Source of the DNA: an uncultured Gammaproteobacteria bacterium
GTDB lineage: Bacteria; Patescibacteriota; Microgenomatia; UBA10105; UBA927
Reading direction: 5' to 3'
Length of the DNA stretch: 63,265 nt
NCBI GenBank assembly: GCA_964629685.1
Contig: CAZVTT010000005.1
Span: 1 to 63,265 of the forward strand
This document shows positions 1 through 63,265 of the stretch, piece after piece; positions within the stretch are counted from its first letter, which is position 1, and each line of letters opens with the position of its first letter. The notes beneath the pieces were generated by a model. It saw only the letters and a program-made list of their open reading frames with translations, searched no databases and had not been told where the DNA came from. The position numbers were made by a program, and so were the translations under genes.

Positions 1-779
1 CATGCGTTTACAGCTAGGACTACGCAGGTCTCTAATCTGCTTCGCTCCCCTAGCTTTCGTGTCTCAGTGTCAGGGATACGCCAGGAAGGTGCCTTCGCCT
101 TTGGTGTTCCTCATGATATCAACGCATTTCACTGCTTCACCATGAGTTCCCCTTCCCTCTCATACCCTCTAGCCTATCCATCTCGTACTCAGTTCCGCGG
201 TTAAGCCTCGGAATTTCAAGCACGATGTGATAAACCACCTACACGACCCTTTACGCCCAGTGAATCCGGATAATGCTTGCATCCTACGTATTACCGCGAC
301 TGCTGGCACGTAGTTTGTAGATGCTTATTCGCCAAATCTCGATGATCTGGCAAAAGAGGTTTACATACCGAAATACTTCATCCCTCACGCGGCGTCGCGT
401 GGTCAGGCTTTCGCCCATTGCCAACGATTCCCAGTTGCTGCCACCCGTAGGTGTATGGCCCGTGTCTCAGTGCCATTGTGGGGGGTCGCGCTCTCACGCC
501 CCCTACCCGTCATCGCCTTGGTAAGCCATTACCTCACCAACTAGCTGATAGGAACAAGGCCGCTCCAATACCGTCTTACGACTTTACCCTTGCGGGACTA
601 TGCGAAATTACCCCGTCTTTCGACGAGCTATGTCACAGTAAAGGGTACGTTCCTTGCTTATACTCACCCGTCCGCCACTGGTTAGTTATTTCCTTGCGGA
701 AACAACCTTCCCGTCCGACTTGCATGCTTAAGGCACGCCGCCAGCATTCATCCTGAGCCAGGATCAAACTCTCAAAAAG
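1..779 (-). rRNA. rrs: 16S rRNA gene, 5' ~780 nt (continues beyond window start)
   Basis: Reverse complement contains the 27F site AGAGTTTGATCCTGGCTCAG (753-772), a 515F-like site (291-309) and an 806R-like site (17-36). 5' end placed 7 nt upstream of the 27F site by analogy to E. coli. Confidence 0.99.
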
Positions 780-827
780 AATTGACGAAAGAAAATCTTC
801 CGTCAATCGGTCTCCTATCACCATTCG

Positions 828-876
828 ATTGTCAAAGAACTTGCAATAACAAAAAAAACCCGACCAGTGGTCGGGT
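828..876 (-). promoter_or_regulatory. rRNA leader: GC hairpin with U8 tract followed by boxA-like GTTCTTTGACAAT
   Basis: Minus strand reads ACCCGACC-act-GGTCGGGT-TTTTTTT (876-851), then GTTCTTTGACAAT (840-828), resembling boxA. Confidence 0.6.
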
Positions 877-922
877 ATAATCCCAGTGCCATGGTCACGT
901 TACGTATGCATTGCAAATGATG

Positions 923-951
923 ATTATATCCTTGTAATACTCGACCGTCAA
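923..951 (-). promoter_or_regulatory. sigma70-type promoter of 16S rRNA
   Basis: TTGACG (951-946), N17, TATAAT (928-923) on the minus strand. Confidence 0.85.
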
Positions 952-1011
952 TACCCAAGAAATCACATAGAGCATTTCACGAAGTACCAGAGAGTATGAT
1001 ATTGTAAAAAT

Positions 1012-2145
1012 ATGGACGAACAAGATAATAATGAGACGGGACTGATGGGTGAACCGATTCCCCAGCCGGATGAACAGGATACACCAATCGATTTTAAAAT
1101 ACAGCCGATTGAATCCGAAACAATCCAAAAACCGCCGCACATAGGAACATCCACCAGACCCCGTGATCCCACCAGACCGGAAGCGAATGAAGATATGATC
1201 GCGTTTTTACCAAACGGTAAAGGATTGGTGCTCACCGACGGCGCCGGGGGGCATATAGGCGGGAAAGCTGCCTCTGAAGCGGTAAATGCGGCAATAATCA
1301 CAGACCTTTCCGAACAGGACGCACAAAAACAAACTATTCAGACACCCGATCAGTTTGAACGGCGTGCTATGTGGGCCTGGAGACGAGGTCTTGATGAACT
1401 TGATCTCATTCACTATAACGAAGGACAACCGGATGCTGAGACGACTGCAGTATATGGGGAAGAAATCATTACTCCGGATGGAAAACGGTATTTTGGGCTC
1501 GCTCACTCCGGCGACTCCCGTGCATACCGAATACAGCAACACGACGGAGAAATTACGCTGCAAAAACTAACCATCGATCAGGGGATCGTGACGGCACACT
1601 TTCGCGACTATCCTGCCGTCGCTGAAGGCATACTCGATATTCTTGATAGTATAAAGACTGTACAGGATCTTAAACCGGAGAATCAACTGGGACAACGGTT
1701 TAATCAACTGGTGGAATCCATCCCGGCTGACCATCGGGAACAAATATTGCAGCGGATCAATGAAATGCTGAAAAATAATAGTCAGCCTTCTGCCGATGCC
1801 ATTACCCTTCAGTTTTACTGGAATTCACGGAATCTGATTTCTTCGTTTAACAGGCCGGAAATTCATGCACCGTTTGAAATTTCTGAAGCGGATTTAGGTG
1901 TACTTTTTGTGTGTGACGGCGTGACAGACAATATGACCACCGCCGAACTGACCGAACTATGCGGCCAATTCATCGGAGGACCGGATTTCGATCCCCAAGG
2001 TCTGGCTGAACTCGTAACACACCACGCAGGTGTGCTGGCAGGAAGACGGGTGACTGCTGATATAATTCGGCCAAAACTGGATGATATCACGGCTGGCGTA
2101 TATAAATTTACGGCGCCCAGACAGAATCTTGAAGCATTCACCTAA
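1012..2145 (+). CDS. PP2C/PPM-family Ser/Thr protein phosphatase
   Basis: Motifs LTDGAGGH, AHSGDSRAY, VCDGVTD, DDIT. Confidence 0.85.
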   Translation: MDEQDNNETGLMGEPIPQPDEQDTPIDFKIQPIESETIQKPPHIGTSTRPRDPTRPEANEDMIAFLPNGKGLVLTDGAGGHIGGKAASEAVNAAIITDLSEQDAQKQTIQTPDQFERRAMWAWRRGLDELDLIHYNEGQPDAETTAVYGEEIITPDGKRYFGLAHSGDSRAYRIQQHDGEITLQKLTIDQGIVTAHFRDYPAVAEGILDILDSIKTVQDLKPENQLGQRFNQLVESIPADHREQILQRINEMLKNNSQPSADAITLQFYWNSRNLISSFNRPEIHAPFEISEADLGVLFVCDGVTDNMTTAELTELCGQFIGGPDFDPQGLAELVTHHAGVLAGRRVTADIIRPKLDDITAGVYKFTAPRQNLEAFT

Positions 2146-2831
2146 TTTTTCTGCAAACCGTATTTCAGGGGTAACACCAGGGCAAAGACCGCACACGATA
2201 TGGCGATTATCCAGCCGCCAAGGGTATCCGCAATCCAATGCTGACCCAATATAACCTTACCCACGGAAATAGCTGTCACGACAGATAGCGTTCCCAGTAA
2301 CAATATGCCAAATACATATCTCCGTTTGTACATTCTCGGAAATACTAATCCCAGCAGTACCAAGCCTAAATATAATGACCGTGCTGCGTGACCGGAAGGA
2401 TACGAATAATCTTCCTGAACGTGATACTTGGGAAATAAAGTTGTGGGATTTTTCAGCATAAAGAATGGTGGGGCGGCACTTTCTACCCTAACCTTCCCGT
2501 ATATCTCCGCAGCGATCATGAGTCCGAAAAATACCGGTATAAGCAGCGCCGCCGCTTTCGCTTTCCGTGTTTTCCCAATAAGTACGCCAAGCAGTGTGAG
2601 TACCCCTACAATAATGACTGAATTAACGGGACTGACAAAATAACTTAAATCTTCCCATACTTCGTCCAGCCGTTCCGGAGATTTACCCTGAAGTCTGACC
2701 GTGGTATCAAAACTCAACTTGGTAAACGCACCCTGCTTTACCTGCCAGCTAAAAACGTAAAATACAATAAGACCTACCAGGCCAACCGTTAACGAAAGCA
2801 ATACAAAATACCGACGGATAAGTAGACGCAT
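2142..2831 (-). CDS. PAP2-family membrane phosphatase
   Basis: Several TM helices, SYPSGHAAR, terminal QHWIAD; TATAAT 8 nt upstream of ATG. Confidence 0.85.
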   Translation of the reverse strand: MRLLIRRYFVLLSLTVGLVGLIVFYVFSWQVKQGAFTKLSFDTTVRLQGKSPERLDEVWEDLSYFVSPVNSVIIVGVLTLLGVLIGKTRKAKAAALLIPVFFGLMIAAEIYGKVRVESAAPPFFMLKNPTTLFPKYHVQEDYSYPSGHAARSLYLGLVLLGLVFPRMYKRRYVFGILLLGTLSVVTAISVGKVILGQHWIADTLGGWIIAISCAVFALVLPLKYGLQKN

Positions 2832-2875
2832 GAGATTGTATTATACAGGAGAAAAATTCCAGGAGGCAAAGCCGG

Positions 2876-3427
2876 TTATTCGGTACTACGATTACCCTGG
2901 TGTTGTTTCATAATTTCGTACAGGATTATACCGCAGGATACCATCACGTTTAGACTCTTATTAACACCCCACATAGGCATTTCCACAATCGTGTCTACTT
3001 TGTCCAGTACTTCCGGTTTTACACCGTACGTTTCATTTCCGACAATAATTGCCAACGGGAACGCGTACTGCGCTTTATGAAACGGAACACTGCGTGCATC
3101 CTGTTCGACCGCAACCACTTTACCGTCGGGATGAGCTGCTTTCCAGGCAGTCATTGCCTCAAGCACGGTTTCCTTATATTCCCAATGAACCCACTGCCAC
3201 GTGTTTATTGACGCCTTTTTGATCCGGCTGTTCGGCGGTGTCAGCGTTTGGCCACAAAGATACACGGATTCCGCCGCGACGGCATCAGCCAACCGGAAAA
3301 TTGACCCAACATTATAGGTATCCAATACATCATCCAAAATGATAGAAACCGGGTTTCGCGGGATATCTTTTGCCGCAGCTTCGTCTACCTCCGACGTCCG
3401 CAATTCCTTCGCGTTGAGCTTGATCAT
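2876..3427 (-). CDS. TrmH/SpoU-family RNA methyltransferase
   Basis: YNVGSIFRLADA, IIVGNETYGV, EMPMWGVNKSLNV (SPOUT motifs). Confidence 0.9.
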   Translation of the reverse strand: MIKLNAKELRTSEVDEAAAKDIPRNPVSIILDDVLDTYNVGSIFRLADAVAAESVYLCGQTLTPPNSRIKKASINTWQWVHWEYKETVLEAMTAWKAAHPDGKVVAVEQDARSVPFHKAQYAFPLAIIVGNETYGVKPEVLDKVDTIVEMPMWGVNKSLNVMVSCGIILYEIMKQHQGNRSTE

Positions 3428-3675
3428 TCCCGTATTATACCAGGTAGCCTAACCGGACAATCTCATGAACAGACATACCCGATATGCTTGCATAACTATA
3501 GGTTAGATGGTATTATCACGCTCCGGTTATTTTCTTTTGCTGAAAATGTACCGGAAATCGCACTTTACCAGGCGTAGGGATATCTCCAAATGCCCGTAAT
3601 GGGAAGAATATTTGTTCTCCCCAATCCGGGCGTTTGGACACAACGAAATCAGATTAACCACTAGAGGATCGACAA

Positions 3676-3984
3676 ATGTACGGTGAAAACACAGACAGTC
3701 TCACGACAGACAAACTCAGAACACTCCGTCCGAGAATTCACGGACAAGCAGAAGAACAACCGGCATCCACCCACATTCCAGACCACATCCTGATCTTTCC
3801 GCACGACGACGAACTTTGTGGTCGCATTCTGGAAATGATTCGGGCTGAGACCGGTGCCGCGTTCCCGAAAATCGGACAGCTTTTCGCGTACATTCAGGAT
3901 GTACTCGGATTTAAGATACAGGGCGCTGATGCCTCTGGAATCTGGTGGCAATTTCCGCCGCAAGATGAAGTACCTGCCGAATAA
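3676..3984 (+). CDS. hypothetical protein (102 aa)
   Basis: ATG ORF in an intergenic slot, followed by a long inverted repeat; no recognisable motif. Confidence 0.55.
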   Translation: MYGENTDSLTTDKLRTLRPRIHGQAEEQPASTHIPDHILIFPHDDELCGRILEMIRAETGAAFPKIGQLFAYIQDVLGFKIQGADASGIWWQFPPQDEVPAE

Positions 3985-4008
3985 CTAACCCTATCCCTAC
4001 GCCCAAGA

Positions 4009-4064
4009 AACGCAAAGCCGGGCCACTGCCCATGATCATCACTTTAGATCCCCGGCTTTGCGTT
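4009..4064. repeat. 14-bp perfect inverted repeat with 28-nt spacer (possible terminator)
   Basis: AACGCAAAGCCGGG (4009-4022) and CCCGGCTTTGCGTT (4051-4064), followed by a pyrimidine-rich tract on +. Confidence 0.7.
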
Positions 4065-4098
4065 CTCTTCCTTTTCCCTCCTAAATACTACAAGCCTC

Positions 4099-4118
4099 CG
4101 CAAGGCCTCCCCTTGCGC
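4099..4118. repeat. REP-like palindromic 20-mer, copy 1
   Basis: CGCAAGGCCTCCCCTTGCGC, identical to 33352-33371. Confidence 0.75.
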
Positions 4119-4127
4119 AAGCACTAT

Positions 4128-4156
4128 TTGATTCACTATGGGTTGATTGGTATAAT
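4128..4156 (+). promoter_or_regulatory. sigma70 promoter with extended -10
   Basis: TTGATT-N17-TATAAT, preceded by TGG. Confidence 0.7.
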
Positions 4157-4334
4157 CCATACTCCCTCGCTGGAACTTCCGGAATGCCGGATACATATCC
4201 GCCGTGGGACGTATCCATTCGGGATACAAAGCTCTTTACCATACTGCAGTCTTACGTACCGACGTAACGTGCACACACACGTTAGGCCGGTGCGTAAGAA
4301 AAATCTGTCAAAAAACAAAGTGAAAGGAATTTCC

Positions 4335-4856
4335 ATGAATTCACGACCAACCATTGCACTGGCAAGCCGCGTTCCTTTGGCACACCCGAACTGGATCACC
4401 GCCATAGCCGCCCAACAAGCCGCTCTGCGGATTCTGGACAAGCTCGGCAAGGATAATGTGATCGCCTTCCCCGTCGGTCAGGACGCTGAGGCTGAATTTA
4501 TTGAATCCGCCAATACCGCCGTCGTCGGGATGCCGGTACAACTAACCTATATCCGCGATATCCAGACGGTATTAGCTGTAATGGGATTTCGTCCAGACGG
4601 AAACGACTGGATCGAAGTCGAACGCGAAAGCATAAAGGCACAGGGAACATCTGTCCGTAACTGGGCGCAAAAATTCGGAAAACAGGTTATCGTGCCCCTC
4701 GCACCGGGGACACTCTACAATCTGTTTTTTAGCGAACTTAAATCTTTGGGACTACCCAAAAGTATTCCCGTTGCCATTGCGACACTACTCGTTGCGGAAT
4801 ACCGTTATAACCCGGAACAATCATCGCCCGTAAAATTCGTTTTTGACAGACAATAG
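4335..4856 (+). CDS. hypothetical protein (173 aa) behind a ~170-nt structured leader
   Basis: ATG at 4335 preceded by SD-like GAAAGGA; the track ORF from 4032 includes the promoter and leader and is probably over-extended. Confidence 0.65.
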   Translation: MNSRPTIALASRVPLAHPNWITAIAAQQAALRILDKLGKDNVIAFPVGQDAEAEFIESANTAVVGMPVQLTYIRDIQTVLAVMGFRPDGNDWIEVERESIKAQGTSVRNWAQKFGKQVIVPLAPGTLYNLFFSELKSLGLPKSIPVAIATLLVAEYRYNPEQSSPVKFVFDRQ

Positions 4857-4961
4857 CAGTATGGAAGAACGCATTGGTTCTGCGACGGTTACCGTCACAG
4901 TTTAGGGTATCCCGCCAATGCGTTTTTTCTTGCCGATAGCGAACTTGACGCCCTTAAGCAT

Positions 4962-4990
4962 TTGACAACTATAGGTCTTTATTGTATACT
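4962..4990 (+). promoter_or_regulatory. near-consensus sigma70 promoter
   Basis: TTGACA-N17-TATACT. Confidence 0.8.
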
Positions 4991-5184
4991 TTTTCCTCTT
5001 CACGTGTCTCAACGCGAGGCAGTATGTGGAGAAATTTTTGTTCATTTACAGAAGGGATACGCTCCAAGCGCCGAAAATGAGAAGAATACGTTCTTCCTGT
5101 TTCCGGCACTTGGCAATACCGCCAATGCATGCGCCGTGTTAGGCAATTTATGCTTAACAAAACTCAACACCAAGTGGAGACGTT

Positions 5185-5442
5185 ATGGTAGAGGCACAAG
5201 TTGCGGCAGTTAAAGCGTTCATTGAAGCCCGTACGATACATACGTACCAAGACGAAAAAGGCAACGACGCCTTTGTGATGTTCACGGATGAGGAGCTGCA
5301 AAGCGCGTTCCTCGAAATTTTTGAACACACCGTCGGAGTACGCATGAGTACTGAGGAAATCGAAACGGCTTTAACCGCAATGGGATACTCCGAAACTCAT
5401 CAGGGAGTTCCCCCATCATTGTTGTGGCTACGCATGAAGTAG
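5185..5442 (+). CDS. small acidic hypothetical protein (85 aa)
   Basis: SD GGAG before ATG, strong promoter ~190 nt upstream, terminator downstream. Confidence 0.65.
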   Translation: MVEAQVAAVKAFIEARTIHTYQDEKGNDAFVMFTDEELQSAFLEIFEHTVGVRMSTEEIETALTAMGYSETHQGVPPSLLWLRMK

Positions 5443-5487
5443 GCGTAGTATCGTATCCGCTGTACTTGTAAGGGCACTACGTGCTCC

Positions 5488-5560
5488 GTGCGGGTGGTGA
5501 GAGTCTTTTCGTGACTCCGTCTTCGGCTAATACCCACAGACCCACCCGTATGTTTTTTTT
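5488..5560 (+). terminator. intrinsic terminator with a large internal loop domain
   Basis: GTGCGGGTGG (5488-5497) pairs with CCACCCGTAT (5542-5551), including G-U pairs on +, followed by T8. Confidence 0.6.
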
Positions 5561-5568
5561 CGAAGAAG

Positions 5569-6153
5569 TTACCCGTGCCATTTCTGTTTATCGTTTTTCC
5601 GGGCCGGATACATCCGTTTTATCTGCTGATATATCCCCAGACTGAGCATGGCCATGCACCAGCCGATACACGCCCCCACGAATACATCGAACGGATAGTG
5701 TTTCCCCAGATATATCCGGGAAAATCCGATGCCCACGGCTAACAGGAACCAGAGTCGACGATAACGCGGCTCAAAATAGGAAAGAATTGTCGCGCCGGCA
5801 AACGCCATGGCAGCGTGACTGGAAGGAAACGAATACGTGTGCAATTCTTCAGTAAGTACCAGTGCCCCCATATGTAACGAAGGACGCGGTCGGGCAATGA
5901 GCGGCTTAATAAACAATTCGGTAACGGCATAACTCGCACCGATAGCAATCCCGAGCGGTACAAAAAATAAGTGATATTTTTCTTCTTCCCTGATAAATAA
6001 CAAAAAACCCGCTACTATCCACACGAAACCTCCGGTATCTACCCCAGAGAGCATTATGAATACCGTATCGAAAATGATGGACCGGGGTACTCCGTTATTC
6101 AGAAGTAAAAAAAGTTGTGTATCGAGTGTTAGTACCGGATTCATGGGCAGCAT
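5569..6153 (-). CDS. PAP2-family undecaprenyl-diphosphatase-like protein
   Basis: KPLIARPRP, SFPSSHA, SRIYLGKHYPFD (all three PAP2 motifs). Confidence 0.9.
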   Translation of the reverse strand: MLPMNPVLTLDTQLFLLLNNGVPRSIIFDTVFIMLSGVDTGGFVWIVAGFLLFIREEEKYHLFFVPLGIAIGASYAVTELFIKPLIARPRPSLHMGALVLTEELHTYSFPSSHAAMAFAGATILSYFEPRYRRLWFLLAVGIGFSRIYLGKHYPFDVFVGACIGWCMAMLSLGIYQQIKRMYPARKNDKQKWHG

Positions 6154-6160
6154 TCCGCGG

Positions 6161-6514
6161 TTACGGTGTCGGCGTTGGCGTTTTCGTTGGTGTAGTACTT
6201 CCGGTGACTGTAGGCGTTGGTGAACCGGTGGACTTCGGACTTCCGGTGGGTGTCACGGTTACCTTGGCGGTCGGTTTTGGCGTTGCCGTAGTTTTCGCAG
6301 TCGGTTTCGGCGTAACTGACGGTGTTTCTGTAGGTGTTGGAGTAGACGTTACGATAGGTGTAGGTGTCACAAAAATTATTTTTATCCCGCTATCTTCCGG
6401 TACAGGAGAAATAATCTTTGACCCCGCACGAATGGTAAGCACCAATAGCACGAGTGCCACCAGTCCGAGCACTATGACCAAAATCCCCACCAATGGTTTA
6501 CGTTGTCTCTCCAT
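6161..6514 (-). CDS. single-TM protein with Pro/Thr-rich extracellular tail
   Basis: N-terminal TM followed by TPTP repeats; TTAACA-N17-TATAAT-N8-ATG promoter. Confidence 0.8.
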   Translation of the reverse strand: MERQRKPLVGILVIVLGLVALVLLVLTIRAGSKIISPVPEDSGIKIIFVTPTPIVTSTPTPTETPSVTPKPTAKTTATPKPTAKVTVTPTGSPKSTGSPTPTVTGSTTPTKTPTPTP

Positions 6515-6558
6515 CTTGACTCATTATATGGCTAAACTGCGAAATTGTTAAATTGTCG

Positions 6559-8592
6559 TTACTTAATATCTTCTTTCTTCCACGCAGCGAAGTTACACTT
6601 CGGATAATTTCCACAACCATAAAACGTTTTGCCTCTCCTGGTTTTTTTTATGACGATATCACCGCCGCAGCGCGGACATTTTATATCGGCTTTTTCACTG
6701 AACTGACGGGTAAATTTACATTCCGGAAACGTACTGCAGGCGATAAATTTCCCAAATCTTCCCATCCTGATTACTAACTTGTTTCCGCACGTCGGACATG
6801 GTTCATCTATTTCTTCCTCTACGACTTTTACTTTCCCCGCTTCTTCATATGTTTTTTGGAGAATAGCGGAAAAGTGCCCATAGAATTGGGCAATAACCGG
6901 CTCCCAGGCAGCACCGCCGGTGGCGATCTCATCCAAATTCTGTTCCATTTTTGCCGTAAACGGTAAATCCATAATATCGGGGAAATATTGCACCAAAAAG
7001 TCTGTAACGGCTTTACCCAACTCTGTCGGTACTAACTTTTTTTCTTCCCGGGTAACGTACTGCCGTTCCTGAATTGTGGAAATAATAGGTGCGTAAGTAC
7101 TCGGTCGCCCGATATCTTTTTCCTCCAGTGTTTTTACTAAACTCGCTTCGGTATACCGTGGTGGCGGCGAGGTAAAGTGTTGTTCCGGCTGGACCTCTTT
7201 TAATTTCACACTGTCCCCGACTGCCACTGCCGGGAGCACCCGTTCTTCCGTATCACGACCCACAATGGCCAGATACCCTTCAAATTTAATTACCGAACCC
7301 TGAGCCTCAAACGTATACGCGTTTTCACTTTGAATTTCAATTTTGGTGGAATCGAAGATAGCTTCCCGCGCCTGTGAACCCAAAGCGCGTTTCCAGATTA
7401 AATCATAGAGTCGGATGTGATCCCTGTTTATATCGCCTTCAGGAGTCATATTTTGACTTAATAATTCCACATTAGTTGGACGAATGGCTTCGTGCGCTTC
7501 CTGAGCTACTTTCGATTTTGTCTGATATTTACGAGGTTGATCCGGCACGAACTCTTTGCCGTGCAGTTTCGCAACATAGTTTCTGGCTTCTTCAATAAAT
7601 TTTTCCGATAAATTTACGCTGTCGGTACGGTGATAGGTAATGTACCCTTCTTCGTATAGTTTCTGTGCCAGTTGCATCGTTTTTTTCGACGAAAAATACA
7701 GCCTGCGTCCCGCATCCTGTTGCAAGGTACTCGTGGTATACGGCGGCTGCGGATACCGTTTGGTTTCCTTTTTATCCACTGCTTTTATGATAAACGGAGC
7801 CTTAAGATCGGAAACGATCTGACCGGCAGCCGATTCGGAACTAATGCTGGTTTTGGTGGTGGTGTACTGTCCGTCAAATAAATCAAATTTTAGTGTTGAT
7901 TCATACCCGACACCATTGTGTGCTGCCAATTTTGCCGTTATCACGGCATCTGACGTTACTTTTGGGGTAAAAATCGCTTCGATCGTCCAATATTCTTCTT
8001 TGGCAAATTTTTCTATTTCCCGTTCCCTTTCGACAATAACCCGTACCGCGACAGACTGCACTCTTCCGGCAGAAAGCCACCGCTTTGATAATTTCTGCCA
8101 CAATAATGGAGAAAGCTTATACCCTACCAGTCTGTCCAAAATTCTTCTTGCCTGTTGGGCATCTACCAACTTCATGTCGATAGTTCTGGGATGCTCAAGC
8201 GCTTCTTTGATAGCGCTTTCCGTGATTTCATGAAATACTATGCGTTCAAATTGAATCGGCTCGGTTGATGATTTGGCAGCACCTTTTTTCTTCTTACCTT
8301 CGGAAAGGATACTGGCAACATGCCAGGCAATAGCTTCCCCTTCACGATCAGGATCGGTGGCCAGAATAATTCTGGTCGCTTTTTCCGCCACCGTACGTAA
8401 TTCACCCACACGTTTGCGCTTATCCGTAGGAATTATGTACTTCGGAACAAAATCATGCTCGACATCGACTCCCAGATCGGATTTCGGTAAATCCCTGATG
8501 TGACCGATACTGGCTTCTACCGTAAATTTTCCGTTCAGAAATTTAGTTAATGTCCGGGCTTTGGTTGGTGATTCTACAATTATTAGCTGCAT
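6559..8592 (-). CDS. topA: DNA topoisomerase I
   Basis: IIVESPTKA, LATDPDREGEAIAWH, SAGRVQS, ITYHRTDS, two C-terminal Zn ribbons. Confidence 0.98.
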   Translation of the reverse strand: MQLIIVESPTKARTLTKFLNGKFTVEASIGHIRDLPKSDLGVDVEHDFVPKYIIPTDKRKRVGELRTVAEKATRIILATDPDREGEAIAWHVASILSEGKKKKGAAKSSTEPIQFERIVFHEITESAIKEALEHPRTIDMKLVDAQQARRILDRLVGYKLSPLLWQKLSKRWLSAGRVQSVAVRVIVEREREIEKFAKEEYWTIEAIFTPKVTSDAVITAKLAAHNGVGYESTLKFDLFDGQYTTTKTSISSESAAGQIVSDLKAPFIIKAVDKKETKRYPQPPYTTSTLQQDAGRRLYFSSKKTMQLAQKLYEEGYITYHRTDSVNLSEKFIEEARNYVAKLHGKEFVPDQPRKYQTKSKVAQEAHEAIRPTNVELLSQNMTPEGDINRDHIRLYDLIWKRALGSQAREAIFDSTKIEIQSENAYTFEAQGSVIKFEGYLAIVGRDTEERVLPAVAVGDSVKLKEVQPEQHFTSPPPRYTEASLVKTLEEKDIGRPSTYAPIISTIQERQYVTREEKKLVPTELGKAVTDFLVQYFPDIMDLPFTAKMEQNLDEIATGGAAWEPVIAQFYGHFSAILQKTYEEAGKVKVVEEEIDEPCPTCGNKLVIRMGRFGKFIACSTFPECKFTRQFSEKADIKCPRCGGDIVIKKTRRGKTFYGCGNYPKCNFAAWKKEDIK

Positions 8593-8725
8593 AGAGATTA
8601 CTCATCTTATCATGGGTAGGCAAATTTTCATTTACCGTTCCCATTGATAGACATATATTATATTGGCTGGTTTATGCTTCCGGTGCAAGACGGTGGAACA
8701 TGTTAATTTTGTACTCAGGATAAAT

Positions 8726-9823
8726 TTAACGGGTAAGATTATAGAGATGTGGTCCTGTTTGTACGACAAAGCCCTGCAGTTCCAGCAGGGTGAGTGTCGC
8801 CAGTATTTCTTCCGCTGATTGGGAAGTTCTGGTGACCAAATCGTCAACGGAGTACTGACCGTCACCTAATACACGGAGTATGTCACGCGCAATCGGGGTT
8901 TGCGGCGAGACTCCCACCCGCGTTCGGTCAGGACGTGGTGTTAATCCAAACGCCTCCAATACATCCTCACCGTTGCGGACTAATGTTGCACCCTGCTTAA
9001 GTAACAGCGCCGGTCCGTCACTATAGACACTCGTAACCGGACCGGGGACTGCCATTACCTCCCTGCCTTGTTCGGCAGCATACCGGGCGGTTATCAGTGC
9101 CCCACTGGTACGTGATCCTTCTATAACCACGACACCCAGCGATAAGCCACTAATTATTCTGTTCCGCGCCGGAAATAATCCTTTCCCCGGCCGATGCGAC
9201 AGCGGCATTTCCGACATTACGGCACCCTGTCCACCGGTAATTATCCGGTGATACAAATCGGTATTCCACGCTGGTGCGATCACATTTACGCCACAGCCAA
9301 GCACAGCAATAGTTCTGCCACCCAAATCCATTGCTGTCTGATGCGCTACTGCGTCAACACCCATGGCCATGCCGGATACGATCGTAAACCCCTGCGCCAC
9401 GAGATCTCCCACCAGTTGCTTCGTAACCGAACGACCGTAGTCCGTTACTTTTCTGGTACCAACCACAGCAACGGACCGGGAGACATCCCAGGCAGACTCT
9501 GATTTTTTCCCGAGTACATATAACACAAAGGGTGCATCCGAAATTTTTTTTAAATGTGGCGGATATCGGTCATCATCGCTGGTAAGAATACCGACATTTA
9601 AGGCACGCAACTGTCGTATACAATCCGGAATACTACAGGTAGAACGAAAATGCAGGAACTCACGTAAAACGCGATCCGGCAAGCCCACCGTTTTGAGCAT
9701 ATCAGCCGGCGCTTTCCAGGCAGCTTGTGCTGATCCGAAATATTCGCGGAGTAAACGAAACCGCACAGGACCGATTCCGGGGAAAATACTAAATGCGAGC
9801 CAATATTCATGCTCATGATCCAT
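8726..9823 (-). CDS. dprA: DNA-processing protein DprA
   Basis: AVVGTRK, IVSGMAMGVD, FPARNRIISGLS, SGALITA; start trimmed to MDHEHEYW, which has a -10-like box 7 nt upstream. Confidence 0.95.
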   Translation of the reverse strand: MDHEHEYWLAFSIFPGIGPVRFRLLREYFGSAQAAWKAPADMLKTVGLPDRVLREFLHFRSTCSIPDCIRQLRALNVGILTSDDDRYPPHLKKISDAPFVLYVLGKKSESAWDVSRSVAVVGTRKVTDYGRSVTKQLVGDLVAQGFTIVSGMAMGVDAVAHQTAMDLGGRTIAVLGCGVNVIAPAWNTDLYHRIITGGQGAVMSEMPLSHRPGKGLFPARNRIISGLSLGVVVIEGSRTSGALITARYAAEQGREVMAVPGPVTSVYSDGPALLLKQGATLVRNGEDVLEAFGLTPRPDRTRVGVSPQTPIARDILRVLGDGQYSVDDLVTRTSQSAEEILATLTLLELQGFVVQTGPHLYNLTR

Positions 9824-9923
9824 TGGCTTGAGACTATCAGACCGGAAGCGAACGAAAAACCGGATATCATACATATTTAGCCTACCGCTTGCACTTGGCG
9901 GTATATTCGTCAATGATACGTGT

Positions 9924-10574
9924 ATGTATTATGAAGCGGTTATTTTCGACAACGATGATACCCTGGTACAAACTATTGCCTGTCGGTGGGCAGCCATTAA
10001 AGAGACAGCCAGACGTTTTTATTCCCTCACGGTCACCGATGCAGACATAAAGCCGGTGTGGGGTAATCCTTATCCGGAAATATTAGCGGAAATACTGCAT
10101 CACATAGATACACCCCAATCCATTAAAACCCATTATGAATCGATTATCGGTGAGTTCCCCAAACTCGCCCATCCGGGCGCAGTGGAAATGGTTCATTGGC
10201 TCCTGGGTCTCGGCGTATCGGTAAGCGTGCTTACCGCCAGCGGCAGGAATATCGTCATTGACGACCTAACTACACTCGGATTCCCTATCTCGAGACTAAC
10301 CATGGTGCAAACCGCAGAAGACACGACTGCCCATAAACCTGATCCTGCCGTGTTTCTTCCTATTCTGACGAAACTGGAACAGCAACAAATCAGGAAAGAC
10401 AATATCATTTATATTGGCGATGCCATGATGGATTACACGGCTGCCCGCGGTGCGGGAATACAATTTTGCGGAATCGTGCAGGGGCTAACGTCTATTTTTG
10501 ACTTTCGGCAGGCAGGAGCTGCTGCCGTATCTTCTTTTACCGATCTGCGGACATACCTATCTCAAAACCAATAA
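9924..10574 (+). CDS. HAD-superfamily hydrolase
   Basis: VIFDNDDTL, LTAS, HKPDP, YIGDA motifs. Confidence 0.88.
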   Translation: MYYEAVIFDNDDTLVQTIACRWAAIKETARRFYSLTVTDADIKPVWGNPYPEILAEILHHIDTPQSIKTHYESIIGEFPKLAHPGAVEMVHWLLGLGVSVSVLTASGRNIVIDDLTTLGFPISRLTMVQTAEDTTAHKPDPAVFLPILTKLEQQQIRKDNIIYIGDAMMDYTAARGAGIQFCGIVQGLTSIFDFRQAGAAAVSSFTDLRTYLSQNQ

Positions 10575-11285
10575 TTACAACGAATCCATCATTTGTTTCA
10601 AATACTGTTGTAATCCGTTAAACAACTTCTTCGCCTGTGGCGTCAGATCATCTGCCTGTTGCCTGACCGTTTGCGTAATGAGTTCCCTGGCCTCTTTCAT
10701 ATATGAACGGACGGCAGCCGGCATGGAATGTTTATGAAATTTTCCGATAATGGAAACATACGGCAGTTTTACTTTTACAACCCGTTTATCTTTGTGAATA
10801 TCGTTAAGAAATAACTCTATACCGTACCCCACCGTGGCCATTTGATCTATGTATGGGGCAATATTTTGCCGCAACACTACGCGCTCACCGGTAAGCTTAT
10901 CGAATAAATCTTTTTTCTTTTTGGGGCTTGCCCAAAGCCTGGTAAGACCGAGTACCATGTCCGCCTTTCCTGCCTCTATAGGTGCCACCAGCGTATCCAA
11001 ATCATGATGTGATAATCCCACCAGGTCAGAATCGACAAATACGATAATTTCACCGGTAGTATGTTGAATACCGCTCATGAGTGCATACCCTTTTCCCTGA
11101 TTTTTTTTGTAGGTTATGACGGTAATCCGGGTTCCGAACGGTTTTAACGCCGCCAGTGATTTATCCGAAGAACCGTCGTTCACGACTACCAGTTCATGTA
11201 ATCGTGGCCACGTACGCACCACCTCTACCACCGAGGCTACCGTTTGCTCTTCGTTATAAACAGGAATAATGACGGAAATATTCAT
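10575..11285 (-). CDS. family 2 glycosyltransferase
   Basis: IIPVYNEE, VNDGSSD, NQGKG, FVDSD. Confidence 0.92.
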   Translation of the reverse strand: MNISVIIPVYNEEQTVASVVEVVRTWPRLHELVVVNDGSSDKSLAALKPFGTRITVITYKKNQGKGYALMSGIQHTTGEIIVFVDSDLVGLSHHDLDTLVAPIEAGKADMVLGLTRLWASPKKKKDLFDKLTGERVVLRQNIAPYIDQMATVGYGIELFLNDIHKDKRVVKVKLPYVSIIGKFHKHSMPAAVRSYMKEARELITQTVRQQADDLTPQAKKLFNGLQQYLKQMMDSL

Positions 11286-11354
11286 AGTTCAACAATGTAG
11301 CGCCTGAGTATAGGCTAAAGCCTGGAAGCAGTCCAGTCAACAATGTACCCGTAT

Positions 11355-12722
11355 CTAACGGGCATTTACCCGTTCCGGATGCCACACGGTTACCTCTGCA
11401 GTGCCGGTAAGCATTCTGTTTGCCCATTCGACTCCCTGCATAAACGTATGATCCTGATTTGATACTTCATATTTCCATGCCCCGAATCTTCCGCGGGAAT
11501 AAATACCGAGTTTTTCCAGATCCGGTAAAACCCGATCCAGAAACGCGTCACGGGTTAACGTGGGTGTGGGATAACCGTATGGTGCCGTGTATTTCCACAT
11601 ATCCACTATCCGGTCGTGTGTACCGATTAATTTTGTAGCTTTGGCACCCCGGATCACGGCATCAAACACATCGTCAGGTTTTGGTCTATACCGGGATACG
11701 GCAATTTCCGTCATAAGTGACCAGGTACCGGCCGGTGCATTGGTTTCGGCGTACCGGGAGAATACCGTTGCCCTAAAAAACGGTGCCTGATCCTCGGGAA
11801 AATACATCCAGCATTTATCCAGTAAATGTGGCGGCAAACTCCCTTTAATACCAAGTCCGACAATAATGACCGACGAATGTTTTAGCGGAGATCTGGGAAA
11901 CGTTCGGCCAGAATACCCAACAATCATAGATTTTAAAAGATCCAGCGGAATCGTAGACAACACCGCATCATAATAGTCGCGGGAACCATCAGAAAATTTA
12001 ACGCTGTGCCGGGCGCAATCCACTTCCCGGAGCGTTTTTCCGAGTTTAATAGTACTTCCGATATGGATGCCGGCTCGCTTCCATAACTCACCACTCCCAC
12101 CTTTTTTAGGGAAATGGAACACTGCATTCGGACCCCACGAGACGTCATCACGTTTTTGCATGACGTTATCCCGCACCCTTTGTATGTCTATGGCAGCAAC
12201 CCGGTCACCTACCCAGGCATAATTCATTTTCTCCGCCGGAAACGCCCACTGCTTCCGGTTGTACGGCAAAAGAAAATGCCGGGCAATACCCGAGCCGAAA
12301 GATGCTTCCACCCAATCGCGGAAATGGCGGAGAGACGGCGGGCGTTTTCGGGAAACGGTTTGTTCAAGTCCCTGCAGGCATTCCCGTAAAACCGGCGGGG
12401 GCAAATGGTGGATGTTTAACTGAAACGGATACGGTATAAATCTGTCGTACAACCAAACCCAGGCCTGTCGTTGCACGGTGTTATATTCCCCGTGTAATAC
12501 TTGTTCAAACATACGATCGAAATAGTGATAATGGGAATGAATCACGTGCCCGCCGATGTCCCAGGTAAATCCGTTTTCATCCGTAAACGAAGTAGCTAAA
12601 CCACCTGTGTACTGTTCTTTTTCGTAAACCACATAATTGTCGTATCCCAGCTCGTGGAGCCGCCAGGCGGCTCCCAGTCCGCAGGGCCCGGCCCCCAGAA
12701 TAACTAATCTCGGTTTTTTCAT
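11355..12722 (-). CDS. FAD oxidoreductase, eukaryotic-type UDP-galactopyranose mutase-like
   Basis: GAGPCGLGAA, DIGGHVIHSHY, PYPFQ, WVGDRVA, WGPNAVFHFP, RGRFGAWKYEVSNQDHTFMQGVE, all matching fungal/trypanosomatid UGM motifs. Confidence 0.8.
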   Translation of the reverse strand: MKKPRLVILGAGPCGLGAAWRLHELGYDNYVVYEKEQYTGGLATSFTDENGFTWDIGGHVIHSHYHYFDRMFEQVLHGEYNTVQRQAWVWLYDRFIPYPFQLNIHHLPPPVLRECLQGLEQTVSRKRPPSLRHFRDWVEASFGSGIARHFLLPYNRKQWAFPAEKMNYAWVGDRVAAIDIQRVRDNVMQKRDDVSWGPNAVFHFPKKGGSGELWKRAGIHIGSTIKLGKTLREVDCARHSVKFSDGSRDYYDAVLSTIPLDLLKSMIVGYSGRTFPRSPLKHSSVIIVGLGIKGSLPPHLLDKCWMYFPEDQAPFFRATVFSRYAETNAPAGTWSLMTEIAVSRYRPKPDDVFDAVIRGAKATKLIGTHDRIVDMWKYTAPYGYPTPTLTRDAFLDRVLPDLEKLGIYSRGRFGAWKYEVSNQDHTFMQGVEWANRMLTGTAEVTVWHPERVNAR

Positions 12723-12724
12723 AT

Positions 12725-14608
12725 TTAGCGGGCAAACCAGGCTTCAAATATTTTTTTGGCTACGGGTGCGGCGACATCACTCCCTTCGCCGGCAGCTTCG
12801 ACCAGAACGGTAACGGATATCTCGGGTTCGCCACTCACAACTTCCGAACCGGCATAATCATGCAGTGACGCAGTCGGATGTTGTATGGGTCCGAACGCGG
12901 TAAACCATGCGTGTGTCTTGTTCTGTGGATCCCCGAATTCCGCCGTTCCGGTTTTACATGCTACCGGTACGGATCTGAATTTTTGCTTAGCGATTCCCGC
13001 CGAGCCGCTCGCACTTGGTTCCAGCACTTCCGGTATTCCGGAAGCTACGGGAACTTTAAAATTAAACATAGGCCAACCGGTACCGCCGGTGCTGCACGCG
13101 GCTTCCATTCCCTGCATAATTTCCCCAATCGTATCCGTCTGTAATTTTAGGCTGGTACACACAGCAGGGTGATGCGCTCCGACTTTTTGGATAGTCGGCC
13201 GACAGAGCGATCCCCCGTTGGCAATACTATCTGTCCAAGCGGCTACCTGCAACGGAGTGGTCAGCAGGTATCCCTGTCCGATAGAAACATGATAGGTATC
13301 GCCTAAATACCACTCGTTGTTCCGGGCAAGCTTGTCCGCCTCGGTGTTAAACCGTTCGTTCTTCCATTCAGGACTGGCTATTAATCCGCCTGCTTCCCCG
13401 GCCAATTCTATTCCCAATGGTTTCCCGATACCTACCTTGGTGGACCACTCATTTAGCTTGGTAATTCCCAGTGCTTCCCCCGCTTTATAAAAATAAATAT
13501 CGTTACTGCGGGCAAGTGCTTTTACGATATTTACCATCCCGTCCGTTTTTCCGTATTTTAAAAAATACCAGTTGGGAAATTTGAACGGCCCAATCGTAAT
13601 CACGCCAGTATCTTCGATTAATGTTTGTCCCGTAACCGCTTTTTCTTCCAGCGCTGCCATACTCGTCACAATTTTATATGTCGAGCCGGGCGGATACACG
13701 CCGCCGATAGCACGATTAAACATAGGTTGGTACGGATCGTTCGTGAGTTTATCGTATTCTTCCTGCGTCATACCTAAAGAAAATGCGTTTATCGAAAAGC
13801 TCGGACTGGAATACATCACCAGTATTTCTCCTGTCTGAGGCTTAGTAACCACTACGGTTCCCCGTTTACCTGCCGGAAACGCATTTTTGGCAACTTCCGA
13901 TAACTCGGCATCAAGCGACAACGTAATATTTTCACCGGAAATTTCCTTATCCTGACCAAGTGTACGCAGGGTGCGTCCCTGTGCATCTACTTCCACCAGT
14001 TCGCGTCCGTTCCTCCCGCGCAACTGCTCTTCAAAAACGGCCTCTGCCCCCATTCTTCCGACCGTATCACCTGATTTGTATTTCCGCAGAATATAATAGT
14101 CATCGGTTAATTCTTTCGGACGAATTTCTCCGGTATATCCCAATACATGACTGGTAGATTCCGGATAGAGATACGTACGGAGGTAATCTACTTCCAAAAA
14201 ACTCCCATGGGGCAATCCTTCCTGCCGTAAGGTATTTCCCTGTTCCTCACTTAATACACTGGTACAAAGCTGCTCCGCGTTCTCCTTACAGGGTGCCAAC
14301 AATTTATAATGCGGCGTATTTTCTACTAGCGGTTTCCCGGTTCTGTCCAGGAACAATCCTCTGGGTGCATGCCGGATCAGCTCACGGGTTCTATTTTCAT
14401 CGGCCAGCACGCGGTAGGTGTGACCCCGGATAACCGTAAGATGAAATAACCGGGAGCCAAGCACAAACAACGCGACGAAGAGGACAATGGCAAATAACAG
14501 CGCCCTCCCTGCACCAAACCACCAGGGCGCCTGTATCGATTTGAATAATCGTTGCGAATTTGTTTTCTCGACAATAACGTTATCTGAAAACGCTTTTCCT
14601 AATTTCAT
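12725..14608 (-). CDS. mrdA: class B penicillin-binding protein 2
   Basis: N-terminal TM, RGLFLDR, catalytic STYK, SND and KTG motifs. Confidence 0.9.
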   Translation of the reverse strand: MKLGKAFSDNVIVEKTNSQRLFKSIQAPWWFGAGRALLFAIVLFVALFVLGSRLFHLTVIRGHTYRVLADENRTRELIRHAPRGLFLDRTGKPLVENTPHYKLLAPCKENAEQLCTSVLSEEQGNTLRQEGLPHGSFLEVDYLRTYLYPESTSHVLGYTGEIRPKELTDDYYILRKYKSGDTVGRMGAEAVFEEQLRGRNGRELVEVDAQGRTLRTLGQDKEISGENITLSLDAELSEVAKNAFPAGKRGTVVVTKPQTGEILVMYSSPSFSINAFSLGMTQEEYDKLTNDPYQPMFNRAIGGVYPPGSTYKIVTSMAALEEKAVTGQTLIEDTGVITIGPFKFPNWYFLKYGKTDGMVNIVKALARSNDIYFYKAGEALGITKLNEWSTKVGIGKPLGIELAGEAGGLIASPEWKNERFNTEADKLARNNEWYLGDTYHVSIGQGYLLTTPLQVAAWTDSIANGGSLCRPTIQKVGAHHPAVCTSLKLQTDTIGEIMQGMEAACSTGGTGWPMFNFKVPVASGIPEVLEPSASGSAGIAKQKFRSVPVACKTGTAEFGDPQNKTHAWFTAFGPIQHPTASLHDYAGSEVVSGEPEISVTVLVEAAGEGSDVAAPVAKKIFEAWFAR

Positions 14609-14659
14609 ACTGAAGAAGTATTATCCTCCCGTATTGCGACGCCATGTTTTTCTATGCAT

Positions 14660-15292
14660 TTAGAATTGCACAGGTAAAACGGGCAGCAGAAGTACGTACG
14701 CAATGAACAACACCCACGAGTATACCGCACCCATAATTGCTTGTGCCAATGTGTGATCGCGTCGGTACACCCGTGCCCAGATTACCAGAGGGACTACCAC
14801 GAGCGTGGGCCACCAGCCATACCAATACGTTAAAAACGCACTGGTCAACGCCACCATACCGGTATGACCGGATAACTTCCACCAGTTGGTAATTGCAAAA
14901 AAACCGACGAGCCATGTGCAAAAAAACGCAAATGTTTGGGTTAAATGCGCGTTACCGAACCAGTAGACGGCTGTCAAATCCAATACCGCTAATACCAACA
15001 ATATCCGTAAAGCTTTGACCCTCTGGACCCTATTCCCCAAATCCCAATCACTGACCGTTCTTCGTTGCAACGCGACTAACAGGAGCGCGAGCGGAATACC
15101 GACGATGACTACAAAAAACAACAGCAAAAACCGAACCTGATCACCCGAAGATAACTTACTTTCAAGAATAACGAATGTCATGAGCGCCGTAAAAACAAAT
15201 GGCGGATCGAATAACCGCGAAATGAGTGTGGCAACACCTATCGGTAAGGAAGCAGTCTTTGGCCAGAAACCGGTCGGCAGGTATTTGTGCAT
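14660..15292 (-). CDS. PAP2-like polytopic membrane protein
   Basis: ~6 TMs, KLSGH, ARVYRRDHT. Confidence 0.7.
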   Translation of the reverse strand: MHKYLPTGFWPKTASLPIGVATLISRLFDPPFVFTALMTFVILESKLSSGDQVRFLLLFFVVIVGIPLALLLVALQRRTVSDWDLGNRVQRVKALRILLVLAVLDLTAVYWFGNAHLTQTFAFFCTWLVGFFAITNWWKLSGHTGMVALTSAFLTYWYGWWPTLVVVPLVIWARVYRRDHTLAQAIMGAVYSWVLFIAYVLLLPVLPVQF

Positions 15293-15294
15293 AA

Positions 15295-16362
15295 TTACGT
15301 AAGTTCGCGGTAACGCGGAGCCGCTACTTTAACACTTTTTAGCAACCGTTCGTCTTCCAGTAATTTACCACATCCACGGACAACCGCAGTCAGCGGATCG
15401 TCAGTTACCCATACGGGAATTTTCATTTCGGTAGCAATATATTTATCCAATCCTTTTATAAGCGCACCGCCACCGGCTAAAACAATACCATGTTCCATAA
15501 CGTCTCCCAATAATTCCGGGGGCGTTTCTTCTATCGTTTCGGCAATCGCTTCCATTATTTCGTGAAAAACGGAAGAAAGGGCTTCTCTGATTTCCGATTC
15601 TCCTAACCGTACGGATTTGGGTAAACCAGTTTCCACATTGCGCCCCCGCACCACGGTTTGCCGTTCGGATTTATCTACCGGGTATGCGGATCCTATGCTT
15701 ATTTTTACGTCTTCCGCAGTTTGTTCACCGATAAGTAGTGAATGCTTCAATCTGACAAAGTTAATAATGGCATCATCCATCTCGTCTCCGGCTACCCGAA
15801 TGCTGCGGTTTACCACTATGCCGCCCAGACTTAATACTGCTATTTCACTGGTACCACCGCCGATATCACAGATCAAACTGCCACTGCTTTCCTGAATTGG
15901 TAACCCTGCCCCAACGGCAGCTGCCATAGGCTCTTCAATAAGATAGGCTTCACGGGCGCCGGCCATAAGCGCCGCTTCCTGCACTGCACGGCGTTCTACT
16001 TCCGTAACACCTGAAGGAATACCTACAACTACTTTCGGTCTGGGGATACTGGGAAGAAACGATTGACGGGGTGACTGATGAACCAATTGGATGTAGTGTT
16101 TTAGCATGGCTGCCGTAGCATCGAAATCGGCAATGACGCCGTCTTTTAATGGCCGAAGTGCCTCTATCGTTGTCGGCGTTTTCCCCAACATCTTTTTGGC
16201 TTCCATGCCTACAGCTAAAACGGCTTTTGTTTTCCGGTGACGGGCTACGACGGATGGTTCGCGGATAACTATGCCTTTTCCTTTTACATGAACCAATATA
16301 TTAGCGGTACCGAGATCGATACCTAAATCGTGGGAGAATAATCCGAACAATGCATCCAGCAT
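15295..16362 (-). CDS. mreB: rod shape-determining actin homolog MreB
   Basis: GIDLGTAN, IEEPMAAA, DIGGGTSE, LAGGGAL. Confidence 0.97.
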   Translation of the reverse strand: MLDALFGLFSHDLGIDLGTANILVHVKGKGIVIREPSVVARHRKTKAVLAVGMEAKKMLGKTPTTIEALRPLKDGVIADFDATAAMLKHYIQLVHQSPRQSFLPSIPRPKVVVGIPSGVTEVERRAVQEAALMAGAREAYLIEEPMAAAVGAGLPIQESSGSLICDIGGGTSEIAVLSLGGIVVNRSIRVAGDEMDDAIINFVRLKHSLLIGEQTAEDVKISIGSAYPVDKSERQTVVRGRNVETGLPKSVRLGESEIREALSSVFHEIMEAIAETIEETPPELLGDVMEHGIVLAGGGALIKGLDKYIATEMKIPVWVTDDPLTAVVRGCGKLLEDERLLKSVKVAAPRYRELT

Positions 16363-16573
16363 GCCAAAAACCGTTCCAGTCCAGTAATGGTTGTTTCTCT
16401 ACTCTATACAGAAGAACCGTACTGTAACGGCACTGTCATTCTATCACAGCTTCCATACGAATACGTTTTTTGTCCCACCCAGTAAAATGACGGAATATAC
16501 ATATCTTTGCATACCGTATTTATCTAGTTTGTTTTTGTCAGATTTATTTTTTTCGGCTATAATACGTGCAGAT

Positions 16574-17137
16574 ATGGCTCATCCCGAAACCAGCACCGCT
16601 ACGCCATCAGAGCCGGAACGTTATGATGATCTCGGCATTCCCGCCCCTGAAGATATCCCTGCAGTCGTTGCACAAGTAGAACTAACAGGAGCGCCACGTA
16701 CCGTTGAAGTGGGACACGGAAAGCTACACGAAGGAACTGAACCTGTTCGTATCTTTCAGGAACGTGTTGTCCGGGTGGTAATTGGGTTAAATACCGCTAC
16801 AGGTGATCATGAAGCACACGCATTAACGGATACGGCACTTAATGGAGGGGAATTACGCCATGAACCTTTAGCCCGGTATGCATGCATTTATGATGCTGCA
16901 ACAGAAGGTAAACCATCACTATCTTCCGCAAGGAAAGGCGGTGCGTCACGACCGTTTGTGGACACGGAAGCTGCCGTTTTAGCCCGCGGCGGAGATCCAG
17001 GCTACAAAATTAAAAAACCAGCACACAGTTTTGGGTTGCCGAATACATATATACAACTATACGGTGAAACAACACAACCGGAAGCGGTTCAGGTCTTAAG
17101 CGGAGAAGCTGATGATCTGGCTGATATAGAATTTTAA
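16574..17137 (+). CDS. hypothetical protein (187 aa)
   Basis: TATAAT (16558-16563) 10 nt before ATG 16574; the track ORF from 16391 is probably over-extended. Confidence 0.7.
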   Translation: MAHPETSTATPSEPERYDDLGIPAPEDIPAVVAQVELTGAPRTVEVGHGKLHEGTEPVRIFQERVVRVVIGLNTATGDHEAHALTDTALNGGELRHEPLARYACIYDAATEGKPSLSSARKGGASRPFVDTEAAVLARGGDPGYKIKKPAHSFGLPNTYIQLYGETTQPEAVQVLSGEADDLADIEF

Positions 17138-17141
17138 AGGA

Positions 17142-17295
17142 TCAGGCAGGGACAAAGAAGAACAGCAACGTAGAATATTCGGTATGACCCGAGTTTCTCC
17201 ATATACTATTTCTCTTTGTCCCTTCCGTAACGCTATCGGTCAGCTTCGTTACGTAATATCCGCAAGTCGGCGGGAACATGCGAATATCGCCTGAA
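17142..17295. other. multi-stem structured intergenic element
   Basis: Complementary pairs TCAGGC/GCCTGA, AGGGACAAAG/CTTTGTCCCT, CGTAACG/CGTTACG and ATATTCG/CGAATAT. Confidence 0.45.
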
Positions 17296-17319
17296 AAAAC
17301 AGTGCAGCTGTAGCACTGA
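17295..17319 (-). terminator. intrinsic terminator
   Basis: Minus strand: CAGTGC-tacagct-GCACTG-TTTTTT, just after the 71-aa ORF. Confidence 0.75.
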
Positions 17320-17347
17320 GAATACCCGTGAGCCCCGCTAAGGCTAG

Positions 17348-17563
17348 TTAGTCAGCAGTTGTTGCTGAAGTGCGATTGAGTTCGAAGTGGTTCTTGAGAA
17401 CGTTTCCACCCGAATCTTTCGCCTGTCGCAGGAGACCCGATGCAACAAGCGCATCGAAATCTACGTGCTTTCCCACTCCTTTCGAGATTTTGGACTTGGT
17501 AGCTCGTCCGCCACTTTGTCCGAGTAGAAATTGCTCGACAAGGCTGCCTGTATCGTGTGACAT
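17348..17563 (-). CDS. small winged-helix-like protein (71 aa)
   Basis: SD GGAG, own promoter and terminator; ATKSKISKGVG...DALVASGLL resembles a wHTH. Confidence 0.6.
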   Translation of the reverse strand: MSHDTGSLVEQFLLGQSGGRATKSKISKGVGKHVDFDALVASGLLRQAKDSGGNVLKNHFELNRTSATTAD

Positions 17564-17767
17564 ATTATCTCTCCGGATTTTGGTATGAGTTTTTCAAAGA
17601 GGGTGCGGGGCTCCTTAGTAGTCAACAAGTGATTGTTGGCTCCTGTGAACCCGGCACTGCTTTCTTTACGGGGCTCAACTGTAAATGTACGAACAGGTGC
17701 TCCCATCCGGGAACGGAAAAGTCCCCGTTCGGGGACAATTTCAGCCTGAATATAACCGATAGTAATG

Positions 17768-17795
17768 ATTTTAGCACGCACGCGGTCACTGTCAA
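17768..17795 (-). promoter_or_regulatory. sigma70 promoter, extended -10
   Basis: TTGACA-N16-TAAAAT with TGc before the -10. Confidence 0.75.
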
Positions 17796-17889
17796 GACTT
17801 ACCTGTGCGGCATACGGATACCTGTATTCGAATTTTCCGTAAGGTTCGTCGGATTTGACAGTTGGGATTCGTGTTTCTATGCTCTATAT

Positions 17890-18204
17890 ATGAAGCATAT
17901 CCTCCTGGTGTTAAGTATTATTCTATTCTTTTCTACTGCCGCTTCCCGCAATATTCCTGCTCACGCACAGGAAGAGATAAAAGTCTGCGCCGGAGATCTG
18001 AAAAAGGACGGTAAAGTGGACATGACGGATGTGATGCAGTTTATAATTGATATTTGGCAGTATTCCAAGCACCCTGAACTGGATGTAAATACCGATCAGA
18101 AAATATCAGTAATCGACTTTGGCGTGGTCGTAAAGGATGCAATTCAACAATGTACGTATACGTACGAACCTCCCCAAACCGATCCTTTTGCAACTCCGGA
18201 ATAG
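17890..18204 (+). CDS. secreted dockerin/EF-hand-like protein
   Basis: Signal peptide, GDLKKDGKVDMTD and DVNTDQKISVID duplicated Ca-loop; leaderless promoter TTGACA-N17-TATGCT-N6-ATG. Confidence 0.75.
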   Translation: MKHILLVLSIILFFSTAASRNIPAHAQEEIKVCAGDLKKDGKVDMTDVMQFIIDIWQYSKHPELDVNTDQKISVIDFGVVVKDAIQQCTYTYEPPQTDPFATPE

Positions 18205-18263
18205 CCGTACGGCATCTATTTGCCTCTTTCGACGTATCCCACCCTGCGTGATATACTGACTGC

Positions 18264-20507
18264 ATGGCGAAACATCAGCATACTGCGCATCCACAAGCCC
18301 CCAATCCGAAACGGGACGACAATCGTACGCTCCTACAGAAATGTGTAGACGGTGGCCTGAAAGTATTGTTCGGTTCCCTCTTTGTTGCAGTACCGCTCGC
18401 GGTAACGCCCTGGAATTATGAACTATTTGAATACAACAAAATGATGCTCACGTACGGCATAACCGCCGCTATTCTCTGTTTCTGGATACTGAAGATGGTA
18501 CTGTCTCGGCGGATTATGCTCAGACGCACACCGTTGGATATTCCCATAGCCTTATTTGTCATTTCCCAGTTTGTGAGTACTCTTACGTCCATGGATCCGC
18601 ATATATCCTGGTTCGGATACTACAGCAGATTTAACGGCGGAATGTGGTCGGTACTCAGTTACGTAGCCCTATACTACGCCTTCATGCATACCATAGTACC
18701 CGAACCGCAGGAAAAATTAGTGGATACCGCCGAATCAGACAGTACCGTGCGCTGGCTTATGCCATTTTTACGGGTAGCCTTTTTAGGAACTGCATTTGTG
18801 GCAGCCTATGCCATCGCCCAACGATTAGGAGTAGACAAACACATTTGGGTTCAGGATGTACAGAACCGGGTGTTTTCAACCCTCGGCCAACCGAATTGGT
18901 TAGCGGCGTATTTTATTGCGCTCGTACCGACTGCACTGGCATTATCAATTCTGCCGCGTGAACAGCGTACGACATTGCAGAAAATATCCCGATTTATCTG
19001 GGCAGGAATGGGAGTGGTGCTTTTTGTGGTGCTGTTATTTACCCGATCGCGTTCCGGGTTCGTGGCGTTTGTTATTACCATCGTTATCTATGTGGCCAGC
19101 ACGATGTTACAGAAATCACATACCGAATTGCGACTTCGTCGCTTCTTTGCCGTACTATCCTTACTCTTCGGCATCATTACCTTCGTAAACGGATCAAATA
19201 TCGGACAGGTAGATAAATACCTATCCTTAAACGGTATCCAAATACTTATTCAGCAACGACAATCCGCAGCTGCCCCCGCACCGGAACAACCCGCGTCCGG
19301 CGGCGAAACCATTATAAATTCCGGCGGAACGGAATCGGGAGAAATCAGAAAATATGTGTGGCAGGGTGCCATAGATGCCTGGAATAACTCTCTTAAGACC
19401 AGATTAATCGGTACAGGTACGGAAACATTTGCATTTGCTTTTTTCCAGCACAAACCAAAAGAACACAACCGTACCAGTGAATGGGATTTTCTCTATAACA
19501 AAGCACACAATGAATATTTAAATTTTCTGACCACTACCGGAATTTTCGGTTTGGGTACATATCTGCTGCTTATCGGCACCACGCTCGTTTGGTTTATCCG
19601 ATGGCAATGGCATATTCGTAGAGATATAAAAAAGCATCCCAGAGTAGAACTGCTGGCTTGGGCACTGATGTGTGGGTACTTAAGTATCCTGATTACCAAT
19701 TTTTGGGGATTTTCGGTTGTGATTACCCAAATCCTGTTTTTCCTGATTCCGCCGATGGTATACGGGCTTTCCCGTTCAACCGTAACGGGGAAAAATACAT
19801 CAGTGAAAATAACTATAAAACTTCCCGATGGCGGTATATACATTCTTTCGGGCATAGCCACATTCTCGTTCATCGGAATACTATTTGTTCTGGTGCAATA
19901 CTGGAGGGCAGATGTGGCTTTTGCCAGTGGGTATCAGTTGGATAGATTAAATGACCAGGTGACCGCAGTCCAATTTTTAGAAAAAGCCATACAGTTAAAT
20001 CCGGGTGAACCGATGTACCACGATGAAATAAGTACCGCGCTGGCAGCACTGGCGGTAACGGCAGCCGATCAGAAAAATGCGACACTGGCCGGTGAACTGG
20101 CCCAACGGGCAGTCCGTCAGAACGAGATAGCACTTACCATCTCTCCGCAAAATGTAAATTTCTGGAAGTCACGCACCAAAGTATTTTATGCTTTTTCCAA
20201 TTACGACGCACAGTATAATACCCTGTCTATCCAATCGCTCGAAAAAGCATTTTCCCTCTCCCCAACCGACCCCAAAATCGCATATAATCTCGCCATTCTG
20301 TATGGCAGATCCGCTGAGAATACCAAAGCAATAGATATTCTGAAGCAGGCCATTTCCATGAAACCGGATTATCGGGATGCGTATTATGCGTTATACATTT
20401 TTTATCTGGAGGTAAAACAGCCGAGTTTAGCTAAAACCGTTTTGGAAGAATATTTGAAAATTGATCCCAATGATAAGGACTTCCAGGAACGACTGACGCA
20501 GTTATGA
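18264..20507 (+). CDS. O-antigen ligase/oligosaccharyltransferase-like membrane protein with C-terminal TPRs
   Basis: FSTLGQPNWLA, TRSRSG, IGTGTETF, KAHNEYL, multiple TMs, TPR tail. Confidence 0.88.
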   Translation: MAKHQHTAHPQAPNPKRDDNRTLLQKCVDGGLKVLFGSLFVAVPLAVTPWNYELFEYNKMMLTYGITAAILCFWILKMVLSRRIMLRRTPLDIPIALFVISQFVSTLTSMDPHISWFGYYSRFNGGMWSVLSYVALYYAFMHTIVPEPQEKLVDTAESDSTVRWLMPFLRVAFLGTAFVAAYAIAQRLGVDKHIWVQDVQNRVFSTLGQPNWLAAYFIALVPTALALSILPREQRTTLQKISRFIWAGMGVVLFVVLLFTRSRSGFVAFVITIVIYVASTMLQKSHTELRLRRFFAVLSLLFGIITFVNGSNIGQVDKYLSLNGIQILIQQRQSAAAPAPEQPASGGETIINSGGTESGEIRKYVWQGAIDAWNNSLKTRLIGTGTETFAFAFFQHKPKEHNRTSEWDFLYNKAHNEYLNFLTTTGIFGLGTYLLLIGTTLVWFIRWQWHIRRDIKKHPRVELLAWALMCGYLSILITNFWGFSVVITQILFFLIPPMVYGLSRSTVTGKNTSVKITIKLPDGGIYILSGIATFSFIGILFVLVQYWRADVAFASGYQLDRLNDQVTAVQFLEKAIQLNPGEPMYHDEISTALAALAVTAADQKNATLAGELAQRAVRQNEIALTISPQNVNFWKSRTKVFYAFSNYDAQYNTLSIQSLEKAFSLSPTDPKIAYNLAILYGRSAENTKAIDILKQAISMKPDYRDAYYALYIFYLEVKQPSLAKTVLEEYLKIDPNDKDFQERLTQL

Positions 20508-21043
20508 AAAAACCCATAGTTACCATCCCCAATGATGTCCTTTTCGCTCAGGCAAAAACCGTAACCGCATTTGATAAACGGTTACAGAAACTGATTACCA
20601 CCATGTCCGAAACGCTGAACGCTACCAAAAAACCGAAGGGCGTGGGACTCGCCGCACCACAAATAGGTGAATCGGTACGGGTATTTCTGACAAAACCTAC
20701 GGACAAAGCCGAGATACGTGTATTTATAAACCCGGAAATACTGCAGATAGATGATACTGTCCCGGGACCAAAAGAAGACGATAAACTCGAAGGCTGTTTA
20801 TCCATACCCGGTGTATGGGGAAAAGTGGACCGTCATCATAAGGTACTGCTTGCGTACCAAAACGAACAGGGCGAAAAACTTCAGGAATGGTTTACCGGTT
20901 TTATGGCGGTTATTGTCCAGCACGAAACGGATCATACCAACGGGATATTGTTTACCAGCAGAGTGGCAGAACAAAAAGGCAAATTCTACACGAACGCCGT
21001 GGATGAAGACGGCAAAGAGATACTGGAAGAGTTAAGTATATAA
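20504..21043 (+). CDS. def: peptide deformylase
   Basis: GVGLAAPQIG, EGCLSIP, HETDH. Confidence 0.97.
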   Translation: MKKPIVTIPNDVLFAQAKTVTAFDKRLQKLITTMSETLNATKKPKGVGLAAPQIGESVRVFLTKPTDKAEIRVFINPEILQIDDTVPGPKEDDKLEGCLSIPGVWGKVDRHHKVLLAYQNEQGEKLQEWFTGFMAVIVQHETDHTNGILFTSRVAEQKGKFYTNAVDEDGKEILEELSI

Positions 21044-21119
21044 TTACTGGCTACTTCTACTTGATATTTGCTGGGACGCCATGTCCTGACAAGTACCCGT
21101 AACAAGTAACCCTGATCAC

Positions 21120-22046
21120 ATGAAGCAAAAAATTCGGACTATTTTTTTCGGCTCGGCTCCGGACTCACTCCCCACCCTAAACCTGCTAAATACCTGGATA
21201 TCACCCGACTTTACCCTGGAACTCGTCGGAGTGGTAACTCAACCGCCCCGTCCGGCAGGAAGACAGAAAATAATTACACCCACGCCCGTTCAGATCTGGG
21301 CGGAACAGCATACGATTCCGACACTTTCATTTCCCTCTATTCCCGAGACACCATGGATTTTTCTTGATGAGGAACAGGTTGTGAGTGCCCTTAGCCCGCT
21401 CGCCGCTGACTTAATCGTCGTTACCTATTACGGACAAAAAATTCCCTGGGCAGCAATTACCGCTGCTACGTACGGAGGGATAAATGTCCATCCTTCCCTA
21501 TTGCCACGCTGGCGCGGAGCAGATCCTATTCCCTGGGCAATTTTAACCGGTGATCACCAGGTCGGAATTACGGTACTCACTTTGGCAGAACAATTTGATG
21601 AGGGGAAAATACTCGGTCAGAAAAAAATACCGTTAACGGCTACCGATATGACCAATCCGTTATATGAAAAACTATTTATTCTGGGAGCTGAATTACTCGG
21701 AGAATTGTTATCCGATTATCTGACAGGGAAGAATGCCGGAACGCCGCAGGGCGCCAGTCCCACCCCTTATGCCCGACGATTACAACGCGCGGACGGCTTT
21801 GTGCCTTGGGAAAAATTGGAAGCAGCCATTAAAGACGGCACGGAGGCAGAGCAGATCGACAGAATGTACCGAGCCCTGACTCCCTGGCCGGGAATATGGA
21901 CCACATTGCTGCTGCACGGAACGGAAAAACGGGTAAAAATTCTGGAGCTCCAATACCGATCCGAAAGGATACATATAAGCACCGTTCAGATTGAAGGAAA
22001 AACTCCCATACCATTCGCTACATTTAGGTCTACCTTCTTTACGTAA
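21120..22046 (+). CDS. fmt: methionyl-tRNA formyltransferase
   Basis: VVTQPPRPAGR, INVHPSLLPRWRGADP, RALTPWPG. Confidence 0.95.
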   Translation: MKQKIRTIFFGSAPDSLPTLNLLNTWISPDFTLELVGVVTQPPRPAGRQKIITPTPVQIWAEQHTIPTLSFPSIPETPWIFLDEEQVVSALSPLAADLIVVTYYGQKIPWAAITAATYGGINVHPSLLPRWRGADPIPWAILTGDHQVGITVLTLAEQFDEGKILGQKKIPLTATDMTNPLYEKLFILGAELLGELLSDYLTGKNAGTPQGASPTPYARRLQRADGFVPWEKLEAAIKDGTEAEQIDRMYRALTPWPGIWTTLLLHGTEKRVKILELQYRSERIHISTVQIEGKTPIPFATFRSTFFT

Positions 22047-22112
22047 GTTTAACTATTCCCTCCTCTTGACAGGTACAACCACGTTCCCGTACGCTGGATA
22101 TGGAGGGAAATT

Positions 22113-22385
22113 ATGGCAAAATCCAAAAAAAAAGTTTCCGTAAAACGTATTCCGATTGATTTATCCGAATGGAATTTTGTTATTTTCCTGACACTCGCAT
22201 TTATACTTCTGGTAATCGTGGCTGTAAACGTGAAAAACGTCGCATTTGACCTTCGTACCAAAGCATTCAGCAGTTGTCCGCAAATTACCGAACTTCCGCG
22301 TCCGGAAGCCTGTCCCGGTGGCAAATGGTCCTACCAGCGCGATGCTAACGGCTGTCAGGCATTTTTCTGCACACCGAACCAGTAA
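22113..22385 (-). CDS. small single-TM Cys-rich protein
   Basis: SD GGAGG, basic N-terminus, TM, DLRTKA motif, 4 Cys. Strand as given in the ORF track; the ATG and SD read on the + strand at 22113. Confidence 0.4.
22113..22385 (+). CDS. small single-TM Cys-rich exported protein (90 aa)
   Basis: + strand ORF ATG 22113 with SD GGAGG and upstream TTGACA-N17-TACGCT-like promoter; TM, DLRTKA, CPQ..CPGG..CQAFFC. Confidence 0.8.
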   Translation: MAKSKKKVSVKRIPIDLSEWNFVIFLTLAFILLVIVAVNVKNVAFDLRTKAFSSCPQITELPRPEACPGGKWSYQRDANGCQAFFCTPNQ

Positions 22386-22449
22386 ACTGAATACAGTAAC
22401 ACTACTGCGGGTGCTAGTCTAACAACCAAACCGTTCTGCGGATAGGTAT

Positions 22450-22845
22450 ATGATTCCTGAAGATGTTTTAACATCCATTACTGATGCATTAAGCAGGGTT
22501 TTGTTAGTAGCCGGGCACCCGGAAAAAGAAATCCCCGAGTACGTTGCCATACTGCAGACGGCAGTTATTCAATTGGCTTCTACCTATCTGATTATGGAAA
22601 TGCCCAACACGGACCGACTGAAAATGCTGACGTCGTTACAACATGCTACTGATCCAAAAAACGGATTAACTATTATTTTCTCCTATAAACATGAAGAAGA
22701 ACGCTTATACAAAGCATTTGAAGACGGTATCCGGGATGTAATTTATCAGTACTTCCAAAAAATTCTTCCCACCCTTTCCGATATACAGAGAAATCAAATC
22801 CGACAAGTAATGACAAATTTACCGCACACACATACCACACTATGA
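22450..22845 (+). CDS. hypothetical helical protein
   Basis: ORF overlapping the next start (ATGA coupling). Confidence 0.7.
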   Translation: MIPEDVLTSITDALSRVLLVAGHPEKEIPEYVAILQTAVIQLASTYLIMEMPNTDRLKMLTSLQHATDPKNGLTIIFSYKHEEERLYKAFEDGIRDVIYQYFQKILPTLSDIQRNQIRQVMTNLPHTHTTL

Positions 22846-23678
22846 GTGAATCGGATCTGCCTAACACACCCGGAGAGCATGAGTTAGCTTCAACTGCCGA
22901 AGAATTTGAAAACGCGGCTACCGAAATTGTGGACACTGCGCAGGGTTTTCGTGACCGTATGCGGGACTTTCGTATAAGCAAAGGTGACGTGGTTCAGGTA
23001 TTAGCTACGGTGGGTGGCTGTCTATTATACCGGGAACACTATCAACAACAACCGCCGCTGGCAGATGCGTTCGCCATTTTCAGTGCCGCCGGCATTGCCG
23101 GAATGTATGTGGATGCCCGATATGAAAATGCGGATGTACTCCCCCAGTTACCGCGCAGAATCGTACTGGGTTTGGCGACCGCGGGAGTTATGGCATTCGG
23201 CCCAGGAGCAGTGGACGCAGTCGCAGATAAAATAAAACAGGTAAAACTGCCTGATTTTCGGCCTCAGATTGAATCCGTGCAGACTTCAATTGGGAACAGC
23301 ATAAATGAGTCTGCCAAACGCATACAGGAAGATCCCCGAATCGTACTGACAGGCATAGGTATCGGCACTCTGGCTGCCGGCGCCAGAAAAATACAGCACG
23401 AAATGCAGGAACACCAACCCATTAAAACGGCCGTAGCCACTGCCAGGAATTTCCGGAAGGACGCTACTGTAAAGAGTGATATAAAGGCTTTGAGACGCGC
23501 AGGAAGCGTGGCATGGGAGTATTCAAGCTATCACGTATCAAAACTGACGCTGAAAGGTATCCGCTGCTTGAGCGGAATGGCTGCGCGGAAATTTAGCAGA
23601 TTGGAATCAAGGATGGACGCCCGTTTATCTGCACTCGATTCCGGAGACACCCTAGTCGATAAAGCCGGCAGTAATTGA
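22842..23678 (+). CDS. hypothetical membrane-associated protein
   Basis: 278-aa ORF with several short hydrophobic segments, coupled to the upstream ORF. Confidence 0.7.
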   Translation: MSESDLPNTPGEHELASTAEEFENAATEIVDTAQGFRDRMRDFRISKGDVVQVLATVGGCLLYREHYQQQPPLADAFAIFSAAGIAGMYVDARYENADVLPQLPRRIVLGLATAGVMAFGPGAVDAVADKIKQVKLPDFRPQIESVQTSIGNSINESAKRIQEDPRIVLTGIGIGTLAAGARKIQHEMQEHQPIKTAVATARNFRKDATVKSDIKALRRAGSVAWEYSSYHVSKLTLKGIRCLSGMAARKFSRLESRMDARLSALDSGDTLVDKAGSN

Positions 23679-23711
23679 TTTAGACCTATAGTTTTGATAT
23701 ACTCCAATACT

Positions 23712-24080
23712 ATGCCACTCTCCGGAGAATTTGAACAATTAGCGCAATGGGCAGGACAACAACTGAATCAGTTGGAAACAAAACATACCGCCTGGAAAAT
23801 ACTTACCCCCATCCGCTGGGCACTGAGTGATTTGGAAGACACACACACTCTTGAACAGGCTACGCGGGCTACCAGAAACATCTGGAATTCACTACCCGAG
23901 GCAGTAGTAGCCATCACCGTTTCCCCGGATATTACGGTTGGCTGCACGGCAGAACGACTGGAAACGGTTCCGGACGATCAAAGGGTACGGTGGAGCCTGC
24001 TGGAGATTGATGAATACGCGGAAAGAATGGCGACAGCACTTAATACGAGCTGGGAACGCACAATTACGGGTGAAGAGTAA
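23712..24080 (+). CDS. hypothetical protein
   Basis: TATACT (23698-23703) 8 nt before ATG 23712. Confidence 0.65.
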   Translation: MPLSGEFEQLAQWAGQQLNQLETKHTAWKILTPIRWALSDLEDTHTLEQATRATRNIWNSLPEAVVAITVSPDITVGCTAERLETVPDDQRVRWSLLEIDEYAERMATALNTSWERTITGEE

Positions 24081-24083
24081 GCG

Positions 24084-24341
24084 TTAGGCGGTAGCAACCG
24101 GGGCGGCAGCGGCTTTTTGCTTTGCAGCATCGAAACGAACCCGTTTGATACAGCGTGTACACGCATGTACTCTGACCATCACACCGCTAACCGGCATGGT
24201 AATCCAGTGCAGATTCGGTTTAAACGACCTCAGGGTTTTGGTAGCACGCTTTTTCCATTGACCACCAGCCACACCCGTATGATGGGTATGTGACTTCCCT
24301 TCCTGACGCTTTTTGTTACAAAGATGACATCGGTAAGCCAT
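24084..24341 (-). CDS. rpmB: 50S ribosomal protein bL28
   Basis: CHLC...RSFKPNLH...CTRCIK pattern. Confidence 0.9.
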   Translation of the reverse strand: MAYRCHLCNKKRQEGKSHTHHTGVAGGQWKKRATKTLRSFKPNLHWITMPVSGVMVRVHACTRCIKRVRFDAAKQKAAAAPVATA

Positions 24342-24418
24342 AAAATAAAAATTCTTCCCTCGAGCCCAATCAGATATCCTCTTGGGATTTTCTCCGGAAG
24401 TACGGTATACTATACCAC

Positions 24419-25093
24419 ATGTTGACAGATCTTTTCAATAATCCCGTTTCCGTGTTGTTTTGGCTGGTCGCTTTGGTGATCGCTATTACGGTTCATGAAT
24501 TTGCCCACGCCTTCACGGCGGACAGATTGGGAGACCCAACGCCTCGGCTGATGGGGAGGCTGACGTTAAATCCACTGGCCCACTTAGATCCCCTGGGAAC
24601 ATTAATGTTGCTGATTGCCCGATTCGGCTGGGGAAAACCGGTGCCGTTTGATCCCTATAATCTGCGTAATCCCCGGAGGGATGCAGCGTTGATATCCGTC
24701 GCAGGTCCGGTTTCCAATATTCTGCTGGCTACCGGAAGTGCACTATTATTACACCTGCTGCTTGGTATCCGCCTTTCGTTAGCCGGTATTCCGTTTATCG
24801 GGATAGTGCTCTTCGTTGTACTGAACGTATTGCATTCCTTGGTAGCGTTAAACGTGGTACTGGCGGTATTTAATCTGATTCCGATTCATCCGCTGGACGG
24901 ATTTAAGATCGTGGGAGGATTACTTCCGGAAGAACAGGCACAACAATGGTATGAACTGGAACGGTACGGAATATTTTTTCTTATACTGTTGACGTTTCCT
25001 ATTTTAGGAAGAACAGCGCCTATTTCTAATTTAATTTCGCCGGTAATCGACCTGCTCCTCCGTATTCTGCTGCCTGGTTCAACAGTAACTTAA
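24419..25093 (+). CDS. site-2 protease (M50 family)
   Basis: HEFAH, AGPVSN, FNLIPIHPLDG. Confidence 0.95.
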   Translation: MLTDLFNNPVSVLFWLVALVIAITVHEFAHAFTADRLGDPTPRLMGRLTLNPLAHLDPLGTLMLLIARFGWGKPVPFDPYNLRNPRRDAALISVAGPVSNILLATGSALLLHLLLGIRLSLAGIPFIGIVLFVVLNVLHSLVALNVVLAVFNLIPIHPLDGFKIVGGLLPEEQAQQWYELERYGIFFLILLTFPILGRTAPISNLISPVIDLLLRILLPGSTVT

Positions 25094-25248
25094 TGATGCC
25101 CACCGCCACCGCTGGCACCTATTTTACTGGGTGATCCTGCATTTTCGAGGGTAGTTACGATAGCCAAAAACCCGAATAAACACTTAAAATCCCGCCAAAA
25201 TGCGGTTTCTATGACCGGTGTTTCTCCATGGTGTGCCTCGTGACTCAT
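25090..25248 (-). CDS. small hypothetical protein (~52 aa) with His-rich termini
   Basis: MSHEAHH...GGGGHH with one hydrophobic stretch; start chosen at 25248. Confidence 0.5.
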   Translation of the reverse strand: MSHEAHHGETPVIETAFWRDFKCLFGFLAIVTTLENAGSPSKIGASGGGGHH

Positions 25249-25385
25249 AGTAAATAGCTTATAGTATTTCTGCCTGTTTTGCAATATGTATCCATAGCAT
25301 ATCCAACCTGCCTCCTTCATGTACACATCCGGCTTCCTTGACAGGGTATTTCGGGCGTGTCATGCTGAAATTGAGGAAAATTTGT

Positions 25386-26195
25386 ATGACCAGGCGACAT
25401 GCTAAAAGCACCTCTTACACCAGGATTCTGACCGTCGTGGTATTTCTGATGTTCGGCCTCATGATTATCGGCCTTCTCTTTAAAGCCTTTTCTGCCGATA
25501 CTGACATTCGTTCTCAGGCTGCCGCCCGGACGGACGTAACCGTAGGGATTTGGGATTTTAACGGTGATACGCTGGATAACTGGACTGCAGAGCGGTTTGA
25601 CTCCGCTAGAATCGGAAACGGAGTCCTGACACTTAAACTACCGAAATCGGGTACCAAAACGCCATTTCTGAACAGCAAAGACGTACATCTATCCGTTCCC
25701 GCGGGAAATAAAACATTTCGGGTCCGTATGGCGGTGGACTCAAAACCCACAACATCTTCGCTTCCAAACGACAGTCATTTTGCCATAAACGTCTATTACC
25801 GGTTGGAAGGCAAATCGAATTGGGAACGACCGTTGACACTGGACGGCAAGGCTGACGGTGAATTCCGCGAATATGCCGTTAAATTTCCGTTTATAGCCGG
25901 GATACTCATTTCGGAAGTACAACTGAATATGTCGAATATACCCGCTGCGGGTTCCGTGACACTGGATTGGGTTAAACTGACGTACCAGCGGACATCTGCC
26001 TGGACTACAAATTTACCTCGTCCTTCCATTACCAATGCACCCAGACCACCTGACGGACGCGTGTGTATTCAGGTAATAACCTGGGCCAGAAACAGCACGA
26101 CACGGGAATGCAAACAATTTCCTACGCCGTGTGCACTCCCGGACGGCTGGATTGCAGACAAAACCTGTACGACATCCCGTGATGAAGCCTTTTAG
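25386..26195 (+). CDS. TM-anchored surface protein with beta-sandwich and Cys module
   Basis: TM, DIRSQA, WDF, C-terminal CIQVIT...CKQFPTPC..PDGW; paralogous to 57570..59549. Confidence 0.8.
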   Translation: MTRRHAKSTSYTRILTVVVFLMFGLMIIGLLFKAFSADTDIRSQAAARTDVTVGIWDFNGDTLDNWTAERFDSARIGNGVLTLKLPKSGTKTPFLNSKDVHLSVPAGNKTFRVRMAVDSKPTTSSLPNDSHFAINVYYRLEGKSNWERPLTLDGKADGEFREYAVKFPFIAGILISEVQLNMSNIPAAGSVTLDWVKLTYQRTSAWTTNLPRPSITNAPRPPDGRVCIQVITWARNSTTRECKQFPTPCALPDGWIADKTCTTSRDEAF

Positions 26196-26203
26196 CCATA
26201 CTT

Positions 26204-28780
26204 TTACACATAGATCCCAATCTGAGCCGCAAACGCTAAAAAAAGAGGGAAGATATCCGTTTCTCCATTCGTATCTTTAAAATGTATTGCCAGTCGTTTC
26301 AGCATTACCCGTCGCATTGCCATACCGTCTCCATTGTGCATAATGCTAAGGATACTCATATACTCGCGTGCCTGTCGCACGGACGGGTGCGTTCCGCTTA
26401 ATACCGTTTCCACCTCGTCTTGTGTTATCTGATAATCCGTATCCATACATTTCAGAAACATGCTGATCTGCGTTGGTGAGTAGGTTACTGAATCCTGAGG
26501 TTCTATTACGGCACTAACCGGCTCAATTTCCGCTTCCGATGGCTGCATCTGTTCCGTCTGAGGAAGAACCTCCGGTTCGGGAGTTTGTGCGCCGGGAAAT
26601 TGAAAAACAACACCAGCGGTAATTTCCGAACCCGGTGAACTGCTTCCCTGTTCATACAATCCCAATTGAGTAGCCCGAACCAGATAGCGAGAATCACCCG
26701 CATGTGCATACATAAGTTGCATCCGTAAACGGCGTAACAGCTGCTCGGGAGAATTATCTCCGATCAACGCCACAGCTTCCGACCAATCTTGAGCGCCATT
26801 TACTACGGAAATTACCACCCGATAGACGGAGTGAAACATATCCCGTTCTGCCGTTTCCGCTCCTTTCTGAAGTACGGTTACTACAGTTGATACGTCGTGT
26901 CCGTATTTTTCGATAAATTTTCGCACATCGCGCAATACCTTCGTCGCCGGTTTTCTGTCATTGGGTTGGACATATTGCCGAGCCAGTGAAGCGGCATCTT
27001 GTGTATATAATTCCCGGCATAAAACACTAAACGTATCGTGTACCGAAGTATTCGGGAGGGGTACTACATCGCGGCTATACCGGTTTTGTCGAAAATATTT
27101 TAGGGAAAGTGCATACATATGCTGGGTAAAAATTTGTTCCATCGTATACGGATCGCTCCGTTTCACACCTAACAATAGAGATTCCCACGCTGCCAAAATT
27201 CGCTGACGATCGGCTTGACTCGGCATTTCCCCATTTACCTGATAATTCTGTTCCGGACTCGCTCCTGATGCCAAATCCGAAATGAATTCCCGTGGCAAAG
27301 CCTGTCCGGCAAACGAAAAGCCCGTAAGGGCTGTGTATCGAAGAATTACCGGTAATTGCCCTAAACCGTACCGTATCCGATCCTCCGTTTCCGCATCCCG
27401 ACGAAGTTCCCCGATCCAATCCCCTGACGTGAGCGGTTCCGGCTCCGGCGCACTCCGGAAGCGTACTCTAAGCTGATGCAATATCTGTTCCGTTCCGGCT
27501 TCCCGGGAAATAAACACCCGTGCGGCAGTATTCCATGTATTCCGATCCGTATACCGCAACAGGGAAAGCCTACCGAGAGTTACGTTATGTATAATTTTTT
27601 TACCGAAAATGCAGATGCTGTCTAAATGTTTTTCCGACTGCCATGGCCATAGCGCACCCTGCTCTGATTCCCAGGTGGTTTTGAATGCCATTAATTCCGA
27701 TAACGATCCGGCAGATAAGGCGGCAGCTTGTGAAATCCAGGCTTTATCCGAAGTAAAATACACCGCTAACCTATCCTGAAAATGCTGATTCAATTCACCG
27801 CCAGTCAGCACTTTTCGCAACAATTCGTCTGTATAATCCCTCTGCGCTTGGATATACAGCAGCTTAAAAAAAGTGCGTGCATTGTCCACATCCTGGCGGG
27901 TAATTTCTATCCCTGCCGAGGCAGCTGCAGCTATAAGCTCCGGAGGAGTTAACGAAAATACCACGCCAGCAACCGCGCCCAGTTGCGTACCCACTGATGG
28001 CTCTTCAGCTTCATCAGAAATAAACTTACCCTCCTGAAACCGGCGCTGCACCAAACCTAACGAAAGCTTGCGAATATATTGTGTATCTTTTCCTAAAGCG
28101 AAACGCCGGACTGCCCATCTGGCAGGATTCCCATCTAATTCTACGCCGTACGCCTCCCCGATTTCGGTGATGTCTTTCCCGGCAGCCAATTGTCGTACTA
28201 CTATAGATACGTGCGGCTCGCGCTGCAGGGCCTCGGCAAGCTGACGATCCGCCGCGATCAGCTGCGGGAGACCACGCAAATTTCGGATAATAGCAGTGGA
28301 CTCATCACCGGGAATACAATCCGGTACCTGGGAAGTAAAATCATAACAGGCGGCCACCTCGGGAGCTACAATTTCTGCGAGCTTCCCTCTGAACGTTTCA
28401 AATTCACCGGTTTCGCGCAGCAGTTCACGGACACTCCATACTAATTGATATTTTACCCGTTTAACCATAGCCGCACTTATTTCGTACTGCTGGCCGATTT
28501 GCGCATCGGTAACTCCGTCTACGGTGAGTTTTCCCATATCTGCCATCATATCGGCCGTAATCGTGTTTGACTTACTGTGATAGTTGAGTAAAAAATCGCA
28601 GTACGGAACCAACTCTTCCCAACGTTCGGGGTAAACCACAGCAAAAGATTTAAGCGCCAAAGACCACCGAGCCCGGGAGTTCTGCTCGTACTCTGCCCGC
28701 AGTCCTGCCAACGCCGTATCGGCGTCGGCAGCAGCTCTATCTAGATGAATAATCCCGTCTAAAACAACTTCTTTGCTCAT
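26204..28780 (-). CDS. large hypothetical protein with HTH-like segments (858 aa)
   Basis: Long uninterrupted ORF; VTDAQIGQQYEISAAMVKRVK resembles a sigma-r4-type HTH. Confidence 0.75.
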   Translation of the reverse strand: MSKEVVLDGIIHLDRAAADADTALAGLRAEYEQNSRARWSLALKSFAVVYPERWEELVPYCDFLLNYHSKSNTITADMMADMGKLTVDGVTDAQIGQQYEISAAMVKRVKYQLVWSVRELLRETGEFETFRGKLAEIVAPEVAACYDFTSQVPDCIPGDESTAIIRNLRGLPQLIAADRQLAEALQREPHVSIVVRQLAAGKDITEIGEAYGVELDGNPARWAVRRFALGKDTQYIRKLSLGLVQRRFQEGKFISDEAEEPSVGTQLGAVAGVVFSLTPPELIAAAASAGIEITRQDVDNARTFFKLLYIQAQRDYTDELLRKVLTGGELNQHFQDRLAVYFTSDKAWISQAAALSAGSLSELMAFKTTWESEQGALWPWQSEKHLDSICIFGKKIIHNVTLGRLSLLRYTDRNTWNTAARVFISREAGTEQILHQLRVRFRSAPEPEPLTSGDWIGELRRDAETEDRIRYGLGQLPVILRYTALTGFSFAGQALPREFISDLASGASPEQNYQVNGEMPSQADRQRILAAWESLLLGVKRSDPYTMEQIFTQHMYALSLKYFRQNRYSRDVVPLPNTSVHDTFSVLCRELYTQDAASLARQYVQPNDRKPATKVLRDVRKFIEKYGHDVSTVVTVLQKGAETAERDMFHSVYRVVISVVNGAQDWSEAVALIGDNSPEQLLRRLRMQLMYAHAGDSRYLVRATQLGLYEQGSSSPGSEITAGVVFQFPGAQTPEPEVLPQTEQMQPSEAEIEPVSAVIEPQDSVTYSPTQISMFLKCMDTDYQITQDEVETVLSGTHPSVRQAREYMSILSIMHNGDGMAMRRVMLKRLAIHFKDTNGETDIFPLFLAFAAQIGIYV

Positions 28781-28790
28781 ACTAACGCCC

Positions 28791-28819
28791 TGGACAATTT
28801 ATTAGTCTCGTAGTATAAT
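28791..28819 (+). promoter_or_regulatory. rplK-rplA promoter
   Basis: TGGACA-N17-TATAAT. Confidence 0.75.
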
Positions 28820-28910
28820 CTTTTCACCTCGATAATTCGAGGGAGAGACCGGTTGAGGTTTCGAGCGACAAGGCTTCTTTGTTCCTCGTTTTCCTTCTCC
28901 GATTTATCCT

Positions 28911-29339
28911 ATGGCAGCAAAAAAAGTCAAAACCATTATTAAATTGAATTTACCTGCAGCGGAAGCAACACCAGCTCCTCCAGTCGGACCGGCTCTGGGA
29001 CAACATGGATTACCTATTATGGAATTCATAAAAGCCTACAACGAGCGGACCAGCAAACTGAAAGGACAAATTATTCCGGCAGTTATTACGGTATTTGAAG
29101 ACCGTACGTTTACATTCGTTACCAAACTTCCTCCGGTAGCCGCAATGATCAAAAAAGCGTTAAACCTGGAAAAAGGCGGCGGAAAAGCCGGACGGGAATC
29201 TGCCGGTAAGTTAACCAAAGCGCAAACAGAACAAATCGCAAAAGACAAATTAGCGGATCTTAATACAGACTCAGTCGAACAGGCTATGAAAGTAGTAGCC
29301 GGTACCGCCCGTTCGATGGGCATTCAGGTGGAGGGCTAA
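28911..29339 (+). CDS. rplK: 50S ribosomal protein uL11
   Basis: ATPAPPVGPALGQHG, GTARSMGI. Confidence 0.98.
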   Translation: MAAKKVKTIIKLNLPAAEATPAPPVGPALGQHGLPIMEFIKAYNERTSKLKGQIIPAVITVFEDRTFTFVTKLPPVAAMIKKALNLEKGGGKAGRESAGKLTKAQTEQIAKDKLADLNTDSVEQAMKVVAGTARSMGIQVEG

Positions 29340-29342
29340 CCT

Positions 29343-30164
29343 ATGGGAAAAATTCGTGTTGCAGCATTAGGTGACGAAAAACAGGAAAAAGCACAGAAGA
29401 AAAAAGCGGAAGTTCGCCGTGAGGCTAAGAAAGCCAAAAAAGAAAAAGCAGAAACTCCGGAAACGGATGTACTGAGTGCCGTGCCGGAAACCGCAGAAGC
29501 CGAAGCCAAAACCGAAGGAAAAGAGAAAAAAGGCAAAGGCGAAGACGGCGAAGTGAAACCCAAGACCAGATCCCCCAAGTATCTGAAAGCCGTTAAAATG
29601 GTCGAAAAAGACACGCTATACACTTTGGCTGACGCAGTAGAACTTCTGAAAAAAACCAGTTTCAGCAAATTCGACGGCACAGTAGAGTTGCACATGAATC
29701 TGAATAAAGCCATTCTGGGAGACAAAGCCGATTACCGGAACAGCGTAACCCTACCCCATGGCACCGGAAAAGAGGTAAAAGTAGTGGTAGCTGACGAAGA
29801 TACCATTAAAGATATCGAAGCCGGTAAATTTACATTTGATATTCTGGTAGCTCATCCCAGCATGATGCCGAAGTTAGCAAAAGTCGCCCGTATACTCGGA
29901 CCCAAGGGATTAATGCCGAACCCGAAGAACGGTACGGTAACGGACGATCCGGAAAAACGGGCGAAAGAATTATCCGGCGGGAAAGTAAACTTTAAATCAG
30001 AACCCGGGAACCCTATCGTACATTTGAGTATCGGAAAAGTATCCTTTGACGACAAAAAACTTACGGAGAATATTAAAGCCGTATTTGAAGTTGTCGGTTT
30101 ATCCAAAATCGTCAAAGCCACTATTTCGGCCACCATGGGACCGGGAATTAAACTGAAAGTTTAA
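29343..30164 (+). CDS. rplA: 50S ribosomal protein uL1 with long N-terminal extension
   Basis: SKFDGTVELH, LPHGTGK, LGPKGLMPNPKNGTV, TMGPGIK. Confidence 0.97.
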   Translation: MGKIRVAALGDEKQEKAQKKKAEVRREAKKAKKEKAETPETDVLSAVPETAEAEAKTEGKEKKGKGEDGEVKPKTRSPKYLKAVKMVEKDTLYTLADAVELLKKTSFSKFDGTVELHMNLNKAILGDKADYRNSVTLPHGTGKEVKVVVADEDTIKDIEAGKFTFDILVAHPSMMPKLAKVARILGPKGLMPNPKNGTVTDDPEKRAKELSGGKVNFKSEPGNPIVHLSIGKVSFDDKKLTENIKAVFEVVGLSKIVKATISATMGPGIKLKV

Positions 30165-31114
30165 TCCTTCTTACACCAGCGCAGTTGCACATACGGTGCA
30201 TTCGTACCGGCAACAGTGCCGGAATTGGCGATAGTTATTCCGGTAGTATTTGACGCAGTATTACCACTCATACCTCCCGTTGCTGCTCCCAAAGAATCTG
30301 AAGAAACTGATCCGGAATTTCCCCCAGTTACATTCCAACCATGCATATGTTTTAAAGTTCCCGGACCGTGTAAATGGCCAGGATCGGTAACGCTGTGGGT
30401 ATGTTGACCTACTGCCCTGTTTTCCAAATTCGTTAATGCCGTTCCGACAGTTCCCGAAAGAGTGCCGCCTGATGGAAGACCCACAATGTATCGTCCTTGT
30501 GCAGCAGTATACTCTGTCCAACCGGTAGGACAAGCCGCATCAAAGGGAGCAATCATTCCCGAAGGAATGCCGCCGGCTCCGGTTTGCCAGGATGCTTCCC
30601 CGGCAGCATCGGAGGTAAGTACTTTTCCCGATCCCGGATTACCGCCGGTAATTTTTACTTTGCCTTCCACGATCACGTTCCCGTTTCCGCTAGGTGAAGT
30701 TGCCACACATGGATCCGACGTACAGACGAATAGATTATTTGACAGCACTTTTACCGGCAAAGCGGATGCGTACGTATCGAATCCCAACGACTGTAGATAG
30801 GCTTCTGCCACGTCTCCCTGTTTCATGGTTGCGGTACTATTCATAACGATTGATCCGCCTGCCATCTGAATGGAATATCCCACCGGCCAGTAAATCGTCT
30901 GACCGGCATTTACGGTAAGCGTAACACCGGCAGGAACTATAAGATTTCCCGTCCGAATACCATGAATTCCGAACTGGTTACTGTCAAATGTACAGCTTTG
31001 CGGGAGTGTATAGTTCCCGCTCGCGGGCGGGTCACACGGGACAGCATAAGCCGGAGCTAGACCGAACGCACAAAAAAGTAATCCCAATAAAAATATTTTC
31101 CAGTAATTCTTCAT
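30161..31114 (-). CDS. secreted adhesin-like protein, phage tail-collar-like C-terminus (cassette 1)
   Basis: Signal peptide, SD GAGGAGG, GKVLTSDAAGEASWQ, IPSGMIAPF..CPTGW collar-like motif. Confidence 0.75.
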   Translation of the reverse strand: MKNYWKIFLLGLLFCAFGLAPAYAVPCDPPASGNYTLPQSCTFDSNQFGIHGIRTGNLIVPAGVTLTVNAGQTIYWPVGYSIQMAGGSIVMNSTATMKQGDVAEAYLQSLGFDTYASALPVKVLSNNLFVCTSDPCVATSPSGNGNVIVEGKVKITGGNPGSGKVLTSDAAGEASWQTGAGGIPSGMIAPFDAACPTGWTEYTAAQGRYIVGLPSGGTLSGTVGTALTNLENRAVGQHTHSVTDPGHLHGPGTLKHMHGWNVTGGNSGSVSSDSLGAATGGMSGNTASNTTGITIANSGTVAGTNAPYVQLRWCKKD

Positions 31115-31125
31115 ATGTCCTCCTC

Positions 31126-31770
31126 TTACCGTACGGTAATTTCTATCGTCGCCTTTCCGTTGGTGTCAGCTGCCTGCACCACTGCCGTATAAATTTTGTT
31201 ATGCGTATCGTTTACTTTCCAGGTGGCATTCCAGATATCTTGTCCGTCGCTTTGTCCGGTTCGCGTGAGGACATAATTTGATACCTGCGTGTCCGTTTTG
31301 AGAACCACTGAAACGGATGAAACCGGTACATTCCGGGCTGGCCCGACGAAAACAGTAAACGATTGTTCGGTTCCCGCTTTCGGATCCAATTCCGAGATAT
31401 CCACTTGCGAGATTTTCGGTCCAACGGTATTTCCCGAACGCACGAAGAAGGTTTGTTTTCCGTGTGCAATAGGCGCGATAGTCGGCGTCGGTGTCGCGGA
31501 TAATTCCGTAATAAACGTATGTACCAGTTCTTTTTCCGGATCGGTAACCGCCGTCAGATCCCGTCCGGTAATTTGGGGATTTTTTGTATTTTCCGGAATG
31601 AATCCCGTCCGTGCCAGGAATAGCCCGACAACAGGCGCCGACAAAACCAGAACGATAACCATAACAATCCTGCGTTTCTTGCTATACCAGAATCTCGCAA
31701 AGCGGTGTCGTTTGTTTATTGACTCATGTGATTCGGAAACGGAAGAATCCGGTGCAGATATATCACCCAT
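31126..31770 (-). CDS. single-TM protein with C-terminal Ig-like domain (cassette 1 adaptor)
   Basis: Start 31770 has TATAGT 7 nt upstream; clear paralog of 46985..47539. Confidence 0.75.
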   Translation of the reverse strand: MGDISAPDSSVSESHESINKRHRFARFWYSKKRRIVMVIVLVLSAPVVGLFLARTGFIPENTKNPQITGRDLTAVTDPEKELVHTFITELSATPTPTIAPIAHGKQTFFVRSGNTVGPKISQVDISELDPKAGTEQSFTVFVGPARNVPVSSVSVVLKTDTQVSNYVLTRTGQSDGQDIWNATWKVNDTHNKIYTAVVQAADTNGKATIEITVR

Positions 31771-31849
31771 ACTACCAACTATATCTATATAAAGTGAGAA
31801 TTCTGTGTCTGTACGTACACAACAATTGTAAGTAACCTCGCCTAGATAT

Positions 31850-33262
31850 CTAAGATTGTACGGGCAGTCTGGTTTTGGATAAATACCTTCCCTGGGGAGA
31901 AAAAATAATCCGCCAGCCTTCACCCTTATTCAGGTAATCCGTTTGCAGTAGCTCCGGAAAATCCTCATACGATAACCGTCGTTGGGGTTCTTCCAATTTA
32001 GCTATATACGTACGGATAGGATCCCCATGTCCTACTACCACAATATGCGCGGAACCGTTTGCCTCGCGTTGCATACGAATAACCTCAACCGCCGATCCCC
32101 ACCGTTGTTGTACCTGTACCAGAGACTCGACACCTGCTTCCAGCAACTCAGGCGTATAGACGTTTCCGCCTGTTTCATCCTGAAATTCCGCCATGGTAGT
32201 CCACCGTGACGTTACCGGTTCAGCCCGTGTATCACGCAGAGCAGCATCGTAGTGGATTTGTGTGGCACTACTTGCCCCGCGCTCGGCTAAACCCTTAAGT
32301 ACCGTTTCCGCGGATAACCGGGCACGATAAATATCCGAAGCGTGTATTGCATTAACACTAATGCGATTCTTAGCAATTATCTCCGCAAGGGCATCCATTT
32401 GAGCAAACCCTTTTTCCGTTAATCCCACCCGGTGTGTATTGAATTCATCCCAGTTATATACCAATCCGTTGTGATCAGTGTCCCCGTGACGGATAAGATA
32501 AAGAATAACCGGAATTTTTTGCTGTGTTTTCGCCTGAATATCTCTGTAAAAGATCCCTAAGGATTCGATCCACTCATAGGACTGTGCAACAATGTGGAGA
32601 GACACGACTTCTCCGGCTTTCATTCTTTCAGTGCCCCACCGTTCCGAAGGCCAAAGAATAGTATCCATTTTAGGATACCTCATCGCCTGCTCATCCAGAT
32701 ACCGATAGAACACCGGCAACGTAAACTGATCGCCTTGAGGATTACGTTTCGCCAAATTATCTATCACTATTGCTGCCCGATCCTGAGCTGATAACGCGTC
32801 AAACTGAATTGTCCCACGCAGAATGGGTTCGATGTTTACCGGGTCGTTCCAATATTGTTCATCAAAGCCCAATTTACGGAGCAGTAACCGCCGCATGGTG
32901 TCGTTGCGATAATATCTGTTAGGGATAGCCAGACGTCCCCAATCATGGTTAATCATATCGATGGTAAACTTCGGAACATCTATGTTTTGTCCATAGGCTA
33001 AAAGCGCATCTCCTAACAGTTCTGCCTGAAAACCAGCTTCATAGGTATGCTCCCACCAACTGGGTAATAGACGTGGATTGGCATACGGCGCCAGTGTTTC
33101 TAATACCTGAAACATGACTGCGATATCTTCGCGCTGTGGCAATTCTGCAGTAGATAAACGAGAAGCTTCAACCAGTGGCTTTCCCACTTCCACCATTTGC
33201 CGCATATATTTGGCTGTTTGTTCACCTTCGGCTAACTGAAGCGCAGTTAACAACTCGCCCAT
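31850..33262 (-). CDS. HD-domain / histidine phosphatase fusion
   Basis: EHT...NHDWGR (HD); LIRHGDTDHN and VVGHGDPIR (His phosphatase). Confidence 0.8.
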   Translation of the reverse strand: MGELLTALQLAEGEQTAKYMRQMVEVGKPLVEASRLSTAELPQREDIAVMFQVLETLAPYANPRLLPSWWEHTYEAGFQAELLGDALLAYGQNIDVPKFTIDMINHDWGRLAIPNRYYRNDTMRRLLLRKLGFDEQYWNDPVNIEPILRGTIQFDALSAQDRAAIVIDNLAKRNPQGDQFTLPVFYRYLDEQAMRYPKMDTILWPSERWGTERMKAGEVVSLHIVAQSYEWIESLGIFYRDIQAKTQQKIPVILYLIRHGDTDHNGLVYNWDEFNTHRVGLTEKGFAQMDALAEIIAKNRISVNAIHASDIYRARLSAETVLKGLAERGASSATQIHYDAALRDTRAEPVTSRWTTMAEFQDETGGNVYTPELLEAGVESLVQVQQRWGSAVEVIRMQREANGSAHIVVVGHGDPIRTYIAKLEEPQRRLSYEDFPELLQTDYLNKGEGWRIIFSPQGRYLSKTRLPVQS

Positions 33263-33351
33263 GATACGGTAGTATAGTACTTTAGCCTGTTACTCTCCAA
33301 CAAGATACTATAGGAAGTACCTACCATCTTTTGGGGCTCTAGAACGCCTTA

Positions 33352-33371
33352 CGCAAGGCCTCCCCTTGCGC
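33352..33371. repeat. REP-like palindromic 20-mer, copy 2
   Basis: Identical to 4099-4118; lies 4 nt after the hexokinase stop. Confidence 0.75.
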
Positions 33372-33375
33372 GAGC

Positions 33376-34524
33376 TTATAGTACGAGGTGGATGGCGCCC
33401 GCCAGGTCGCAATCGGGAACACGAACGATGGAAATGGCATAATTACCGGTTAGCTGATAGCTGCCAGTTTGTGGTTGGTTGTTACTGGTTGATGCTCTCG
33501 CTTCCGGAGACTGCAGCAGACGTATCCATTTGCTGACGAGGTGTTGATAGCGCCAGGCGTTCCAGTATACTCCGCCTTCCATAACCACAGTTATATTCCG
33601 TGCATACCAGTTTGCTATTCCGACGAGTTGGCAGGCAACCAGCGCCGCTGAACGTTCTAGAACTGCTTTGGCAATAGTGCTGCCGGGATGATTATCATCG
33701 TAGGCAATCGCCGAGACATCGGCACCACTTATGGCATCCGGAACGGACACACCCTGTTCCCCCGCATATACAGCATAAAGCTGAGACAAATATAACCCAC
33801 TGACTTCTTTTTCGTACACCGCTTTTCCCGGAACTTTGGACAGCTTGTCAACAATCTTCGCCGCATGACTCATGGAAAAATTTGAAAATAATCCGGATTC
33901 CGTATTTACTGCCGTATGTTCATCTTCAAAAACGGCAATATTGAGACCGGTTCCTACAATGCCAGCCACCAACTCGTTGCGCGAAAATTGGGATAACCCT
34001 GACAACAAAAGACAGATGGCGTCATTTGCCACGGACACCCGAATAGTCCGTCCATATTTCTGCCGCATATACGCTTCTAGCGTACCGGCCACCGGCTTTC
34101 CCAAAAGATCCGTAAGCCCATGTTCTTTTCCGCCACTCAGCAATATTCCCTCCAATTTGCCGTGAATAAACTCCGGTTTCATGGCAAACGCAAAATTGAT
34201 GGCCACCGTGCTGACTCCTGCAGGAATTCGCGCAGCAATAAACTGCATAAGTATTTCCGTATTCAGCAGTGTAGGGATACTCCCTTTTTCTTCCGATTCG
34301 ATATGGGGAAAACCATTTCTATTTACGACTACGGCTGCACGAAAAAGACTCCCCCCTATTACCAACGCGAGAAATGATTCACCGGGGTGAACCAGCGGCT
34401 GATCCGGCAAATGGTGACGGATATATGCGAGTGAGGTTGGTTTTCCCGCTTTTGCCGTTTCCAACTCTTGACGGAAGTCTGCGGCAATGTGCCGATACGC
34501 CCGTATATCAGAATTCTGATCCAT
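33376..34524 (-). CDS. eukaryote-type hexokinase-family protein
   Basis: IGGSLFR, FAF, ANDA, GIVGTGLN, NTESG, EGGVY. Confidence 0.8.
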   Translation of the reverse strand: MDQNSDIRAYRHIAADFRQELETAKAGKPTSLAYIRHHLPDQPLVHPGESFLALVIGGSLFRAAVVVNRNGFPHIESEEKGSIPTLLNTEILMQFIAARIPAGVSTVAINFAFAMKPEFIHGKLEGILLSGGKEHGLTDLLGKPVAGTLEAYMRQKYGRTIRVSVANDAICLLLSGLSQFSRNELVAGIVGTGLNIAVFEDEHTAVNTESGLFSNFSMSHAAKIVDKLSKVPGKAVYEKEVSGLYLSQLYAVYAGEQGVSVPDAISGADVSAIAYDDNHPGSTIAKAVLERSAALVACQLVGIANWYARNITVVMEGGVYWNAWRYQHLVSKWIRLLQSPEARASTSNNQPQTGSYQLTGNYAISIVRVPDCDLAGAIHLVL

Positions 34525-34544
34525 ATGTAGTATTCCGTATTGTA

Positions 34545-35318
34545 TCAGGACTGACGGAGTAATAATGAAGCTGCACCATAGTCTATGGCATATACCGTCT
34601 GCGGATTGTACCGCAGCAGGGACGCCGGAGATTCCGGATCTATTGGTCCCACAATGCTACGTTGCACACCCCAGGCTTTTGATTCACTCATCGCCAATAC
34701 CAAAATAGTATCCGCTTCCAGAATATTTGCCATCCCGATGGTAATCCCGGTGGTCGGCACTGCCGATTTGGGAAGGTTTAGTTTTTTCATCATCGCCTGT
34801 ATGGATTCTTCATCGAGCGTAATACTGCGGATTCGGGAATCTACCGGTGAACCCGGGCCATTCATCCCGATGTGACAGGTTTGACCCGGACCCATACCCA
34901 CAATAGCCAAATCGAGTTTTCCCTGTTCTTCTACAACGGCTGAAAATCCGGTAATTTCTTTTTCTATATCCGGCGCTGACCCATCCGGAAGGATGAGCTG
35001 TTCCCGCTTTACGCCTATCTGACTAAAAAAACTTTCCCACATCCGTTTTGCCGTACTGATCGGATCATTTGAATCAATCTTCCAATATTCATCAAGCCCG
35101 ATAAACGTCACATGCTCAAACGAAACCAGCCCGGATTTATACGCAGAGATAAGTTGGGCGATCAGCCCTTTGGTGGAATTCCCCGCGGCGACCATCAGCT
35201 TTGCATCCGGCCTCTCATGTACCAGATCGATCACCAGTTGAGCAGCGAACGCATCTACCTCCCGCTCGTGCGGAAAAATGTGAATGGTAGGATTGTTTTG
35301 CTCCGGGTAACTATTCAT
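34545..35318 (-). CDS. nagB: glucosamine-6-phosphate deaminase-like
   Basis: AAGNST, GLDEY, HIGMNGPGS, ITIGMANILEA, PASLL. Confidence 0.85.
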   Translation of the reverse strand: MNSYPEQNNPTIHIFPHEREVDAFAAQLVIDLVHERPDAKLMVAAGNSTKGLIAQLISAYKSGLVSFEHVTFIGLDEYWKIDSNDPISTAKRMWESFFSQIGVKREQLILPDGSAPDIEKEITGFSAVVEEQGKLDLAIVGMGPGQTCHIGMNGPGSPVDSRIRSITLDEESIQAMMKKLNLPKSAVPTTGITIGMANILEADTILVLAMSESKAWGVQRSIVGPIDPESPASLLRYNPQTVYAIDYGAASLLLRQS

Positions 35319-35454
35319 ACGATTCCCTCCCTAATAAACTGGCAGCTGCCTGATTACATGCAAACGCTACACTAAAATTATACCGGAGGAGCACTGCCGG
35401 AGCACTACGCTCCTCCGCGCTTTCCGACTTAACGATACTTCTTACCTTACTCCG

Positions 35455-37926
35455 TTAATTGGTTTCTTTCTTTTTATCCGCTTTCAGCGTGGGTTTATAA
35501 TCCGGCTGAGTCGGAACTTCCAGATACATATATGGTATTCCGGTCGAATCAGTGGGATCTACTATCCCCACATACCGATGTACCCGTTTACCGTCACGGA
35601 CCGTCCACTGCGCTAATATACCAATGGCCCGATCGACGTCGTACCACGGACGACCTGCTTCCGGACTACCGGGACTGGAAACACGCGTGTATCTGACAAT
35701 TTCTTCTCCATGACCCATAAATGCCTTGGTCCGGGGATCGGCAGAATGAACCACCAGTTTATTCTCTTTATCGGTAATCGTCACCGAAATCGCTTTGGGT
35801 TCCCGGCGTTTAATGGCGTCTGTCCCATCCGGTAACTTCATGGTTCGGGCATCCATAAGGGCTTTGGAATAGATATTGGCATGTAGCCCCCGTTCACGGA
35901 CTGTAGCCAATATTTCTGCCTGACGATCCGTCAGGACGACATCTTCCAGCTCAACGTTCGGCATAATACCGTTGTACACTGCCAATAAGTCATCTATCGT
36001 CATATCGGGGTAATTCCTAAGCGGATTTACCAACCGCATCATGGAAACTTCCCGGTCAAGGATAGTCCGCACATCTCCACGAGCAGTTTTATCCAACCGA
36101 TCTCCCATCTGCTCTACATAGCTGTCCCAATCCAATCCGGTGGCTGCATAGGCATCCCAGTTGGCGCGAATCCGTTTGTAATTGGCTTCAACGAACTCCC
36201 ATACGGGTGCCCCGCCTTCTTCCGCCATCCGTTGCAGACTATCTCGGGAAATGACGTTTGAAAGTCCCATCCGGTCAATCATGGCGTCCATTTCCAACGC
36301 AAATCCTTCCACTTCATGATCCGGAAGATCCCACACATCTTTAAACGCTTCCGCTTCGTTAATAATGATCCACTGCATGGCTGGCTGACCATCTGCAGGT
36401 TGATAGAACAGTTTAGCCGTTTCAGCTACCTGTCCCATCTTGTACATCATGGCCCAATCCTGATGACCAGGCATCCGACGCAATCCTTCAAGCGGATTTC
36501 CCATACGGGCTATCGTGTAATACATATCCAGTTTTACCGGCTCGCCTGCTTCCACTGCTTTCCGGATTTTACCGACGATATCTGCCCGTACCTCGTCCGA
36601 AATTGCCACGTGTGCACCATGATTACTAACCTGACTACTTTCCAACATGGCCATTATATTTTCGGAAATAATGTCGGGAGTATTTCCTTCCTGAAAATCA
36701 TCTTTTTTCATAAGCAAAGGCACAACCGGAAGTTCCTGCCACCAGGTAAACGGTCTGCCTTCCATGTTTGACATGGTGGGATCTGCCAAATGACCATCAA
36801 CAAGCTGAATATTGTCATAAAATAAACCTGTGAGTAACGGCTCCGCGTCTTTCGAAAGTTCACCGCTACGCACCCGGGCGTCATGCGCTTCCGCCATTTG
36901 TCCTTCAATTGCATTCTCGTGTATTGCCAATGCAGTCTGATACCGCTTTACCGTAAATACCGCCCGACCCCGCTCGATGAGTTCGCGGTTGGCCAATTCC
37001 GTGGCAGCTGCAAACCGTTCTGCAGCCTCACCAAATTGCGGCGATACTTTATTCCGTGCCTGCGCACGTTGTTCATCGGTTAAAATTTGATCTATTCCAA
37101 TTTCATCTACCGCACGGATGTGCGATGTTGCCAGAGCCGCTTTGGTAACTCCTTCAGAAATAAGCAGATGATATTCGCCCACTGTCCGCAGCATTTGTTC
37201 CCGTTTCAGGCGGATCGCTTCGAGCGCCTGATGTTCACTTACCAGCTGCGTTAATCGTCCCTTGTCTCCACACGCAAGTACCCGCAGAGAGAACGCTACA
37301 TCCGGCTCCATTTGGGTTAGTATGGTATCGACAGTACGGACATTGGCAGCAGCCTGATCTTTTCCTGCCAGAATTAATTCAGCCTTCTTCTTTTCTGCGG
37401 CGGCAAATTTGCCCGCCTGTTGCATAACCAATCCGTTTTCGCCGAAAAGATGATCACGCATGGTTTCTACCAGTTCTTCATTATCTTCGCCGGTCGGATT
37501 TACTGCCCGATGCATTTCGCGTCGGATGTTATAAGGAAGCCACTCACTGACTGATTTTTCATACGCTTTGCGGTGGCCGTTCCTCTGGTCTACGCCGAAA
37601 TTCCGGTCAAGATCGATGCGTCCGAACGCCTCACTGGGTTCTTCTGCCATAGCCAAGCGCAACAATCCCTGTTCCCGTGCCGTGGGAATGGCCATATCGT
37701 AGACAATCTGCGAAGTAAAATCCCGGTCGAGCAGAGCAACTTCGCCCCTATTTGCGTCGTACCGGGCTAGAACCATAAGGTCCGTGTCCTGACCTGGTAA
37801 TTCCTGAGCCAAAACCCGGGAAAAGAAGTGAACGACTCCCGAGGGTGTCTCTTCATGAAGCGCCGGAATATCATGTTCTGTTATCTGTAATCCGGAAAGA
37901 TCAAGTGCTTCAATTGCTACTGCCAT
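35455..37926 (-). CDS. helical N-terminal region fused to a Dit1/PvcA (isonitrile synthase)-like domain
   Basis: KIRKAVEAGEPV, ARMGNP..L...P, KLFYQP, FKDVWDLPD...MI..MG, PKAISVTI, KLVVH, GHG align in order with P. aeruginosa PvcA motifs; SD AAGGAGG. Confidence 0.7.
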   Translation of the reverse strand: MAVAIEALDLSGLQITEHDIPALHEETPSGVVHFFSRVLAQELPGQDTDLMVLARYDANRGEVALLDRDFTSQIVYDMAIPTAREQGLLRLAMAEEPSEAFGRIDLDRNFGVDQRNGHRKAYEKSVSEWLPYNIRREMHRAVNPTGEDNEELVETMRDHLFGENGLVMQQAGKFAAAEKKKAELILAGKDQAAANVRTVDTILTQMEPDVAFSLRVLACGDKGRLTQLVSEHQALEAIRLKREQMLRTVGEYHLLISEGVTKAALATSHIRAVDEIGIDQILTDEQRAQARNKVSPQFGEAAERFAAATELANRELIERGRAVFTVKRYQTALAIHENAIEGQMAEAHDARVRSGELSKDAEPLLTGLFYDNIQLVDGHLADPTMSNMEGRPFTWWQELPVVPLLMKKDDFQEGNTPDIISENIMAMLESSQVSNHGAHVAISDEVRADIVGKIRKAVEAGEPVKLDMYYTIARMGNPLEGLRRMPGHQDWAMMYKMGQVAETAKLFYQPADGQPAMQWIIINEAEAFKDVWDLPDHEVEGFALEMDAMIDRMGLSNVISRDSLQRMAEEGGAPVWEFVEANYKRIRANWDAYAATGLDWDSYVEQMGDRLDKTARGDVRTILDREVSMMRLVNPLRNYPDMTIDDLLAVYNGIMPNVELEDVVLTDRQAEILATVRERGLHANIYSKALMDARTMKLPDGTDAIKRREPKAISVTITDKENKLVVHSADPRTKAFMGHGEEIVRYTRVSSPGSPEAGRPWYDVDRAIGILAQWTVRDGKRVHRYVGIVDPTDSTGIPYMYLEVPTQPDYKPTLKADKKKETN

Positions 37927-38004
37927 GTGGTTGTCCTCCTTAAAAAATGGATACTACATCGTTTTCAACATCCCGGATTATGCAAGAGGAACAACCGTAC
38001 CGCT

Positions 38005-38063
38005 TGACCGCTATGGGACATTCTTTCTGACATTTTACCCATTTAACTGACATAGTCCTGACA
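38005..38063. promoter_or_regulatory. phased TGACA direct repeats (candidate OmpR-type boxes)
   Basis: TGACC 38005, GGACA 38016, TGACA 38028, 38048 and 38059 (spacings 11, 12, 20, 11). Confidence 0.5.
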
Positions 38064-38140
38064 AAATGGCCTCAGAATAGGCTAAAATCCTTGTTTCTCC
38101 CTCAAAAACACGCTACAATTACCTTGTCAGAGAGAATCAT

Positions 38141-39439
38141 ATGGACCAAAAATCGATCGAAGCCAGTTACCCTATTTCTTTCCGGGAAGACATTGCCAAA
38201 AGCCTGGGAAGCCATTTGCGGCGGCACGATTCCGTGGTAATTATGGGCATGAAACGCGTGGGAATCAGTAATTTTTTACGCTTTTTTCTGCACCACAAAG
38301 ATATTGCCAATACCTATATAGAACCCAACGCCAAACATTTATTTATCCCGATAGATTTAAATGACCTGGTTGAACGCGAAATTTTTCCGTTCTGGACACT
38401 GACGCTGAAACGGTTGGTAGATACCATAGAAGCCTCTTCCCTTTCCGAACAGACGAAACAACAAGCAAGACGACTTTTTACTGAAAGCATTCAACTGAAG
38501 GATCTGTTTGTAACCGTAGACAGCGTACAAAAAGTCATTAATGAAATCGTAGCTGCAGACAGAATCCCGGTGCTTTTTCTGATCCGGTTCGACCGCCTGA
38601 AAGATGCCGTAACCCCGGAACTATTCAGTAATTTGCAGGGGTTAAAAGACGCGGCCAAACAAAAATTGTCGTATGTATTTACCACCTACCGGCCGCTGTA
38701 TGAACTCTCTCCGGAAGTATTTAAAAAATCCGCGCTTTCGGTATTTTCCAAAGACATGTCGCTTCCTCCGGCTACCGATCAGGATATGCAGGCAATTCTA
38801 AATACGTTGCAGGAACGCTACAGATTGGAACTATCTGATGCGCAAAAACAATTTTTGCTCGAACTTTCTGCCGGGCATGTGCAATATCTGCAACTCAGCA
38901 TGATTAAACTGCATGAACTCGGTGCCGTTCCGAAAACCAAAGCGGAATTATTCGGATTACTGCAGGGACATGAAGAAATCGTGCTGCAGTCCGAAGAGCT
39001 GTTTGAAAGCTTAACCAAACAGGAACAAGAGGTATTGCTGACCATAAAAGATCATAAACAACCAGACCCCGATGCAACCCAACGGGCCAGATATCTTTGG
39101 GATTCGGGAATACTCCGCGGTAAGGGAGCTGAAAATTTCATATTTAATCCGTTGTTTGCAGACTATGTCAGCAAACTCCACTCCGGAAAGAACGGTAACG
39201 GAGACTTTACCAAAAAAGAACATTTGCTGTTTAGTTTCCTGAAAAAACACAGCGGAGAACTTTGTGAACGGGAAGACATTATCGAAGCCGTTTGGCCGGA
39301 ATATAAAGATTTAGGCGTATCCGACTGGGCCATAGACCGTCTGGTCGCCCGCGCCCGCGCCAAACTGAAAACCCAAAACAGTCAGTACGAAATAGTGACG
39401 GTTATTACCCGTGGATATAAATTGGTAGAAAAAGGATAA
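38141..39439 (+). CDS. P-loop NTPase-like domain plus C-terminal OmpR/PhoB-type winged helix regulator
   Basis: GMKRVGIS (degenerate Walker A), CEREDIIEAVW...AIDRLVARARAKL...VITRGYKL; promoter TTGTTT-N17-TACAAT. Confidence 0.85.
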   Translation: MDQKSIEASYPISFREDIAKSLGSHLRRHDSVVIMGMKRVGISNFLRFFLHHKDIANTYIEPNAKHLFIPIDLNDLVEREIFPFWTLTLKRLVDTIEASSLSEQTKQQARRLFTESIQLKDLFVTVDSVQKVINEIVAADRIPVLFLIRFDRLKDAVTPELFSNLQGLKDAAKQKLSYVFTTYRPLYELSPEVFKKSALSVFSKDMSLPPATDQDMQAILNTLQERYRLELSDAQKQFLLELSAGHVQYLQLSMIKLHELGAVPKTKAELFGLLQGHEEIVLQSEELFESLTKQEQEVLLTIKDHKQPDPDATQRARYLWDSGILRGKGAENFIFNPLFADYVSKLHSGKNGNGDFTKKEHLLFSFLKKHSGELCEREDIIEAVWPEYKDLGVSDWAIDRLVARARAKLKTQNSQYEIVTVITRGYKLVEKG

Positions 39440-39500
39440 CCCACTCCGAATTGACACCCGGTAAAAACCCTTGTACGCTGCATAGTGAAAGGACAATACT

Positions 39501-40463
39501 ATGGCACAAGAAGGAGAATTAAAAGATCAACCACCGGTTCCCGTTAAACCACCCTCTGCCCGAGATACTCTACGAATAGTACAATTTTTACACGCGGATA
39601 CCGTGGAAACTCCGGGATCCCAAGTTGAAAATATTTCCGACTCGCTCCAAGCGCTGGCAGCAATAAATCAAAGCGGCGATGCAGATAGGCAGGCACAGGT
39701 ACTTAAATTTGTGACCGATGCTCCCGGACTGGATGTAGTCGCCGTCGATAAACACCTGAAACGATTACAGGAAGGACCGGTTCCCCCTCCGGAAAAAACA
39801 CCCAGACTCGATCCCGAAAAGGGCTTACAAATGGATGATCGGGAAGCCTTTAACCGTCACAAAGAATTCTTGATTGCCATGTTGTCTACATTACTTACGG
39901 ATAACCGAACCCAAATGATCGCAGAAATCAGACGCTGGAATACCCAAATGGTTCCCAAATTCCCTGCGGATGAACAACCGGGACATATCATGTTAACGTC
40001 ACAGGTTGATAGTCTGGCAAAGCAGTTACAGGGAATAACCATAGATGATGCCGATATTGATAACATCGCCATACTGGCATATAACGGTGCCGTAGAAGTA
40101 CACAGACCGGAACCGCCTGCCATAGAAGCCGAAGGTGAGGTACCGAACTTGGCCCGCACCGCATTAGAACAGCATGCAGCAGCGGAACCGACAGAAGAGC
40201 AAGTTAAACCAAGAAAAGAACCGAGAAATGCAGTGGAAAGACGGATGGTTAACATCGCGAATATGGCGTTATTGCCTGCATTACGCAATGATGTTGAACC
40301 TGATGCTTTACGTAAGATGGTTACGCATGCCAACGAACTGCTCACATGGGTAAACTCGAATGTTGATTATCTTGTGGACGCAGATTTATTACCTGCAGGA
40401 GTTGTGGATAAAATCAAAGCGATGCCGAAAGCGCCGCCGCCACAGGAATCTCCGACTTCTTAG
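39501..40463 (+). CDS. hypothetical helical protein (320 aa)
   Basis: TTGACA-N17-TACGCT promoter and SD GAAAGGA. Confidence 0.75.
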   Translation: MAQEGELKDQPPVPVKPPSARDTLRIVQFLHADTVETPGSQVENISDSLQALAAINQSGDADRQAQVLKFVTDAPGLDVVAVDKHLKRLQEGPVPPPEKTPRLDPEKGLQMDDREAFNRHKEFLIAMLSTLLTDNRTQMIAEIRRWNTQMVPKFPADEQPGHIMLTSQVDSLAKQLQGITIDDADIDNIAILAYNGAVEVHRPEPPAIEAEGEVPNLARTALEQHAAAEPTEEQVKPRKEPRNAVERRMVNIANMALLPALRNDVEPDALRKMVTHANELLTWVNSNVDYLVDADLLPAGVVDKIKAMPKAPPPQESPTS

Positions 40464-40804
40464 GCTTGAGTGTCATTCGGGAATTGTGCCTGTTCTATAA
40501 CCTGGTCACGTTCATTGCGCACGCAAAACAGAAATGCTTCCAAGGGTCGGACACCTTCGGGGTATGTTTTCCACATGTTTACCCGTCGGCCGATATGAAG
40601 CTGCAGCCACTCGTAATCCACCACCGGTACCGTCTGGGAATCCGTCTCCGGCGGCTGAAACAGATACACTTCCCCATACGTCATTTCGCCGTCTACGGAT
40701 AATGTCGGCCCGAAAATGGAAATAGCTCCCGGTTTATACTCACTACGTTTGAGTTCACCGAAAAAATGCTGTGGTCCCTGAGGACTTGGAGATTCTGCGC
40801 CCAT
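40460..40804 (-). CDS. hypothetical protein (114 aa)
   Basis: Follows the 1274-aa ORF after 3 nt, on the same strand. Confidence 0.6.
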   Translation of the reverse strand: MGAESPSPQGPQHFFGELKRSEYKPGAISIFGPTLSVDGEMTYGEVYLFQPPETDSQTVPVVDYEWLQLHIGRRVNMWKTYPEGVRPLEAFLFCVRNERDQVIEQAQFPNDTQA

Positions 40805-40807
40805 AGG

Positions 40808-43800
40808 TTAATCGTGCCAGGTGAACCCACCGGCTAAAGGATGCGGTTCAGGATGTTCACAAACGGACCAATACGTATCCAACAGATCACGCCGGATTGC
40901 AGCTTTCAGTGATTGCCGGTTTGGCATATTTAGGTTCAATTTCATAATATCAGCGAGAATTAATACCCGAGCTTCTTGATTATCCACCGTAGTAAACGTC
41001 AAATCTTTATACCTGGCGTCCAGTAATTCATCGGATAATACATCAAGTTTTGCTTCCACTAAATCCAGGGCATAATCCAGATATGCCGGCTGTGCGTGGC
41101 GATGGTAACGGGCATACCCCGCCTCTTCCCGTTTGGCATATGAGGGGGGACAATAAATATTAAATGCCCCATCCGTGTTGTCCGTTACATAACGGTTATT
41201 CGTTGTCCGTTTCATACGGCCAATATACTCAACCCGAAGCTTTCCGGCAGCGTCACGGGATTCCCGCAGTAAATGAATGAACGCAGTCGATTTCGGAACC
41301 AGCTTTGAGACAATCGTTACATCATTATCATCGTGAATTCCCATGGCTATAAATGTTTCGTCCCCATCTTCCTGGATGTGAACTACCCACTGGTTCTCGC
41401 CGCTGTAATTTGTAAAATCACCGGCATAATTACTTTGAAAGAGATAGTCGCCATCATCCATAATATCTTTTAACCGCTTTTCCACTTCTCCTACACGCAT
41501 AGATTTATACGCATCCGGATGTTCATCTATAGACAGTCCGGCGATAAGCGCACTTAACCCGCCGCGATAGTCTACAAGCGTATAGAATTGCTGTGCACCG
41601 CGTCGTTTCTTTAACTCCGCACTCATTTTTGTTTCCGTACTGACATCATTTTCAATCGCAGCCAACACACTACCGCCGGCAACCGCGTAATGCTGTGACC
41701 ATAAACCTTTTTCCAGCCAATGGCGGTATACGACGCCGGGCGTAATAGTATCTTTATCCTTTTTCTGCCGCCAGGCACCGGGAGTCATATCCGGAGCACC
41801 CGCAGCCGGCATTACCCGTACAAATTCCACGGACTTTTTATCGGTAACCAGAATGGCCTCTGTCGCTACCATTCTCCTATGAATCTGAATTTTCCGTAAA
41901 TAGAAGCCGGGGGTTTTGGCTTTCACCATCTTGGCAACCCACGCATCATGTGCAGACAGATAATTTTCCTGCGATATCGTTAATCCGTCACCACCCAGCA
42001 ACACCTGCGCTGCGATAATCCCGTCATGTGAATCCGCCGTTACCACATCCATGCGTACCCTGGGATATCGTGGGACAGACGGTAAAGGAACCTGAAGCAT
42101 CATGACCGGCTCAAATCCGGTACCGGCAGCGTCCGGCTTAGTAGTGACTGCGAGAGTAACTTCGCGTCCCTTTGTACCCATAGTGAGATGCTCTTTACCC
42201 CCGCCCTTCCAGAACTTCGGTACGGAAACTCTGGCTTCTTTGGCTAACACGTCGTTCCACACCATCCAGACTTTAAGCTGCCCGGTTTTTTCGTCAATTT
42301 CCGATTCAAACACCCAGCCGATTCCCGTCTGTGCCACTGCCGGACTATTTGCGTATTCCACAGCCAACTGAGGACATTGACGGGCAATAGCGTCTATAAA
42401 CGATTGCGGCGGACGCTTTCCGAGAGTTTTTTCCGGTACGGACATGATTGCCATTACTTGTGGTGTCATTTTTTCGCGATACCATAATCTCCGCGCTGCG
42501 TCCTGAATTTCTTCCAATTGTGCCGTAGAAATAAATCCGTCCGGATGAACCCGTACGAATGCGGGGTTCGGCGTAGTACCTGCGGTCGGAGGAACCAATA
42601 ACCTCTTGGTCTGCGGATCATATACTAACTCCCCGTGAAGGAATTGATATAACGCGGTAAGTGTCCTATCGGCGACGGTGTCGGCGGCCATCCTGGTTTC
42701 CGCGTCTTTACGAATAGTAAATGTTTTCGCTGCAGTATCCCGGATTACCTCATACGCTGTAAGCGTACCGGTAGTTCCGAGCACCGGAACAAAACTGCGT
42801 TCGGTTCCGGCACCAGGCGGGAAATTAAACGCCACTGCTATGTCAGTGACATTTCCGCCCGGAGCACGCAACGCCCTGGCGAGGTTATACCTGATCATGG
42901 GTTGGAACTCCGGATCCATAGGGGTTTCGATTAATTCTGTTCTGGGCTGAGAGCCAGGCACATTGGGATTAGCAGGAAGAACTCTTTGGCTGAAGGCGGT
43001 TATGGTATTTGCGCCGACATGATACTCCGTTTGCCCGGCAAACCAGCTTGATTGATCCGGATTAATTCTGACAACAAGCCGAAGGTTATTCTTCGGTTGG
43101 GCGTACTCATCAAGGGAACGGGTAGCCCGCACATCGATCACATGAATGTTTCCAGCTACCGGAAGAACACCGTGATTTTCCCTATTCCATGTAGTCCAAC
43201 GGGCCACCAGCGTTTTTTGTTCCGTATCCGTGATCGGTATCTCAGTTACCGTTTGCGCCGCAATCCCTGCCGCTAAAGCCGTATACCCTTCTTCCACCGC
43301 TTTCTTCTCATACGCGAGCCGCAGATCACGGTAGCGTTTGGAAATGGCTGCCTGATCCATTTCCGCTTTCGTAATCGTACCCATAAATTCCGTTTCCAAT
43401 GGTCGGATTGGGCGGGATTCCACCCGTCCGCCGTCTGCATATATTTCCGTTTGTCCGTTCTTACATACGACAGTTTGTGCGGTTAACGGCGTTTCCGGGA
43501 ACAGGGTTTCCGCACCCGCATGGATGTTAAATCCTCCCGCAACTCCGCCATTTTCAGTTTTGATAGCCACGATCATTCTAGTCCGGCCATAATCATACTT
43601 TTTTCCCGGAATACAACTGAGTGCGTTAATGAGCAGAAGCGGATCGTCATGCACCGCCCAAACTTCCCGGACTCTATTTTCCGACGGCTGAGCATACCCT
43701 ACGAATTGTTCAAACGATACCTTTCCGGAAGAATCCACCATAATCCGGTAATTCCCGGTTTGAGCTTCATATAATATTTCCGTCGTCAGCCAGTCATGAT

Positions 43801-44623
43801 GGTCCCTGGCTATACGGGGTCCGATAATCCGGATAGGAGCATTCGTTTCCGTTTGCCGGTCCGGTTGAACCAAAATGGGGTCTGCTAAGCAGGCAATAAT
43901 GGCTGCTTCGTCTACGGAAACCGCTTTTGCATACACATTTGGTGGATTCTGCGGCGCTATAGCCCGTGCCGCCCGCTCGCGTTCCTGTAGGGTACGATTC
44001 TCTATTCCGGCAATAATTGCGGCCCGCTGCAACACATAATCGTGAGTTCCGATCAGCAGTTCCGAACCGCGTCGGCCGTAATATCCGGTAAACCCTTCCG
44101 TCATGGAATCCAATGATTGGGTAACGGCATCTGCGGGAACTTCGGGCAATTTAAAGTCTACGCCGACGTACACAGCGTCTTTTAACCGGAGCGCTCTTCC
44201 TTTCGTATCTAAAATCATCCGACCGAGTAAAAGTTCACGGGTCCTGGCGTCTGATTCGGTAATCATGGTATCGCGACCGACATCGTACGTCAGCATGGTC
44301 CCGTCTTCTCCTAAAAATTGCTTCCCCACCTGGGGTTCATCTAAATCGGCATTCTGCAGAAACCGCAGTTCATATTTCGCCGCATCTAGAGCCGGGTGCG
44401 GTTGATAGCCAGCGCGTACTTCTTCCGTCAGCACGTATATTCCTGCGCCGTAACCTTCCTGAATACCAATTTGTTTTTCTGCGGGAGCAACCGCCAGCGG
44501 GTCCAGAATGCCGTACCGTGGTAACGGACCTTCCACGGGACCATCCGGCGGTAACTGTTCCGGCTGTTCTTCTACCGGTGGAGGCGGAGGCGCATCGTGA
44601 ATAATTTCTGGTAAAACGGTCAT
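40808..44623 (-). CDS. very large hypothetical protein (~1270 aa)
   Basis: 3.8-kb open frame, TATACT upstream, no signal peptide or recognisable motif. Confidence 0.8.
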   Translation of the reverse strand: MTVLPEIIHDAPPPPPVEEQPEQLPPDGPVEGPLPRYGILDPLAVAPAEKQIGIQEGYGAGIYVLTEEVRAGYQPHPALDAAKYELRFLQNADLDEPQVGKQFLGEDGTMLTYDVGRDTMITESDARTRELLLGRMILDTKGRALRLKDAVYVGVDFKLPEVPADAVTQSLDSMTEGFTGYYGRRGSELLIGTHDYVLQRAAIIAGIENRTLQERERAARAIAPQNPPNVYAKAVSVDEAAIIACLADPILVQPDRQTETNAPIRIIGPRIARDHHDWLTTEILYEAQTGNYRIMVDSSGKVSFEQFVGYAQPSENRVREVWAVHDDPLLLINALSCIPGKKYDYGRTRMIVAIKTENGGVAGGFNIHAGAETLFPETPLTAQTVVCKNGQTEIYADGGRVESRPIRPLETEFMGTITKAEMDQAAISKRYRDLRLAYEKKAVEEGYTALAAGIAAQTVTEIPITDTEQKTLVARWTTWNRENHGVLPVAGNIHVIDVRATRSLDEYAQPKNNLRLVVRINPDQSSWFAGQTEYHVGANTITAFSQRVLPANPNVPGSQPRTELIETPMDPEFQPMIRYNLARALRAPGGNVTDIAVAFNFPPGAGTERSFVPVLGTTGTLTAYEVIRDTAAKTFTIRKDAETRMAADTVADRTLTALYQFLHGELVYDPQTKRLLVPPTAGTTPNPAFVRVHPDGFISTAQLEEIQDAARRLWYREKMTPQVMAIMSVPEKTLGKRPPQSFIDAIARQCPQLAVEYANSPAVAQTGIGWVFESEIDEKTGQLKVWMVWNDVLAKEARVSVPKFWKGGGKEHLTMGTKGREVTLAVTTKPDAAGTGFEPVMMLQVPLPSVPRYPRVRMDVVTADSHDGIIAAQVLLGGDGLTISQENYLSAHDAWVAKMVKAKTPGFYLRKIQIHRRMVATEAILVTDKKSVEFVRVMPAAGAPDMTPGAWRQKKDKDTITPGVVYRHWLEKGLWSQHYAVAGGSVLAAIENDVSTETKMSAELKKRRGAQQFYTLVDYRGGLSALIAGLSIDEHPDAYKSMRVGEVEKRLKDIMDDGDYLFQSNYAGDFTNYSGENQWVVHIQEDGDETFIAMGIHDDNDVTIVSKLVPKSTAFIHLLRESRDAAGKLRVEYIGRMKRTTNNRYVTDNTDGAFNIYCPPSYAKREEAGYARYHRHAQPAYLDYALDLVEAKLDVLSDELLDARYKDLTFTTVDNQEARVLILADIMKLNLNMPNRQSLKAAIRRDLLDTYWSVCEHPEPHPLAGGFTWHD

Positions 44624-44773
44624 AGAATGCAATGCAGTATACTCTTGCTATAGGCTTACGTCAAGCACGTTTTGTGCCTATTGTGACACGTATCACTCTT
44701 CCGCCGTACCATACCGTAAGACAACATCCATATAAAACGTAGTGTGTACCGTGAACGGATTCGGATCAACGAC

Positions 44774-44943
44774 TTGCACGGATAACGGCTATACGATATA
44801 ATTCCCAATACGTAATCCTAAAGACAGTAGGCATTTCACCCAACGGTGAAGAGAAGTCCTACCGAGGGGTGGCCAGTTCAAACCCGTTTCGTCACCAAGA
44901 CGTTTCGAGGAGAAATGACATCTCGCGGTAGCGAGATTTTTTT
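44774..44943 (+). promoter_or_regulatory. rplJ promoter and L10 leader with attenuator hairpin
   Basis: TTGCAC-N17-TATAAT; AAAGACAGTAGG...CCTACCGAG L10-leader signature; ATCTCGC-ggta-GCGAGAT-T7 just before the ATG. Confidence 0.8.
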
Positions 44944-45462
44944 ATGGCAACAACCCGAAAGATAGATACAGTACAGGAATTAACCAAAAAAGTAACGGAC
45001 GCCAAATCCATTATCCTGGCAGACTACCGCGGCTTAAAACATAAGCAACTCGAAGAATTACGCCGCCAGCTGAAAAAGGTAGACGGTGAATTCGTCGTTA
45101 CGAAGAATCGCTTGTTGCTCAAAGCCCTCGGCGACAGAGGCGAATTGTTAAAGGAAGCGCTCAATGAAACAACCGCTACCCTGTTCTCTTACGCTGATGA
45201 AGTAACGCCGCTGAAGGAAATGCTCAAATTCTTTAAAGGCGCCGGCATCGGAAAAACCAAAGCCGCTCTCGTAGGAACCACTGCGTTTACGGCAAAAGAT
45301 GTAACCAGGCTTTCGACATTACCCACCCGAGAAGTATTGTTATCCAAGATGGTAGGACAAATGCAGGCTCCATTATACGGACTGCACAATGCACTTACCT
45401 GGAATATCAGATCGTTAGCATACGCATTACAGGCAATTAAAGAGCAAAAAGCGAAAAACTAA
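44944..45462 (+). CDS. rplJ: 50S ribosomal protein uL10
   Basis: IILADYRGL, VTKNRLL, LSTLPTREVLLSK. Confidence 0.96.
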   Translation: MATTRKIDTVQELTKKVTDAKSIILADYRGLKHKQLEELRRQLKKVDGEFVVTKNRLLLKALGDRGELLKEALNETTATLFSYADEVTPLKEMLKFFKGAGIGKTKAALVGTTAFTAKDVTRLSTLPTREVLLSKMVGQMQAPLYGLHNALTWNIRSLAYALQAIKEQKAKN

Positions 45463-45618
45463 AAAATATTTTTAACACAAGAGAGGTTTTATCCACCATT
45501 ACTTACCTCTCGCCTTAGTTCATTTGAACTGCGGTGCGAGGAGCGTAATCGGCGGATGTAAGAATCGCTAGATTCATATTCATTCACCAAGCGATTCTAA
45601 CAAAGGAGGTGACACAAA

Positions 45619-46005
45619 ATGGCAAAACTTACACAAGAAGAATTAATGCAAACAATCGGCGAAATGACCGTTATTGAACTTGCTGATTTCGTAAAGGCTC
45701 TGGAAGAAAAATTTGGTGTCACCGCCGCTCCCGTCGCAGTAGCCGCCGGACCGGCAGCTGCCGCTGACAGCGGAGAACCCAAAGAAGAACAGACAGTATT
45801 TAACGTCGTAATTACCGCCGCAGGCGATAACAAAATCGGCGCGATTAAAGCTGTCCGTGAACTCGTTCCGACACTCGGACTTCAGGAAGCTAAAGCACTT
45901 GTAGAATCAGCTCCCAAAGACGTTCTAACCGGAGTGAATAAGTCTGCTGCAGAAGAAGCGAAGAAAAAACTGGAAGCTGCAGGAGCAAAAGTCGAACTTA
46001 AGTAA
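45619..46005 (+). CDS. rplL: 50S ribosomal protein bL12
   Basis: [42 protein letters not shown]; SD AAGGAGGT. Confidence 0.98.
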
Positions 46006-46024
46006 ATCGTTTGTATTTAACAAG

Positions 46025-46049
46025 AAGTCCCCCGTAAGGGGGATTTTTT
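46025..46049 (+). terminator. rplJL intrinsic terminator
   Basis: TCCCCC-gtaa-GGGGGA-TTTTTT. Confidence 0.85.
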
Positions 46050-46055
46050 GTGGGA

Positions 46056-46439
46056 TTAAAACATTCCGCCGGGAATACCATTACCCACCACGAACCAAAT
46101 TCCGTGCAGATATAACCCTACCCACAACGCGACACCTGCACCGGAAAGCCAAAGTATCCATTTGGGAATTTTACCCGTTTGACGAATGACCAGATAGATA
46201 AGCGGAAGCAATACGGCGGTAGATATGGGAATCCAGGCAATAAGCTGCAATTGCCGCCAACACGTAATTTCGCGGCAGGGCCAGACGATTTCAGATAACC
46301 AGATAACGCTGGGGACGAGAAGTGCCGAAAGAAAAATTGCCAAAAAGAATGACTGCGTTACCCGCAAAGCAAGCGGAGGCACGGAATGTCGCTTTTTTAC
46401 TGTTTTTCGTATCGTATGAGCAGGTCGCTTGGCAGGCAT
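46056..46439 (-). CDS. small 3-TM membrane protein
   Basis: TATACT 6 nt before ATG 46439; three hydrophobic segments. Confidence 0.7.
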   Translation of the reverse strand: MPAKRPAHTIRKTVKKRHSVPPLALRVTQSFFLAIFLSALLVPSVIWLSEIVWPCREITCWRQLQLIAWIPISTAVLLPLIYLVIRQTGKIPKWILWLSGAGVALWVGLYLHGIWFVVGNGIPGGMF

Positions 46440-46520
46440 ACCACTAGTATAACAAGTTAGTTGCAAGTTGCTAGTTGAGATTGTACCAACCGTCAATCAA
46501 CAACCATCAATCAGCAATTA

Positions 46521-46600
46521 TTTATGATGGCATCTGTATGAGTTTGACACCTCTTGACAAAGTTTGATAGCTGATGATACTGTGTGATTAGTAATGATCA
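46521..46600 (+). promoter_or_regulatory. promoter overlaid by a 10-bp-phased TG(A) array
   Basis: TG at 46525, 35, 45, 55, 65, 75, 85 and 95; TTGACA at 46544 and 46554. Confidence 0.65.
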
Positions 46601-46691
46601 TATTCGCAGATCATTCCCCCTCTTAGACTGCACACAGATGAGGGATTTCCATACCACGCAAGAAACATTGCGACATCGGAAAGGAATACCT

Positions 46692-46892
46692 ATGGCACTT
46701 GGAGATGAATGGCCAGATTTATTAACAGTACGTGAAGTAGCTAAAATCCTGCGCGTTTCTCCGCTGACTATTAAGCGCTGGGGCAAACGGGGTAAATTAC
46801 CCGCAATCCGGATAAATTCGCGGGGTGACCGACGCTACAAAAAAGAAGCGGTCATGTGGTTGCTGGGACTTCAACAAAAAGGTCAAGTGTAA
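46692..46892 (+). CDS. BldC/excisionase-like MerR-type HTH DNA-binding protein (66 aa)
   Basis: LLTVREVAKILRVSPLTIKRWGKRGKLPAIR..SRGDRRY; SD AAGGA. Confidence 0.9.
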   Translation: MALGDEWPDLLTVREVAKILRVSPLTIKRWGKRGKLPAIRINSRGDRRYKKEAVMWLLGLQQKGQV

Positions 46893-46984
46893 CGTCACGA
46901 CTAGTGTATTAACATACCATTCCGTGGTATGTCAGGCCACTGATCCGCTTCCTCTCTTACGGTATTCTGATATACACCCACATT

Positions 46985-47539
46985 GTGAGTCTGATTGTGA
47001 AACATGTTGCCGTCGTTCCTATCATCGGTGTTGGCATAGGTACTTCCCTGCTGTTAGCGGTAAGTGCCTGGCTGTATTTTTCCCCACAAATCCGATCAAC
47101 CACCAGCGCACATCCGATCGTAACACCACCGGCTGTTTCTCCCACTATCTCTGTCCCTAAAAACACCCCCGTACAAGGTGAATCATCCGCACTCCCTTTA
47201 CCTCAAGGGAAAGTCCCCTTTTCTGTTAGTTCCGGACAAAAAACCGGACCCCAATTCCGGAACGGATTCATAGATCCATACGACCCGAAAACCGGTGAAA
47301 CACAAACCGTTTCTGTACTGATCACAGGTAAATCACCCGTTATCACCGTAACAGCCACTATGAGAACGGACACAGCATCAAAAACAAATACCATGAAATT
47401 ACTGGAGGGTACTGCCGCGGATGGCAAATGGGAAGGCAGTTGGACAGTAACCGATACGCACCACCAAACATACAAACTGATTCTACACGCACTGGATTCC
47501 ACCGGAACAACAAATGTGATTGATATTACGCTCCGATAA
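46985..47539 (+). CDS. single-TM protein with C-terminal Ig-like domain (cassette 2 adaptor)
   Basis: Paralog of 31126..31770 (GK.F.V.SG..GP, DPK.G, TDT, W.V.DTH, ITxR end); start codon uncertain. Confidence 0.75.
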   Translation: MSLIVKHVAVVPIIGVGIGTSLLLAVSAWLYFSPQIRSTTSAHPIVTPPAVSPTISVPKNTPVQGESSALPLPQGKVPFSVSSGQKTGPQFRNGFIDPYDPKTGETQTVSVLITGKSPVITVTATMRTDTASKTNTMKLLEGTAADGKWEGSWTVTDTHHQTYKLILHALDSTGTTNVIDITLR

Positions 47540-47540
47540 T

Positions 47541-48479
47541 ATGAAATCATTTCTGCGCATCTTGATTCTGACCGGAGGGTGTTTGATGGCACTTTGTACC
47601 CTTCCGCAGGTGCATGCGTGTACAACTACGGCTAATTCCACCCTTATGATCACCACTTCCTGTGGATTCGGTGGCGAGGTAGCCGGTGTCGATAACGGCA
47701 ATATCATCATTAATTCCGGTGTTACGTTTACTGTCCAAAGCGGACAGACAATCCTGCGGAATTCGGGAAATTCCATTCAGAATAATGGGAATATTGTGCT
47801 TATTGGAACCGCAAAAATTATGCAATCCTATTTGTGGTGTCTGGATGCCGACGCTGACGGATATTGTGCCGCGTTAACATACAGTTACGGCGATGTAAGT
47901 CCGGGAGCTGGGTACAGAAGACTGACGAATATGACGACACTTGCTACTGCAGACTGTAACGACAGCGTATATGGCAATAGTTGTGCGAAAAGAGTTTTTG
48001 CAATGGCGGTATCTAACGGTAACCTTGGCGGCCTCGCCGGTGCTGATTCCCTATGTCAGTCACGGGCGAATATATATGTTACCAATCCCGGAACTTTTAA
48101 GGCATGGATGTCTTCTACTACGGTAAGTGCCAGCAGCAGAATGACCCATTACACGAGTAATTACACACTGGTGGATAACACCGTCATCGCCAATGGCTGG
48201 TCAGATCTTACCGATGGCACGTTAGACAGTATCATTAATAAGGATGCAAACGGAGCAACGTTTTCTAACAATACCATCTATACGGATACCAACGCCGCCG
48301 GGGCGGTTTTTTCCGCCAATGCGACATACTCCTGCAACAACTGGACGAATGCCGGTGCATCCTATTCGCATGCTCCGGGGGCTACCAATGCGACGGATTT
48401 CTATTGGACCACCACCAATAGTCCTTCCGAAATGAAAACGTGCAATTATGCCGGCGGAATATTCTGTTTTGAACAGTAA
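47541..48479 (+). CDS. secreted protein with DUF1554-like C-terminal domain (cassette 2)
   Basis: Signal peptide, N-module shared with 30161..31114, KRVF....NGNLGGLAGADSLCQ and terminal IFCFEQ. Confidence 0.8.
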   Translation: MKSFLRILILTGGCLMALCTLPQVHACTTTANSTLMITTSCGFGGEVAGVDNGNIIINSGVTFTVQSGQTILRNSGNSIQNNGNIVLIGTAKIMQSYLWCLDADADGYCAALTYSYGDVSPGAGYRRLTNMTTLATADCNDSVYGNSCAKRVFAMAVSNGNLGGLAGADSLCQSRANIYVTNPGTFKAWMSSTTVSASSRMTHYTSNYTLVDNTVIANGWSDLTDGTLDSIINKDANGATFSNNTIYTDTNAAGAVFSANATYSCNNWTNAGASYSHAPGATNATDFYWTTTNSPSEMKTCNYAGGIFCFEQ

Positions 48480-48490
48480 TCAAGACGAAT

Positions 48491-49348
48491 TTAATCCAGT
48501 TTTCGCTGTTGGAGCATTGCCGCCGCCTCTGCCGGGTCAAAGGTATTGACGCTCAACCCCGTACCAAGTTCAAAACCCGCTCTGTGCACAAACCGTGGGG
48601 TAATCCGTAAAAACCAATTGGCTCCATGATAGATATAGTAGTTATACCCGAATGTGGGGATGCCACCGTGAACGTGATGTAATAACGGATCGTTGAATAT
48701 AGATTCTATCCGCTGCAACGTCCGCTGTAATACACCGGCTAAATCCACCAACTGGTCATCGGTAATATCACCAAATTTTTTATCTTCTTCTACCTTCGGT
48801 GCTATCCAAACTTCAAACGGCCATTGGGAAAAATCAGGACAATACGTAACAAAAAACGTATTGTTTTCTACCACGTTATTGATCGGCTCCCGCGAAAGCG
48901 CATCAAAATTGATTTGTTTGGGAACTACCACCAGTTGTGAATGCGGATGTTTAAGGCTGGCGCCCGCATGAAATCCCTGATTACAAAAAATCATGACATG
49001 CCCGTCATGCCGATGACTCTGGTATCGCGTTTTATATGCCGTAAGGATTCTGACTACCTGTTCCAGCGGTAAATGTTCCAGGCTCGATTCACAACCCGGG
49101 TCATGAATAATGACTTCATGAATATCGGTAATGGGATATTTATTCGGTACTACCCGGACTTGCCAACCGGGTTGATTGGCGTCTCCTCCGCCGATACGGT
49201 ACACCTCCGGCGGTGTCATCTGTTCATTCCCCGTACAGAACGGACATACAGAAGGTTTTTTCGGTTCAAACGATGTAGGACGGCCGGTTCTGGCAGTTGA
49301 AATAATTACCCATCTCTGTGTTTTAACGTCCGGGACGTATTTGGCCAT
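48491..49348 (-). CDS. galT: galactose-1-phosphate uridylyltransferase (HIT family)
   Basis: CPFC, VRVVPNKYP, GASLKHPHSQ. Confidence 0.88.
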   Translation of the reverse strand: MAKYVPDVKTQRWVIISTARTGRPTSFEPKKPSVCPFCTGNEQMTPPEVYRIGGGDANQPGWQVRVVPNKYPITDIHEVIIHDPGCESSLEHLPLEQVVRILTAYKTRYQSHRHDGHVMIFCNQGFHAGASLKHPHSQLVVVPKQINFDALSREPINNVVENNTFFVTYCPDFSQWPFEVWIAPKVEEDKKFGDITDDQLVDLAGVLQRTLQRIESIFNDPLLHHVHGGIPTFGYNYYIYHGANWFLRITPRFVHRAGFELGTGLSVNTFDPAEAAAMLQQRKLD

Positions 49349-49357
49349 ATCGTACTC

Positions 49358-50365
49358 CTACGTATTCACTTCAAACTGATCCAATAATGCACGAACCTCT
49401 GCTATTTTCTGTTCGGTGATCGGAACCTCGACTAACCCGGCATGCGGCTGGCCGTAATACAAATAACTTCCTACCGGTGCGTGCAGCATGATAGGTAACG
49501 CCAGCAGATCATCTTCCCCATCCACCAGGATTACCCGTTCGGAATGGGCTTCACCGTGTGTTAACCGTTCCGACCATACTTCTATTTCCGTCAGCGCGGC
49601 ATAGGAAATATAGCCGGGACCGCTTTGTACCCGCACAACAGGTAACGTATCGAATTTATACGCAGTTACGGGCTGATACGGTTTCCGGCCGACTTTAAGA
49701 TCGATTACGGCAAGAGACGGCGTAATTCCGGCAGACATGACCACATGTGTTGTCATATCACCGACGGTAATAACCGTATTCCCCTTACGCAGTGCTAAAC
49801 GTTCCGCGATTTGCGCATCTGTTAACAGTTCACCAATCGGCTGCTGCAAAGCCAAACGCAGTTTTTCCGGCATAACCAAACGACCGTCGGTATCTATTTC
49901 GCCCTTGCGGATACGGGTAGAAGAAATGGGAGTACCGTCAGCTGCATGAATGAGCGGTACTTCTATAAGCGCCATGGCCTGCAGTCCGCGTTGACGACGA
50001 AGATCGTTTATCTGCTCGCCGCGAAATCGATTATCCGGTGTCACGATTATGGCATCAAAATAATCACTGGCGGCTGGTTCGAGTGCGTCGGAAATGGGAA
50101 TAACCACGCAGTGCGGTACTTTACCTTGTTCCAATAGCCATTCCGTCAACTGTTTTTTTCTTTCGGCATATGAACCGACAGCTATTCCCCCTTTATACAT
50201 CCGGATAAAGTCATCGGTGGTAAGTCCTATAGTGACATCTTTTCCTTCGGAAAATGCCCGTTCCAGCAGATGTTGGTGACCTTTGTGTAATTGGTCAAAT
50301 GTTCCGGCGACAAAAACATGATTAAACATAGTTGCGTAGTCATCATCGCAACTTGCACGCGTCAA
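49358..50365 (-). CDS. archaeal-type phosphopantetheine adenylyltransferase fused to DUF359 (GTP-dependent dephospho-CoA kinase-like)
   Basis: AGTFDQLHKGH, PISSTRIR; VGDMTT, VIDLK, VDGEDDLLALP, YGQP. Confidence 0.85.
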   Translation of the reverse strand: MTRASCDDDYATMFNHVFVAGTFDQLHKGHQHLLERAFSEGKDVTIGLTTDDFIRMYKGGIAVGSYAERKKQLTEWLLEQGKVPHCVVIPISDALEPAASDYFDAIIVTPDNRFRGEQINDLRRQRGLQAMALIEVPLIHAADGTPISSTRIRKGEIDTDGRLVMPEKLRLALQQPIGELLTDAQIAERLALRKGNTVITVGDMTTHVVMSAGITPSLAVIDLKVGRKPYQPVTAYKFDTLPVVRVQSGPGYISYAALTEIEVWSERLTHGEAHSERVILVDGEDDLLALPIMLHAPVGSYLYYGQPHAGLVEVPITEQKIAEVRALLDQFEVNT

Positions 50366-50366
50366 G

Positions 50367-51641
50367 TCAAGGTAAGGAGACCGATTGTTGTCCGGATGGA
50401 GTTACCGGAGGAAATGCTAACGCCGTCCGGGCACCAAGAGTACGGCGGCGCTTTCCGACTCTGTTTATCGGGATAAGTTTGCCGTCCAACGCGCGGATAC
50501 ACCGCGAAAGACTATACATACCGATACCTGTTCCTTCGACATTTCCCGACCACTGGGTAAATCCTTGTATAAATGCTCCGTCCTGATTCATATGATCAGG
50601 GAAGCCGGGGCCGTAATCATCAATGAGCATAAACCATTGGTTGCTGTTCCGGGAGTCTACTGCCATTCTGACCGTCACTCTGCGTCCGTCTTTGGGCCGT
50701 TTTTCCAAGGCAGCGTAAGCCTTAACTATATTCTGACCGGCATTATTGAGCAACAAGTCGATGAGTGTATGGGAAAAGACGACTGCGGGCAGAGTACCGT
50801 CATAGGGAATCCTCCCCACGGTTTCCCTGGCATCCGGTGTGACAAGAGCGATTTCCCGAGCCATTTGAACGGATATTTCCGGGTGATAGCCGCGGTTTTG
50901 GCGATGCAAATCGACCCAACGCTGCAACTCATCTCCGACCTGCGCGGGAATGTCGTGTAACGGAACTATTTCCGGCTCCATGGGAAGCAAGGCATCGGCG
51001 ATTCTCACAACTTCCGCCAGTAACGCCATACTGGAATGAATGCTTTCGCGATGATCCGCATACGCCTGCCCGGCATACCCGTCGCGGGTGAGCAACGCCA
51101 ATGTCCCTTTGATCGGTAACATCGCTCCCCGATAATCATGGAGCAGTAACGAAATTTTACTTTGCATGAATGCGAGGGATTGTGGAGTAGCCAACTTTAT
51201 ACCGACATACCCTTCCTGATGCGGATGAACCAGATCCCACCGGGTAACATGCGGGTCTATCTGAGCCCGAAGTTCCGCCAACGGCTCATCGTATCTGGAA
51301 GCAGCCTGAGCATGCTTTAAGGTAACATGTAGCGGGGTAAACCGTTCCAAAGCCTCACGGAACGGCGCTTGCCCGGGATATTCATCGGGAAACATATACT
51401 TCATCCCCTCCCGTGCAATCCACTCCCGACTGAACCACAACGCTTCCAGCGCCTGGTTGATTTCGGCAACGGGAGAAACACATGGCTCACCCGTGTTTGC
51501 AGTATCTACCGTACTTTGTACTTGTCCGTATGGAGAAAAGACTACGTCAGGAAGTACATCTACGGGATGAACATGATCGGCGGGGACTGATACCTGAAGA
51601 CGCTCACTAACCATTACTACGCTGAAACGATTTGACTCCAA
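50367..51641 (-). CDS. histidine-kinase-like HATPase_c protein
   Basis: LLLNNAGQN (N box), DDYGPGF (G1), GTGIGM (G2). Confidence 0.75.
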   Translation of the reverse strand: MESNRFSVVMVSERLQVSVPADHVHPVDVLPDVVFSPYGQVQSTVDTANTGEPCVSPVAEINQALEALWFSREWIAREGMKYMFPDEYPGQAPFREALERFTPLHVTLKHAQAASRYDEPLAELRAQIDPHVTRWDLVHPHQEGYVGIKLATPQSLAFMQSKISLLLHDYRGAMLPIKGTLALLTRDGYAGQAYADHRESIHSSMALLAEVVRIADALLPMEPEIVPLHDIPAQVGDELQRWVDLHRQNRGYHPEISVQMAREIALVTPDARETVGRIPYDGTLPAVVFSHTLIDLLLNNAGQNIVKAYAALEKRPKDGRRVTVRMAVDSRNSNQWFMLIDDYGPGFPDHMNQDGAFIQGFTQWSGNVEGTGIGMYSLSRCIRALDGKLIPINRVGKRRRTLGARTALAFPPVTPSGQQSVSLP

Positions 51642-52501
51642 TCTTCCCAGAATTTCCTGATGCCACTATCTGTAAGCTGGTGTTTTATATCGTATTCACT
51701 CCATTCCAAATCAAGCGTTAATTCCCGATATGGCAGATCCGTTAACCCTGGAACATCGTAAACGAAATTCTCCGGCGGTACGGCAAACGGCGTGCCGGTA
51801 CCGGGTTCTGACCACTCGGTAAACAATTTATACGGAATGGTAATTATATCACTTTTCAGCTTCAGAGCGAAGAACACGTGATTGAGAGTGCGCGTACTGG
51901 CGGTCAAAACCTTCACATGTCCGTCTCCGAGACGATACATGTCTATGATATTTGCCACCACGTCCATTCCGTTTTCCCCCCGGTCATCCAGTCTGCCGAC
52001 AAATGGTGAAACATAAACCTCGTAGTTATGATGTTTGGTAGCCGCGTAAACGGCAGCAGCCTGTTCCTGCGAAAATACTAACGTGATATTGACTGGCCCT
52101 TCCTGACAAATTATTTCCGCAGCCGTAAGCCCTTCCCTGGTACAGGGGAATTTAATAACCGCCTGAGGAATCCAAAGCAGTCTTTCACGGGCTTGATGCA
52201 CCATGTCTTCGGCAGATAACGTATCGGGATTCCCGATAACCTGAATGGAAATAGGACCTTTCGTAACTGAAGCGATCTCCTGTACTGTTCGTTTATAAAA
52301 TTCCTCTGCTTCCGCAGCGGTTAATGTTTTCGTATCCGATTTTTCTGCCTGCAGTGACTTTAATGCATTTTTAGCGATAAGTGTAGGATTCGTAGTTTGC
52401 CCATCCAGTGCACCCAGATGATGTTCCCGCAGCATTGCATCAGCCGCTTTACTCTCATGGGGGTCACCACCGTCGATATAGATATGGGTTGATTGAATCA
52501 T
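51617..52501 (-). CDS. tal: transaldolase
   Basis: IDGGDP, GQTTNPTLI, VIKFP, VNITLVFS, YVSPFVGRLDD. Confidence 0.93.
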   Translation of the reverse strand: MIQSTHIYIDGGDPHESKAADAMLREHHLGALDGQTTNPTLIAKNALKSLQAEKSDTKTLTAAEAEEFYKRTVQEIASVTKGPISIQVIGNPDTLSAEDMVHQARERLLWIPQAVIKFPCTREGLTAAEIICQEGPVNITLVFSQEQAAAVYAATKHHNYEVYVSPFVGRLDDRGENGMDVVANIIDMYRLGDGHVKVLTASTRTLNHVFFALKLKSDIITIPYKLFTEWSEPGTGTPFAVPPENFVYDVPGLTDLPYRELTLDLEWSEYDIKHQLTDSGIRKFWEDWSQIVSA

Positions 52502-52767
52502 ACAAAGAGATCCTCCTGAAACGGTAAACCACTATATGTACTGTCTGCGTATTTACTGTATCACACTGCTCGATATACTCAAAACTATCCCCGTGTTCAA
52601 TCTAACCTATAATATTTATATACGCTCCCTTATCTGCTATACTAACACCTCGCACATTACCATAACGGAAAGGTCCTGCAGACGTATATTCGGAGATCCT
52701 GAAACAAGTTCGGGATACCAACTGTACTTCGGCAGGGCCTTTTCGCGCAAAAAAGAGGACACACCCA

Positions 52768-53322
52768 ATGAAACGAACCTACTGGTTAATACTACTCTGC
52801 GTATTGCCGGCGCTCGCGCTGGTATTTACGGTCAAAGTGAACGCGGAAAATCAGACCACGTTCATCCCAATCACCCGGACATCCGTTTCCACAGGAACAC
52901 CGACTGGTACACGAACTCCTGTGATGACACGCACACCCGTTGGAACTCCGACACCGGACACCCGGACTGCCTGTACACTTGAAGAGGCATATTATGAGCC
53001 GGAATACAATATCCGAATCTTCCTGACATCCTCCGGAAGACCGGTATATGCCGTCGCTCTTATTTATTATGCCGACGTTGATAGTATTGGCATCGTGCTG
53101 GGCGAACTGACTGACGAGTTTTTCACACCGGAATTTGGCATCGCCGTTGATGACGCTCCCGCAGAAAGTGAACTCATTACACTGGAGGGAACACTAACCC
53201 AAGAAGGAGACTTTCTGAGCGTCACAATTGGGCGCTGCGGCGACGACTTTCGGTTTGAATACGAACTCACCCAAGTGACGGGTGGCGTGCCAGCCCATCC
53301 GACCAATACGCCGAAACCATAA
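52768..53322 (+). CDS. secreted protein with Pro/Thr-rich linker
   Basis: Signal peptide, TP repeats, SD GAGG. Confidence 0.75.
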   Translation: MKRTYWLILLCVLPALALVFTVKVNAENQTTFIPITRTSVSTGTPTGTRTPVMTRTPVGTPTPDTRTACTLEEAYYEPEYNIRIFLTSSGRPVYAVALIYYADVDSIGIVLGELTDEFFTPEFGIAVDDAPAESELITLEGTLTQEGDFLSVTIGRCGDDFRFEYELTQVTGGVPAHPTNTPKP

Positions 53323-53468
53323 AGTAACCTTGCGCGAAAGATACCCCAGGTACAAGAGCGGCTGTGCTATGACTGCCACTTAGCATGTTCGCTGCCTCCG
53401 CTCTTGTATCGTTTCCGTATGGTTTGTGTTCTCACCGTTCTCTAGACTTCCCTTTTTTCAAATTCAAG

Positions 53469-55619
53469 TTAATTCGGAGCGTGGACCGTACCGTTTCCGT
53501 CATCATGCGACCGATCATTTATCCGCGGATCCGTTTGACCGAACGAATTATGGTTCACGTTCTTAGCGGATAGATATTGCTTTACCGAACCGGCGAACGG
53601 AGTAGTTTGCGCTTTACCGCCAAAGACGTCGGTATACCAGACTTCCGATCCGCCAGCGTTTTCCAAAACCGGTGGCTGAAAATACATACCCCGGTGTAAT
53701 CCCCGGAAGGCTGAACGCGGATCGTCCCAGGTAATTCCCGTGATCTTTCCGTAATTCGTGACCGAATCACAACTCCCGCCACGGGCTTGTCTGCCTCCGG
53801 CCAGTTTTTCATAACACAGATCCATAGAGTACCCCACGTTATTCGGCTTACCCGGATAAAAATATCTGTTGGCATCTTCTACGTCAAACAACAGATTGGC
53901 ACCCCAGAGCAATCGTCTCCCGCCCGAAGTACTGAGCGAAATCGTTCCCGGCCAGGCTTCATAAAAATTCATAGAGAATGTGCCGTCCGGTACCAGAAAA
54001 TGCTTTTCAACGCAGCTGCGTTGAATAATATTCCGGGCGCCGCTACCGCGGGAACCGGGATAATTGGCATTCGTAGCAGTCGTACCTAAGACAATAGGAG
54101 TCGTCCGATCTCCTTCCGCATCACACAAATTCGTAAATTCTCCGGCTTTCCCGAACTGCATGAGCGTCGCAGTCATAGCCTGCATATCATAGGCAGCCGA
54201 AGGACCCGTACACTTCACAAAATACATAACTTCATGCAAATTGTTGGTGAAGGCATCTCCCGTACTTACCCCCTGATGCACCTTGGCCATATGGAAACAC
54301 CGGGCACCTATATTTTTCCACTTCGGTGTGGAATTTGTTTTTACCGGAACCACAACTCCCCCGGTGGGGTTTGCATCAAATTGGTCCGTTCCCATATCCG
54401 GTTCACCATTGGCCCATTCTATTTTGTGTCCCACATGGTCTTCATGACGCATCATGCCGACGGCATTGTTATCCAACTGTTCATTTACGTATCCAAACGG
54501 AATACCGGCGGATGCGAGTTCCGCGTCGCTGATTTGTCCGTTTTTATCGGCATCGTAGGCAAAATGTTTCCGTACATCATTCCAGATCAATGATTTACTC
54601 GGATCACGGCCATGTTCATGCCCAAACGAACATCCGGTTTTAGGATCAACCGGCGGATGCCAGGTAGGATACCGTTTACCGTCAGGTCCGATTACGGAAT
54701 ATGCATCATGTATGGCTTTGGTACAGGTATCCCATTTCGTGGGTGTCCACAATCCCAACGCATGACTATTTCCACCTGTTGACGTTGAACCGGATCCCGC
54801 GGCAGGTGCGCCTCCGATCTGCGTTGTAGGGATCGGCGTATTGGTCATACTGTGTCCGGCCATCGGGGTAGGCGTTTTGGTAGCGGTGGTGCTGACCGGT
54901 GATGGGGATGGCGTTTTGGTTGCGCTCATGGAACCAGCAGTACTGTCCGTGGTATAGGTAACGACCAGCCTGGGGGATTTTTTGGTAGCCGGACTTCCCC
55001 AGATATACTTACGCCCCCACTTGGAGCCGCTCCCTTTGAGTATGAAAACCATATTTTCGCGTTCTGCCGTGGTAACCAACTCTTGTACAAGCTTGGTTAC
55101 ATCCAGTGAATACACGGTATTGGCTTTCCACTTCACGTTATCACTTTGCGTCACGGACGTGGTCGAATGTATCCGGCGTGAGGGCGGATTACTCCGGGAG
55201 AACGGTTCCGTATTATTTGCCGATTCGGCAAATATAGTGAGTCCGACAGGAATCCAGGAATCTTCCGGCTGGGTAACTTCCATACGGGCAGATAAAACCG
55301 TAGCTTTTTTAGGAATACCGGTTCCGGAAAACCGGACACCTAAATACGAATTGGCGGTATCTGCGCCTGTTCCCAACCAGATTTTTTCCGTACCCACGGT
55401 AACCGTTTTACCGTCTTCATTGGCAATATCGGCTTCCTGCGCCACCGTTAACACTCCCGTAACCGACGCTGCCGCCGCCGCGTTCGTACGGACGTCCGGT
55501 CGGATTAACGGCAACACCACGACAATACCGATAAACAGCGTTGCTATAATAAATAGTGTGAGAATTCCCCAATGCGTATCCAGCAGGGAACGTGATTTTT
55601 TGGTTGTTTTTCGTTTCAT
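53469..55619 (-). CDS. TM-anchored surface protein: beta-sandwich, PT linker and His-rich C-terminal domain
   Basis: TM, DVRTNA, WHPP..C.FGHEHG, HEDHVGHK, HQG motifs. Confidence 0.8.
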   Translation of the reverse strand: MKRKTTKKSRSLLDTHWGILTLFIIATLFIGIVVVLPLIRPDVRTNAAAAASVTGVLTVAQEADIANEDGKTVTVGTEKIWLGTGADTANSYLGVRFSGTGIPKKATVLSARMEVTQPEDSWIPVGLTIFAESANNTEPFSRSNPPSRRIHSTTSVTQSDNVKWKANTVYSLDVTKLVQELVTTAERENMVFILKGSGSKWGRKYIWGSPATKKSPRLVVTYTTDSTAGSMSATKTPSPSPVSTTATKTPTPMAGHSMTNTPIPTTQIGGAPAAGSGSTSTGGNSHALGLWTPTKWDTCTKAIHDAYSVIGPDGKRYPTWHPPVDPKTGCSFGHEHGRDPSKSLIWNDVRKHFAYDADKNGQISDAELASAGIPFGYVNEQLDNNAVGMMRHEDHVGHKIEWANGEPDMGTDQFDANPTGGVVVPVKTNSTPKWKNIGARCFHMAKVHQGVSTGDAFTNNLHEVMYFVKCTGPSAAYDMQAMTATLMQFGKAGEFTNLCDAEGDRTTPIVLGTTATNANYPGSRGSGARNIIQRSCVEKHFLVPDGTFSMNFYEAWPGTISLSTSGGRRLLWGANLLFDVEDANRYFYPGKPNNVGYSMDLCYEKLAGGRQARGGSCDSVTNYGKITGITWDDPRSAFRGLHRGMYFQPPVLENAGGSEVWYTDVFGGKAQTTPFAGSVKQYLSAKNVNHNSFGQTDPRINDRSHDDGNGTVHAPN

Positions 55620-57505
55620 GAACCCTCCTGTTTGGCTTTGACCGCAGTCAAAGAATGGATATGTTGCACAATTGCATGCGCATTAATTTCGGCAAACTCA
55701 AGTAATTCGGCAGGTTTTCCTGACGGTGGAATTTTGTGTACCGCCAAATGCACAAAGGTGGAAGCGGAGCCCTGAAGTGCACTCAAAACGGCCTCTCCAA
55801 GTCCCCCTTCCGGATAATGATCTTCTACCACAATAAGTGCGGTAGTACTGGCGGCTTTCTTTAATGCCGCGCTGTCTATGGGCTTAACCGAATAGCAATC
55901 CAGCACCTGCACAGCAATACGTTCTTTTTCCAGCTGACGCTGCGCTGCCAAGGCCTCATGAACGGTATACCCTGCGGCGATTACGGTTACTTTCGGTTTA
56001 CCGATTTTGGCCGGGAATAGGTGAGATCCGCCAATCGGAAATTCCGTTTCCGGCGGATACAGCATCGGCGTCGCTTCCCTGGTAGCCCGGATGTATCCGA
56101 TACCATCTGCTTGTTGGAATATAGTGGCAGTCAACTTTTCTGCGGAGAGAGCGTCTGCTGGGTATACCACAGTTGATCCGGGTAAAGCGCGGAACAATGC
56201 CATATCTTCCAGCCCCATTTGGCTGGCACCGTCTTCTCCCGTGACAACACCGGCATGCGTACCGCATACCATAAGTGAGATACCCGACAAAGCCGCCATT
56301 CTGAATTGATCATGGGCACGGGTTAAAAAACACGCGAAACTGGATAATACTGACCGGAATTCCCGTTTGGCTATACCCGCCGCCATAGTCACCAGGTGTT
56401 GTTCGGCAATGTAGCACTGAATAAACCGTTCCGGAAAGGCTTTTGCAAATGCGTCGGTATAAGTTGAATTCTGCACATCCCCGTCCAAAACAATAATCTG
56501 GGGATGGGATTCACCTAAGCGTACCAGCGCGTTTCCGAAAGCTTTTCTGGTTGAAACCGGAGCCTCACCGGAATATTCCGTCGGGACATATGGTGTATCT
56601 TTTGCAAACACCGATTGTTGGGTATGTGTCTGATCCCGGGCAGCAATGGTGCCACGCAGACTTAAGTTCACATTCCCTAACTCCCTGACAGCCGTTTCGC
56701 ATTCGCCCGCAGATAACGCCTTACCGTGCCATCCGGATTTGTCTTCCAGGAACGGTACTCCTTTTCCTTTTATCGTTTTTGCCAGTATCGCTACCGGACC
56801 GGCGGTATAGGCTAACGCTTTTTCGTATGCCGCATCTATTTCCGCAAAATCGTGCCCGTCTATTACCATGACATTCCAGCCGAACGCTTCAAAACGGCGA
56901 CGGTATACCACCAGGTCATGTCCAAGCTGTGTGGTTTGGGACTGCCCCAAACGGTTTATATCCACAATTGCCACCAGATTATTCAGTTTTAACATCGCCG
57001 CATGCGAAAGTGCTTCCCACTGTTGCCCTTCCGCCAATTCACCGTCTCCGAGCAATACGTATACCTGCGGTACATGCAGCCAACTGTCCGTTTCATCTTT
57101 TTGATATTGTGTCCGGATTGCCCAAGCTTCACCAACGCCCAAAGAAAGTCCCTGTCCGAGAGAACCGGTGGCAGCTTCCGTAAACGGAAACCGCGGTGTC
57201 GGATGTCCTTCCAGACGGCTTTGGAATTTGCGGAACGTGAGGAGTTCTTCTTCCGAAATTACTCCGGCAGCAGTATATAAACCATAAAATAACGGAGATG
57301 CGTGCCCTTTACTGAAAATGACCCTATCGTTTACCGGATTTGACGGATTGTGCGTATCGTATCGTAAATACTTAAAATACAGCGTCGTCATGAGGTCTAC
57401 GGACGATAAGGAAGATGTCGGATGGCCACTCCCCGCCGCTGTGGAACTCGTTATGCAATAATATCGGATAAGTTTGGCGAGGTCTATCAGGTTCTGACGA
57501 TCCAT
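55616..57505 (-). CDS. tkt: transketolase
   Basis: SGHPTSS, FSKGHAS, ATGSLGQG, GDGELAEG...DINR, IAEQH. Confidence 0.96.
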   Translation of the reverse strand: MDRQNLIDLAKLIRYYCITSSTAAGSGHPTSSLSSVDLMTTLYFKYLRYDTHNPSNPVNDRVIFSKGHASPLFYGLYTAAGVISEEELLTFRKFQSRLEGHPTPRFPFTEAATGSLGQGLSLGVGEAWAIRTQYQKDETDSWLHVPQVYVLLGDGELAEGQQWEALSHAAMLKLNNLVAIVDINRLGQSQTTQLGHDLVVYRRRFEAFGWNVMVIDGHDFAEIDAAYEKALAYTAGPVAILAKTIKGKGVPFLEDKSGWHGKALSAGECETAVRELGNVNLSLRGTIAARDQTHTQQSVFAKDTPYVPTEYSGEAPVSTRKAFGNALVRLGESHPQIIVLDGDVQNSTYTDAFAKAFPERFIQCYIAEQHLVTMAAGIAKREFRSVLSSFACFLTRAHDQFRMAALSGISLMVCGTHAGVVTGEDGASQMGLEDMALFRALPGSTVVYPADALSAEKLTATIFQQADGIGYIRATREATPMLYPPETEFPIGGSHLFPAKIGKPKVTVIAAGYTVHEALAAQRQLEKERIAVQVLDCYSVKPIDSAALKKAASTTALIVVEDHYPEGGLGEAVLSALQGSASTFVHLAVHKIPPSGKPAELLEFAEINAHAIVQHIHSLTAVKAKQEGS

Positions 57506-57569
57506 AGAGCTATAATACCGACTATTCCGGGAAGCGTCCAGTGTGAAACAAATTACAAATACACGTCAA

Positions 57570-59549
57570 TTACTGCGTGGAATTACTTTGCGATTTTTCT
57601 TCTATACAGCGGCGTAATTCATCCGTCATGGTCCAACCGCAATCTCCGTTGGATTGCCGCGCGCAGGTTTTTCCCTGATAACAAGCATACACTTCACGAT
57701 ATTCACAGGTAGACATAAGTTGTTGATCCGCACAGATCTGTGAACTGCAGCCGGTAACGACACAGGCCTTATTCCGGTTTGAGAGAGCCGTTTCACAGGC
57801 TGATTTTTCATTAAATGTTTTTAAACCTTCGTATGCATATGCTCCGCAGAATTGCTTCTGTGCACATACGGTAGTGGTTTTGTCGAACCACCAGAGATTC
57901 TGACAGGATCCGGTAGGACACACCAAGATAGGGTCACACGGCGCCTGAATACACTGCACATCCTGATAGTGACACCCTTCCCCCGGTGTGGGAGTAGGTG
58001 TGGGGGTACGGTCCCGATTACAACCTTCCGGTACAACGCTTCCGGCCGCAACCCAAGCCTGGTACGCGGTTTTTTCCGCATCGGTAAGTGGTACGGTAGC
58101 CATGGTACACATGACACCATCCCTGGGAATATTCCCTTTGCAGCCGTTTGGCCAATAACTTCCTTCTCCGACAAAATTCCAGCACACGGTTTGATATTGG
58201 GCCAGACATTGCTTTAATTCCGCCGTCTGGGTCCAACCGCATTGACCATTCGCCTGTGTCTTACAGGTTGCCGAGTTGTAACACGCATATTCCGGCTTTG
58301 CCAGACATATAGTAGATATTTGATCGGCCAAATTCGAATTTATACAGAGCTCACCGTTACAACCCGCAATTTTACAGGGAGCCTCTGCCCGAAGCGGATC
58401 TGCCTGTACCCGAAGCCAATCTATGGCAATCGTGGTCGGTTCGTTCCCGTAGGGTCCGGAGGTAGAGCCGAATAAGCCCATCATGTTCCGTGAGAAGTTT
58501 AGGGAAAGCGTATCCATGGTATCGGGTATTTTGAGCGTATATTCCCGGAGCGTCCCATCTATCGGAATGGAAACCGGCTGGCTATATTTTTTGGCGTCTG
58601 AACTCCCGGGTGAAACGACGATACGCAGTTGTACGGTGGACTCTTCCGGACAGATATTTTCGGATTCGGAAATAGCGCAGGGCGGATTATTATCCAGACA
58701 GGCAGGTCTGGGCGTACAGGTGGGTTTCGGCGTTGCCGTCGGCGTAACAGCCGGTGTGGCGGTTGGCTTCGGACACCATACAATACCCGGTGCCGGATCA
58801 CAGTAGATGACTTCACCATTGTCGTCTGCGACACCATCCGCACAGGCCGGTCTGGGGACACAGGTAGGATTGTCACACTGATTTACTTTTTCCCAACCCG
58901 ACGGTACGTCACACGGCGTAGAAAACTGCCGGCATTCCCCCGTCTGTTTATTTACCGCAGGCTGAATAACCTGCACGCAGGCAGTATCATCGCCCGTGAT
59001 TCCTTCCAGCAGATAGGCCATATCCGTAGGCCGCTTATAAACGAATACCCACATATACAGCAGTTCAATAAAATTCCGCAGTTTAGCCGGAACTAATTTA
59101 AGCCAGGCCGGCTCGTTGGGAATAACTCCCGCAGCAGTGGTATCTGACGAGTTGTCTGTCGCTCCCAGCACGCCACCCTTGGCCCCACGCGCCGATACCC
59201 GAATGACAATTTCCTTGTTGGCAAACGGTGCATTGGTGGAAAATTTATCATCATTGCTTACCTGAATGGCTGCAGCATTGTTGGGGAATGTGGTGACAAA
59301 GCTATTATTTTTAATTTCTGCACTATCTCCGGTGGATTTCCAGCCTTCTTTTCCGCTCTCAAAATCCCAGCGCTTTATAACCACTTTATCCGAAGCGGCA
59401 CGGGAACGCGTATCCGTATTGGAACGGTTTGCAGCCTGGTAGGTAAGCGCCACCGCAAACACAGCAAAGGCCACACCGAATACCCAGATAAGAATATTCC
59501 CAAAACGGCCGGAATCCAATCCCGCTGATTTTTTCTTCAATAAGCCCAT
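57570..59549 (-). CDS. TM-anchored Cys-rich modular surface protein
   Basis: TM, DTRSRA, two eight-cysteine-cluster-like modules (C..GC.G.LC...C...EY.CY...C...CGW), several other Cys modules. Confidence 0.82.
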   Translation of the reverse strand: MGLLKKKSAGLDSGRFGNILIWVFGVAFAVFAVALTYQAANRSNTDTRSRAASDKVVIKRWDFESGKEGWKSTGDSAEIKNNSFVTTFPNNAAAIQVSNDDKFSTNAPFANKEIVIRVSARGAKGGVLGATDNSSDTTAAGVIPNEPAWLKLVPAKLRNFIELLYMWVFVYKRPTDMAYLLEGITGDDTACVQVIQPAVNKQTGECRQFSTPCDVPSGWEKVNQCDNPTCVPRPACADGVADDNGEVIYCDPAPGIVWCPKPTATPAVTPTATPKPTCTPRPACLDNNPPCAISESENICPEESTVQLRIVVSPGSSDAKKYSQPVSIPIDGTLREYTLKIPDTMDTLSLNFSRNMMGLFGSTSGPYGNEPTTIAIDWLRVQADPLRAEAPCKIAGCNGELCINSNLADQISTICLAKPEYACYNSATCKTQANGQCGWTQTAELKQCLAQYQTVCWNFVGEGSYWPNGCKGNIPRDGVMCTMATVPLTDAEKTAYQAWVAAGSVVPEGCNRDRTPTPTPTPGEGCHYQDVQCIQAPCDPILVCPTGSCQNLWWFDKTTTVCAQKQFCGAYAYEGLKTFNEKSACETALSNRNKACVVTGCSSQICADQQLMSTCEYREVYACYQGKTCARQSNGDCGWTMTDELRRCIEEKSQSNSTQ

Positions 59550-59601
59550 CTAGTACAAGCATCGCAAGATGCAAAAAGTTTGTCAAGAACAAAGGGAACA
59601 C

Positions 59602-60237
59602 TTACCGCTGTTGCAGTTCAGAAATGGCCGCGGAGACTCCCCGGGGATTTTTAAAAATATAACTGGTGGATACCAATCGAGTAGCACCTGCTTCGATTAC
59701 AATCGGTGCAGTTTTATCGTTTATTCCCCCGTCGACTTCGATAGCCAGATCCGGAAGATTTCTGCGGAGAATCCGGATTTTTTCCACCGTTTCGGGAAGG
59801 AAAGGCTGTCCGCTCGGACCGGCCTCAATGGTCATAACTAACGCCAGATCTATTTCGTTTAGAAACGGTTCAAATACATCAAATTCCGTCGGTCCGTCTA
59901 TGGCCAGCCCTACTTCTACGCTTTCGTACTGAACTTCTTCCAGGAACAGACGCGGATCTACCGCTTCTACATGGGCAATAAGCCGTTTAAACCCTACGTC
60001 CGCAAGTTGTTTTACGTACTTTTCCGGATGGGCTACCATAAGATGGGCTTCAAGAGAAACATTTTCCGATACTTCACGGAACTTTTCCAGATCCATACAT
60101 GTCATATTCGGAACTAATGTGCCATCGGCAAAATCTATTTGCACCCAGGGAACATATCCTGTTACCTGTTCCAATTTCCGCTGTATTTCTGGCCATTCCA
60201 ATTCGTTTATACCGGGAATTACTTCTACCATGTACAT
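59602..60237 (-). CDS. rpe: ribulose-phosphate 3-epimerase
   Basis: QIDFADG, EAHLMV, VMTIEAGPSGQ, EVDGGIN. Confidence 0.93.
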   Translation of the reverse strand: MYMVEVIPGINELEWPEIQRKLEQVTGYVPWVQIDFADGTLVPNMTCMDLEKFREVSENVSLEAHLMVAHPEKYVKQLADVGFKRLIAHVEAVDPRLFLEEVQYESVEVGLAIDGPTEFDVFEPFLNEIDLALVMTIEAGPSGQPFLPETVEKIRILRRNLPDLAIEVDGGINDKTAPIVIEAGATRLVSTSYIFKNPRGVSAAISELQQR

Positions 60238-60319
60238 ACCGTAATATAGTTATTCGACAAATACAACGGGGAAATTGCTATAAAATGCCGACAGAACACG
60301 GCGGGCATCACCCTATGCG

Positions 60320-61018
60320 TTACGCGGTTGCAGTAAGCTCCGGGGTCTGTTCCAGTAAGCGGTCGTAGACCATAGCCCCGGCAAGCATGGAAACGGGCAG
60401 TGTGACCAGAATACCCACACCGAGCAGAATCACACCTATGAAATTTAACCCCATCACAGCGAGACTGAAGAGCAGCAATTTGCCTTTAACACCATGGGTT
60501 AGTGCCCAACTATTCCGCAATGACTGCACGATACCGGCCTTGCAGTCCAGAATAAAATACGTATAGAACTGTAGCGATACCATCAGGAAAATACCCGGAA
60601 TTATAAGAAACAAAAACCCGACAAAGAGTACTACGCCGTTTAATAATGACGCGATGCCGTACGGAATCATTCGTCTGACCGCTACCTCTGCAGTTTGACG
60701 GAATGGCTTCGGCTGACCGCGCACATAAGAAAGATAGACACCAACAAGCATAAGTGTAACGGTACCGTTTACGGCCCATGACAATACGTTCTTTATCAGT
60801 TCAAAAAAACCGCTAACCATACCGACCACATCCTGCGGGGCGGATGAAAACGGCAGCAATGCTACCTTTTGCACACCGCTAAAAACCACTTGAAACACAA
60901 AAATTATGATAATGGGTAGTAACGCCAAACCGATAAAATATAAAGGATTACGCTTATATATTTGCCAGGAAGCGCCTAACACTTCCCGAATTGAAAATGA
61001 CTTTTTTGTATTTGTCAT
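60320..61018 (-). CDS. integral membrane protein (DUF975-like)
   Basis: ~5 TMs, FLIIPGI..., SLRNSWALTHG pattern. Confidence 0.75.
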   Translation of the reverse strand: MTNTKKSFSIREVLGASWQIYKRNPLYFIGLALLPIIIIFVFQVVFSGVQKVALLPFSSAPQDVVGMVSGFFELIKNVLSWAVNGTVTLMLVGVYLSYVRGQPKPFRQTAEVAVRRMIPYGIASLLNGVVLFVGFLFLIIPGIFLMVSLQFYTYFILDCKAGIVQSLRNSWALTHGVKGKLLLFSLAVMGLNFIGVILLGVGILVTLPVSMLAGAMVYDRLLEQTPELTATA

Positions 61019-61024
61019 ACTATA

Positions 61025-61492
61025 TCACCGTTGCTCGTACGCATGAATTTGCTCTATGCGCCGGGCATGACGGGCCTCCCCTGAAAACTCCGTTGTCAGC
61101 CATGTATGGAGAATTTCTTTTGCTTGTTCCGACGTAACCCAATCCCCCGATAGTCCCAACACGTTGGCGTCATTGTGTTCCCGTGCGTGCTGAGCGGATT
61201 TAACATCCGTCGCGGCAACGGCTCTGACATTCGGGACTTTATTGGCGGCGATGACCATACCCGCAGCCGAACGGCAGATGAGAATGCCCTTTGGTCTTTG
61301 CCCCCAGGATAGCGCCGTATTATCGGTTCCGCCTACCTGTCCGGCCACGGCGAGTCCATACACGGGATAGTCATCATCAGGATCTAATGTTTTCGGACCC
61401 AAGTCGGTATACGGAAGTTTCCATTCATCCAACCAGCTTTTTATGCCTTCTTTAATCTGAAACCCGCCATGATCGGCACCCAGATAAATCAT
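61025..61492 (-). CDS. rpiB: ribose-5-phosphate isomerase B
   Basis: GADHGG, DDDYP, LICRSAAG, AREHNDANVL, RHARRI. Confidence 0.95.
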   Translation of the reverse strand: MIYLGADHGGFQIKEGIKSWLDEWKLPYTDLGPKTLDPDDDYPVYGLAVAGQVGGTDNTALSWGQRPKGILICRSAAGMVIAANKVPNVRAVAATDVKSAQHAREHNDANVLGLSGDWVTSEQAKEILHTWLTTEFSGEARHARRIEQIHAYEQR

Positions 61493-61513
61493 ATAGGTAG
61501 TGTAGCAGAAAAC

Positions 61514-62458
61514 TTATTTCTCGTCTTTCGGTTCGGGATGCCCACCATACTCATACCGCAATGCAGAAACTACTTTTCCGGCAAAAGACGGTTTGGTAAG
61601 CGATTCCGTTCTGGCTACAACGGACTTTGTAAGAATTTCTACCGGCACACCTAATTCTTTTGCGGTTTCTATTGTCCATTTCCCCGTTTCACCACCGCCT
61701 ACCCGTCCGACGTATTGGGATAACTTCCCGTCGTGTTTTAACGCACGCGACAACAATTCCATAAGCCAACTGCGGACCACGCTGCCATGATTCCAGTTTT
61801 CGGCAATTTTCGCTAAATCCAACTGATACGGACTTTTTTCTAATACGGCAAACCCTTCGGCAATAGCCTGGTTCATACCGTACTCCACACCGTTATGGAT
61901 CATTTTTACGAAATGCCCTGCTCCGTGATCACCGAAATATGACCATCCTTGTGACACCGCTACGGCATCCCAAAGCCAGGATAACTGCTGCACCGTATCT
62001 GCCGGACCACCCAACATAAGGCAGGCGCCGTGACGGGATCCTTCCAATCCGCCACTGGTACCGCAATCGATAAGTGTAATCCGTTGCGCTGACAATTCCA
62101 TGGCCCGTCTGATGGTATCTTTGTAAAAACAATTTCCGGCGTCGATAACAATATCCCCTGCTTTAAGACCAGCAGCCATAAGCTGTGAAATGACTTCATC
62201 GACTGCCGTTCCTGCGGTAACCATAACGAAAACAATACGGGGTGAAGGCAATGCTGCTACGAATTCCGCCATGGTGGTAGTTCCATGAATTTGCCCAATA
62301 ACGGTGTCGGAGCGACCGGAAGCCACTTTTTGCAACAGGTCTCCAACCACTCCTACCGTCCGGTTATACACCACCACGTTTACCCCTTGTTCCAATAAAT
62401 GCAGCACCATATTGCTGCCCATTTTCCCAAGACCTATACATCCGATGGTTTTGTTCAT
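61514..62458 (-). CDS. gnd: 6-phosphogluconate dehydrogenase (short, decarboxylating type)
   Basis: GLGKMG, IDAGN, DCGTSGG, GHFVKMIHNGVEYG, ALRYEYGGH. Confidence 0.94.
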   Translation of the reverse strand: MNKTIGCIGLGKMGSNMVLHLLEQGVNVVVYNRTVGVVGDLLQKVASGRSDTVIGQIHGTTTMAEFVAALPSPRIVFVMVTAGTAVDEVISQLMAAGLKAGDIVIDAGNCFYKDTIRRAMELSAQRITLIDCGTSGGLEGSRHGACLMLGGPADTVQQLSWLWDAVAVSQGWSYFGDHGAGHFVKMIHNGVEYGMNQAIAEGFAVLEKSPYQLDLAKIAENWNHGSVVRSWLMELLSRALKHDGKLSQYVGRVGGGETGKWTIETAKELGVPVEILTKSVVARTESLTKPSFAGKVVSALRYEYGGHPEPKDEK

Positions 62459-62466
62459 ACGTACTC

Positions 62467-62495
62467 ATCCTACCGATGCCGGTTACGAAGATCAA
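62467..62495 (-). promoter_or_regulatory. leaderless gnd promoter
   Basis: TTGATC-N17-TAGGAT-N8-ATG. Confidence 0.7.
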
Positions 62496-62541
62496 GAGGT
62501 GTCACAGTGGCGTACGTCCCGTTGACCCGACGACCGCCACT

Positions 62542-62583
62542 AAAAAATCCGCTGGGCTGTTGCGAAACAACAGGTAGCGGATT
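62542..62583 (-). terminator. intrinsic terminator
   Basis: AATCCGCT...CTGTTG-tttcg-CAACAG...AGCGGATT-TTTT. Confidence 0.65.
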
Positions 62584-63142
62584 AGTAGAACTTTCGCCCT
62601 ACCGGTAATCCTTAAATTTCCGAAAAGAAGTAGTTCTTTCCGAAAAAATACGGATTAGCCTATCGGGATAAAAAGTTAAAGAAAAATAAGAGGAGTGTTG
62701 GTTTTGTTAAATCAATGAAGAGGTCTGAGGCACAGTGAAACAGAAGTCTGCCTTAGGGGGCCAGGCGGATTCGTGTTTTTTCTGAGTATTCCCAGACCTC
62801 GGAGCATTTTTTTAACAAGGGGGTCTGACCAATATGACGGATGATTAGGAGGTGCGATTCGGCTTCTTCATTTGATGGTTGGTGATCTTCCGCGAGCTAT
62901 AGCACTGCCGCACGATTCTACATCGTCGCTGATGCAGCGCCTGCTCCGTCTTCTTACTTGATATCCGGTGGTGGCAGCTATTGGCCGCCCTGCGTGGTTT
63001 ATTCCGTACCCAAGCACCTTGCTTCCGTCATACAACATTGGCCAGACCGAACCGAAGAGAATACTATTCTCTCCAAATCGGTCTAACCAATATCCTCTAA
63101 TTTAATGTGCCGCAAACAGGGATGCATATATCCGCGTTGCAC
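62542..63142 (-). ncRNA. candidate large structured ncRNA (~600 nt), family unknown
   Basis: No ORF of 60 aa or more upstream of 62608, own promoter and terminator, several long helices whose G-U pairs work only on the minus strand. Confidence 0.5.
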
Positions 63143-63148
63143 CTATAG

Positions 63149-63177
63149 AACCTACCAGACTGATGAATTCGTGTCAA
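63149..63177 (-). promoter_or_regulatory. sigma70 promoter with extended -10
   Basis: TTGACA (63177-63172), N17, TAGGTT (63154-63149) preceded by TGG. Confidence 0.65.
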
Positions 63178-63265
63178 GCAGTATTTGAACGTATTTTACC
63201 TCCACCAACGGACTCGTCGCTGAATCCTCACCATAAGTGGCTGTACGTCTTGGTGACTCGACTAC

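Follow-up and report, generated by a model that had tools for sequence, protein, structure and literature searches.

A candidate modular attachment device in Patescibacteria: paired genes for a membrane-bound beta-sandwich protein and a secreted partner with exchangeable tips

Comparison with described systems

Cohesin–dockerin pairs, phage receptor-binding proteins, type IV pilus adhesins and some surface lipoproteins of Leptospira are the described systems closest to the two paralogous gene pairs considered here, A1–B1 and A2–B2, which lie on a 63,265-nt stretch of patescibacterial DNA (the window). The likeness to cohesin and dockerin would lie in a cell-bound beta-sandwich carried on a Pro/Thr linker, by which clients may be caught through one small constant module, and the module of B is trailed by a D-x-D-x-D-G loop resembling a calcium-binding loop. 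Unlike the two-helix dockerin, the constant module of B is an apparently all-beta domain of ~75-100 aa with no sequence relation to it, and A and B, which we infer to bind each other, are one-to-one neighbours or fusions rather than one scaffold with many clients. Pfam searches found neither Cohesin (PF00963) nor Dockerin (PF00404) in A1, A2, B1, B2 or 117 B relatives.

In phage receptor-binding proteins, as in B, one part serves attachment and stays constant while the distal parts are swapped horizontally, and the family of the B1 tip shares repeats with the PHROG tail and tail-fibre families phrog_2097, phrog_25747 and phrog_5795. The HxH motifs of the B1 tip resemble those with which T4 gp37-type tips and other fibres coordinate iron (PMC11705849). 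Unlike phage fibres, the cassette is cellular, and A sits in a membrane where the phage has a virion adaptor. The original prediction had compared the pairs to phage fibre swapping; the comparison stands for the logic and partly for the tip domains, but not for the origin, because no relative of A was found among 2.9 million viral contigs.

Exchangeable ends are also present in the PilV adhesins encoded by IncI plasmid shufflons (PMC9045228) and in modular pilins, and the pili of Saccharibacteria serve host binding (PMC12206443). B shares such swappable binding ends with type IV pilus adhesins, the cassettes of relatives often lie near pilin genes and DUF2341/LamG giants, and the role expected for them, in cell–cell contact of ultrasmall bacteria, is similar. 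Unlike the PilV shufflon, they have no recombinase and no inverted repeats, and A and B are not pilins themselves; unlike type IV pilus adhesins, the cassettes of the window are not located beside pilus genes. Leptospira surface lipoproteins harbor DUF1554/endostatin-like domains, which the B2 tip matches below the cutoff, although in B2 the domain is mounted on a conserved module and its gene is paired with gene A. To our knowledge, this architecture has not been described for Leptospira proteins.

Organization of the two gene pairs

The four open reading frames of the original prediction are all present, at the coordinates it gave, in the ORF list of the window. Gene A1, on the minus strand (31126..31770), has its ATG at 31770 and encodes 214 aa, and gene callers report a shorter form of 178 aa that starts at 31662 (P0009). 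Its basic N-terminal tail is followed by a membrane helix (~aa 35-53, 31612-31668) and, after a Pro/Thr linker, by a beta-sandwich (aa ~100-214, 31129-31473). A spacer of 11 nt (31115..31125) separates it from B1, and the sequence reads, in order, TAA stop, GAGGAGG (31125-31119), ACAT and the ATG of B1. Gene B1 (30161..31114, minus strand, 317 aa) encodes a signal peptide (aa 1-24, 31043-31114), the conserved module (aa 25-103, 30806-31042; module HMM E ~1e-28) and a tail-fibre-like tip (aa 184-317, 30164-30565) in which an HxH motif occurs three times. An extra conserved subfamily 'neck' (aa 104-183, 30566-30805), common to P0125 and L007_B549, precedes this tip.

Gene A2, on the plus strand (46985..47539; 184 aa, GTG start), encodes a membrane helix (aa 11-32, 47015-47080), a disordered Pro/Thr/Ser stalk (aa 33-70, 47081-47194) and a nine-strand Ig-like beta-sandwich in its AF2 model (aa 71-184, 47195-47536). 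A single base lies between its TAA stop and the ATG of B2, so that the tight coupling claimed for both cassettes, of 11 nt in one and 1 base in the other, is evident from the sequence. B2 (47541..48479, plus strand, 312 aa) consists of a signal peptide (aa 1-26, 47541-47618), the conserved, probably all-beta module with the pair Cys27-Cys41 (aa 27-96, 47619-47828; module HMM E 1e-42), a D-x-D-x-D-G-Y/MopE-like Cys motif (aa 97-142, 47829-47966) and a DUF1554/endostatin-like tip (aa 143-312, 47967-48476). According to tblastn of the four proteins against the six frames, the window holds two copies of A and two of B and none more, and the genes beyond B are the convergent rplA and galT.

Protein A as a predicted membrane-bound beta-sandwich

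A1 and A2 are 33% identical across their C-terminal 118 aa (E 1e-17), A1 matches the A-family HMM at E 4e-49, and all the motifs said to be shared are found in both: GK.F.V.SG..GP, DPK.G..Q, TDT, W..W.V.DTH..Y, A.D..G and a terminal IT.R. The ITLR with which A2 ends is invariant in the family alignment. The AF2 model of A2, obtained with a 49-sequence alignment, reaches a mean pLDDT of 85.5 and more than 90 in the sandwich (aa 71-184), and divides into a helix of 22 residues, the disordered stalk and the high-confidence sandwich. As modelled, the ectodomain is an Ig-like/E-set beta-sandwich, a likeness at fold level only: its Foldseek matches in the PDB are generic folds of this class, such as CrdA (9ll2; E 3e-4, TM 0.64), the sulfite oxidase dimerisation domain, NPC2 and SoxZ, and A has no relatives by sequence in Pfam or the PDB.

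The conserved module of B

B1 and B2 are 35% identical over residues 1-~120 only (E 6e-11), with nothing significant beyond, as had been claimed for a common module followed by unrelated C-termini, and both carry C-x12-SC.F, GN, GVT.TV..GQTI and SIQ..G.IV. The module follows the signal peptide at the N-terminus of B1 and B2, as predicted, but long forms carry it ~900 residues into the protein. Its all-beta nature is assigned with moderate confidence; in the AF2 model of B1, a poor one overall (mean pLDDT 45.7), the module scores 63-82, and the tip, at below 50, is unusable. No relative of the module exists in Pfam or the PDB. The pattern D-x-D-x-D-G-Y...DC.D is at least 90% conserved in the B family, D104 and Y108 of B2 being invariant in the alignment, and it is absent from B1. 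The MopE-like family PF11617 is reported by Pfam for 4 of the 117 B relatives, and for B2 there is no match at E <= 1.

An LPXTG-like signal occurs in none of 149 B representatives and a C-terminal hydrophobic segment in 2 of 160. B thus almost never has an anchor of its own, which makes a tethering partner plausible. In L001_B583, the alignment reveals that both paired Cys are missing together, and VKOR/DsbA genes adjoin the cassettes in relatives; therefore, an extracytoplasmic setting is favoured.

These redox genes also suit a different reading, in which A is no permanent anchor but a dedicated helper outside the cytoplasm, assisting the folding, export or maturation of a disulfide-rich, all-beta B that, once mature, is released or attached elsewhere. 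Specific chaperone genes often stand before or after phage fibre genes, and A is a small membrane protein translationally coupled to a secreted, Cys-rich B that would be hard to fold. Against such a role, structure and PDB sequence searches found no known chaperone resembling the fold of A, and its long Pro/Thr stalk is typical for surface display.

Pairing and fusion of A and B in relatives

The original prediction held that A and the B module would co-occur in other genomes and named the lack of co-occurrence as one outcome that would refute it; it withstood this test, the two occurring together with few exceptions. Neighbours were examined for 24 non-redundant A genes of a family of 49 clusters, and 20 of the 24 have a gene with a B module immediately downstream on the same strand, at a gap of -4 to +18 nt; in two, L018 and L025, the gene after A has no B module and encodes another secreted or membrane protein, and two are cut by a contig end. 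Adjacency was counted from the A side, and the reverse test, starting from B, comprises two B-first matches. The B module forms 973 clusters at 50% identity, against the 49 of A, which come from a less sensitive search; as the module is far commoner than A in these searches, B genes without A may exist.

Among the top 150 representatives of the B module, at least 12 are natural fusions, in which the A domain is directly N-terminal to the module. In them the module match opens at profile position ~23-27, the signal peptide is gone, and only 2-8 residues lie between the '...ITL(R)' end of A and the module. They are not plain read-through products, because read-through of adjacent genes would keep the signal peptide of B. 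The retention of A on the N-terminal side of B in at least 12 fusion lineages fits a permanent tether better than a helper of folding or export, a role that we consider quite unlikely for A. The divergence of A is correlated with that of the B module (r = 0.65, Mantel p 1e-4), a correlation that shared ancestry also predicts.

Identity and exchange of the tips

The B2 tip matches the Pfam family DUF1554 (PF07588) over profile positions 3-134 of 136 (E 9.4e-6); its score of 25.9 bits misses the curated gathering cutoff of 27.5 bits by 1.6 bits, and Endostatin is matched weakly (E 0.014). Precomputed Pfam assigns PF07588 to B2 and P0002, the L004 ortholog is marked 'weak', and DUF1554 is found in 5 of the 117 B-family members, at up to 2.5e-10. 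The B1 tip had been called tail-fibre- or collar-like. The second term finds no support, as B1 has no match to Collar (PF07484) or any other Pfam family at E <= 1, and Collar is likewise absent at E <= 0.1 from P0141, P0104, P0113, P0179, P0068 and L001_B583. The first is supported only transitively: B1 itself falls below the thresholds, matching phrog_8469 alone (E 0.96), but its relative P0141, 59% identical over the tip, matches the tail-fibre families phrog_2097 (E 5.7e-6) and phrog_25747 (E 1.3e-4). P0104 and P0113, with the same tip repeat as B1, match phrog_5795 at 1e-23 and 8e-31.

Tip diversity, as predicted, is broad. Pfam detects DUF1554, DUF2341, Fib_succ_major, fn3, TSP_1, LamG, Hint and other domains among the 117 members, most of which carry no Pfam domain. 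B1 and P0141 have the module and neck in common with P0125 and L007_B549 (65-68% in the neck) and a different tip. Exchange of the tips, which had been proposed, is visible in recombination mosaics. In L021 and L023 the A genes are 99% identical and the DNA ~100% identical up to residue ~205 of B, the tips cannot be aligned, and identity is back downstream; in L021 and L016, tip and downstream DNA are 100% identical, while identity is just 35-78% in A and in B up to residue ~85.

Polymorphic toxins, too, are marked by exchangeable ends on a constant part, and Hint/PT-HINT domains occur in 3 of the 117 members. B could accordingly be imagined as a secreted effector whose module serves trafficking or receptor binding and whose ends are toxins or enzymes directed against other cells, with A acting in export or self-protection. 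This is highly improbable, since B1 and B2 have no detectable toxin or enzyme family and the recognisable tips are of binding types (DUF1554/endostatin-like, DUF2341, LamG, fn3, TSP_1 and Fib_succ_major). Downstream of B the loci have no small gene in common, rplA and galT in the window being convergent, and assignment to a polymorphic toxin system was rejected on these grounds.

Linkage to type IV pilins

Pilin genes, called by G/FTLIE-type leaders and Pfam N_methyl, are found within the fetched flanks of 8 locus groups (L001, L005, L018, L019/20/31, L021, L022, L029 and L030), which is about one third of the relatives' locus groups. In L031, three pilin genes and then A form one operon, and in L030 the stop of B overlaps a pilin start. 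Giant LamG/DUF2341 proteins and TPR/Wzy_C proteins are recurrent upstream of the cassettes in relatives. The linkage to pilins and LamG/DUF2341 giants was missing from the original prediction.

PilY1/PilC-type non-pilin adhesins and MshQ-like giants are thought to be displayed via minor pilins on the filament. By analogy, A could be a loading or docking factor at the base of a pilus, passing B to minor pilins to be shown on the filament, a view in line with the linkage above and with the archaeal class III, pilin-type leader at the start of the fusion P0201. It seems unlikely, however, as pattern and Pfam searches detected in A neither a prepilin leader (G/F-T-L-x-E plus hydrophobic helix) nor an N_methyl (PF07963) match, and the fusions already have a membrane anchor and would require no pilus. 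The leader pattern found no pilin gene among all the ORFs of the 63-kb window, where both cassettes reside, and the long loci L007, L010, L013 and L032-L034 have none nearby. Foldseek did match the B1 model to ComZ, but without significance (E 4).

Proposed mechanism

The reading that we favour, and hold to be somewhat probable, is that A and B together form a surface adhesin, with A as the tether of B. A would be inserted in the cytoplasmic membrane by its uncleaved N-terminal helix, the Pro/Thr-rich stalk holding its Ig-like sandwich off the membrane. B would be exported by Sec and lose its signal peptide, and, having no anchor of its own, would be kept at the surface by non-covalent docking of its conserved module onto the A sandwich, in which the D-x-D-x-D-G-Y loop after the module may take part in most B members. 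The rest of B would be the ligand-binding part, which recombination swaps among lineages. B2 would carry a DUF1554/endostatin-like (lectin-type) head and B1 one with tail-fibre-like HxH repeats, so that a genome with two diverged pairs could display two heads. The original prediction is supported in part, those of its expectations that could be computed having come out as foreseen. The contact between A and B and their location at the surface are proposed from the neighbourhood, the fusions and the anchor-less B, and the adhesin or host-recognition role, with tips that would set host or receptor specificity, is suggested by the domain types.

A wider and more tentative proposal, which we regard as possible and rather doubtful, is that Patescibacteria generally use a plug-and-socket display, in which a membrane- or filament-anchored Ig-like A captures the module/Ca-loop plugs of ~1,000 head clusters. 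Cognate specificity would allow several pairs to run in one cell, and two recombination hot spots, one in the module and one after the Cys-rich linker, would reshuffle sockets and heads between strains and thereby the hosts that can be gripped. Some archaea might do the same, judging from the single fusion, P0201, whose leader is of an archaeal pilin type.

Significance for Patescibacteria

Ultrasmall Patescibacteria grow as epibionts on other microbes. Among the molecules with which they choose and hold their hosts, type IV pili are known, from a small number of Saccharibacteria in culture (PMC12206443). The pair described here belongs to a widespread, unnamed two-gene family and is a good candidate for a modular attachment device: a compact unit with a clear division of labour, whose ~1,000 module clusters (at 50% identity) would constitute a natural library of heads. 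The natural fusions offer built-in positive controls, and head exchange can be traced between near-identical strains, so that partner recognition by Patescibacteria becomes a question that can be tested at the bench. If the pairing of socket and plug is true, it would also provide a new small protein–protein docking pair, with a possible use in surface display.

The two cassettes in the window

The two gene pairs of the original prediction are found as four open reading frames: in cassette 1, on the minus strand, A1 (31770-31126) is followed by B1 (31114-30161), and in cassette 2, on the plus strand, A2 (46985-47539) is followed by B2 (47541-48479). The paralogy that had been proposed for both partners is borne out, since A1 and A2 share 33% identity over their C-terminal 118 residues (E 1e-17) and B1 and B2 share 35% over their first ~120 residues (E 6e-11), beyond which they have no significant similarity, their C-termini being as unrelated as had been claimed. 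Translational coupling is seen in both pairs, with the junction TAA-GAGGAGG-ACAT-ATG in pair 1 and TAA-T-ATG in pair 2. A six-frame search of the window reveals no third copy of A or B, and no curated family was found for A or for the shared B module.

Cassette 1 lies tail-to-tail with rplA, and cassette 2 lies ~1 kb past rplL, behind genes for a 146-aa membrane protein and an HTH_17/MerR protein. These two genes were considered as parts of cassette 2 and rejected, as no homologues of them adjoin other cassettes. The HTH_17/MerR-type gene (46584-46892) is directly upstream of A2; because a strong promoter-like site precedes it (46554-46581) and none is found between it and A2, cassette 2 may be co-transcribed with it, the promoter and terminator scans giving results no better than chance. 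The rplK-rplA (28911-30164) and rplJ-rplL (44944-46005) genes, usually contiguous, are here 14.8 kb apart. The stretch that separates them is not distinct in GC content and holds, between rplA and rplJ, cassette 1, a histidine phosphatase fusion, hexokinase-like and NagB/Pgl-like genes, genes for proteins of 823 and 1274 aa that belong to no family, and an ATPase-like/OmpR-type regulator.

The A protein

In an alignment of 49 A sequences, a basic N-terminal tail is followed by a single long hydrophobic stretch, a linker rich in Pro, Thr and Ser, and a domain of ~110 residues; G75, P89, P101, Q107, D129, W149, W153, Y163 and the C-terminal R184 are invariant (A2 numbering). Like an alignment of six B-module sequences, it varies too much to yield a usable pattern for scanning. 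In the AlphaFold2 model of A2, residues 11-32 form a helix, which a disordered stalk connects to a nine-strand sandwich with pLDDT >90. Foldseek retrieves for it generic E-set/Ig sandwiches only (CrdA, the sulfite oxidase dimerisation domain, NPC2 and SoxZ), a search of PDB sequences with the A profile is empty, and A carries no prepilin leader. A phage origin of the cassette was also considered and rejected, since the A alignment finds no relative among 2.9 million viral contigs. Foldseek against viral models gives only generic Ig-like matches.

The B protein

B begins with a signal peptide, followed by a module of ~75-100 residues with a Cys pair and then by a GVDNGN...G.TLT...GQT motif. The pair fits a disulfide, as both cysteines are lost together in one B protein (L001_B583). 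The Cys that follows the signal peptide of B2 could be taken for that of a lipoprotein, a reading that was rejected because this residue and the module's second Cys vary together, both being missing in L001_B583. As a rule B carries no anchor itself: an LPXTG-like signal is present in none of 149 B proteins, and a C-terminal hydrophobic segment occurs in 2 of 160. Genes for VKOR and a DsbA-type thiol-disulfide oxidoreductase directly follow A-B cassettes in two relatives (the contig of P0003, and locus L033 at 5278-6018), which fits a Cys-rich, exported B.

In most members the module is followed by a W.xDxDxDGY loop and a Cys-rich MopE-like stretch; the loop is absent from B1. In long forms of B (at loci L030, L032 and L033), the module lies ~900 residues into the protein; the regions before it are glycine-rich, fn3-like or TSP1-containing, and a Cys-rich tail comes after it. 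The module is thus the constant part, with variable parts possible on either side. The AlphaFold2 model of B1 has a mean pLDDT of 45.7, with short β strands in the module (pLDDT 63-82) and an unusable tip, and finds no significant Foldseek match (best E 0.64). A β-solenoid fold is not claimed for B1, since β-helix proteins (tapirin, ComZ) are matched at E 0.6-9 only. PDB sequence searches with B1, B2 and the B-module profile return nothing meaningful.

Adjacency and fusion of A and B in relatives

Single-sequence searches retrieve very few relatives, all of them in A-then-B pairs, including a tandem A-B-A-B arrangement on one contig, which is followed by VKOR and DsbA genes. A profile built from five A proteins retrieves 49 A clusters, all of 130-219 aa and none with a Pfam match; one of them is annotated as Candidatus Woesebacteria. 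Of the profile scans of genome contigs for A, that with the five-sequence alignment gave nothing and a second gave two loci. The contexts of A genes were collected from exact look-ups, a metagenome scan and a genome scan, and every open reading frame in them was searched for A and for the B module with local HMMs. The next same-strand gene encodes a B module, at a gap of -4 to +18 nt, in 20 of 24 non-redundant A genes; another secreted or membrane protein follows A in two (L018 and L025), and in the remaining two the contig end precludes reading the downstream gene. Within these loci the B module is confined to the gene after A. The original prediction had named a lack of co-occurrence in other genomes as grounds for abandoning it; given the 20 adjacent pairs, A and B therefore do co-occur elsewhere. 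The divergences of A and of the module are significantly correlated in a Mantel test, a result compatible with co-adaptation and with common descent alike.

The B-module profile, searched against 1.84 billion representative proteins, has 973 matches at E <= 1e-3, of which 479 reach E <= 1e-10. Of 149 representatives examined, 122 carry the module at the N-terminus and 27 carry it internally, and in at least 12 of the internal cases an A domain stands immediately ahead of it. In these fusions the N-terminus is a hydrophobic anchor, and the module match begins at profile position ~23-27, past the signal peptide and 2-8 residues from the typical '...ITL(R)' end of A. Read-through of neighbouring genes would retain the signal peptide of ~25 residues, and for this reason the fusions are genuine. 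They are the strongest evidence available for a joint action of A and the module at the outer membrane face.

Two further fusions concern the anchor itself. The 927-aa protein P0201 has an N-terminal archaeal class III (pilin/archaellin-type) leader (…KGKSQAAMEFLMSYGWAILVV…), followed by a domain of ~120 aa, an A domain (170-283), a B module (285-387) and finally a long tail, which suggests that archaea too have the A-B pair, on a pilin-like anchor. In P0113 a HupE/UreJ membrane domain (E 9e-51) is joined to three tail-like repeats of the B1 type, with a B module at the C-terminus, so that a module-bearing protein here has a membrane anchor of its own by a different route.

The tips and their exchange

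A Pfam scan of 117 family members detects DUF1554 (five members), DUF2341 and the MopE motif (four each), Fib_succ_major, fn3, Hint-type and TSP_1 (three each), and LamG and others (single cases), most members having no Pfam family. These counts, together with pairwise mosaics, replace a single-linkage clustering of the tails that placed 120 of 146 in one cluster, presumably owing to the common Cys-rich MopE-like repeats after the module. The DUF1554-like nature claimed for the B2 tip agrees with a Pfam match, although its score falls slightly below threshold. The B1 tip is a single copy of a repeat of ~55 residues (P.GWTR..LD.RFPRG..GGTGG..HTHT), of which other members have 3-6 copies. The tail-fibre/collar-like character proposed for it survives in part: repeat-bearing relatives match PHROG tail and tail-fibre families (P0141, 5.7e-6; P0104, 1e-23; P0113, 8e-31), but B1 itself stays below every threshold and Pfam Collar is never matched. 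The B1 tip has three HxH motifs, which resemble those that bind metal in T4 gp37-type fibres (PMC11705849), a likeness that may serve as a lead. Giant repeat proteins (>1,600 to >3,000 aa) encoded upstream of A in relatives (L030, 1-4845; L013/L014, 1-5811) have the motif G.G..G.VLTS...G...W, which also closes the 'neck' between the module and tip of B1 (…GSGKVLTSDAAGEASW…) and may be a fibre-like building block common to both.

The exchange of tips is visible in comparisons between relatives. B1 and P0141 have module, neck and tip in common, and in P0125 and L007_B549 module and neck are alike (65-68% identity to residue ~183) and are followed by an unrelated tip. The A genes of loci L021 and L023 are 99% identical, and the DNA of the two loci shows ~100% identity between a point 300 nt upstream and B residue ~205; then come ~500-650 nt that cannot be aligned, after which identity returns to 0.98 downstream. 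Here the tip alone has been replaced, between near-identical strains. In L021 and L016 the DNA is 100% identical across the tip, starting at B residue ~86 and continuing past the tip, but identity is 35-78% in A, in the region upstream of A and in the first ~85 residues of B. A travels with the front of the module, and it is the tip that has passed between diverged backgrounds. The cases come from metagenome contigs, so that chimeric assembly is a caveat for each single one, the three patterns being mutually independent. Contigs from four metagenome runs align to cassette 2 as short fragments only, which are uninformative on tips.

Genomic surroundings and distribution

Giant LamG/DUF2341 proteins, TPR/Wzy_C proteins and LysM-M23 peptidases recur near the cassettes of relatives. 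Pilin genes do so as well, and the main rival explanation is that the function of the cassette is linked to a pilus. Pilin genes flank cassettes within the fetched regions of eight locus groups, and some share the operon: in L031 a giant protein, a TPR protein and three pilins precede A, in L030 a pilin follows A and B, the B stop overlapping its start, and in L018 A is followed by a 1017-aa protein and two pilins. However, the window has no pilin gene and neither do several long loci of relatives; the link is frequent, not obligatory. A conserved pilin trio stands beside the cassette in distant relatives (L001, 12419-14177; L031, 7217-8955), with a Cys-rich member of 205-236 aa and others of 163-180 and 154-172 aa, and 39-48% identity between loci.

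The named relatives of the cassette are Woesebacteria, and the sequence of the window occurs in bioreactor metagenomes. Locus L030 is on a 142-kb contig (CAYWLV010000002.1) of a MAG labelled 'uncultured Gammaproteobacteria' and has a typical cassette, in which A and a B of 1166 aa stand between a giant repeat protein and the overlapping pilin; either the MAG is mislabelled or misbinned, or the family extends beyond Patescibacteria.

The cassette family is large and its architecture clear; it includes natural fusions, shows head exchange directly and has no relatives in Pfam or the PDB. On the genetic side, the original interpretation is well supported. Tethering of B by A remains the most economical reading of its function and, on balance, a somewhat probable one: A would hold B at the cell by binding the conserved module, and the tips of B would bind ligands on other cells.

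Follow-up and report, generated by a model that had tools for sequence, protein, structure and literature searches.

The window analysed here, a contig of 63,265 nucleotides (CAZVTT010000005.1, assembly GCA_964629685.1), comes from the 1.79-Mb genome of an uncultured bacterium placed by GTDB in the Microgenomatia of the Patescibacteriota (CPR). At positions 46692–46892, on the plus strand, it carries a gene for a stand-alone MerR-like winged-helix protein of the BldC type (66 aa, MALGDEWPDLLTVREVAKILRVSPLTIKRWGKRGKLPAIRINSRGDRRYKKEAVMWLLGLQQKGQV). The ORF starts 7 nt downstream of a Shine-Dalgarno sequence (GGAAAGGA, 46678–46685) that lies within a predicted 5' UTR of about 100 nt (46590–46691), and the length and sequence of this UTR vary among orthologs. 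Further upstream, at 46521–46600, the promoter region is occupied by an array of TG steps spaced 10 bp apart. The gene is preceded on the same strand by rplL (ribosomal protein L7/L12, 45619–46005), with a minus-strand ORF at 46056–46496 in between, and is followed by the two genes of adhesin cassette 2 (46985–48479). After the stop codon, a hairpin lacking a T-run (ACATACC-N7-GGTATGT, 46911–46931) was noticed by eye; the terminator scan listed no canonical terminator at this position, and the hairpin is possibly a weak terminator that separates the gene from the inserted cassette.

Pfam searches assigned HTH_17 (5e-11) and MerR_1 domains to residues 10–59 of the 66-aa protein. Its N-terminus (MxLGDxWPD) is conserved among orthologs, and a longer, GTG-initiated frame is not. 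Several lines of comparison lead to BldC. In a phmmer search of the PDB the best matches were the two BldC entries 6amk (2e-9) and 6ama (1e-8), with the next match at 4e-3. The AlphaFold2 model (pLDDT 82.6) consists of a strand-helix-helix-wing-helix fold only, and its top seven Foldseek matches are all BldC chains (48–50% identity, rmsd 0.8–1.6 Å), followed by HiNmlR, RacA and the Xis of phage Pukovnik. Residues R29, W30, R47 and R48 align with Arg30, Trp31, Arg47 and Arg48 of BldC and are invariant in 19 diverse orthologs; for the wing (IRINSRGDRRY) and for the KRW of the recognition helix, invariance extends to other classes. Among NCBIfam models HTH_BldC (NF033787) scored best, but its 46.3 bits fall below the curated cut-off of 77, whereas the excisionase-domain model TIGR01764 was passed (36.1 bits vs a cut-off of 28.8). 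Since the best model is HTH_BldC and yet the score is 46 rather than 77 bits, the protein is a sister subfamily of BldC and lies outside NCBI's definition of BldC. The close resemblance to Streptomyces BldC claimed in the preliminary description is therefore borne out in that BldC is the closest solved relative by sequence and by predicted fold, but not to the extent of membership, as the score is below the NCBI cut-off and the wing differs.

The gene was found in all 61 sampled relatives. Across about 35 genera of the family the protein is 86–98% identical (mostly 91–98%), and across the class 68–90%, compared with 73–87% and 44–77%, respectively, for L7/L12 of the same genomes and 50–60% for an ordinary regulator. 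Judged by these identities, conservation of the 66-aa protein exceeds that of ribosomal protein L7/L12. Near-identical orthologs occur in Candidatus Gottesmanbacteria, with more distant ones in Woese-, Curtiss- and Levybacteria. In a phylum-wide sample, 57 of 301 genomes had a match at E ≤ 1e-8, paralog-level matches included; these include all 17 sampled Microgenomatia, and beyond them the ortholog occurs in a few other families. The suggestion of a global regulator in CPR is thus too broad: the gene is class-wide in Microgenomatia. It was also considered whether the protein replaces HU, and this was rejected because all 41 relatives examined for HU have it.

In most genomes examined, including those of other classes, the gene lies 0.3–3 kb after rplJ-rplL on the same strand, and rplL is its conserved upstream neighbour in Microgenomatia and other classes alike; in most bacteria, rpoBC follows rplL. 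Downstream there is usually a convergent GalT-like gene, which is the ancestral arrangement, followed by a cytidylyltransferase/DUF359 gene. Adhesin cassette 2 and the minus-strand ORF at 46056–46496 are present in this genome only. As the cassette is an insertion confined to this genome and has no conserved partnership with the gene, the proposal that the regulator controls it is not upheld.

A promoter scan located a -35 hexamer, TTGACA, at 46554–46559 and an extended -10 element, TGaTACTGT, at 46575–46583 (TG at 46575–46576, hexamer TACTGT at 46578–46583), separated by an 18-bp spacer. From the position of the -10 element alone, transcription is predicted to start at about 46590. In 29 aligned orthologs the TTGAC of the -35 is invariant (alignment columns T83–C87), and the -10 comes in two forms, TGaTAYnnT (spacer of 18 bp) and TGTAYTGT (17 bp), the TG column being fixed. 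Between the two lies a further element, TTTGAT (46563–46568), whose T.TGA is conserved as strongly as the -35; in the alignment, columns T92, G95 and A96 are invariant and T94 is nearly so. In sigma-70 promoters the region between -35 and -10 is normally free of sequence constraint. The 29 upstream regions share an ungapped block, TTTGATnCCTC-TTGACAA-nGTTTGAyC-nnnGnTG(a)TAYnnT-TGTGAnTnnTAATGATA, with flanks that could not be aligned. It includes conserved positions which RNA polymerase does not normally read, namely the spacer T.TGA, a TTTGAT at -47 and a TGTGA at -5, and RNA polymerase does not account for the conservation of the spacer T.TGA or of the units at -47, -5 and +5. A weight matrix of the full block scored 61.5 bits at this promoter and -14 at the next-best site of the genome, and no second promoter of this architecture was found in the genome, the surroundings of ribosomal genes included.

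TG steps occur at 46525, 46535, 46545, 46555, 46565, 46575, 46585 and 46595, that is, in exact 10-bp phase, and seven of the eight are part of TGA, the exception being TGT at 46535. The units TTGACA (46544), TTGACA (46554), TTGATA (46564) and ATGATA (46574) are all present; the -35 hexamer is the fourth unit and the extended -10 the sixth. We define a conserved core, a putative operator, of seven 10-bp units at 46531–46600 (about -67 to +10): catcTGTatg, agttTGAcac, ctctTGAcaa, agttTGAtag, ctgaTGAtac, tgtgTGAtta and gtaaTGAtca, each consisting of an A/T-rich tract followed by TG. The eighth and upstream-most unit, tttaTGAtgg (46521–46530), corresponds to ATATCA rather than TG in the ortholog consensus, and may be due to chance or to a gain specific to this genome. 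When pooled, the units read y-W-T-T-T-G-A-Y-m-n (in short, W-T-T-T-G-A-Y), with 0.90 A/T (0.81 T) immediately before the G and almost no G at the next three positions.

An array of this kind is not expected by chance. In 100 dinucleotide shuffles of the window, 0.02 phased TG runs of length six were expected. In the whole genome, on both strands, the 8-run of TG and the run of six TGA are both unique, the longest other TG run at period 10 is five, and the array locus alone has TGA in at least five of seven phased positions; analytically, 6e-4 runs of eight TG and 4e-5 runs of six TGA are expected per genome. Genome scans at the control periods 8 and 11 gave nothing comparable. Periods 9 and 12 show a codon-periodic background, with TG runs of up to eight at period 9, and no TGA run of at least four was found in the genome at either period. 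The eight TG in exact phase across the -35 and -10, the starting point of the preliminary description, were confirmed at every position on re-reading, with 6e-4 such runs expected per genome.

We then asked how far the phasing extends to orthologs, using 45 distinct orthologous Gottesmanbacteria promoters aligned on the -35. A 75-bp block is kept in these 45 promoters, which represent about 35 genera. The frequencies of TG in the seven slots are 0.69, 0.69, 1.0 (-35), 0.84 (spacer), 1.0 (extended -10), 0.80 and 0.44, and TG is not conserved in orthologs at the upstream-most slot (46525). On average 5.47 of the seven slots are filled, and at least six are in 29 of the 45 promoters; the averages for the nine other registers are 0.02–0.78. 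The retention of a single TG register in 45 promoters indicates that the array is under selection. In 492 kb of loci, 57 phased TGAY runs of at least three were counted at period 10 vs 0–5 at control periods, and nearly all of the 57 are promoters of the 66-aa gene. The array fades with divergence of the protein: the best-of-7 count is 5.2 at ≥95% ortholog identity, 4.0 at 90–95% and 3.0 at 85–90%, and below 85% it is about 2.5–2.6, the level of the control periods. It is at background in Curtissbacteria and other classes, which have ordinary promoters (TTGACc/TGATATAtT), although the DNA-binding residues are invariant there, and Levybacteria promoters have a different repeat pair, TTTGTTACAG-TTTGTTAC. 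The phasing anticipated upstream of orthologs is therefore real in Gottesmanbacteria and is lost in Curtissbacteria and other classes.

A role for the block at the RNA level was considered and rejected. Alifold returned an open chain for the conserved block, and neither the block nor the 5' UTR had a match in Rfam; since there is no consensus RNA structure in the block, it functions at the DNA level. A hairpin in the mRNA with the last unit as its 5' arm was likewise rejected as a general explanation (mean z -0.26, 39 orthologs), although this genome does carry such a pair of arms, AATGATC...GATCATT. Tandem or overlapping promoters were also rejected, as the upstream and spacer boxes have in the consensus no partner -10 at 16–18 bp. 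Start-site mapping from public RNA data was confined to one run containing the region, in the form of an assembled contig. In this RNA-type run from mud, one contig of 219 nt, derived from a near-identical strain, covers 46549–46765, and nothing else of the organism within 20 kb was recovered, rplJ and rplL included, which suggests that the transcript of the 66-aa gene is abundant. The contig begins at 46549, 7 nt after TGTATGAG (46535–46542); the start site predicted from the conserved -10 lies 40 nt further downstream. The contig's beginning could reflect a secondary, genome-specific promoter or DNA carry-over.

Among characterized relatives, the 66-aa protein can be compared with classical MerR proteins, Xis-type factors and BldC. 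Classical MerR proteins (e.g. HiNmlR, SoxR and BmrR) share the DNA-binding domain family (Pfam MerR, MerR_1) but have a C-terminal coiled coil and an effector domain, both lacking here, and their operators are palindromes in a 19–20-bp spacer, whereas the array consists of direct repeats and the spacer is 17–18 bp. Xis proteins form head-to-tail filaments on phased direct repeats. Those of lambda and Pukovnik (4J2N, Foldseek rank 10, TM 0.71) belong to the same fold class, but Xis is only 29% identical to the 66-aa protein. A function as excisionase was rejected: there is no integrase (PF00589) on contig C5, and the position after rplL is fixed in most genomes examined. The genome has only two tyrosine recombinases, neither on the contig of the gene.

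BldC (PDB 6AMK, 6AMA) is likewise a stand-alone MerR-like winged helix of 66–68 aa without a dimerisation or effector domain. As Schumacher et al. (2018) showed, BldC is monomeric and lines up head to tail on direct repeats, whose number varies, with one protomer per turn of the DNA (PMC5859096). Its specific major-groove contact is made by Arg30, which forms a hydrogen bond with a guanine and stacks on the thymine 5' to it, i.e. a TpG step. Immediately 5' of this step lies an AT-rich tract, whose narrowed minor groove is read by the wing; the bottom strand of the whiI-opt site reads TG TCCG AATTG TCCG AATTG (PMC5859096). The array shares this grammar of an AT-rich tract and a TpG once per turn, and the 66-aa protein keeps, nearly invariant, the equivalents of Arg30, Trp31, Lys33 and Arg47-Arg48-Tyr49. 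The interface residues also have apparent counterparts in the alignment, the pair Glu16-Arg22 and Phe21, Val23, Leu11 and Ile40 corresponding to E15 and R21, L20 (conservative), V22, L10 and I39, respectively. There are differences as well. The minor-groove reader His46, essential in BldC (PMC5859096), is replaced by Asp46 and Lys26 by Leu25; the LGG around Gly44, an interface residue at which G44E abolishes binding (PMC5859096), becomes NSRG, making the wing one residue longer. BldC units are 9 bp long (AATTxxxxC), those of the array exactly 10 bp and of TTGA type, and the one-residue insertion in the wing might relate to this difference in pitch. Furthermore, BldC sites comprise two to four units, whereas the array has seven to eight and lies on the gene's own promoter; the overlap with the promoter is similar to that of the BldC operator of smeA-ssfA (-60 to -10), and autoregulation of BldC is not reported in PMC5859096 or PMC6428758. 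Finally, BldC is a developmental regulator of Actinobacteria, whereas the present host is a CPR bacterium without a developmental cycle.

Since the array agrees with the recognition code of BldC and the protein retains the key arginine, we favour a self-operator of the BldC type. We think it somewhat more likely than not that the 66-aa protein binds its own array, whichever the sign of regulation. That the array serves as the operator of a head-to-tail multimer which represses its own gene cooperatively, by occlusion, is our leading explanation, held tentatively and at somewhat less than even confidence; here binding, cooperativity and sign of regulation are all what we infer. The protein, like BldC, would be monomeric in solution. 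One protomer would be bound per helical turn, with R29 (the counterpart of Arg30) contacting each TpG step, the basic wing (RRY) sitting in the preceding A/T-rich minor groove, and neighbouring protomers touching head to tail. The seven conserved units, eight in this genome, would then take in the -35, the spacer TTTGA, the TG of the extended -10 and the start-site region. Because the units cover these elements, a filled filament would bend the DNA and occlude the promoter, and the resulting steep, cooperative negative feedback would hold the level of a highly conserved protein constant. Several observations speak against a self-operator: i) the array is lineage-specific, though the recognition helix and wing are invariant in distant orthologs, ii) two of the seven conserved TGs are those of the -35 and the extended -10 themselves, iii) His46, Gly44 and Lys26 of BldC are replaced and the units are 10 bp long and TTGA-type, iv) the protein falls short of the NCBI cut-off for BldC, v) neither of the two BldC papers cited above reports autoregulation of BldC, and vi) other HTH_17 proteins of the genome could bind instead.

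The array might instead act without any protein: flexible TpG steps arranged in phase, together with TTGAY boxes resembling a -35, would make the DNA bend anisotropically and attract RNA polymerase or wrap around it, and the block would be a strong promoter for an abundant protein, constrained to an unusual degree. In favour of this, the two invariant TGs belong to the -35 TTGACA and the extended -10. TpG/CpA are the most flexible of the dinucleotide steps, the transcript seems abundant, no regulon of similar arrays was found, and distant orthologs manage with ordinary promoters and no array. Yet conservation of a spacer and a start site equal to that of the -35 is not known for sigma-70 promoters, no other promoter of the genome, those near ribosomal genes included, has the architecture, and the upstream boxes (TTTGAT) are poor -35 hexamers with no partner -10 at 16–18 bp; we regard this explanation as unlikely. 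An abundant transcript, as suggested by the sole RNA contig in the 20-kb stretch, would also suit the 66-aa protein as an activator or architectural factor that binds its own array, within and around the spacer, and bends or untwists the DNA in aid of RNA polymerase, giving positive feedback or a switch instead of homeostatic repression. BldC itself both activates and represses (PMC6428758), the protein is related to MerR, whose activators work through an over-long spacer, and one conserved unit sits at the centre of a spacer that is 18 bp long in half of the orthologs. However, a spacer of 17–18 bp is near optimal and needs no remodelling, and units that line a single face of the DNA for about 75 bp, taking in the -35, the -10 and the start site, form a layout more typical of occlusion, which makes activation a distinctly unlikely alternative.

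We give as little weight to a different protein on the array, either another HTH_17 protein or a response regulator recognising direct repeats 10–11 bp apart. Candidates do exist: the genome encodes eight HTH_17 domains in six ORFs, of which two besides the 66-aa gene are small and three are long with N-terminal HTH_17 domains, in tandem in two of them; moreover, regulators of the OmpR/PhoB type bind direct repeats head to tail (PMC5859096), and a regulator with an OmpR-type winged helix is encoded 8 kb away, with CTGACA boxes about 11 bp apart. Set against these, the array is tied to the 66-aa gene in every genome, this gene is its only invariant partner, and the unit grammar matches the contact code of BldC. 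The nearby OmpR-type regulator (38141–39439) was rejected as the conserved binder: clear orthologs occur in about 14 of 36 family genomes, and nearly all of the 36 carry the array. That the phasing arose by chance, or is neutral and accompanies a promoter conserved for other reasons, might be argued for the non-conserved eighth unit (46525), but with 6e-4 such arrays expected per genome, the register kept in 45 promoters, and 57 phased TGAY runs of at least three vs 0–5 at control periods in 492 kb, it has hardly any probability for the array as a whole.

The preliminary description had proposed a genome scan for phased TGA arrays as a means of defining a regulon; no regulon emerged, either in the genome with the array or in 60 relatives. 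Neither strict TG/TGA runs, a weight matrix of the 70-bp block and spacing histograms, nor a pooled-unit matrix summed over three to five units gave an excess at period 10 in the genome beyond the array locus. Windows of 300 bp with at least three phased TGAY pairs number three in the genome, i.e. the array, C9:32268–32567 and C3:150903–151202 (contig:positions). The pattern TTGAY-N5-TTGAY-N5-TTGAY occurs 22 times in 61 genomes, compared with twice in the control. The promoter of the 66-aa gene itself accounts for 16 of the 22, which means that the site travels with the gene.

A few other loci have similar repeats and are leads at most. At C9:32295–32642, between genes for a WecG/TagA-type and a GT4 glycosyltransferase, the minus strand carries five TATTGATAnn units and the plus strand two three-unit runs. 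A comparison of this region via the GT4 neighbour yielded paralog-level matches alone (33–41% identity) and no orthologous intergenic regions. A four-unit run at C3:151150–151202 lies inside a long ORF, just after the two HTH_17 domains of that ORF. At C4:60370 there is a two-unit copy, TTGACTACGTTTGATC, a partial copy of the -35/spacer pair, and no ORF or known RNA was found downstream of it. The promoter of a second HTH_17 mini-gene of this genome (C7:1393) is likewise overlain by 10-bp repeats, three copies of ATTGTATAnT, which speaks for self-binding by the 66-aa protein.

To our knowledge, very little has been learned so far about how CPR/Patescibacteria regulate their genes, and a literature search found no paper linking them to BldC. 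An autoregulatory filament is plausible here and, as far as sequence can tell, mechanistically well motivated, and the object for a test is small, a 66-aa protein and an 80-bp DNA fragment. A bolder reading, which we consider unlikely but worth stating, is that Microgenomatia have in this protein an architectural regulator of BldC type that is class-wide and possibly essential, whose filament of seven to eight protomers on -35-mimicking units competes with sigma for the gene's own promoter as a concentration-sensing switch and which might also act on short TTGATA arrays in surface-glycan clusters such as that at C9:32295–32642. If the filament model is false, an explanation is still needed for a promoter under such unusual constraint. 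If it is true, the recognition grammar would be an A/T tract plus a TpG every 10 bp, and the BldC mechanism would extend to a core, self-controlling factor of ultra-small bacteria.

Besides the promoter of the BldC-like HTH gene (46692-46892, plus strand), a single intergenic region of the 1.79-Mb genome contains at least four phased TGAY pairs. This region, C9:32295-32642 on another contig (positions 2496-2843 of the fetched stretch L141), lies between genes for a WecG/TagA-type and a GT4 glycosyltransferase and is dense with TTGATA-type units spaced about 10 bp apart; the minus strand carries five of them (TATTGATACA TATTGATAGC TATTGTTAC TATTGATAGC ...), and the plus strand two runs of three units each. 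It is a candidate second target. A near-perfect duplicate of the -35 and spacer pair (CCATTGACTACGTTTGATCT) was found at C4:60360-60390 (approximately 1860-1890 of stretch L140), scoring 23.5 bits, compared with 24.5 bits for the original at the HTH gene and 14.9 bits for the next-best site. The copy adjoins a tRNA gene, and downstream of it no plus-strand ORF and no known RNA were found.

The genome contains further HTH_17 genes. At C7:1340-1400, direct repeats with an exact 10-bp period, three in number (ATTGTATAGT ATTGTATACT ATTGCATATG), extend from the -10 of a second small one (about 98 aa, apparently leaderless) into its start codon. Two tandem HTH_17 domains also open each of two long ORFs, one on the minus strand of C9 (about 19.3-27.2 kb; about 2620 aa), preceded by two copies of TTTGCATAGG 21 bp apart, and the other on the plus strand of C3 (150.5-155 kb; cut off by the contig end after about 1510 aa). 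In the latter, four phased TGAT units are located inside the ORF, directly past the HTH domains, and by eye the domains look to be followed by a transmembrane helix.

Directly 5' of the array of TG steps (46525-46595), two short tandem repeats occupy 46459-46517: AGTTGCA (2.7 copies, 46459-46477) and CAACCATCAATCAA (2.2 copies, 46487-46517; two copies of TTGATTGATGGTTG when read on the minus strand). A minus-strand ORF (46056-46496) found in this genome alone has its annotated TTG start within this repeat stretch. The leader and 5' half of the HTH gene (46549-46765) are covered by a contig from an RNA-type run, the only one from a near-identical strain within a 20-kb stretch. It starts upstream of the predicted -10 (46578-46583) and 7 nt past TGTATGAG (46535-46542). 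Short contigs of the same run also match 53185-53416, one with no mismatches in 70 nt and another with 10 in 143 nt, a hint that this stretch holds an element that is either conserved or highly expressed. Downstream of the HTH gene, the inserted cassette (46985-48479) opens with a gene that may be independent of the HTH gene's promoter, because its GTG start (46985) is preceded by an extended -10-like sequence, TGATATACA (46968-46976), at a spacing suited to a leaderless transcript.

Among the orthologous loci of relatives, the 5' UTRs range from about 20 to 150 nt (variation noted in L009, L018, L019, L024, L025 and L028). Several contain either short-tandem-repeat inserts, e.g. CTAAGTAA/AAGTAAC units, or a long purine-rich arm with a pyrimidine-rich one after it, and these two arms could pair. 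The short motif CTGCCC is common 5' of the Shine-Dalgarno sequence. In one subclade of the orthologous promoters (L004, L007, L010, L012, L020, L043, L067 and L072), a perfect DnaA-box sequence, (G)TTATCCACA, is present at about -60, the position occupied by cTGCAc in the remaining promoters. Farther upstream, CATGTCGCA occurs in L012, L020 and L060, the same stretch of L012 containing TTCCGCA as well. The DnaA-box sequence of this subclade suggests that the HTH gene may receive input from DnaA.

Follow-up and report, generated by a model that had tools for sequence, protein, structure and literature searches.

A probable gene for a large, structured non-coding RNA beside the gnd operon of an uncultured Patescibacteria bacterium

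The stretch of DNA analysed here (63,265 nucleotides, hereafter the window) comes from an uncultured ultra-small (CPR) bacterium and probably carries, on the upstream side of a sugar-metabolism operon, a separate gene for a non-coding RNA of about 600 nt, which represents a new and narrowly distributed family in Patescibacteria and is not the leader of gnd. For this RNA, conservation and covariation were observed, as were a lack of coding and its occurrence in RNA samples; action in trans, switching, processing, and any partner are inferred, and no partner, ligand, or target has been identified. The original prediction of a new large bacterial ncRNA class is supported, as no refuting check that it named and that was run went against it. 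The term "large ncRNA class" describes form and not function.

To our knowledge, large and highly structured bacterial RNAs are rare. Those understood so far are ribozymes, RNP scaffolds, or RNA cages. We know of almost no information on the ncRNAs of CPR/Patescibacteria. These bacteria have tiny genomes with little spare DNA, so that a conserved 600-nt non-coding gene is costly and probably useful. In addition, a covarying three-strand exchange offers an unusually clear and testable link of a local hairpin to a long-range helix, and there are hints of high environmental abundance of the RNA.

Results

Transcription unit and related loci

Reading of the sequence places the unit from promoter to terminator at 63177-62542 on the minus strand and yields an RNA of about 600 nt. 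The unit and its context comprise the following elements.

63177-63149, minus strand: promoter, with -35 TTGACA (63177-63172), a 17-nt spacer, and extended -10 TGgTAGGTT (63157-63149)
62583-62546, with U-tract to 62542, minus strand: two-tier intrinsic terminator, stem 62583-62576 with 62553-62546 and an inner hairpin
62537-62541, minus strand: conserved AGUGG directly 3' of the U-tract
62495-62456, minus strand: gnd promoter and start (context), with -35 TTGATC (62495-62490), -10 TAGGAT (62472-62467), and ATG at 62458, leaderless
63202-63265, no strand assigned: tandem repeat unit at the window end (context, outside the RNA), 64 nt plus one C, period 65

The extended -10 consists of TG (63157-63156) and TAGGTT (63154-63149), from which the RNA is inferred to start near 63142. 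This promoter is absent from the list of a consensus scan because its -10 hexamer is weak, with TAGGTT matching 3 of 6 consensus positions. The terminator, a GC-rich hairpin followed by U6-7, was missed by a simple scan because its long "loop" is itself a hairpin.

Relatives were found by walking from Gnd homologues to their contigs, and the resulting family size of at least six loci within a narrow clade is a lower bound. Homologous units occupy the same slot in five other Patescibacteria contigs; group A includes the window, L083/L086, L089, and L109, and group B includes L088 and L090. The Gnd of L083/L086 is 70% identical to that of the window, and this locus gives a full-length nhmmer match to the RNA (E=2e-31), while Gnd identities are 59% for L089, 62% for L109, and 58-59% for L088/L090. 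The L109 contig is cut and only the 3' part of its RNA is visible. Group B shares with group A only the ends and the first hairpin, and the two groups appear to have the same ends and a different core. The order within the slot is zwf, one or two Avd-like "23S rRNA IVP" genes, the RNA, and gnd-rpiB-rpe (the pentose-phosphate cluster). The IVP assignment is above the Pfam threshold in L089 and weak in L083 and L110. In group B, a gene for an RRM protein with its own promoter lies between the RNA and gnd, and the slot in L089 and L090 also houses unrelated small genes. Four related loci (L110, L092, L094, and L112) do without the RNA, which is therefore dispensable, and in these an IVP or other small gene abuts gnd. 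At L082 (Gnd 79%), a Y1 (IS200/RAYT-type) transposase gene adjoins gnd at the end of the contig.

A covariance model of the 3' module, R1, scores 98.8 bits at the window copy and, over 96 sources, recovered only its six training sequences and palindromic reverse matches. A search with the P2 pattern TTGGTWRGRCCGAN{20,45}TYGGYYYKRCCAA gave one chance match in a phage gene among viral contigs and 13 in coding regions of JGI metagenome contigs. As far as seen, the RNA family appears real but small and patchy among the sequences examined.

The promoter recurs in these relatives. TTGAC(A/T), 17-18 nt, and a TA...-type -10 stand at the same place in five homologues with a readable 5' part, including L083, L089, L088, and L090; the comparison leaves out L109, for which the 5' part is missing. 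The terminator appears in the minimum free energy (MFE) folds and is conserved in six sequences, so that both signals that had been proposed for the minus strand, the extended -10 promoter and the terminator at 62583-62542, are present and have equivalents elsewhere. Following the U-tract, (A)GUG(G/C) is found in 5 of 6 homologues (L088 has GUACC). RNAalifold pairs AGUGG with CAUUAAA of the 5' motif; this pairing shows no variation, and transcription of AGUGG is not established. In every homologue in which promoter and terminator are readable, their orientation is the same, and consensus energy favours the minus strand (-152.7 vs -142.3; -37.4 vs -29.5). Together, these point to the minus strand, with the transcribed strand and both ends remaining inferences.

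Beyond the promoter, the 65-nt repeat is joined from 63265 through a C to 63202 in Logan contigs of the source runs, where its 52-nt core reaches about 3.7 times the depth (54 vs 14.4) and a 22.7-kb contig extends past the repeat. A similar repeat occurs after the terminator in one X18 variant. A TIGR or CRISPR array was ruled out for this element, as its units are near-identical and without spacers.

Predicted fold and covariation

The RNA is predicted to fold into the following elements, given in 5' to 3' order of the transcript.

63112-63140, minus strand: P1, 5' hairpin, helix 1 of the RNAalifold structure of alignment A4
63102-63110, minus strand: conserved single-stranded motif GCACAUUAA, from sequence comparison
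63035-63093, minus strand: P2, long hairpin of about 26 bp, its base formed by seg1 (63091-63080) with seg2 (63048-63037)
62823-63041, minus strand: central multi-branch domain, closed by P3/P4, the region covered in RNA samples
63024-63031, minus strand: 5' strand of P3, AUGACGGA, pairing with 62841-62834
63018-63014 with 62855-62851, minus strand: P4, GGUGC with GCACC, within the central domain
62989-62973 and 62926-62912, minus strand: hairpins within the central domain
62822-62841, minus strand: 3' strand of P3, UCCGUCAU (62841-62834), then seg3, AUUGGUCAGACC (62833-62822), the alternative partner of seg2
62720-62800, minus strand: P5 domain, outer helix 62800-62791 with 62729-62720, inner hairpin 62766-62750 with C-rich loop GGCCCCCUA
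62542-62667, minus strand: 3' module, with the long hairpin P6 (about 62660-62603), a spacer, the two-tier terminator (62583-62546), and the U-tract to 62542

The MFE of the RNA is -210.9 kcal/mol compared with -162.3 +/- 8.6 for shuffled sequences (z = -5.7). The opposite strand folds nearly as well (z = -6.7 vs shuffles), so folding energy alone is no proof of an RNA, and it is covariation that supplies the proof. Two alignments were used. Alignment A1 covers the 3' module in six sequences, and 88.3% of its cells are paired; 24 of 33 pairs have double changes, as opposed to 4-8 in slid controls, and none of 500 shuffles reached the observed values. Alignment A4 comprises the window, L083, and a relative of about 92-95% identity that was rebuilt from Logan contigs (X17/X18). 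RNAalifold finds 156 pairs in A4 with 92.7% of cells paired, and 30 pairs have double changes against 0-7 when slid, while the window and L083 are only about 55-60% identical over the RNA. The A4 structure was predicted from the same sequences in which pairs were counted, which inflates the share of paired cells and, to a much smaller extent, the double changes.

Individual helices follow the same pattern. Between the window and L083, 5 of 10 pairs of P1 are changed on both sides in A4, and L089 has a 9-bp hairpin at this position. The motif GCACAUUAA is identical in the window, L083, L088, and L090, reads GUACGUUAA in L089, and occurs a single time in the window. P2 (helix 3 of A4) has 26 pairs and is 94.9% paired, and the 14-bp helix originally predicted between 63091-63078 and 63050-63037 forms the base of this longer hairpin (63093-63035). 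In P3, all 8 pairs are changed on both sides among the window, L083, and L089, and all remain paired. The outer helix of P5 (helices 13-15 of A4) is 95.6% paired with 3 double-change pairs and has one extra base pair in L083 and L089, while the stem of the C-rich loop is GCCU/AGGC in the window, GCCAU/AUGGC in the X17 relative, and CAUCC/GGAUG in L083. The search for covariation that had been proposed as a check was therefore positive across the whole RNA (A1, A4, P3, and both pairings of seg2 described below), and the generic criterion for a structured ncRNA gene, namely structure kept by compensatory changes, is met.

Natural variants agree with this fold. Among the 38 listed substitutions of the X17/X18 relative, 21 fall at unpaired and 17 at paired positions; 10 of the latter 17 keep the pair, one of these 10 being a compensated pair. 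Most differences affect loops, namely CAAUA and those of the ACGAU hairpin, P6, and the terminator, and a 7-nt deletion falls in an unpaired stretch. Changes that preserve helix pairs include G-C to G-U, G-U to G-C or A-U, and one A-U to U-A, and within the central domain strain variants are either in loops or keep pairs. In MFE folds of the window, L083, and L089, the stretch after GCACAUUAA pairs with the A/U-rich linker before P6, where the sequences are unrelated, and this modelled pairing suggests an outer helix that encloses P2-P5.

As a whole, the original observation is confirmed: the unit 63177-62542 has no ORF of 60 aa or more, and all listed helices, including AGGUGC/GCACCU, 62800-62791 with 62729-62720, GGCGGC/GCUGCC, and ACGAU/AUCGU, were found. 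One detail did not hold, as the recurring GGTCTG/CAGACC module that was claimed to be common to the switch and to the 62800/62729 helix is not conserved in L083. Several other motifs were considered and rejected. The bases of an SRP-like GGAAGCA motif sit in helix P3 by covariation; a K-turn in the internal loop of P3/P4 is ruled out by a 3' side that is too long; a CsrA-type sponge is ruled out by a GGA count of 13 (by eye) against about 9 expected, which is close to rough chance; and a pairing of GCACAU with AUGUGY in the 3' spacer fits L083, L088, and L089 but not the window or L090.

It could be argued that the region is a spacer without function, and that its folding and conservation merely reflect recent common descent, given that the opposite strand also folds far better than shuffles and that the closest sequences are from near-identical strains. 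However, 92.7% of 156 pairs are kept at about 55-60% identity with 30 double changes against 0-7 when slid, the 3' module is kept in six sequences, and the RNA is detected in RNA samples. We regard this explanation as scarcely credible and already largely refuted.

Three-strand exchange

The 12-nt segment seg2, GGUCUGGCCAAU (63048-63037), is complementary to seg1 (63091-63080) and equally to seg3 (62833-62822); seg3 is near-identical to seg1 and seg2 has two possible partners. As seg3 lies directly 3' of the 3' strand of P3, the pairing of seg2 with seg3 together with P3 makes a 20-bp long-range helix with a 5-nt bulge, in agreement with the 20-bp helix that had been predicted (63048-63037 plus 63031-63024 with 62841-62822). 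The corresponding seg1/seg2/seg3 segments are AUUGGUAGGGCC / GGCUCGACCAAU / AUUGGCCGAGCC in L083 and GUUGGUAGGACC / GGCCCUACCAAC / GUUGGCGGGGCC in L089. Over four sequences, seg1:seg2 is 95.8% paired with double changes in 4 of 12 pairs, and seg2:seg3 is likewise 95.8% paired with double changes in 5 of 12 pairs; the blocks for these counts were chosen by eye. In addition, the X17/X18 variants 63042 G>A and 62833 A>G (RNA sense) leave both seg2 helices intact.

Both exclusive pairings of 63048-63037 therefore covary, in three species, and the idea of a conformational switch gains support from this. Two exclusive pairings that each covary are what we took as the criterion for such a switch, and it is met on the blocks chosen by eye; the earlier claim of a conformational-switch RNA stands as far as the pairings are concerned, with the switching itself only inferred. 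Constrained folds favour the hairpin state by 2.5 kcal/mol in the window, 11.6 in L083, and 7.4 in L089, and the energy model makes the hairpin state the ground state in all cases. Strand exchange is thus conserved and plausible but is not the predicted ground state. According to these folds, it is possible that the long-range helix does not form at all or requires two molecules, and the exchange could just as well take place as a strand swap from one molecule to another.

Switches typically have conserved pairings that exclude each other, and it is possible that the RNA is a cis-acting leader of gnd-rpiB-rpe, a giant riboswitch or attenuator in which the alternative pairings of seg1, seg2, and seg3 would respond to a signal and control read-through past the terminator. 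In 4 of 4 group A loci, the RNA sits inside a pentose-phosphate cluster, immediately 5' of gnd and in the same orientation, and in the window and L083 GGAUUA of P6 has a possible partner in the UAAUCC/UGAUCC of the terminator. However, the switch is 250-500 nt from the terminator, L089, L088, and L090 do not preserve the potential anti-terminator helix, and the terminator is strong with U6-7. More specifically, the -35/-10 elements of gnd itself leave the mRNA leaderless or nearly so in the window, L083, L089, and L109 (the gnd promoter of L110 would give a leader of about 12-18 nt without a Shine-Dalgarno site), as expected from the separate leaderless gnd promoter originally described. Since gnd has its own conserved promoter positioned for a leaderless mRNA, the RNA is not simply its leader. 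A separate RRM gene with its own promoter intervenes in group B, and the operon is kept in relatives without the RNA. The criteria for a riboswitch or attenuator appear not to be met, with an anti-terminator seen only in the window and L083 and read-through itself not measured, and we consider a leader function unlikely.

Coding potential

Within 62542-63177, no ORF exceeds 56 aa on the minus strand or 45 aa on the plus strand, which bears out the claimed absence of any ORF of 60 aa or more. The 56-codon MLYDGSK frame had been named as a possible source of the conservation. It has no counterpart in L083, where a 1-nt indel shifts the shared CGGAAGCAAGG block to another frame, and strain variants inside it are non-synonymous or indels; the frame is not conserved and the reading as a non-coding RNA is not refuted by it. 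When the window and L083 are compared as peptides, the same DNA gives matches in three forward frames and in several reverse ones, and matches in so many frames indicate conservation of nucleotides and not of codons.

The relatives leave some room for a small-protein mRNA or a descendant of one, with fixed start and end modules around a middle that holds a present or former mini-ORF, so that the RNA would be a dual-function RNA or an ORF-less twin. Group B shares the promoter, GCACAUUAA, and the 3' module with the window and has a Shine-Dalgarno site with an 18-19-codon frame rich in Asn, Thr, and Cys (MTRNANTLMWTCSCTNNTN in L088 and MNRNNNCNLWTCANNTNS in L090, an in-frame 6-nt indel apart), and L089 has GGAGG 9 nt before a 41-codon ATG frame. 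Contrarily, the window copy has neither a Shine-Dalgarno frame of the group B type nor the 41-codon frame of L089, and the window and L083 have no position in common where a ribosome-binding site precedes a start codon. For group B, other frames of the DNA in question give peptide matches that are at least as good, the 56-codon frame lacks conservation, and conservation is carried by helices instead of codons. No frame is conserved among the sequences compared, by which the criteria for a protein-coding gene or small ORF appear not to be met; an mRNA origin is unlikely.

Presence in RNA samples

The runs that contain words of the RNA stretch include three metatranscriptomes, X7, X10, and X19, each with one contig (62823-63041, 62853-63027, and 62850-63028, respectively) and with no other contig from the last 20 kb of the window (43300-63265). 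The ends of these contigs lie in or just inside the stalk formed by seg2:seg3, P3, and P4. In comparison, DNA runs from the same query (X8, X12, and X17) show thin coverage along the whole 20 kb. A fourth RNA-labelled run, X16, covers 62576-62673 and 62770-62869. The chance that three pieces share one core is, by our own estimate, roughly 1%. However, the RNA runs were selected by querying with the RNA stretch itself, and the contigs have low depths and come without strand or depth profile. The enrichment of the core in RNA runs is thus suggestive and not a proof, and the data speak well, though not conclusively, for accumulation of the core as RNA. As for metatranscriptome coverage of 63142-62542, which had been proposed as a check, the contigs cover the core, but they are strandless and those of X7, X10, and X19 do not extend over the whole region.

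Known RNA families and mobile elements

The RNA had been said to fit no known class, and the proposed comparison with Rfam gave chance matches only, both in the window and at five homologous loci. With cmscan, all 4227 families of Rfam 15 and permissive filters, window positions 60000-63265 yielded only mir-1890 (28.5 bits vs 76), mir-5918, snoR20a, and a frameshift site at E<=10, and the five homologous loci yielded only chance matches at E<=1 that lay outside the RNA or were unrelated to it. No match came near the gathering threshold for OLE, ROOL, GOLLD, HEARO, raiA, 6S, RNase P, tmRNA, SRP, group I/II introns, riboswitches, or T-box. ARAGORN found no tRNA or tmRNA in the window, nothing similar to the RNA was found in phage and plasmid collections, and literature searches found no description of it. 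A template RNA of a DGR, considered on account of the Avd-like IVP neighbours, was rejected, as no RT gene was called in any locus and the window has no near-repeat.

The patchy distribution among close relatives, the unrelated small genes in the slot of L089 and L090, the Y1 transposase gene beside gnd in L082, and the 65-nt tandem repeat that flanks the window copy and has a similar repeat after the terminator in one X18 variant would all be compatible with an origin in a mobile or cassette-like element, as its cargo or remnant, with the stretch from zwf/IVP to gnd as a variable slot and with folding that serves the element, as DNA or RNA, and not the cell. However, the RNA is single copy in contigs of the source runs at >=80% identity, and no second copy of any part of it exists in the window. 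Its orientation and position do not change across species with as little as 58-70% identity in gnd. Terminal inverted repeats and an adjoining recombinase are lacking, the promoter and terminator are bona fide, and covariation acts at the level of RNA with many G-U pairs. The criteria for a mobile element or REP-type repeat are not met within the window and the source-run contigs, no whole-genome search having been made, and we find such an origin very unlikely.

Discussion

We favour a separate ncRNA gene, and the following course of events would be consistent with its predicted structure. A sigma-70-type promoter would start the RNA near 63142 and a two-tier intrinsic terminator would end it near 62542. 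The transcript would then fold in order into the 5' hairpin, the single-stranded GCACAUUAA, P2, the central domain (P3/P4), P5, the A/U-rich linker, P6, and the terminator. In this fold, seg2 would either complete P2 with seg1 or pair with seg3, stacking on P3 to close the central domain. The RNA may act alone, as a stable RNA or an RNA-protein particle, and its long-lived functional core may be the central domain of about 180-220 nt. The three-strand exchange would decide whether this core is closed off, and the closed form may double as a processing stalk or an intermolecular contact. Our working model is a trans-acting RNA or RNP for which the Avd-like and RRM neighbours are candidate partners and in which exchange of seg2 closes, releases, or multimerises the core.

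A more specific hypothesis can be offered only tentatively, as we hold it to be possible but rather less than an even chance. Here, the RNA is the founding member of a new Patescibacteria class of large ornate RNAs that is built as a cassette, with a fixed start module (promoter, hairpin, and GCACAUUAA), a fixed end module (long hairpin and two-tier terminator), and an exchangeable structured core; the three-strand exchange either closes and sets free a stable core of about 200 nt or exchanges strands among molecules to form an RNA-only or RNA-protein assembly. If this is true, the genes for the Avd-like and RRM proteins beside the RNA become candidates for partners of the assembly.

Precursors of stable RNAs carry processing stalks, such as the rRNA flanks that are cut by RNase III. 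The 20-bp helix likewise arises from sequences that flank a structured core, and contigs from RNA samples end in or just inside this helix (63041 / 62823). However, no cleavage has been seen for the window RNA, and the contig ends may reflect low coverage. Another comparison is RNAIII of Staphylococcus aureus, a dual-function regulatory RNA of about 0.5 kb with multiple hairpins and C-rich loops. The window RNA is also multi-hairpin, with a C-rich hairpin loop at 62762-62754 and a C5 run after seg3, and its group B relatives may encode a tiny peptide. By analogy, the C-rich loop and the C5 run could pair with G-rich ribosome-binding sites. In contrast to RNAIII, the window copy has no ORF and no identified targets, and the genome is largely leaderless, which makes this a likeness of form only.

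The raiA motif RNA is abundant, stand-alone, and structured, with a length of about 200 nt and an unknown biochemical function (PMC10861870, PMC12968392). Provided that the central domain is the stable species, the two cores are of similar size; however, there is no Rfam match, the phyla and the architecture are different, and the primary transcript of the window RNA is three times longer. Finally, the orphan large "ornate" bacterial ncRNAs include OLE (about 600 nt), ROOL (about 580 nt), and GOLLD (about 800 nt), and oligomer formation has been shown in this group (PMC9723947, PMC12286853). The window RNA does not match their Rfam models and has no OapA-type or tRNA neighbours, and its host belongs to Patescibacteria whereas theirs are Firmicutes or phages. 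Nevertheless, it resembles them in size, in having its own promoter and terminator, and in its many conserved helices with long-range pairings, as well as in its lack of coding capacity, its narrow and patchy distribution, and neighbours that are uninformative on function. Thus, while a member of none of these families, the window RNA appears by analogy to be closest in form to OLE, ROOL, GOLLD, and raiA.

Sequences flanking the RNA gene

The assembly of the window breaks at a tandem repeat, and a 22.7-kb contig carries on past the window end.

Window 63202-63265 and past the window end: tandem repeat with a period of 65 nt (64-nt unit plus one C), a short distance upstream of the RNA promoter

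Sequencing depth over the 52-nt core of this repeat is raised ~3.7-fold in the source runs. An open frame of 37 codons falls within the repeat where the window ends; it is probably non-coding, as 65 is not divisible by 3. In the sequencing run X18, the terminator region (window 62536-62618) also occurs as a second haplotype, ~91% identical, which is followed by TGTAGTCGAATCATCGAGACGTACAGCCAT in place of the gnd promoter. As TGTAGTCGAATCATCGAGACGTACAGCCAT is similar to the unit of the 65-nt repeat that precedes the RNA in the window, it is possible that in some strain the RNA gene has the repeat on either side or is duplicated.

A direct duplication, TTGGTTAGACCGAATTGG...TTGGTTATACCGAATTGGTCTGACCAA, was also seen at 2999-3053 of L102, a JGI metagenome contig matched in the pattern scan; it resembles a repeat element rather than a homologue of the RNA.

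Features within and at the ends of the RNA

Immediately 3' of the terminator U-tract, five of the six sequences (window 62537-62541 and homologues) carry (A)GUG(G/C), which is complementary to the CAC in the conserved 5' motif GCACAUUAA; the sixth, group B locus L088, has GUACC. To judge from this complementarity alone, the 5' and 3' ends of the RNA could pair if termination occurred a few bases beyond the U-tract. The sequence CACCUCCU (window 62853-62846), in the 3' strand of the P3/P4 internal loop, matches the anti-Shine-Dalgarno end of 16S rRNA exactly, and this identity is not kept in L083, a group A relative, which reads CACCCUGU.

A small frame preceded by a GGAGG-type ribosome-binding site lies inside the structured RNA of both group B loci.

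L088 ~955-1014: 18-19-codon frame, MTRNANTLMWTCSCTNNTN
L090 ~2875-2931: 18-19-codon frame, MNRNNNCNLWTCANNTNS

An in-frame indel of 6 nt distinguishes the two, and the frame may encode a tiny Cys-containing peptide.

The gnd promoter and the zwf-gnd slot

The gnd mRNA is predicted to be leaderless or nearly so throughout the clade, because the promoter -10 box lies so close to the ATG: 6-9 nt in the window (62456-62495) and in group A loci L083 and L089. The leader is 2-3 nt in L109 (also group A) and ~12-18 nt, without a Shine-Dalgarno sequence, in L110, which lacks the RNA.

One or two small Avd-like genes separate zwf from gnd in 8 of the 10 relatives' loci that reach upstream of this slot, often together with an RRM-protein gene.

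Genes for Avd-like "23S rRNA intervening sequence protein" (IVP)
L083 2-202
L089 888-1208
L090 1343-1657
L092 1410-2158
L094 2639-3370
L110 164-484

No reverse transcriptase was found near the Avd-like genes of the relatives, and tblastn detected neither an Avd-like nor an RRM-protein gene in the window itself. The contig of the closest relative, L082 (Gnd 79% identical), stops short of the expected place of the RNA; it carries a transposase gene that directly adjoins gnd and is bordered by CCCCCGGGG-type palindromes.

L082 17-817, strand opposite to gnd: Y1 (IS200/RAYT-type) transposase gene, 266 aa
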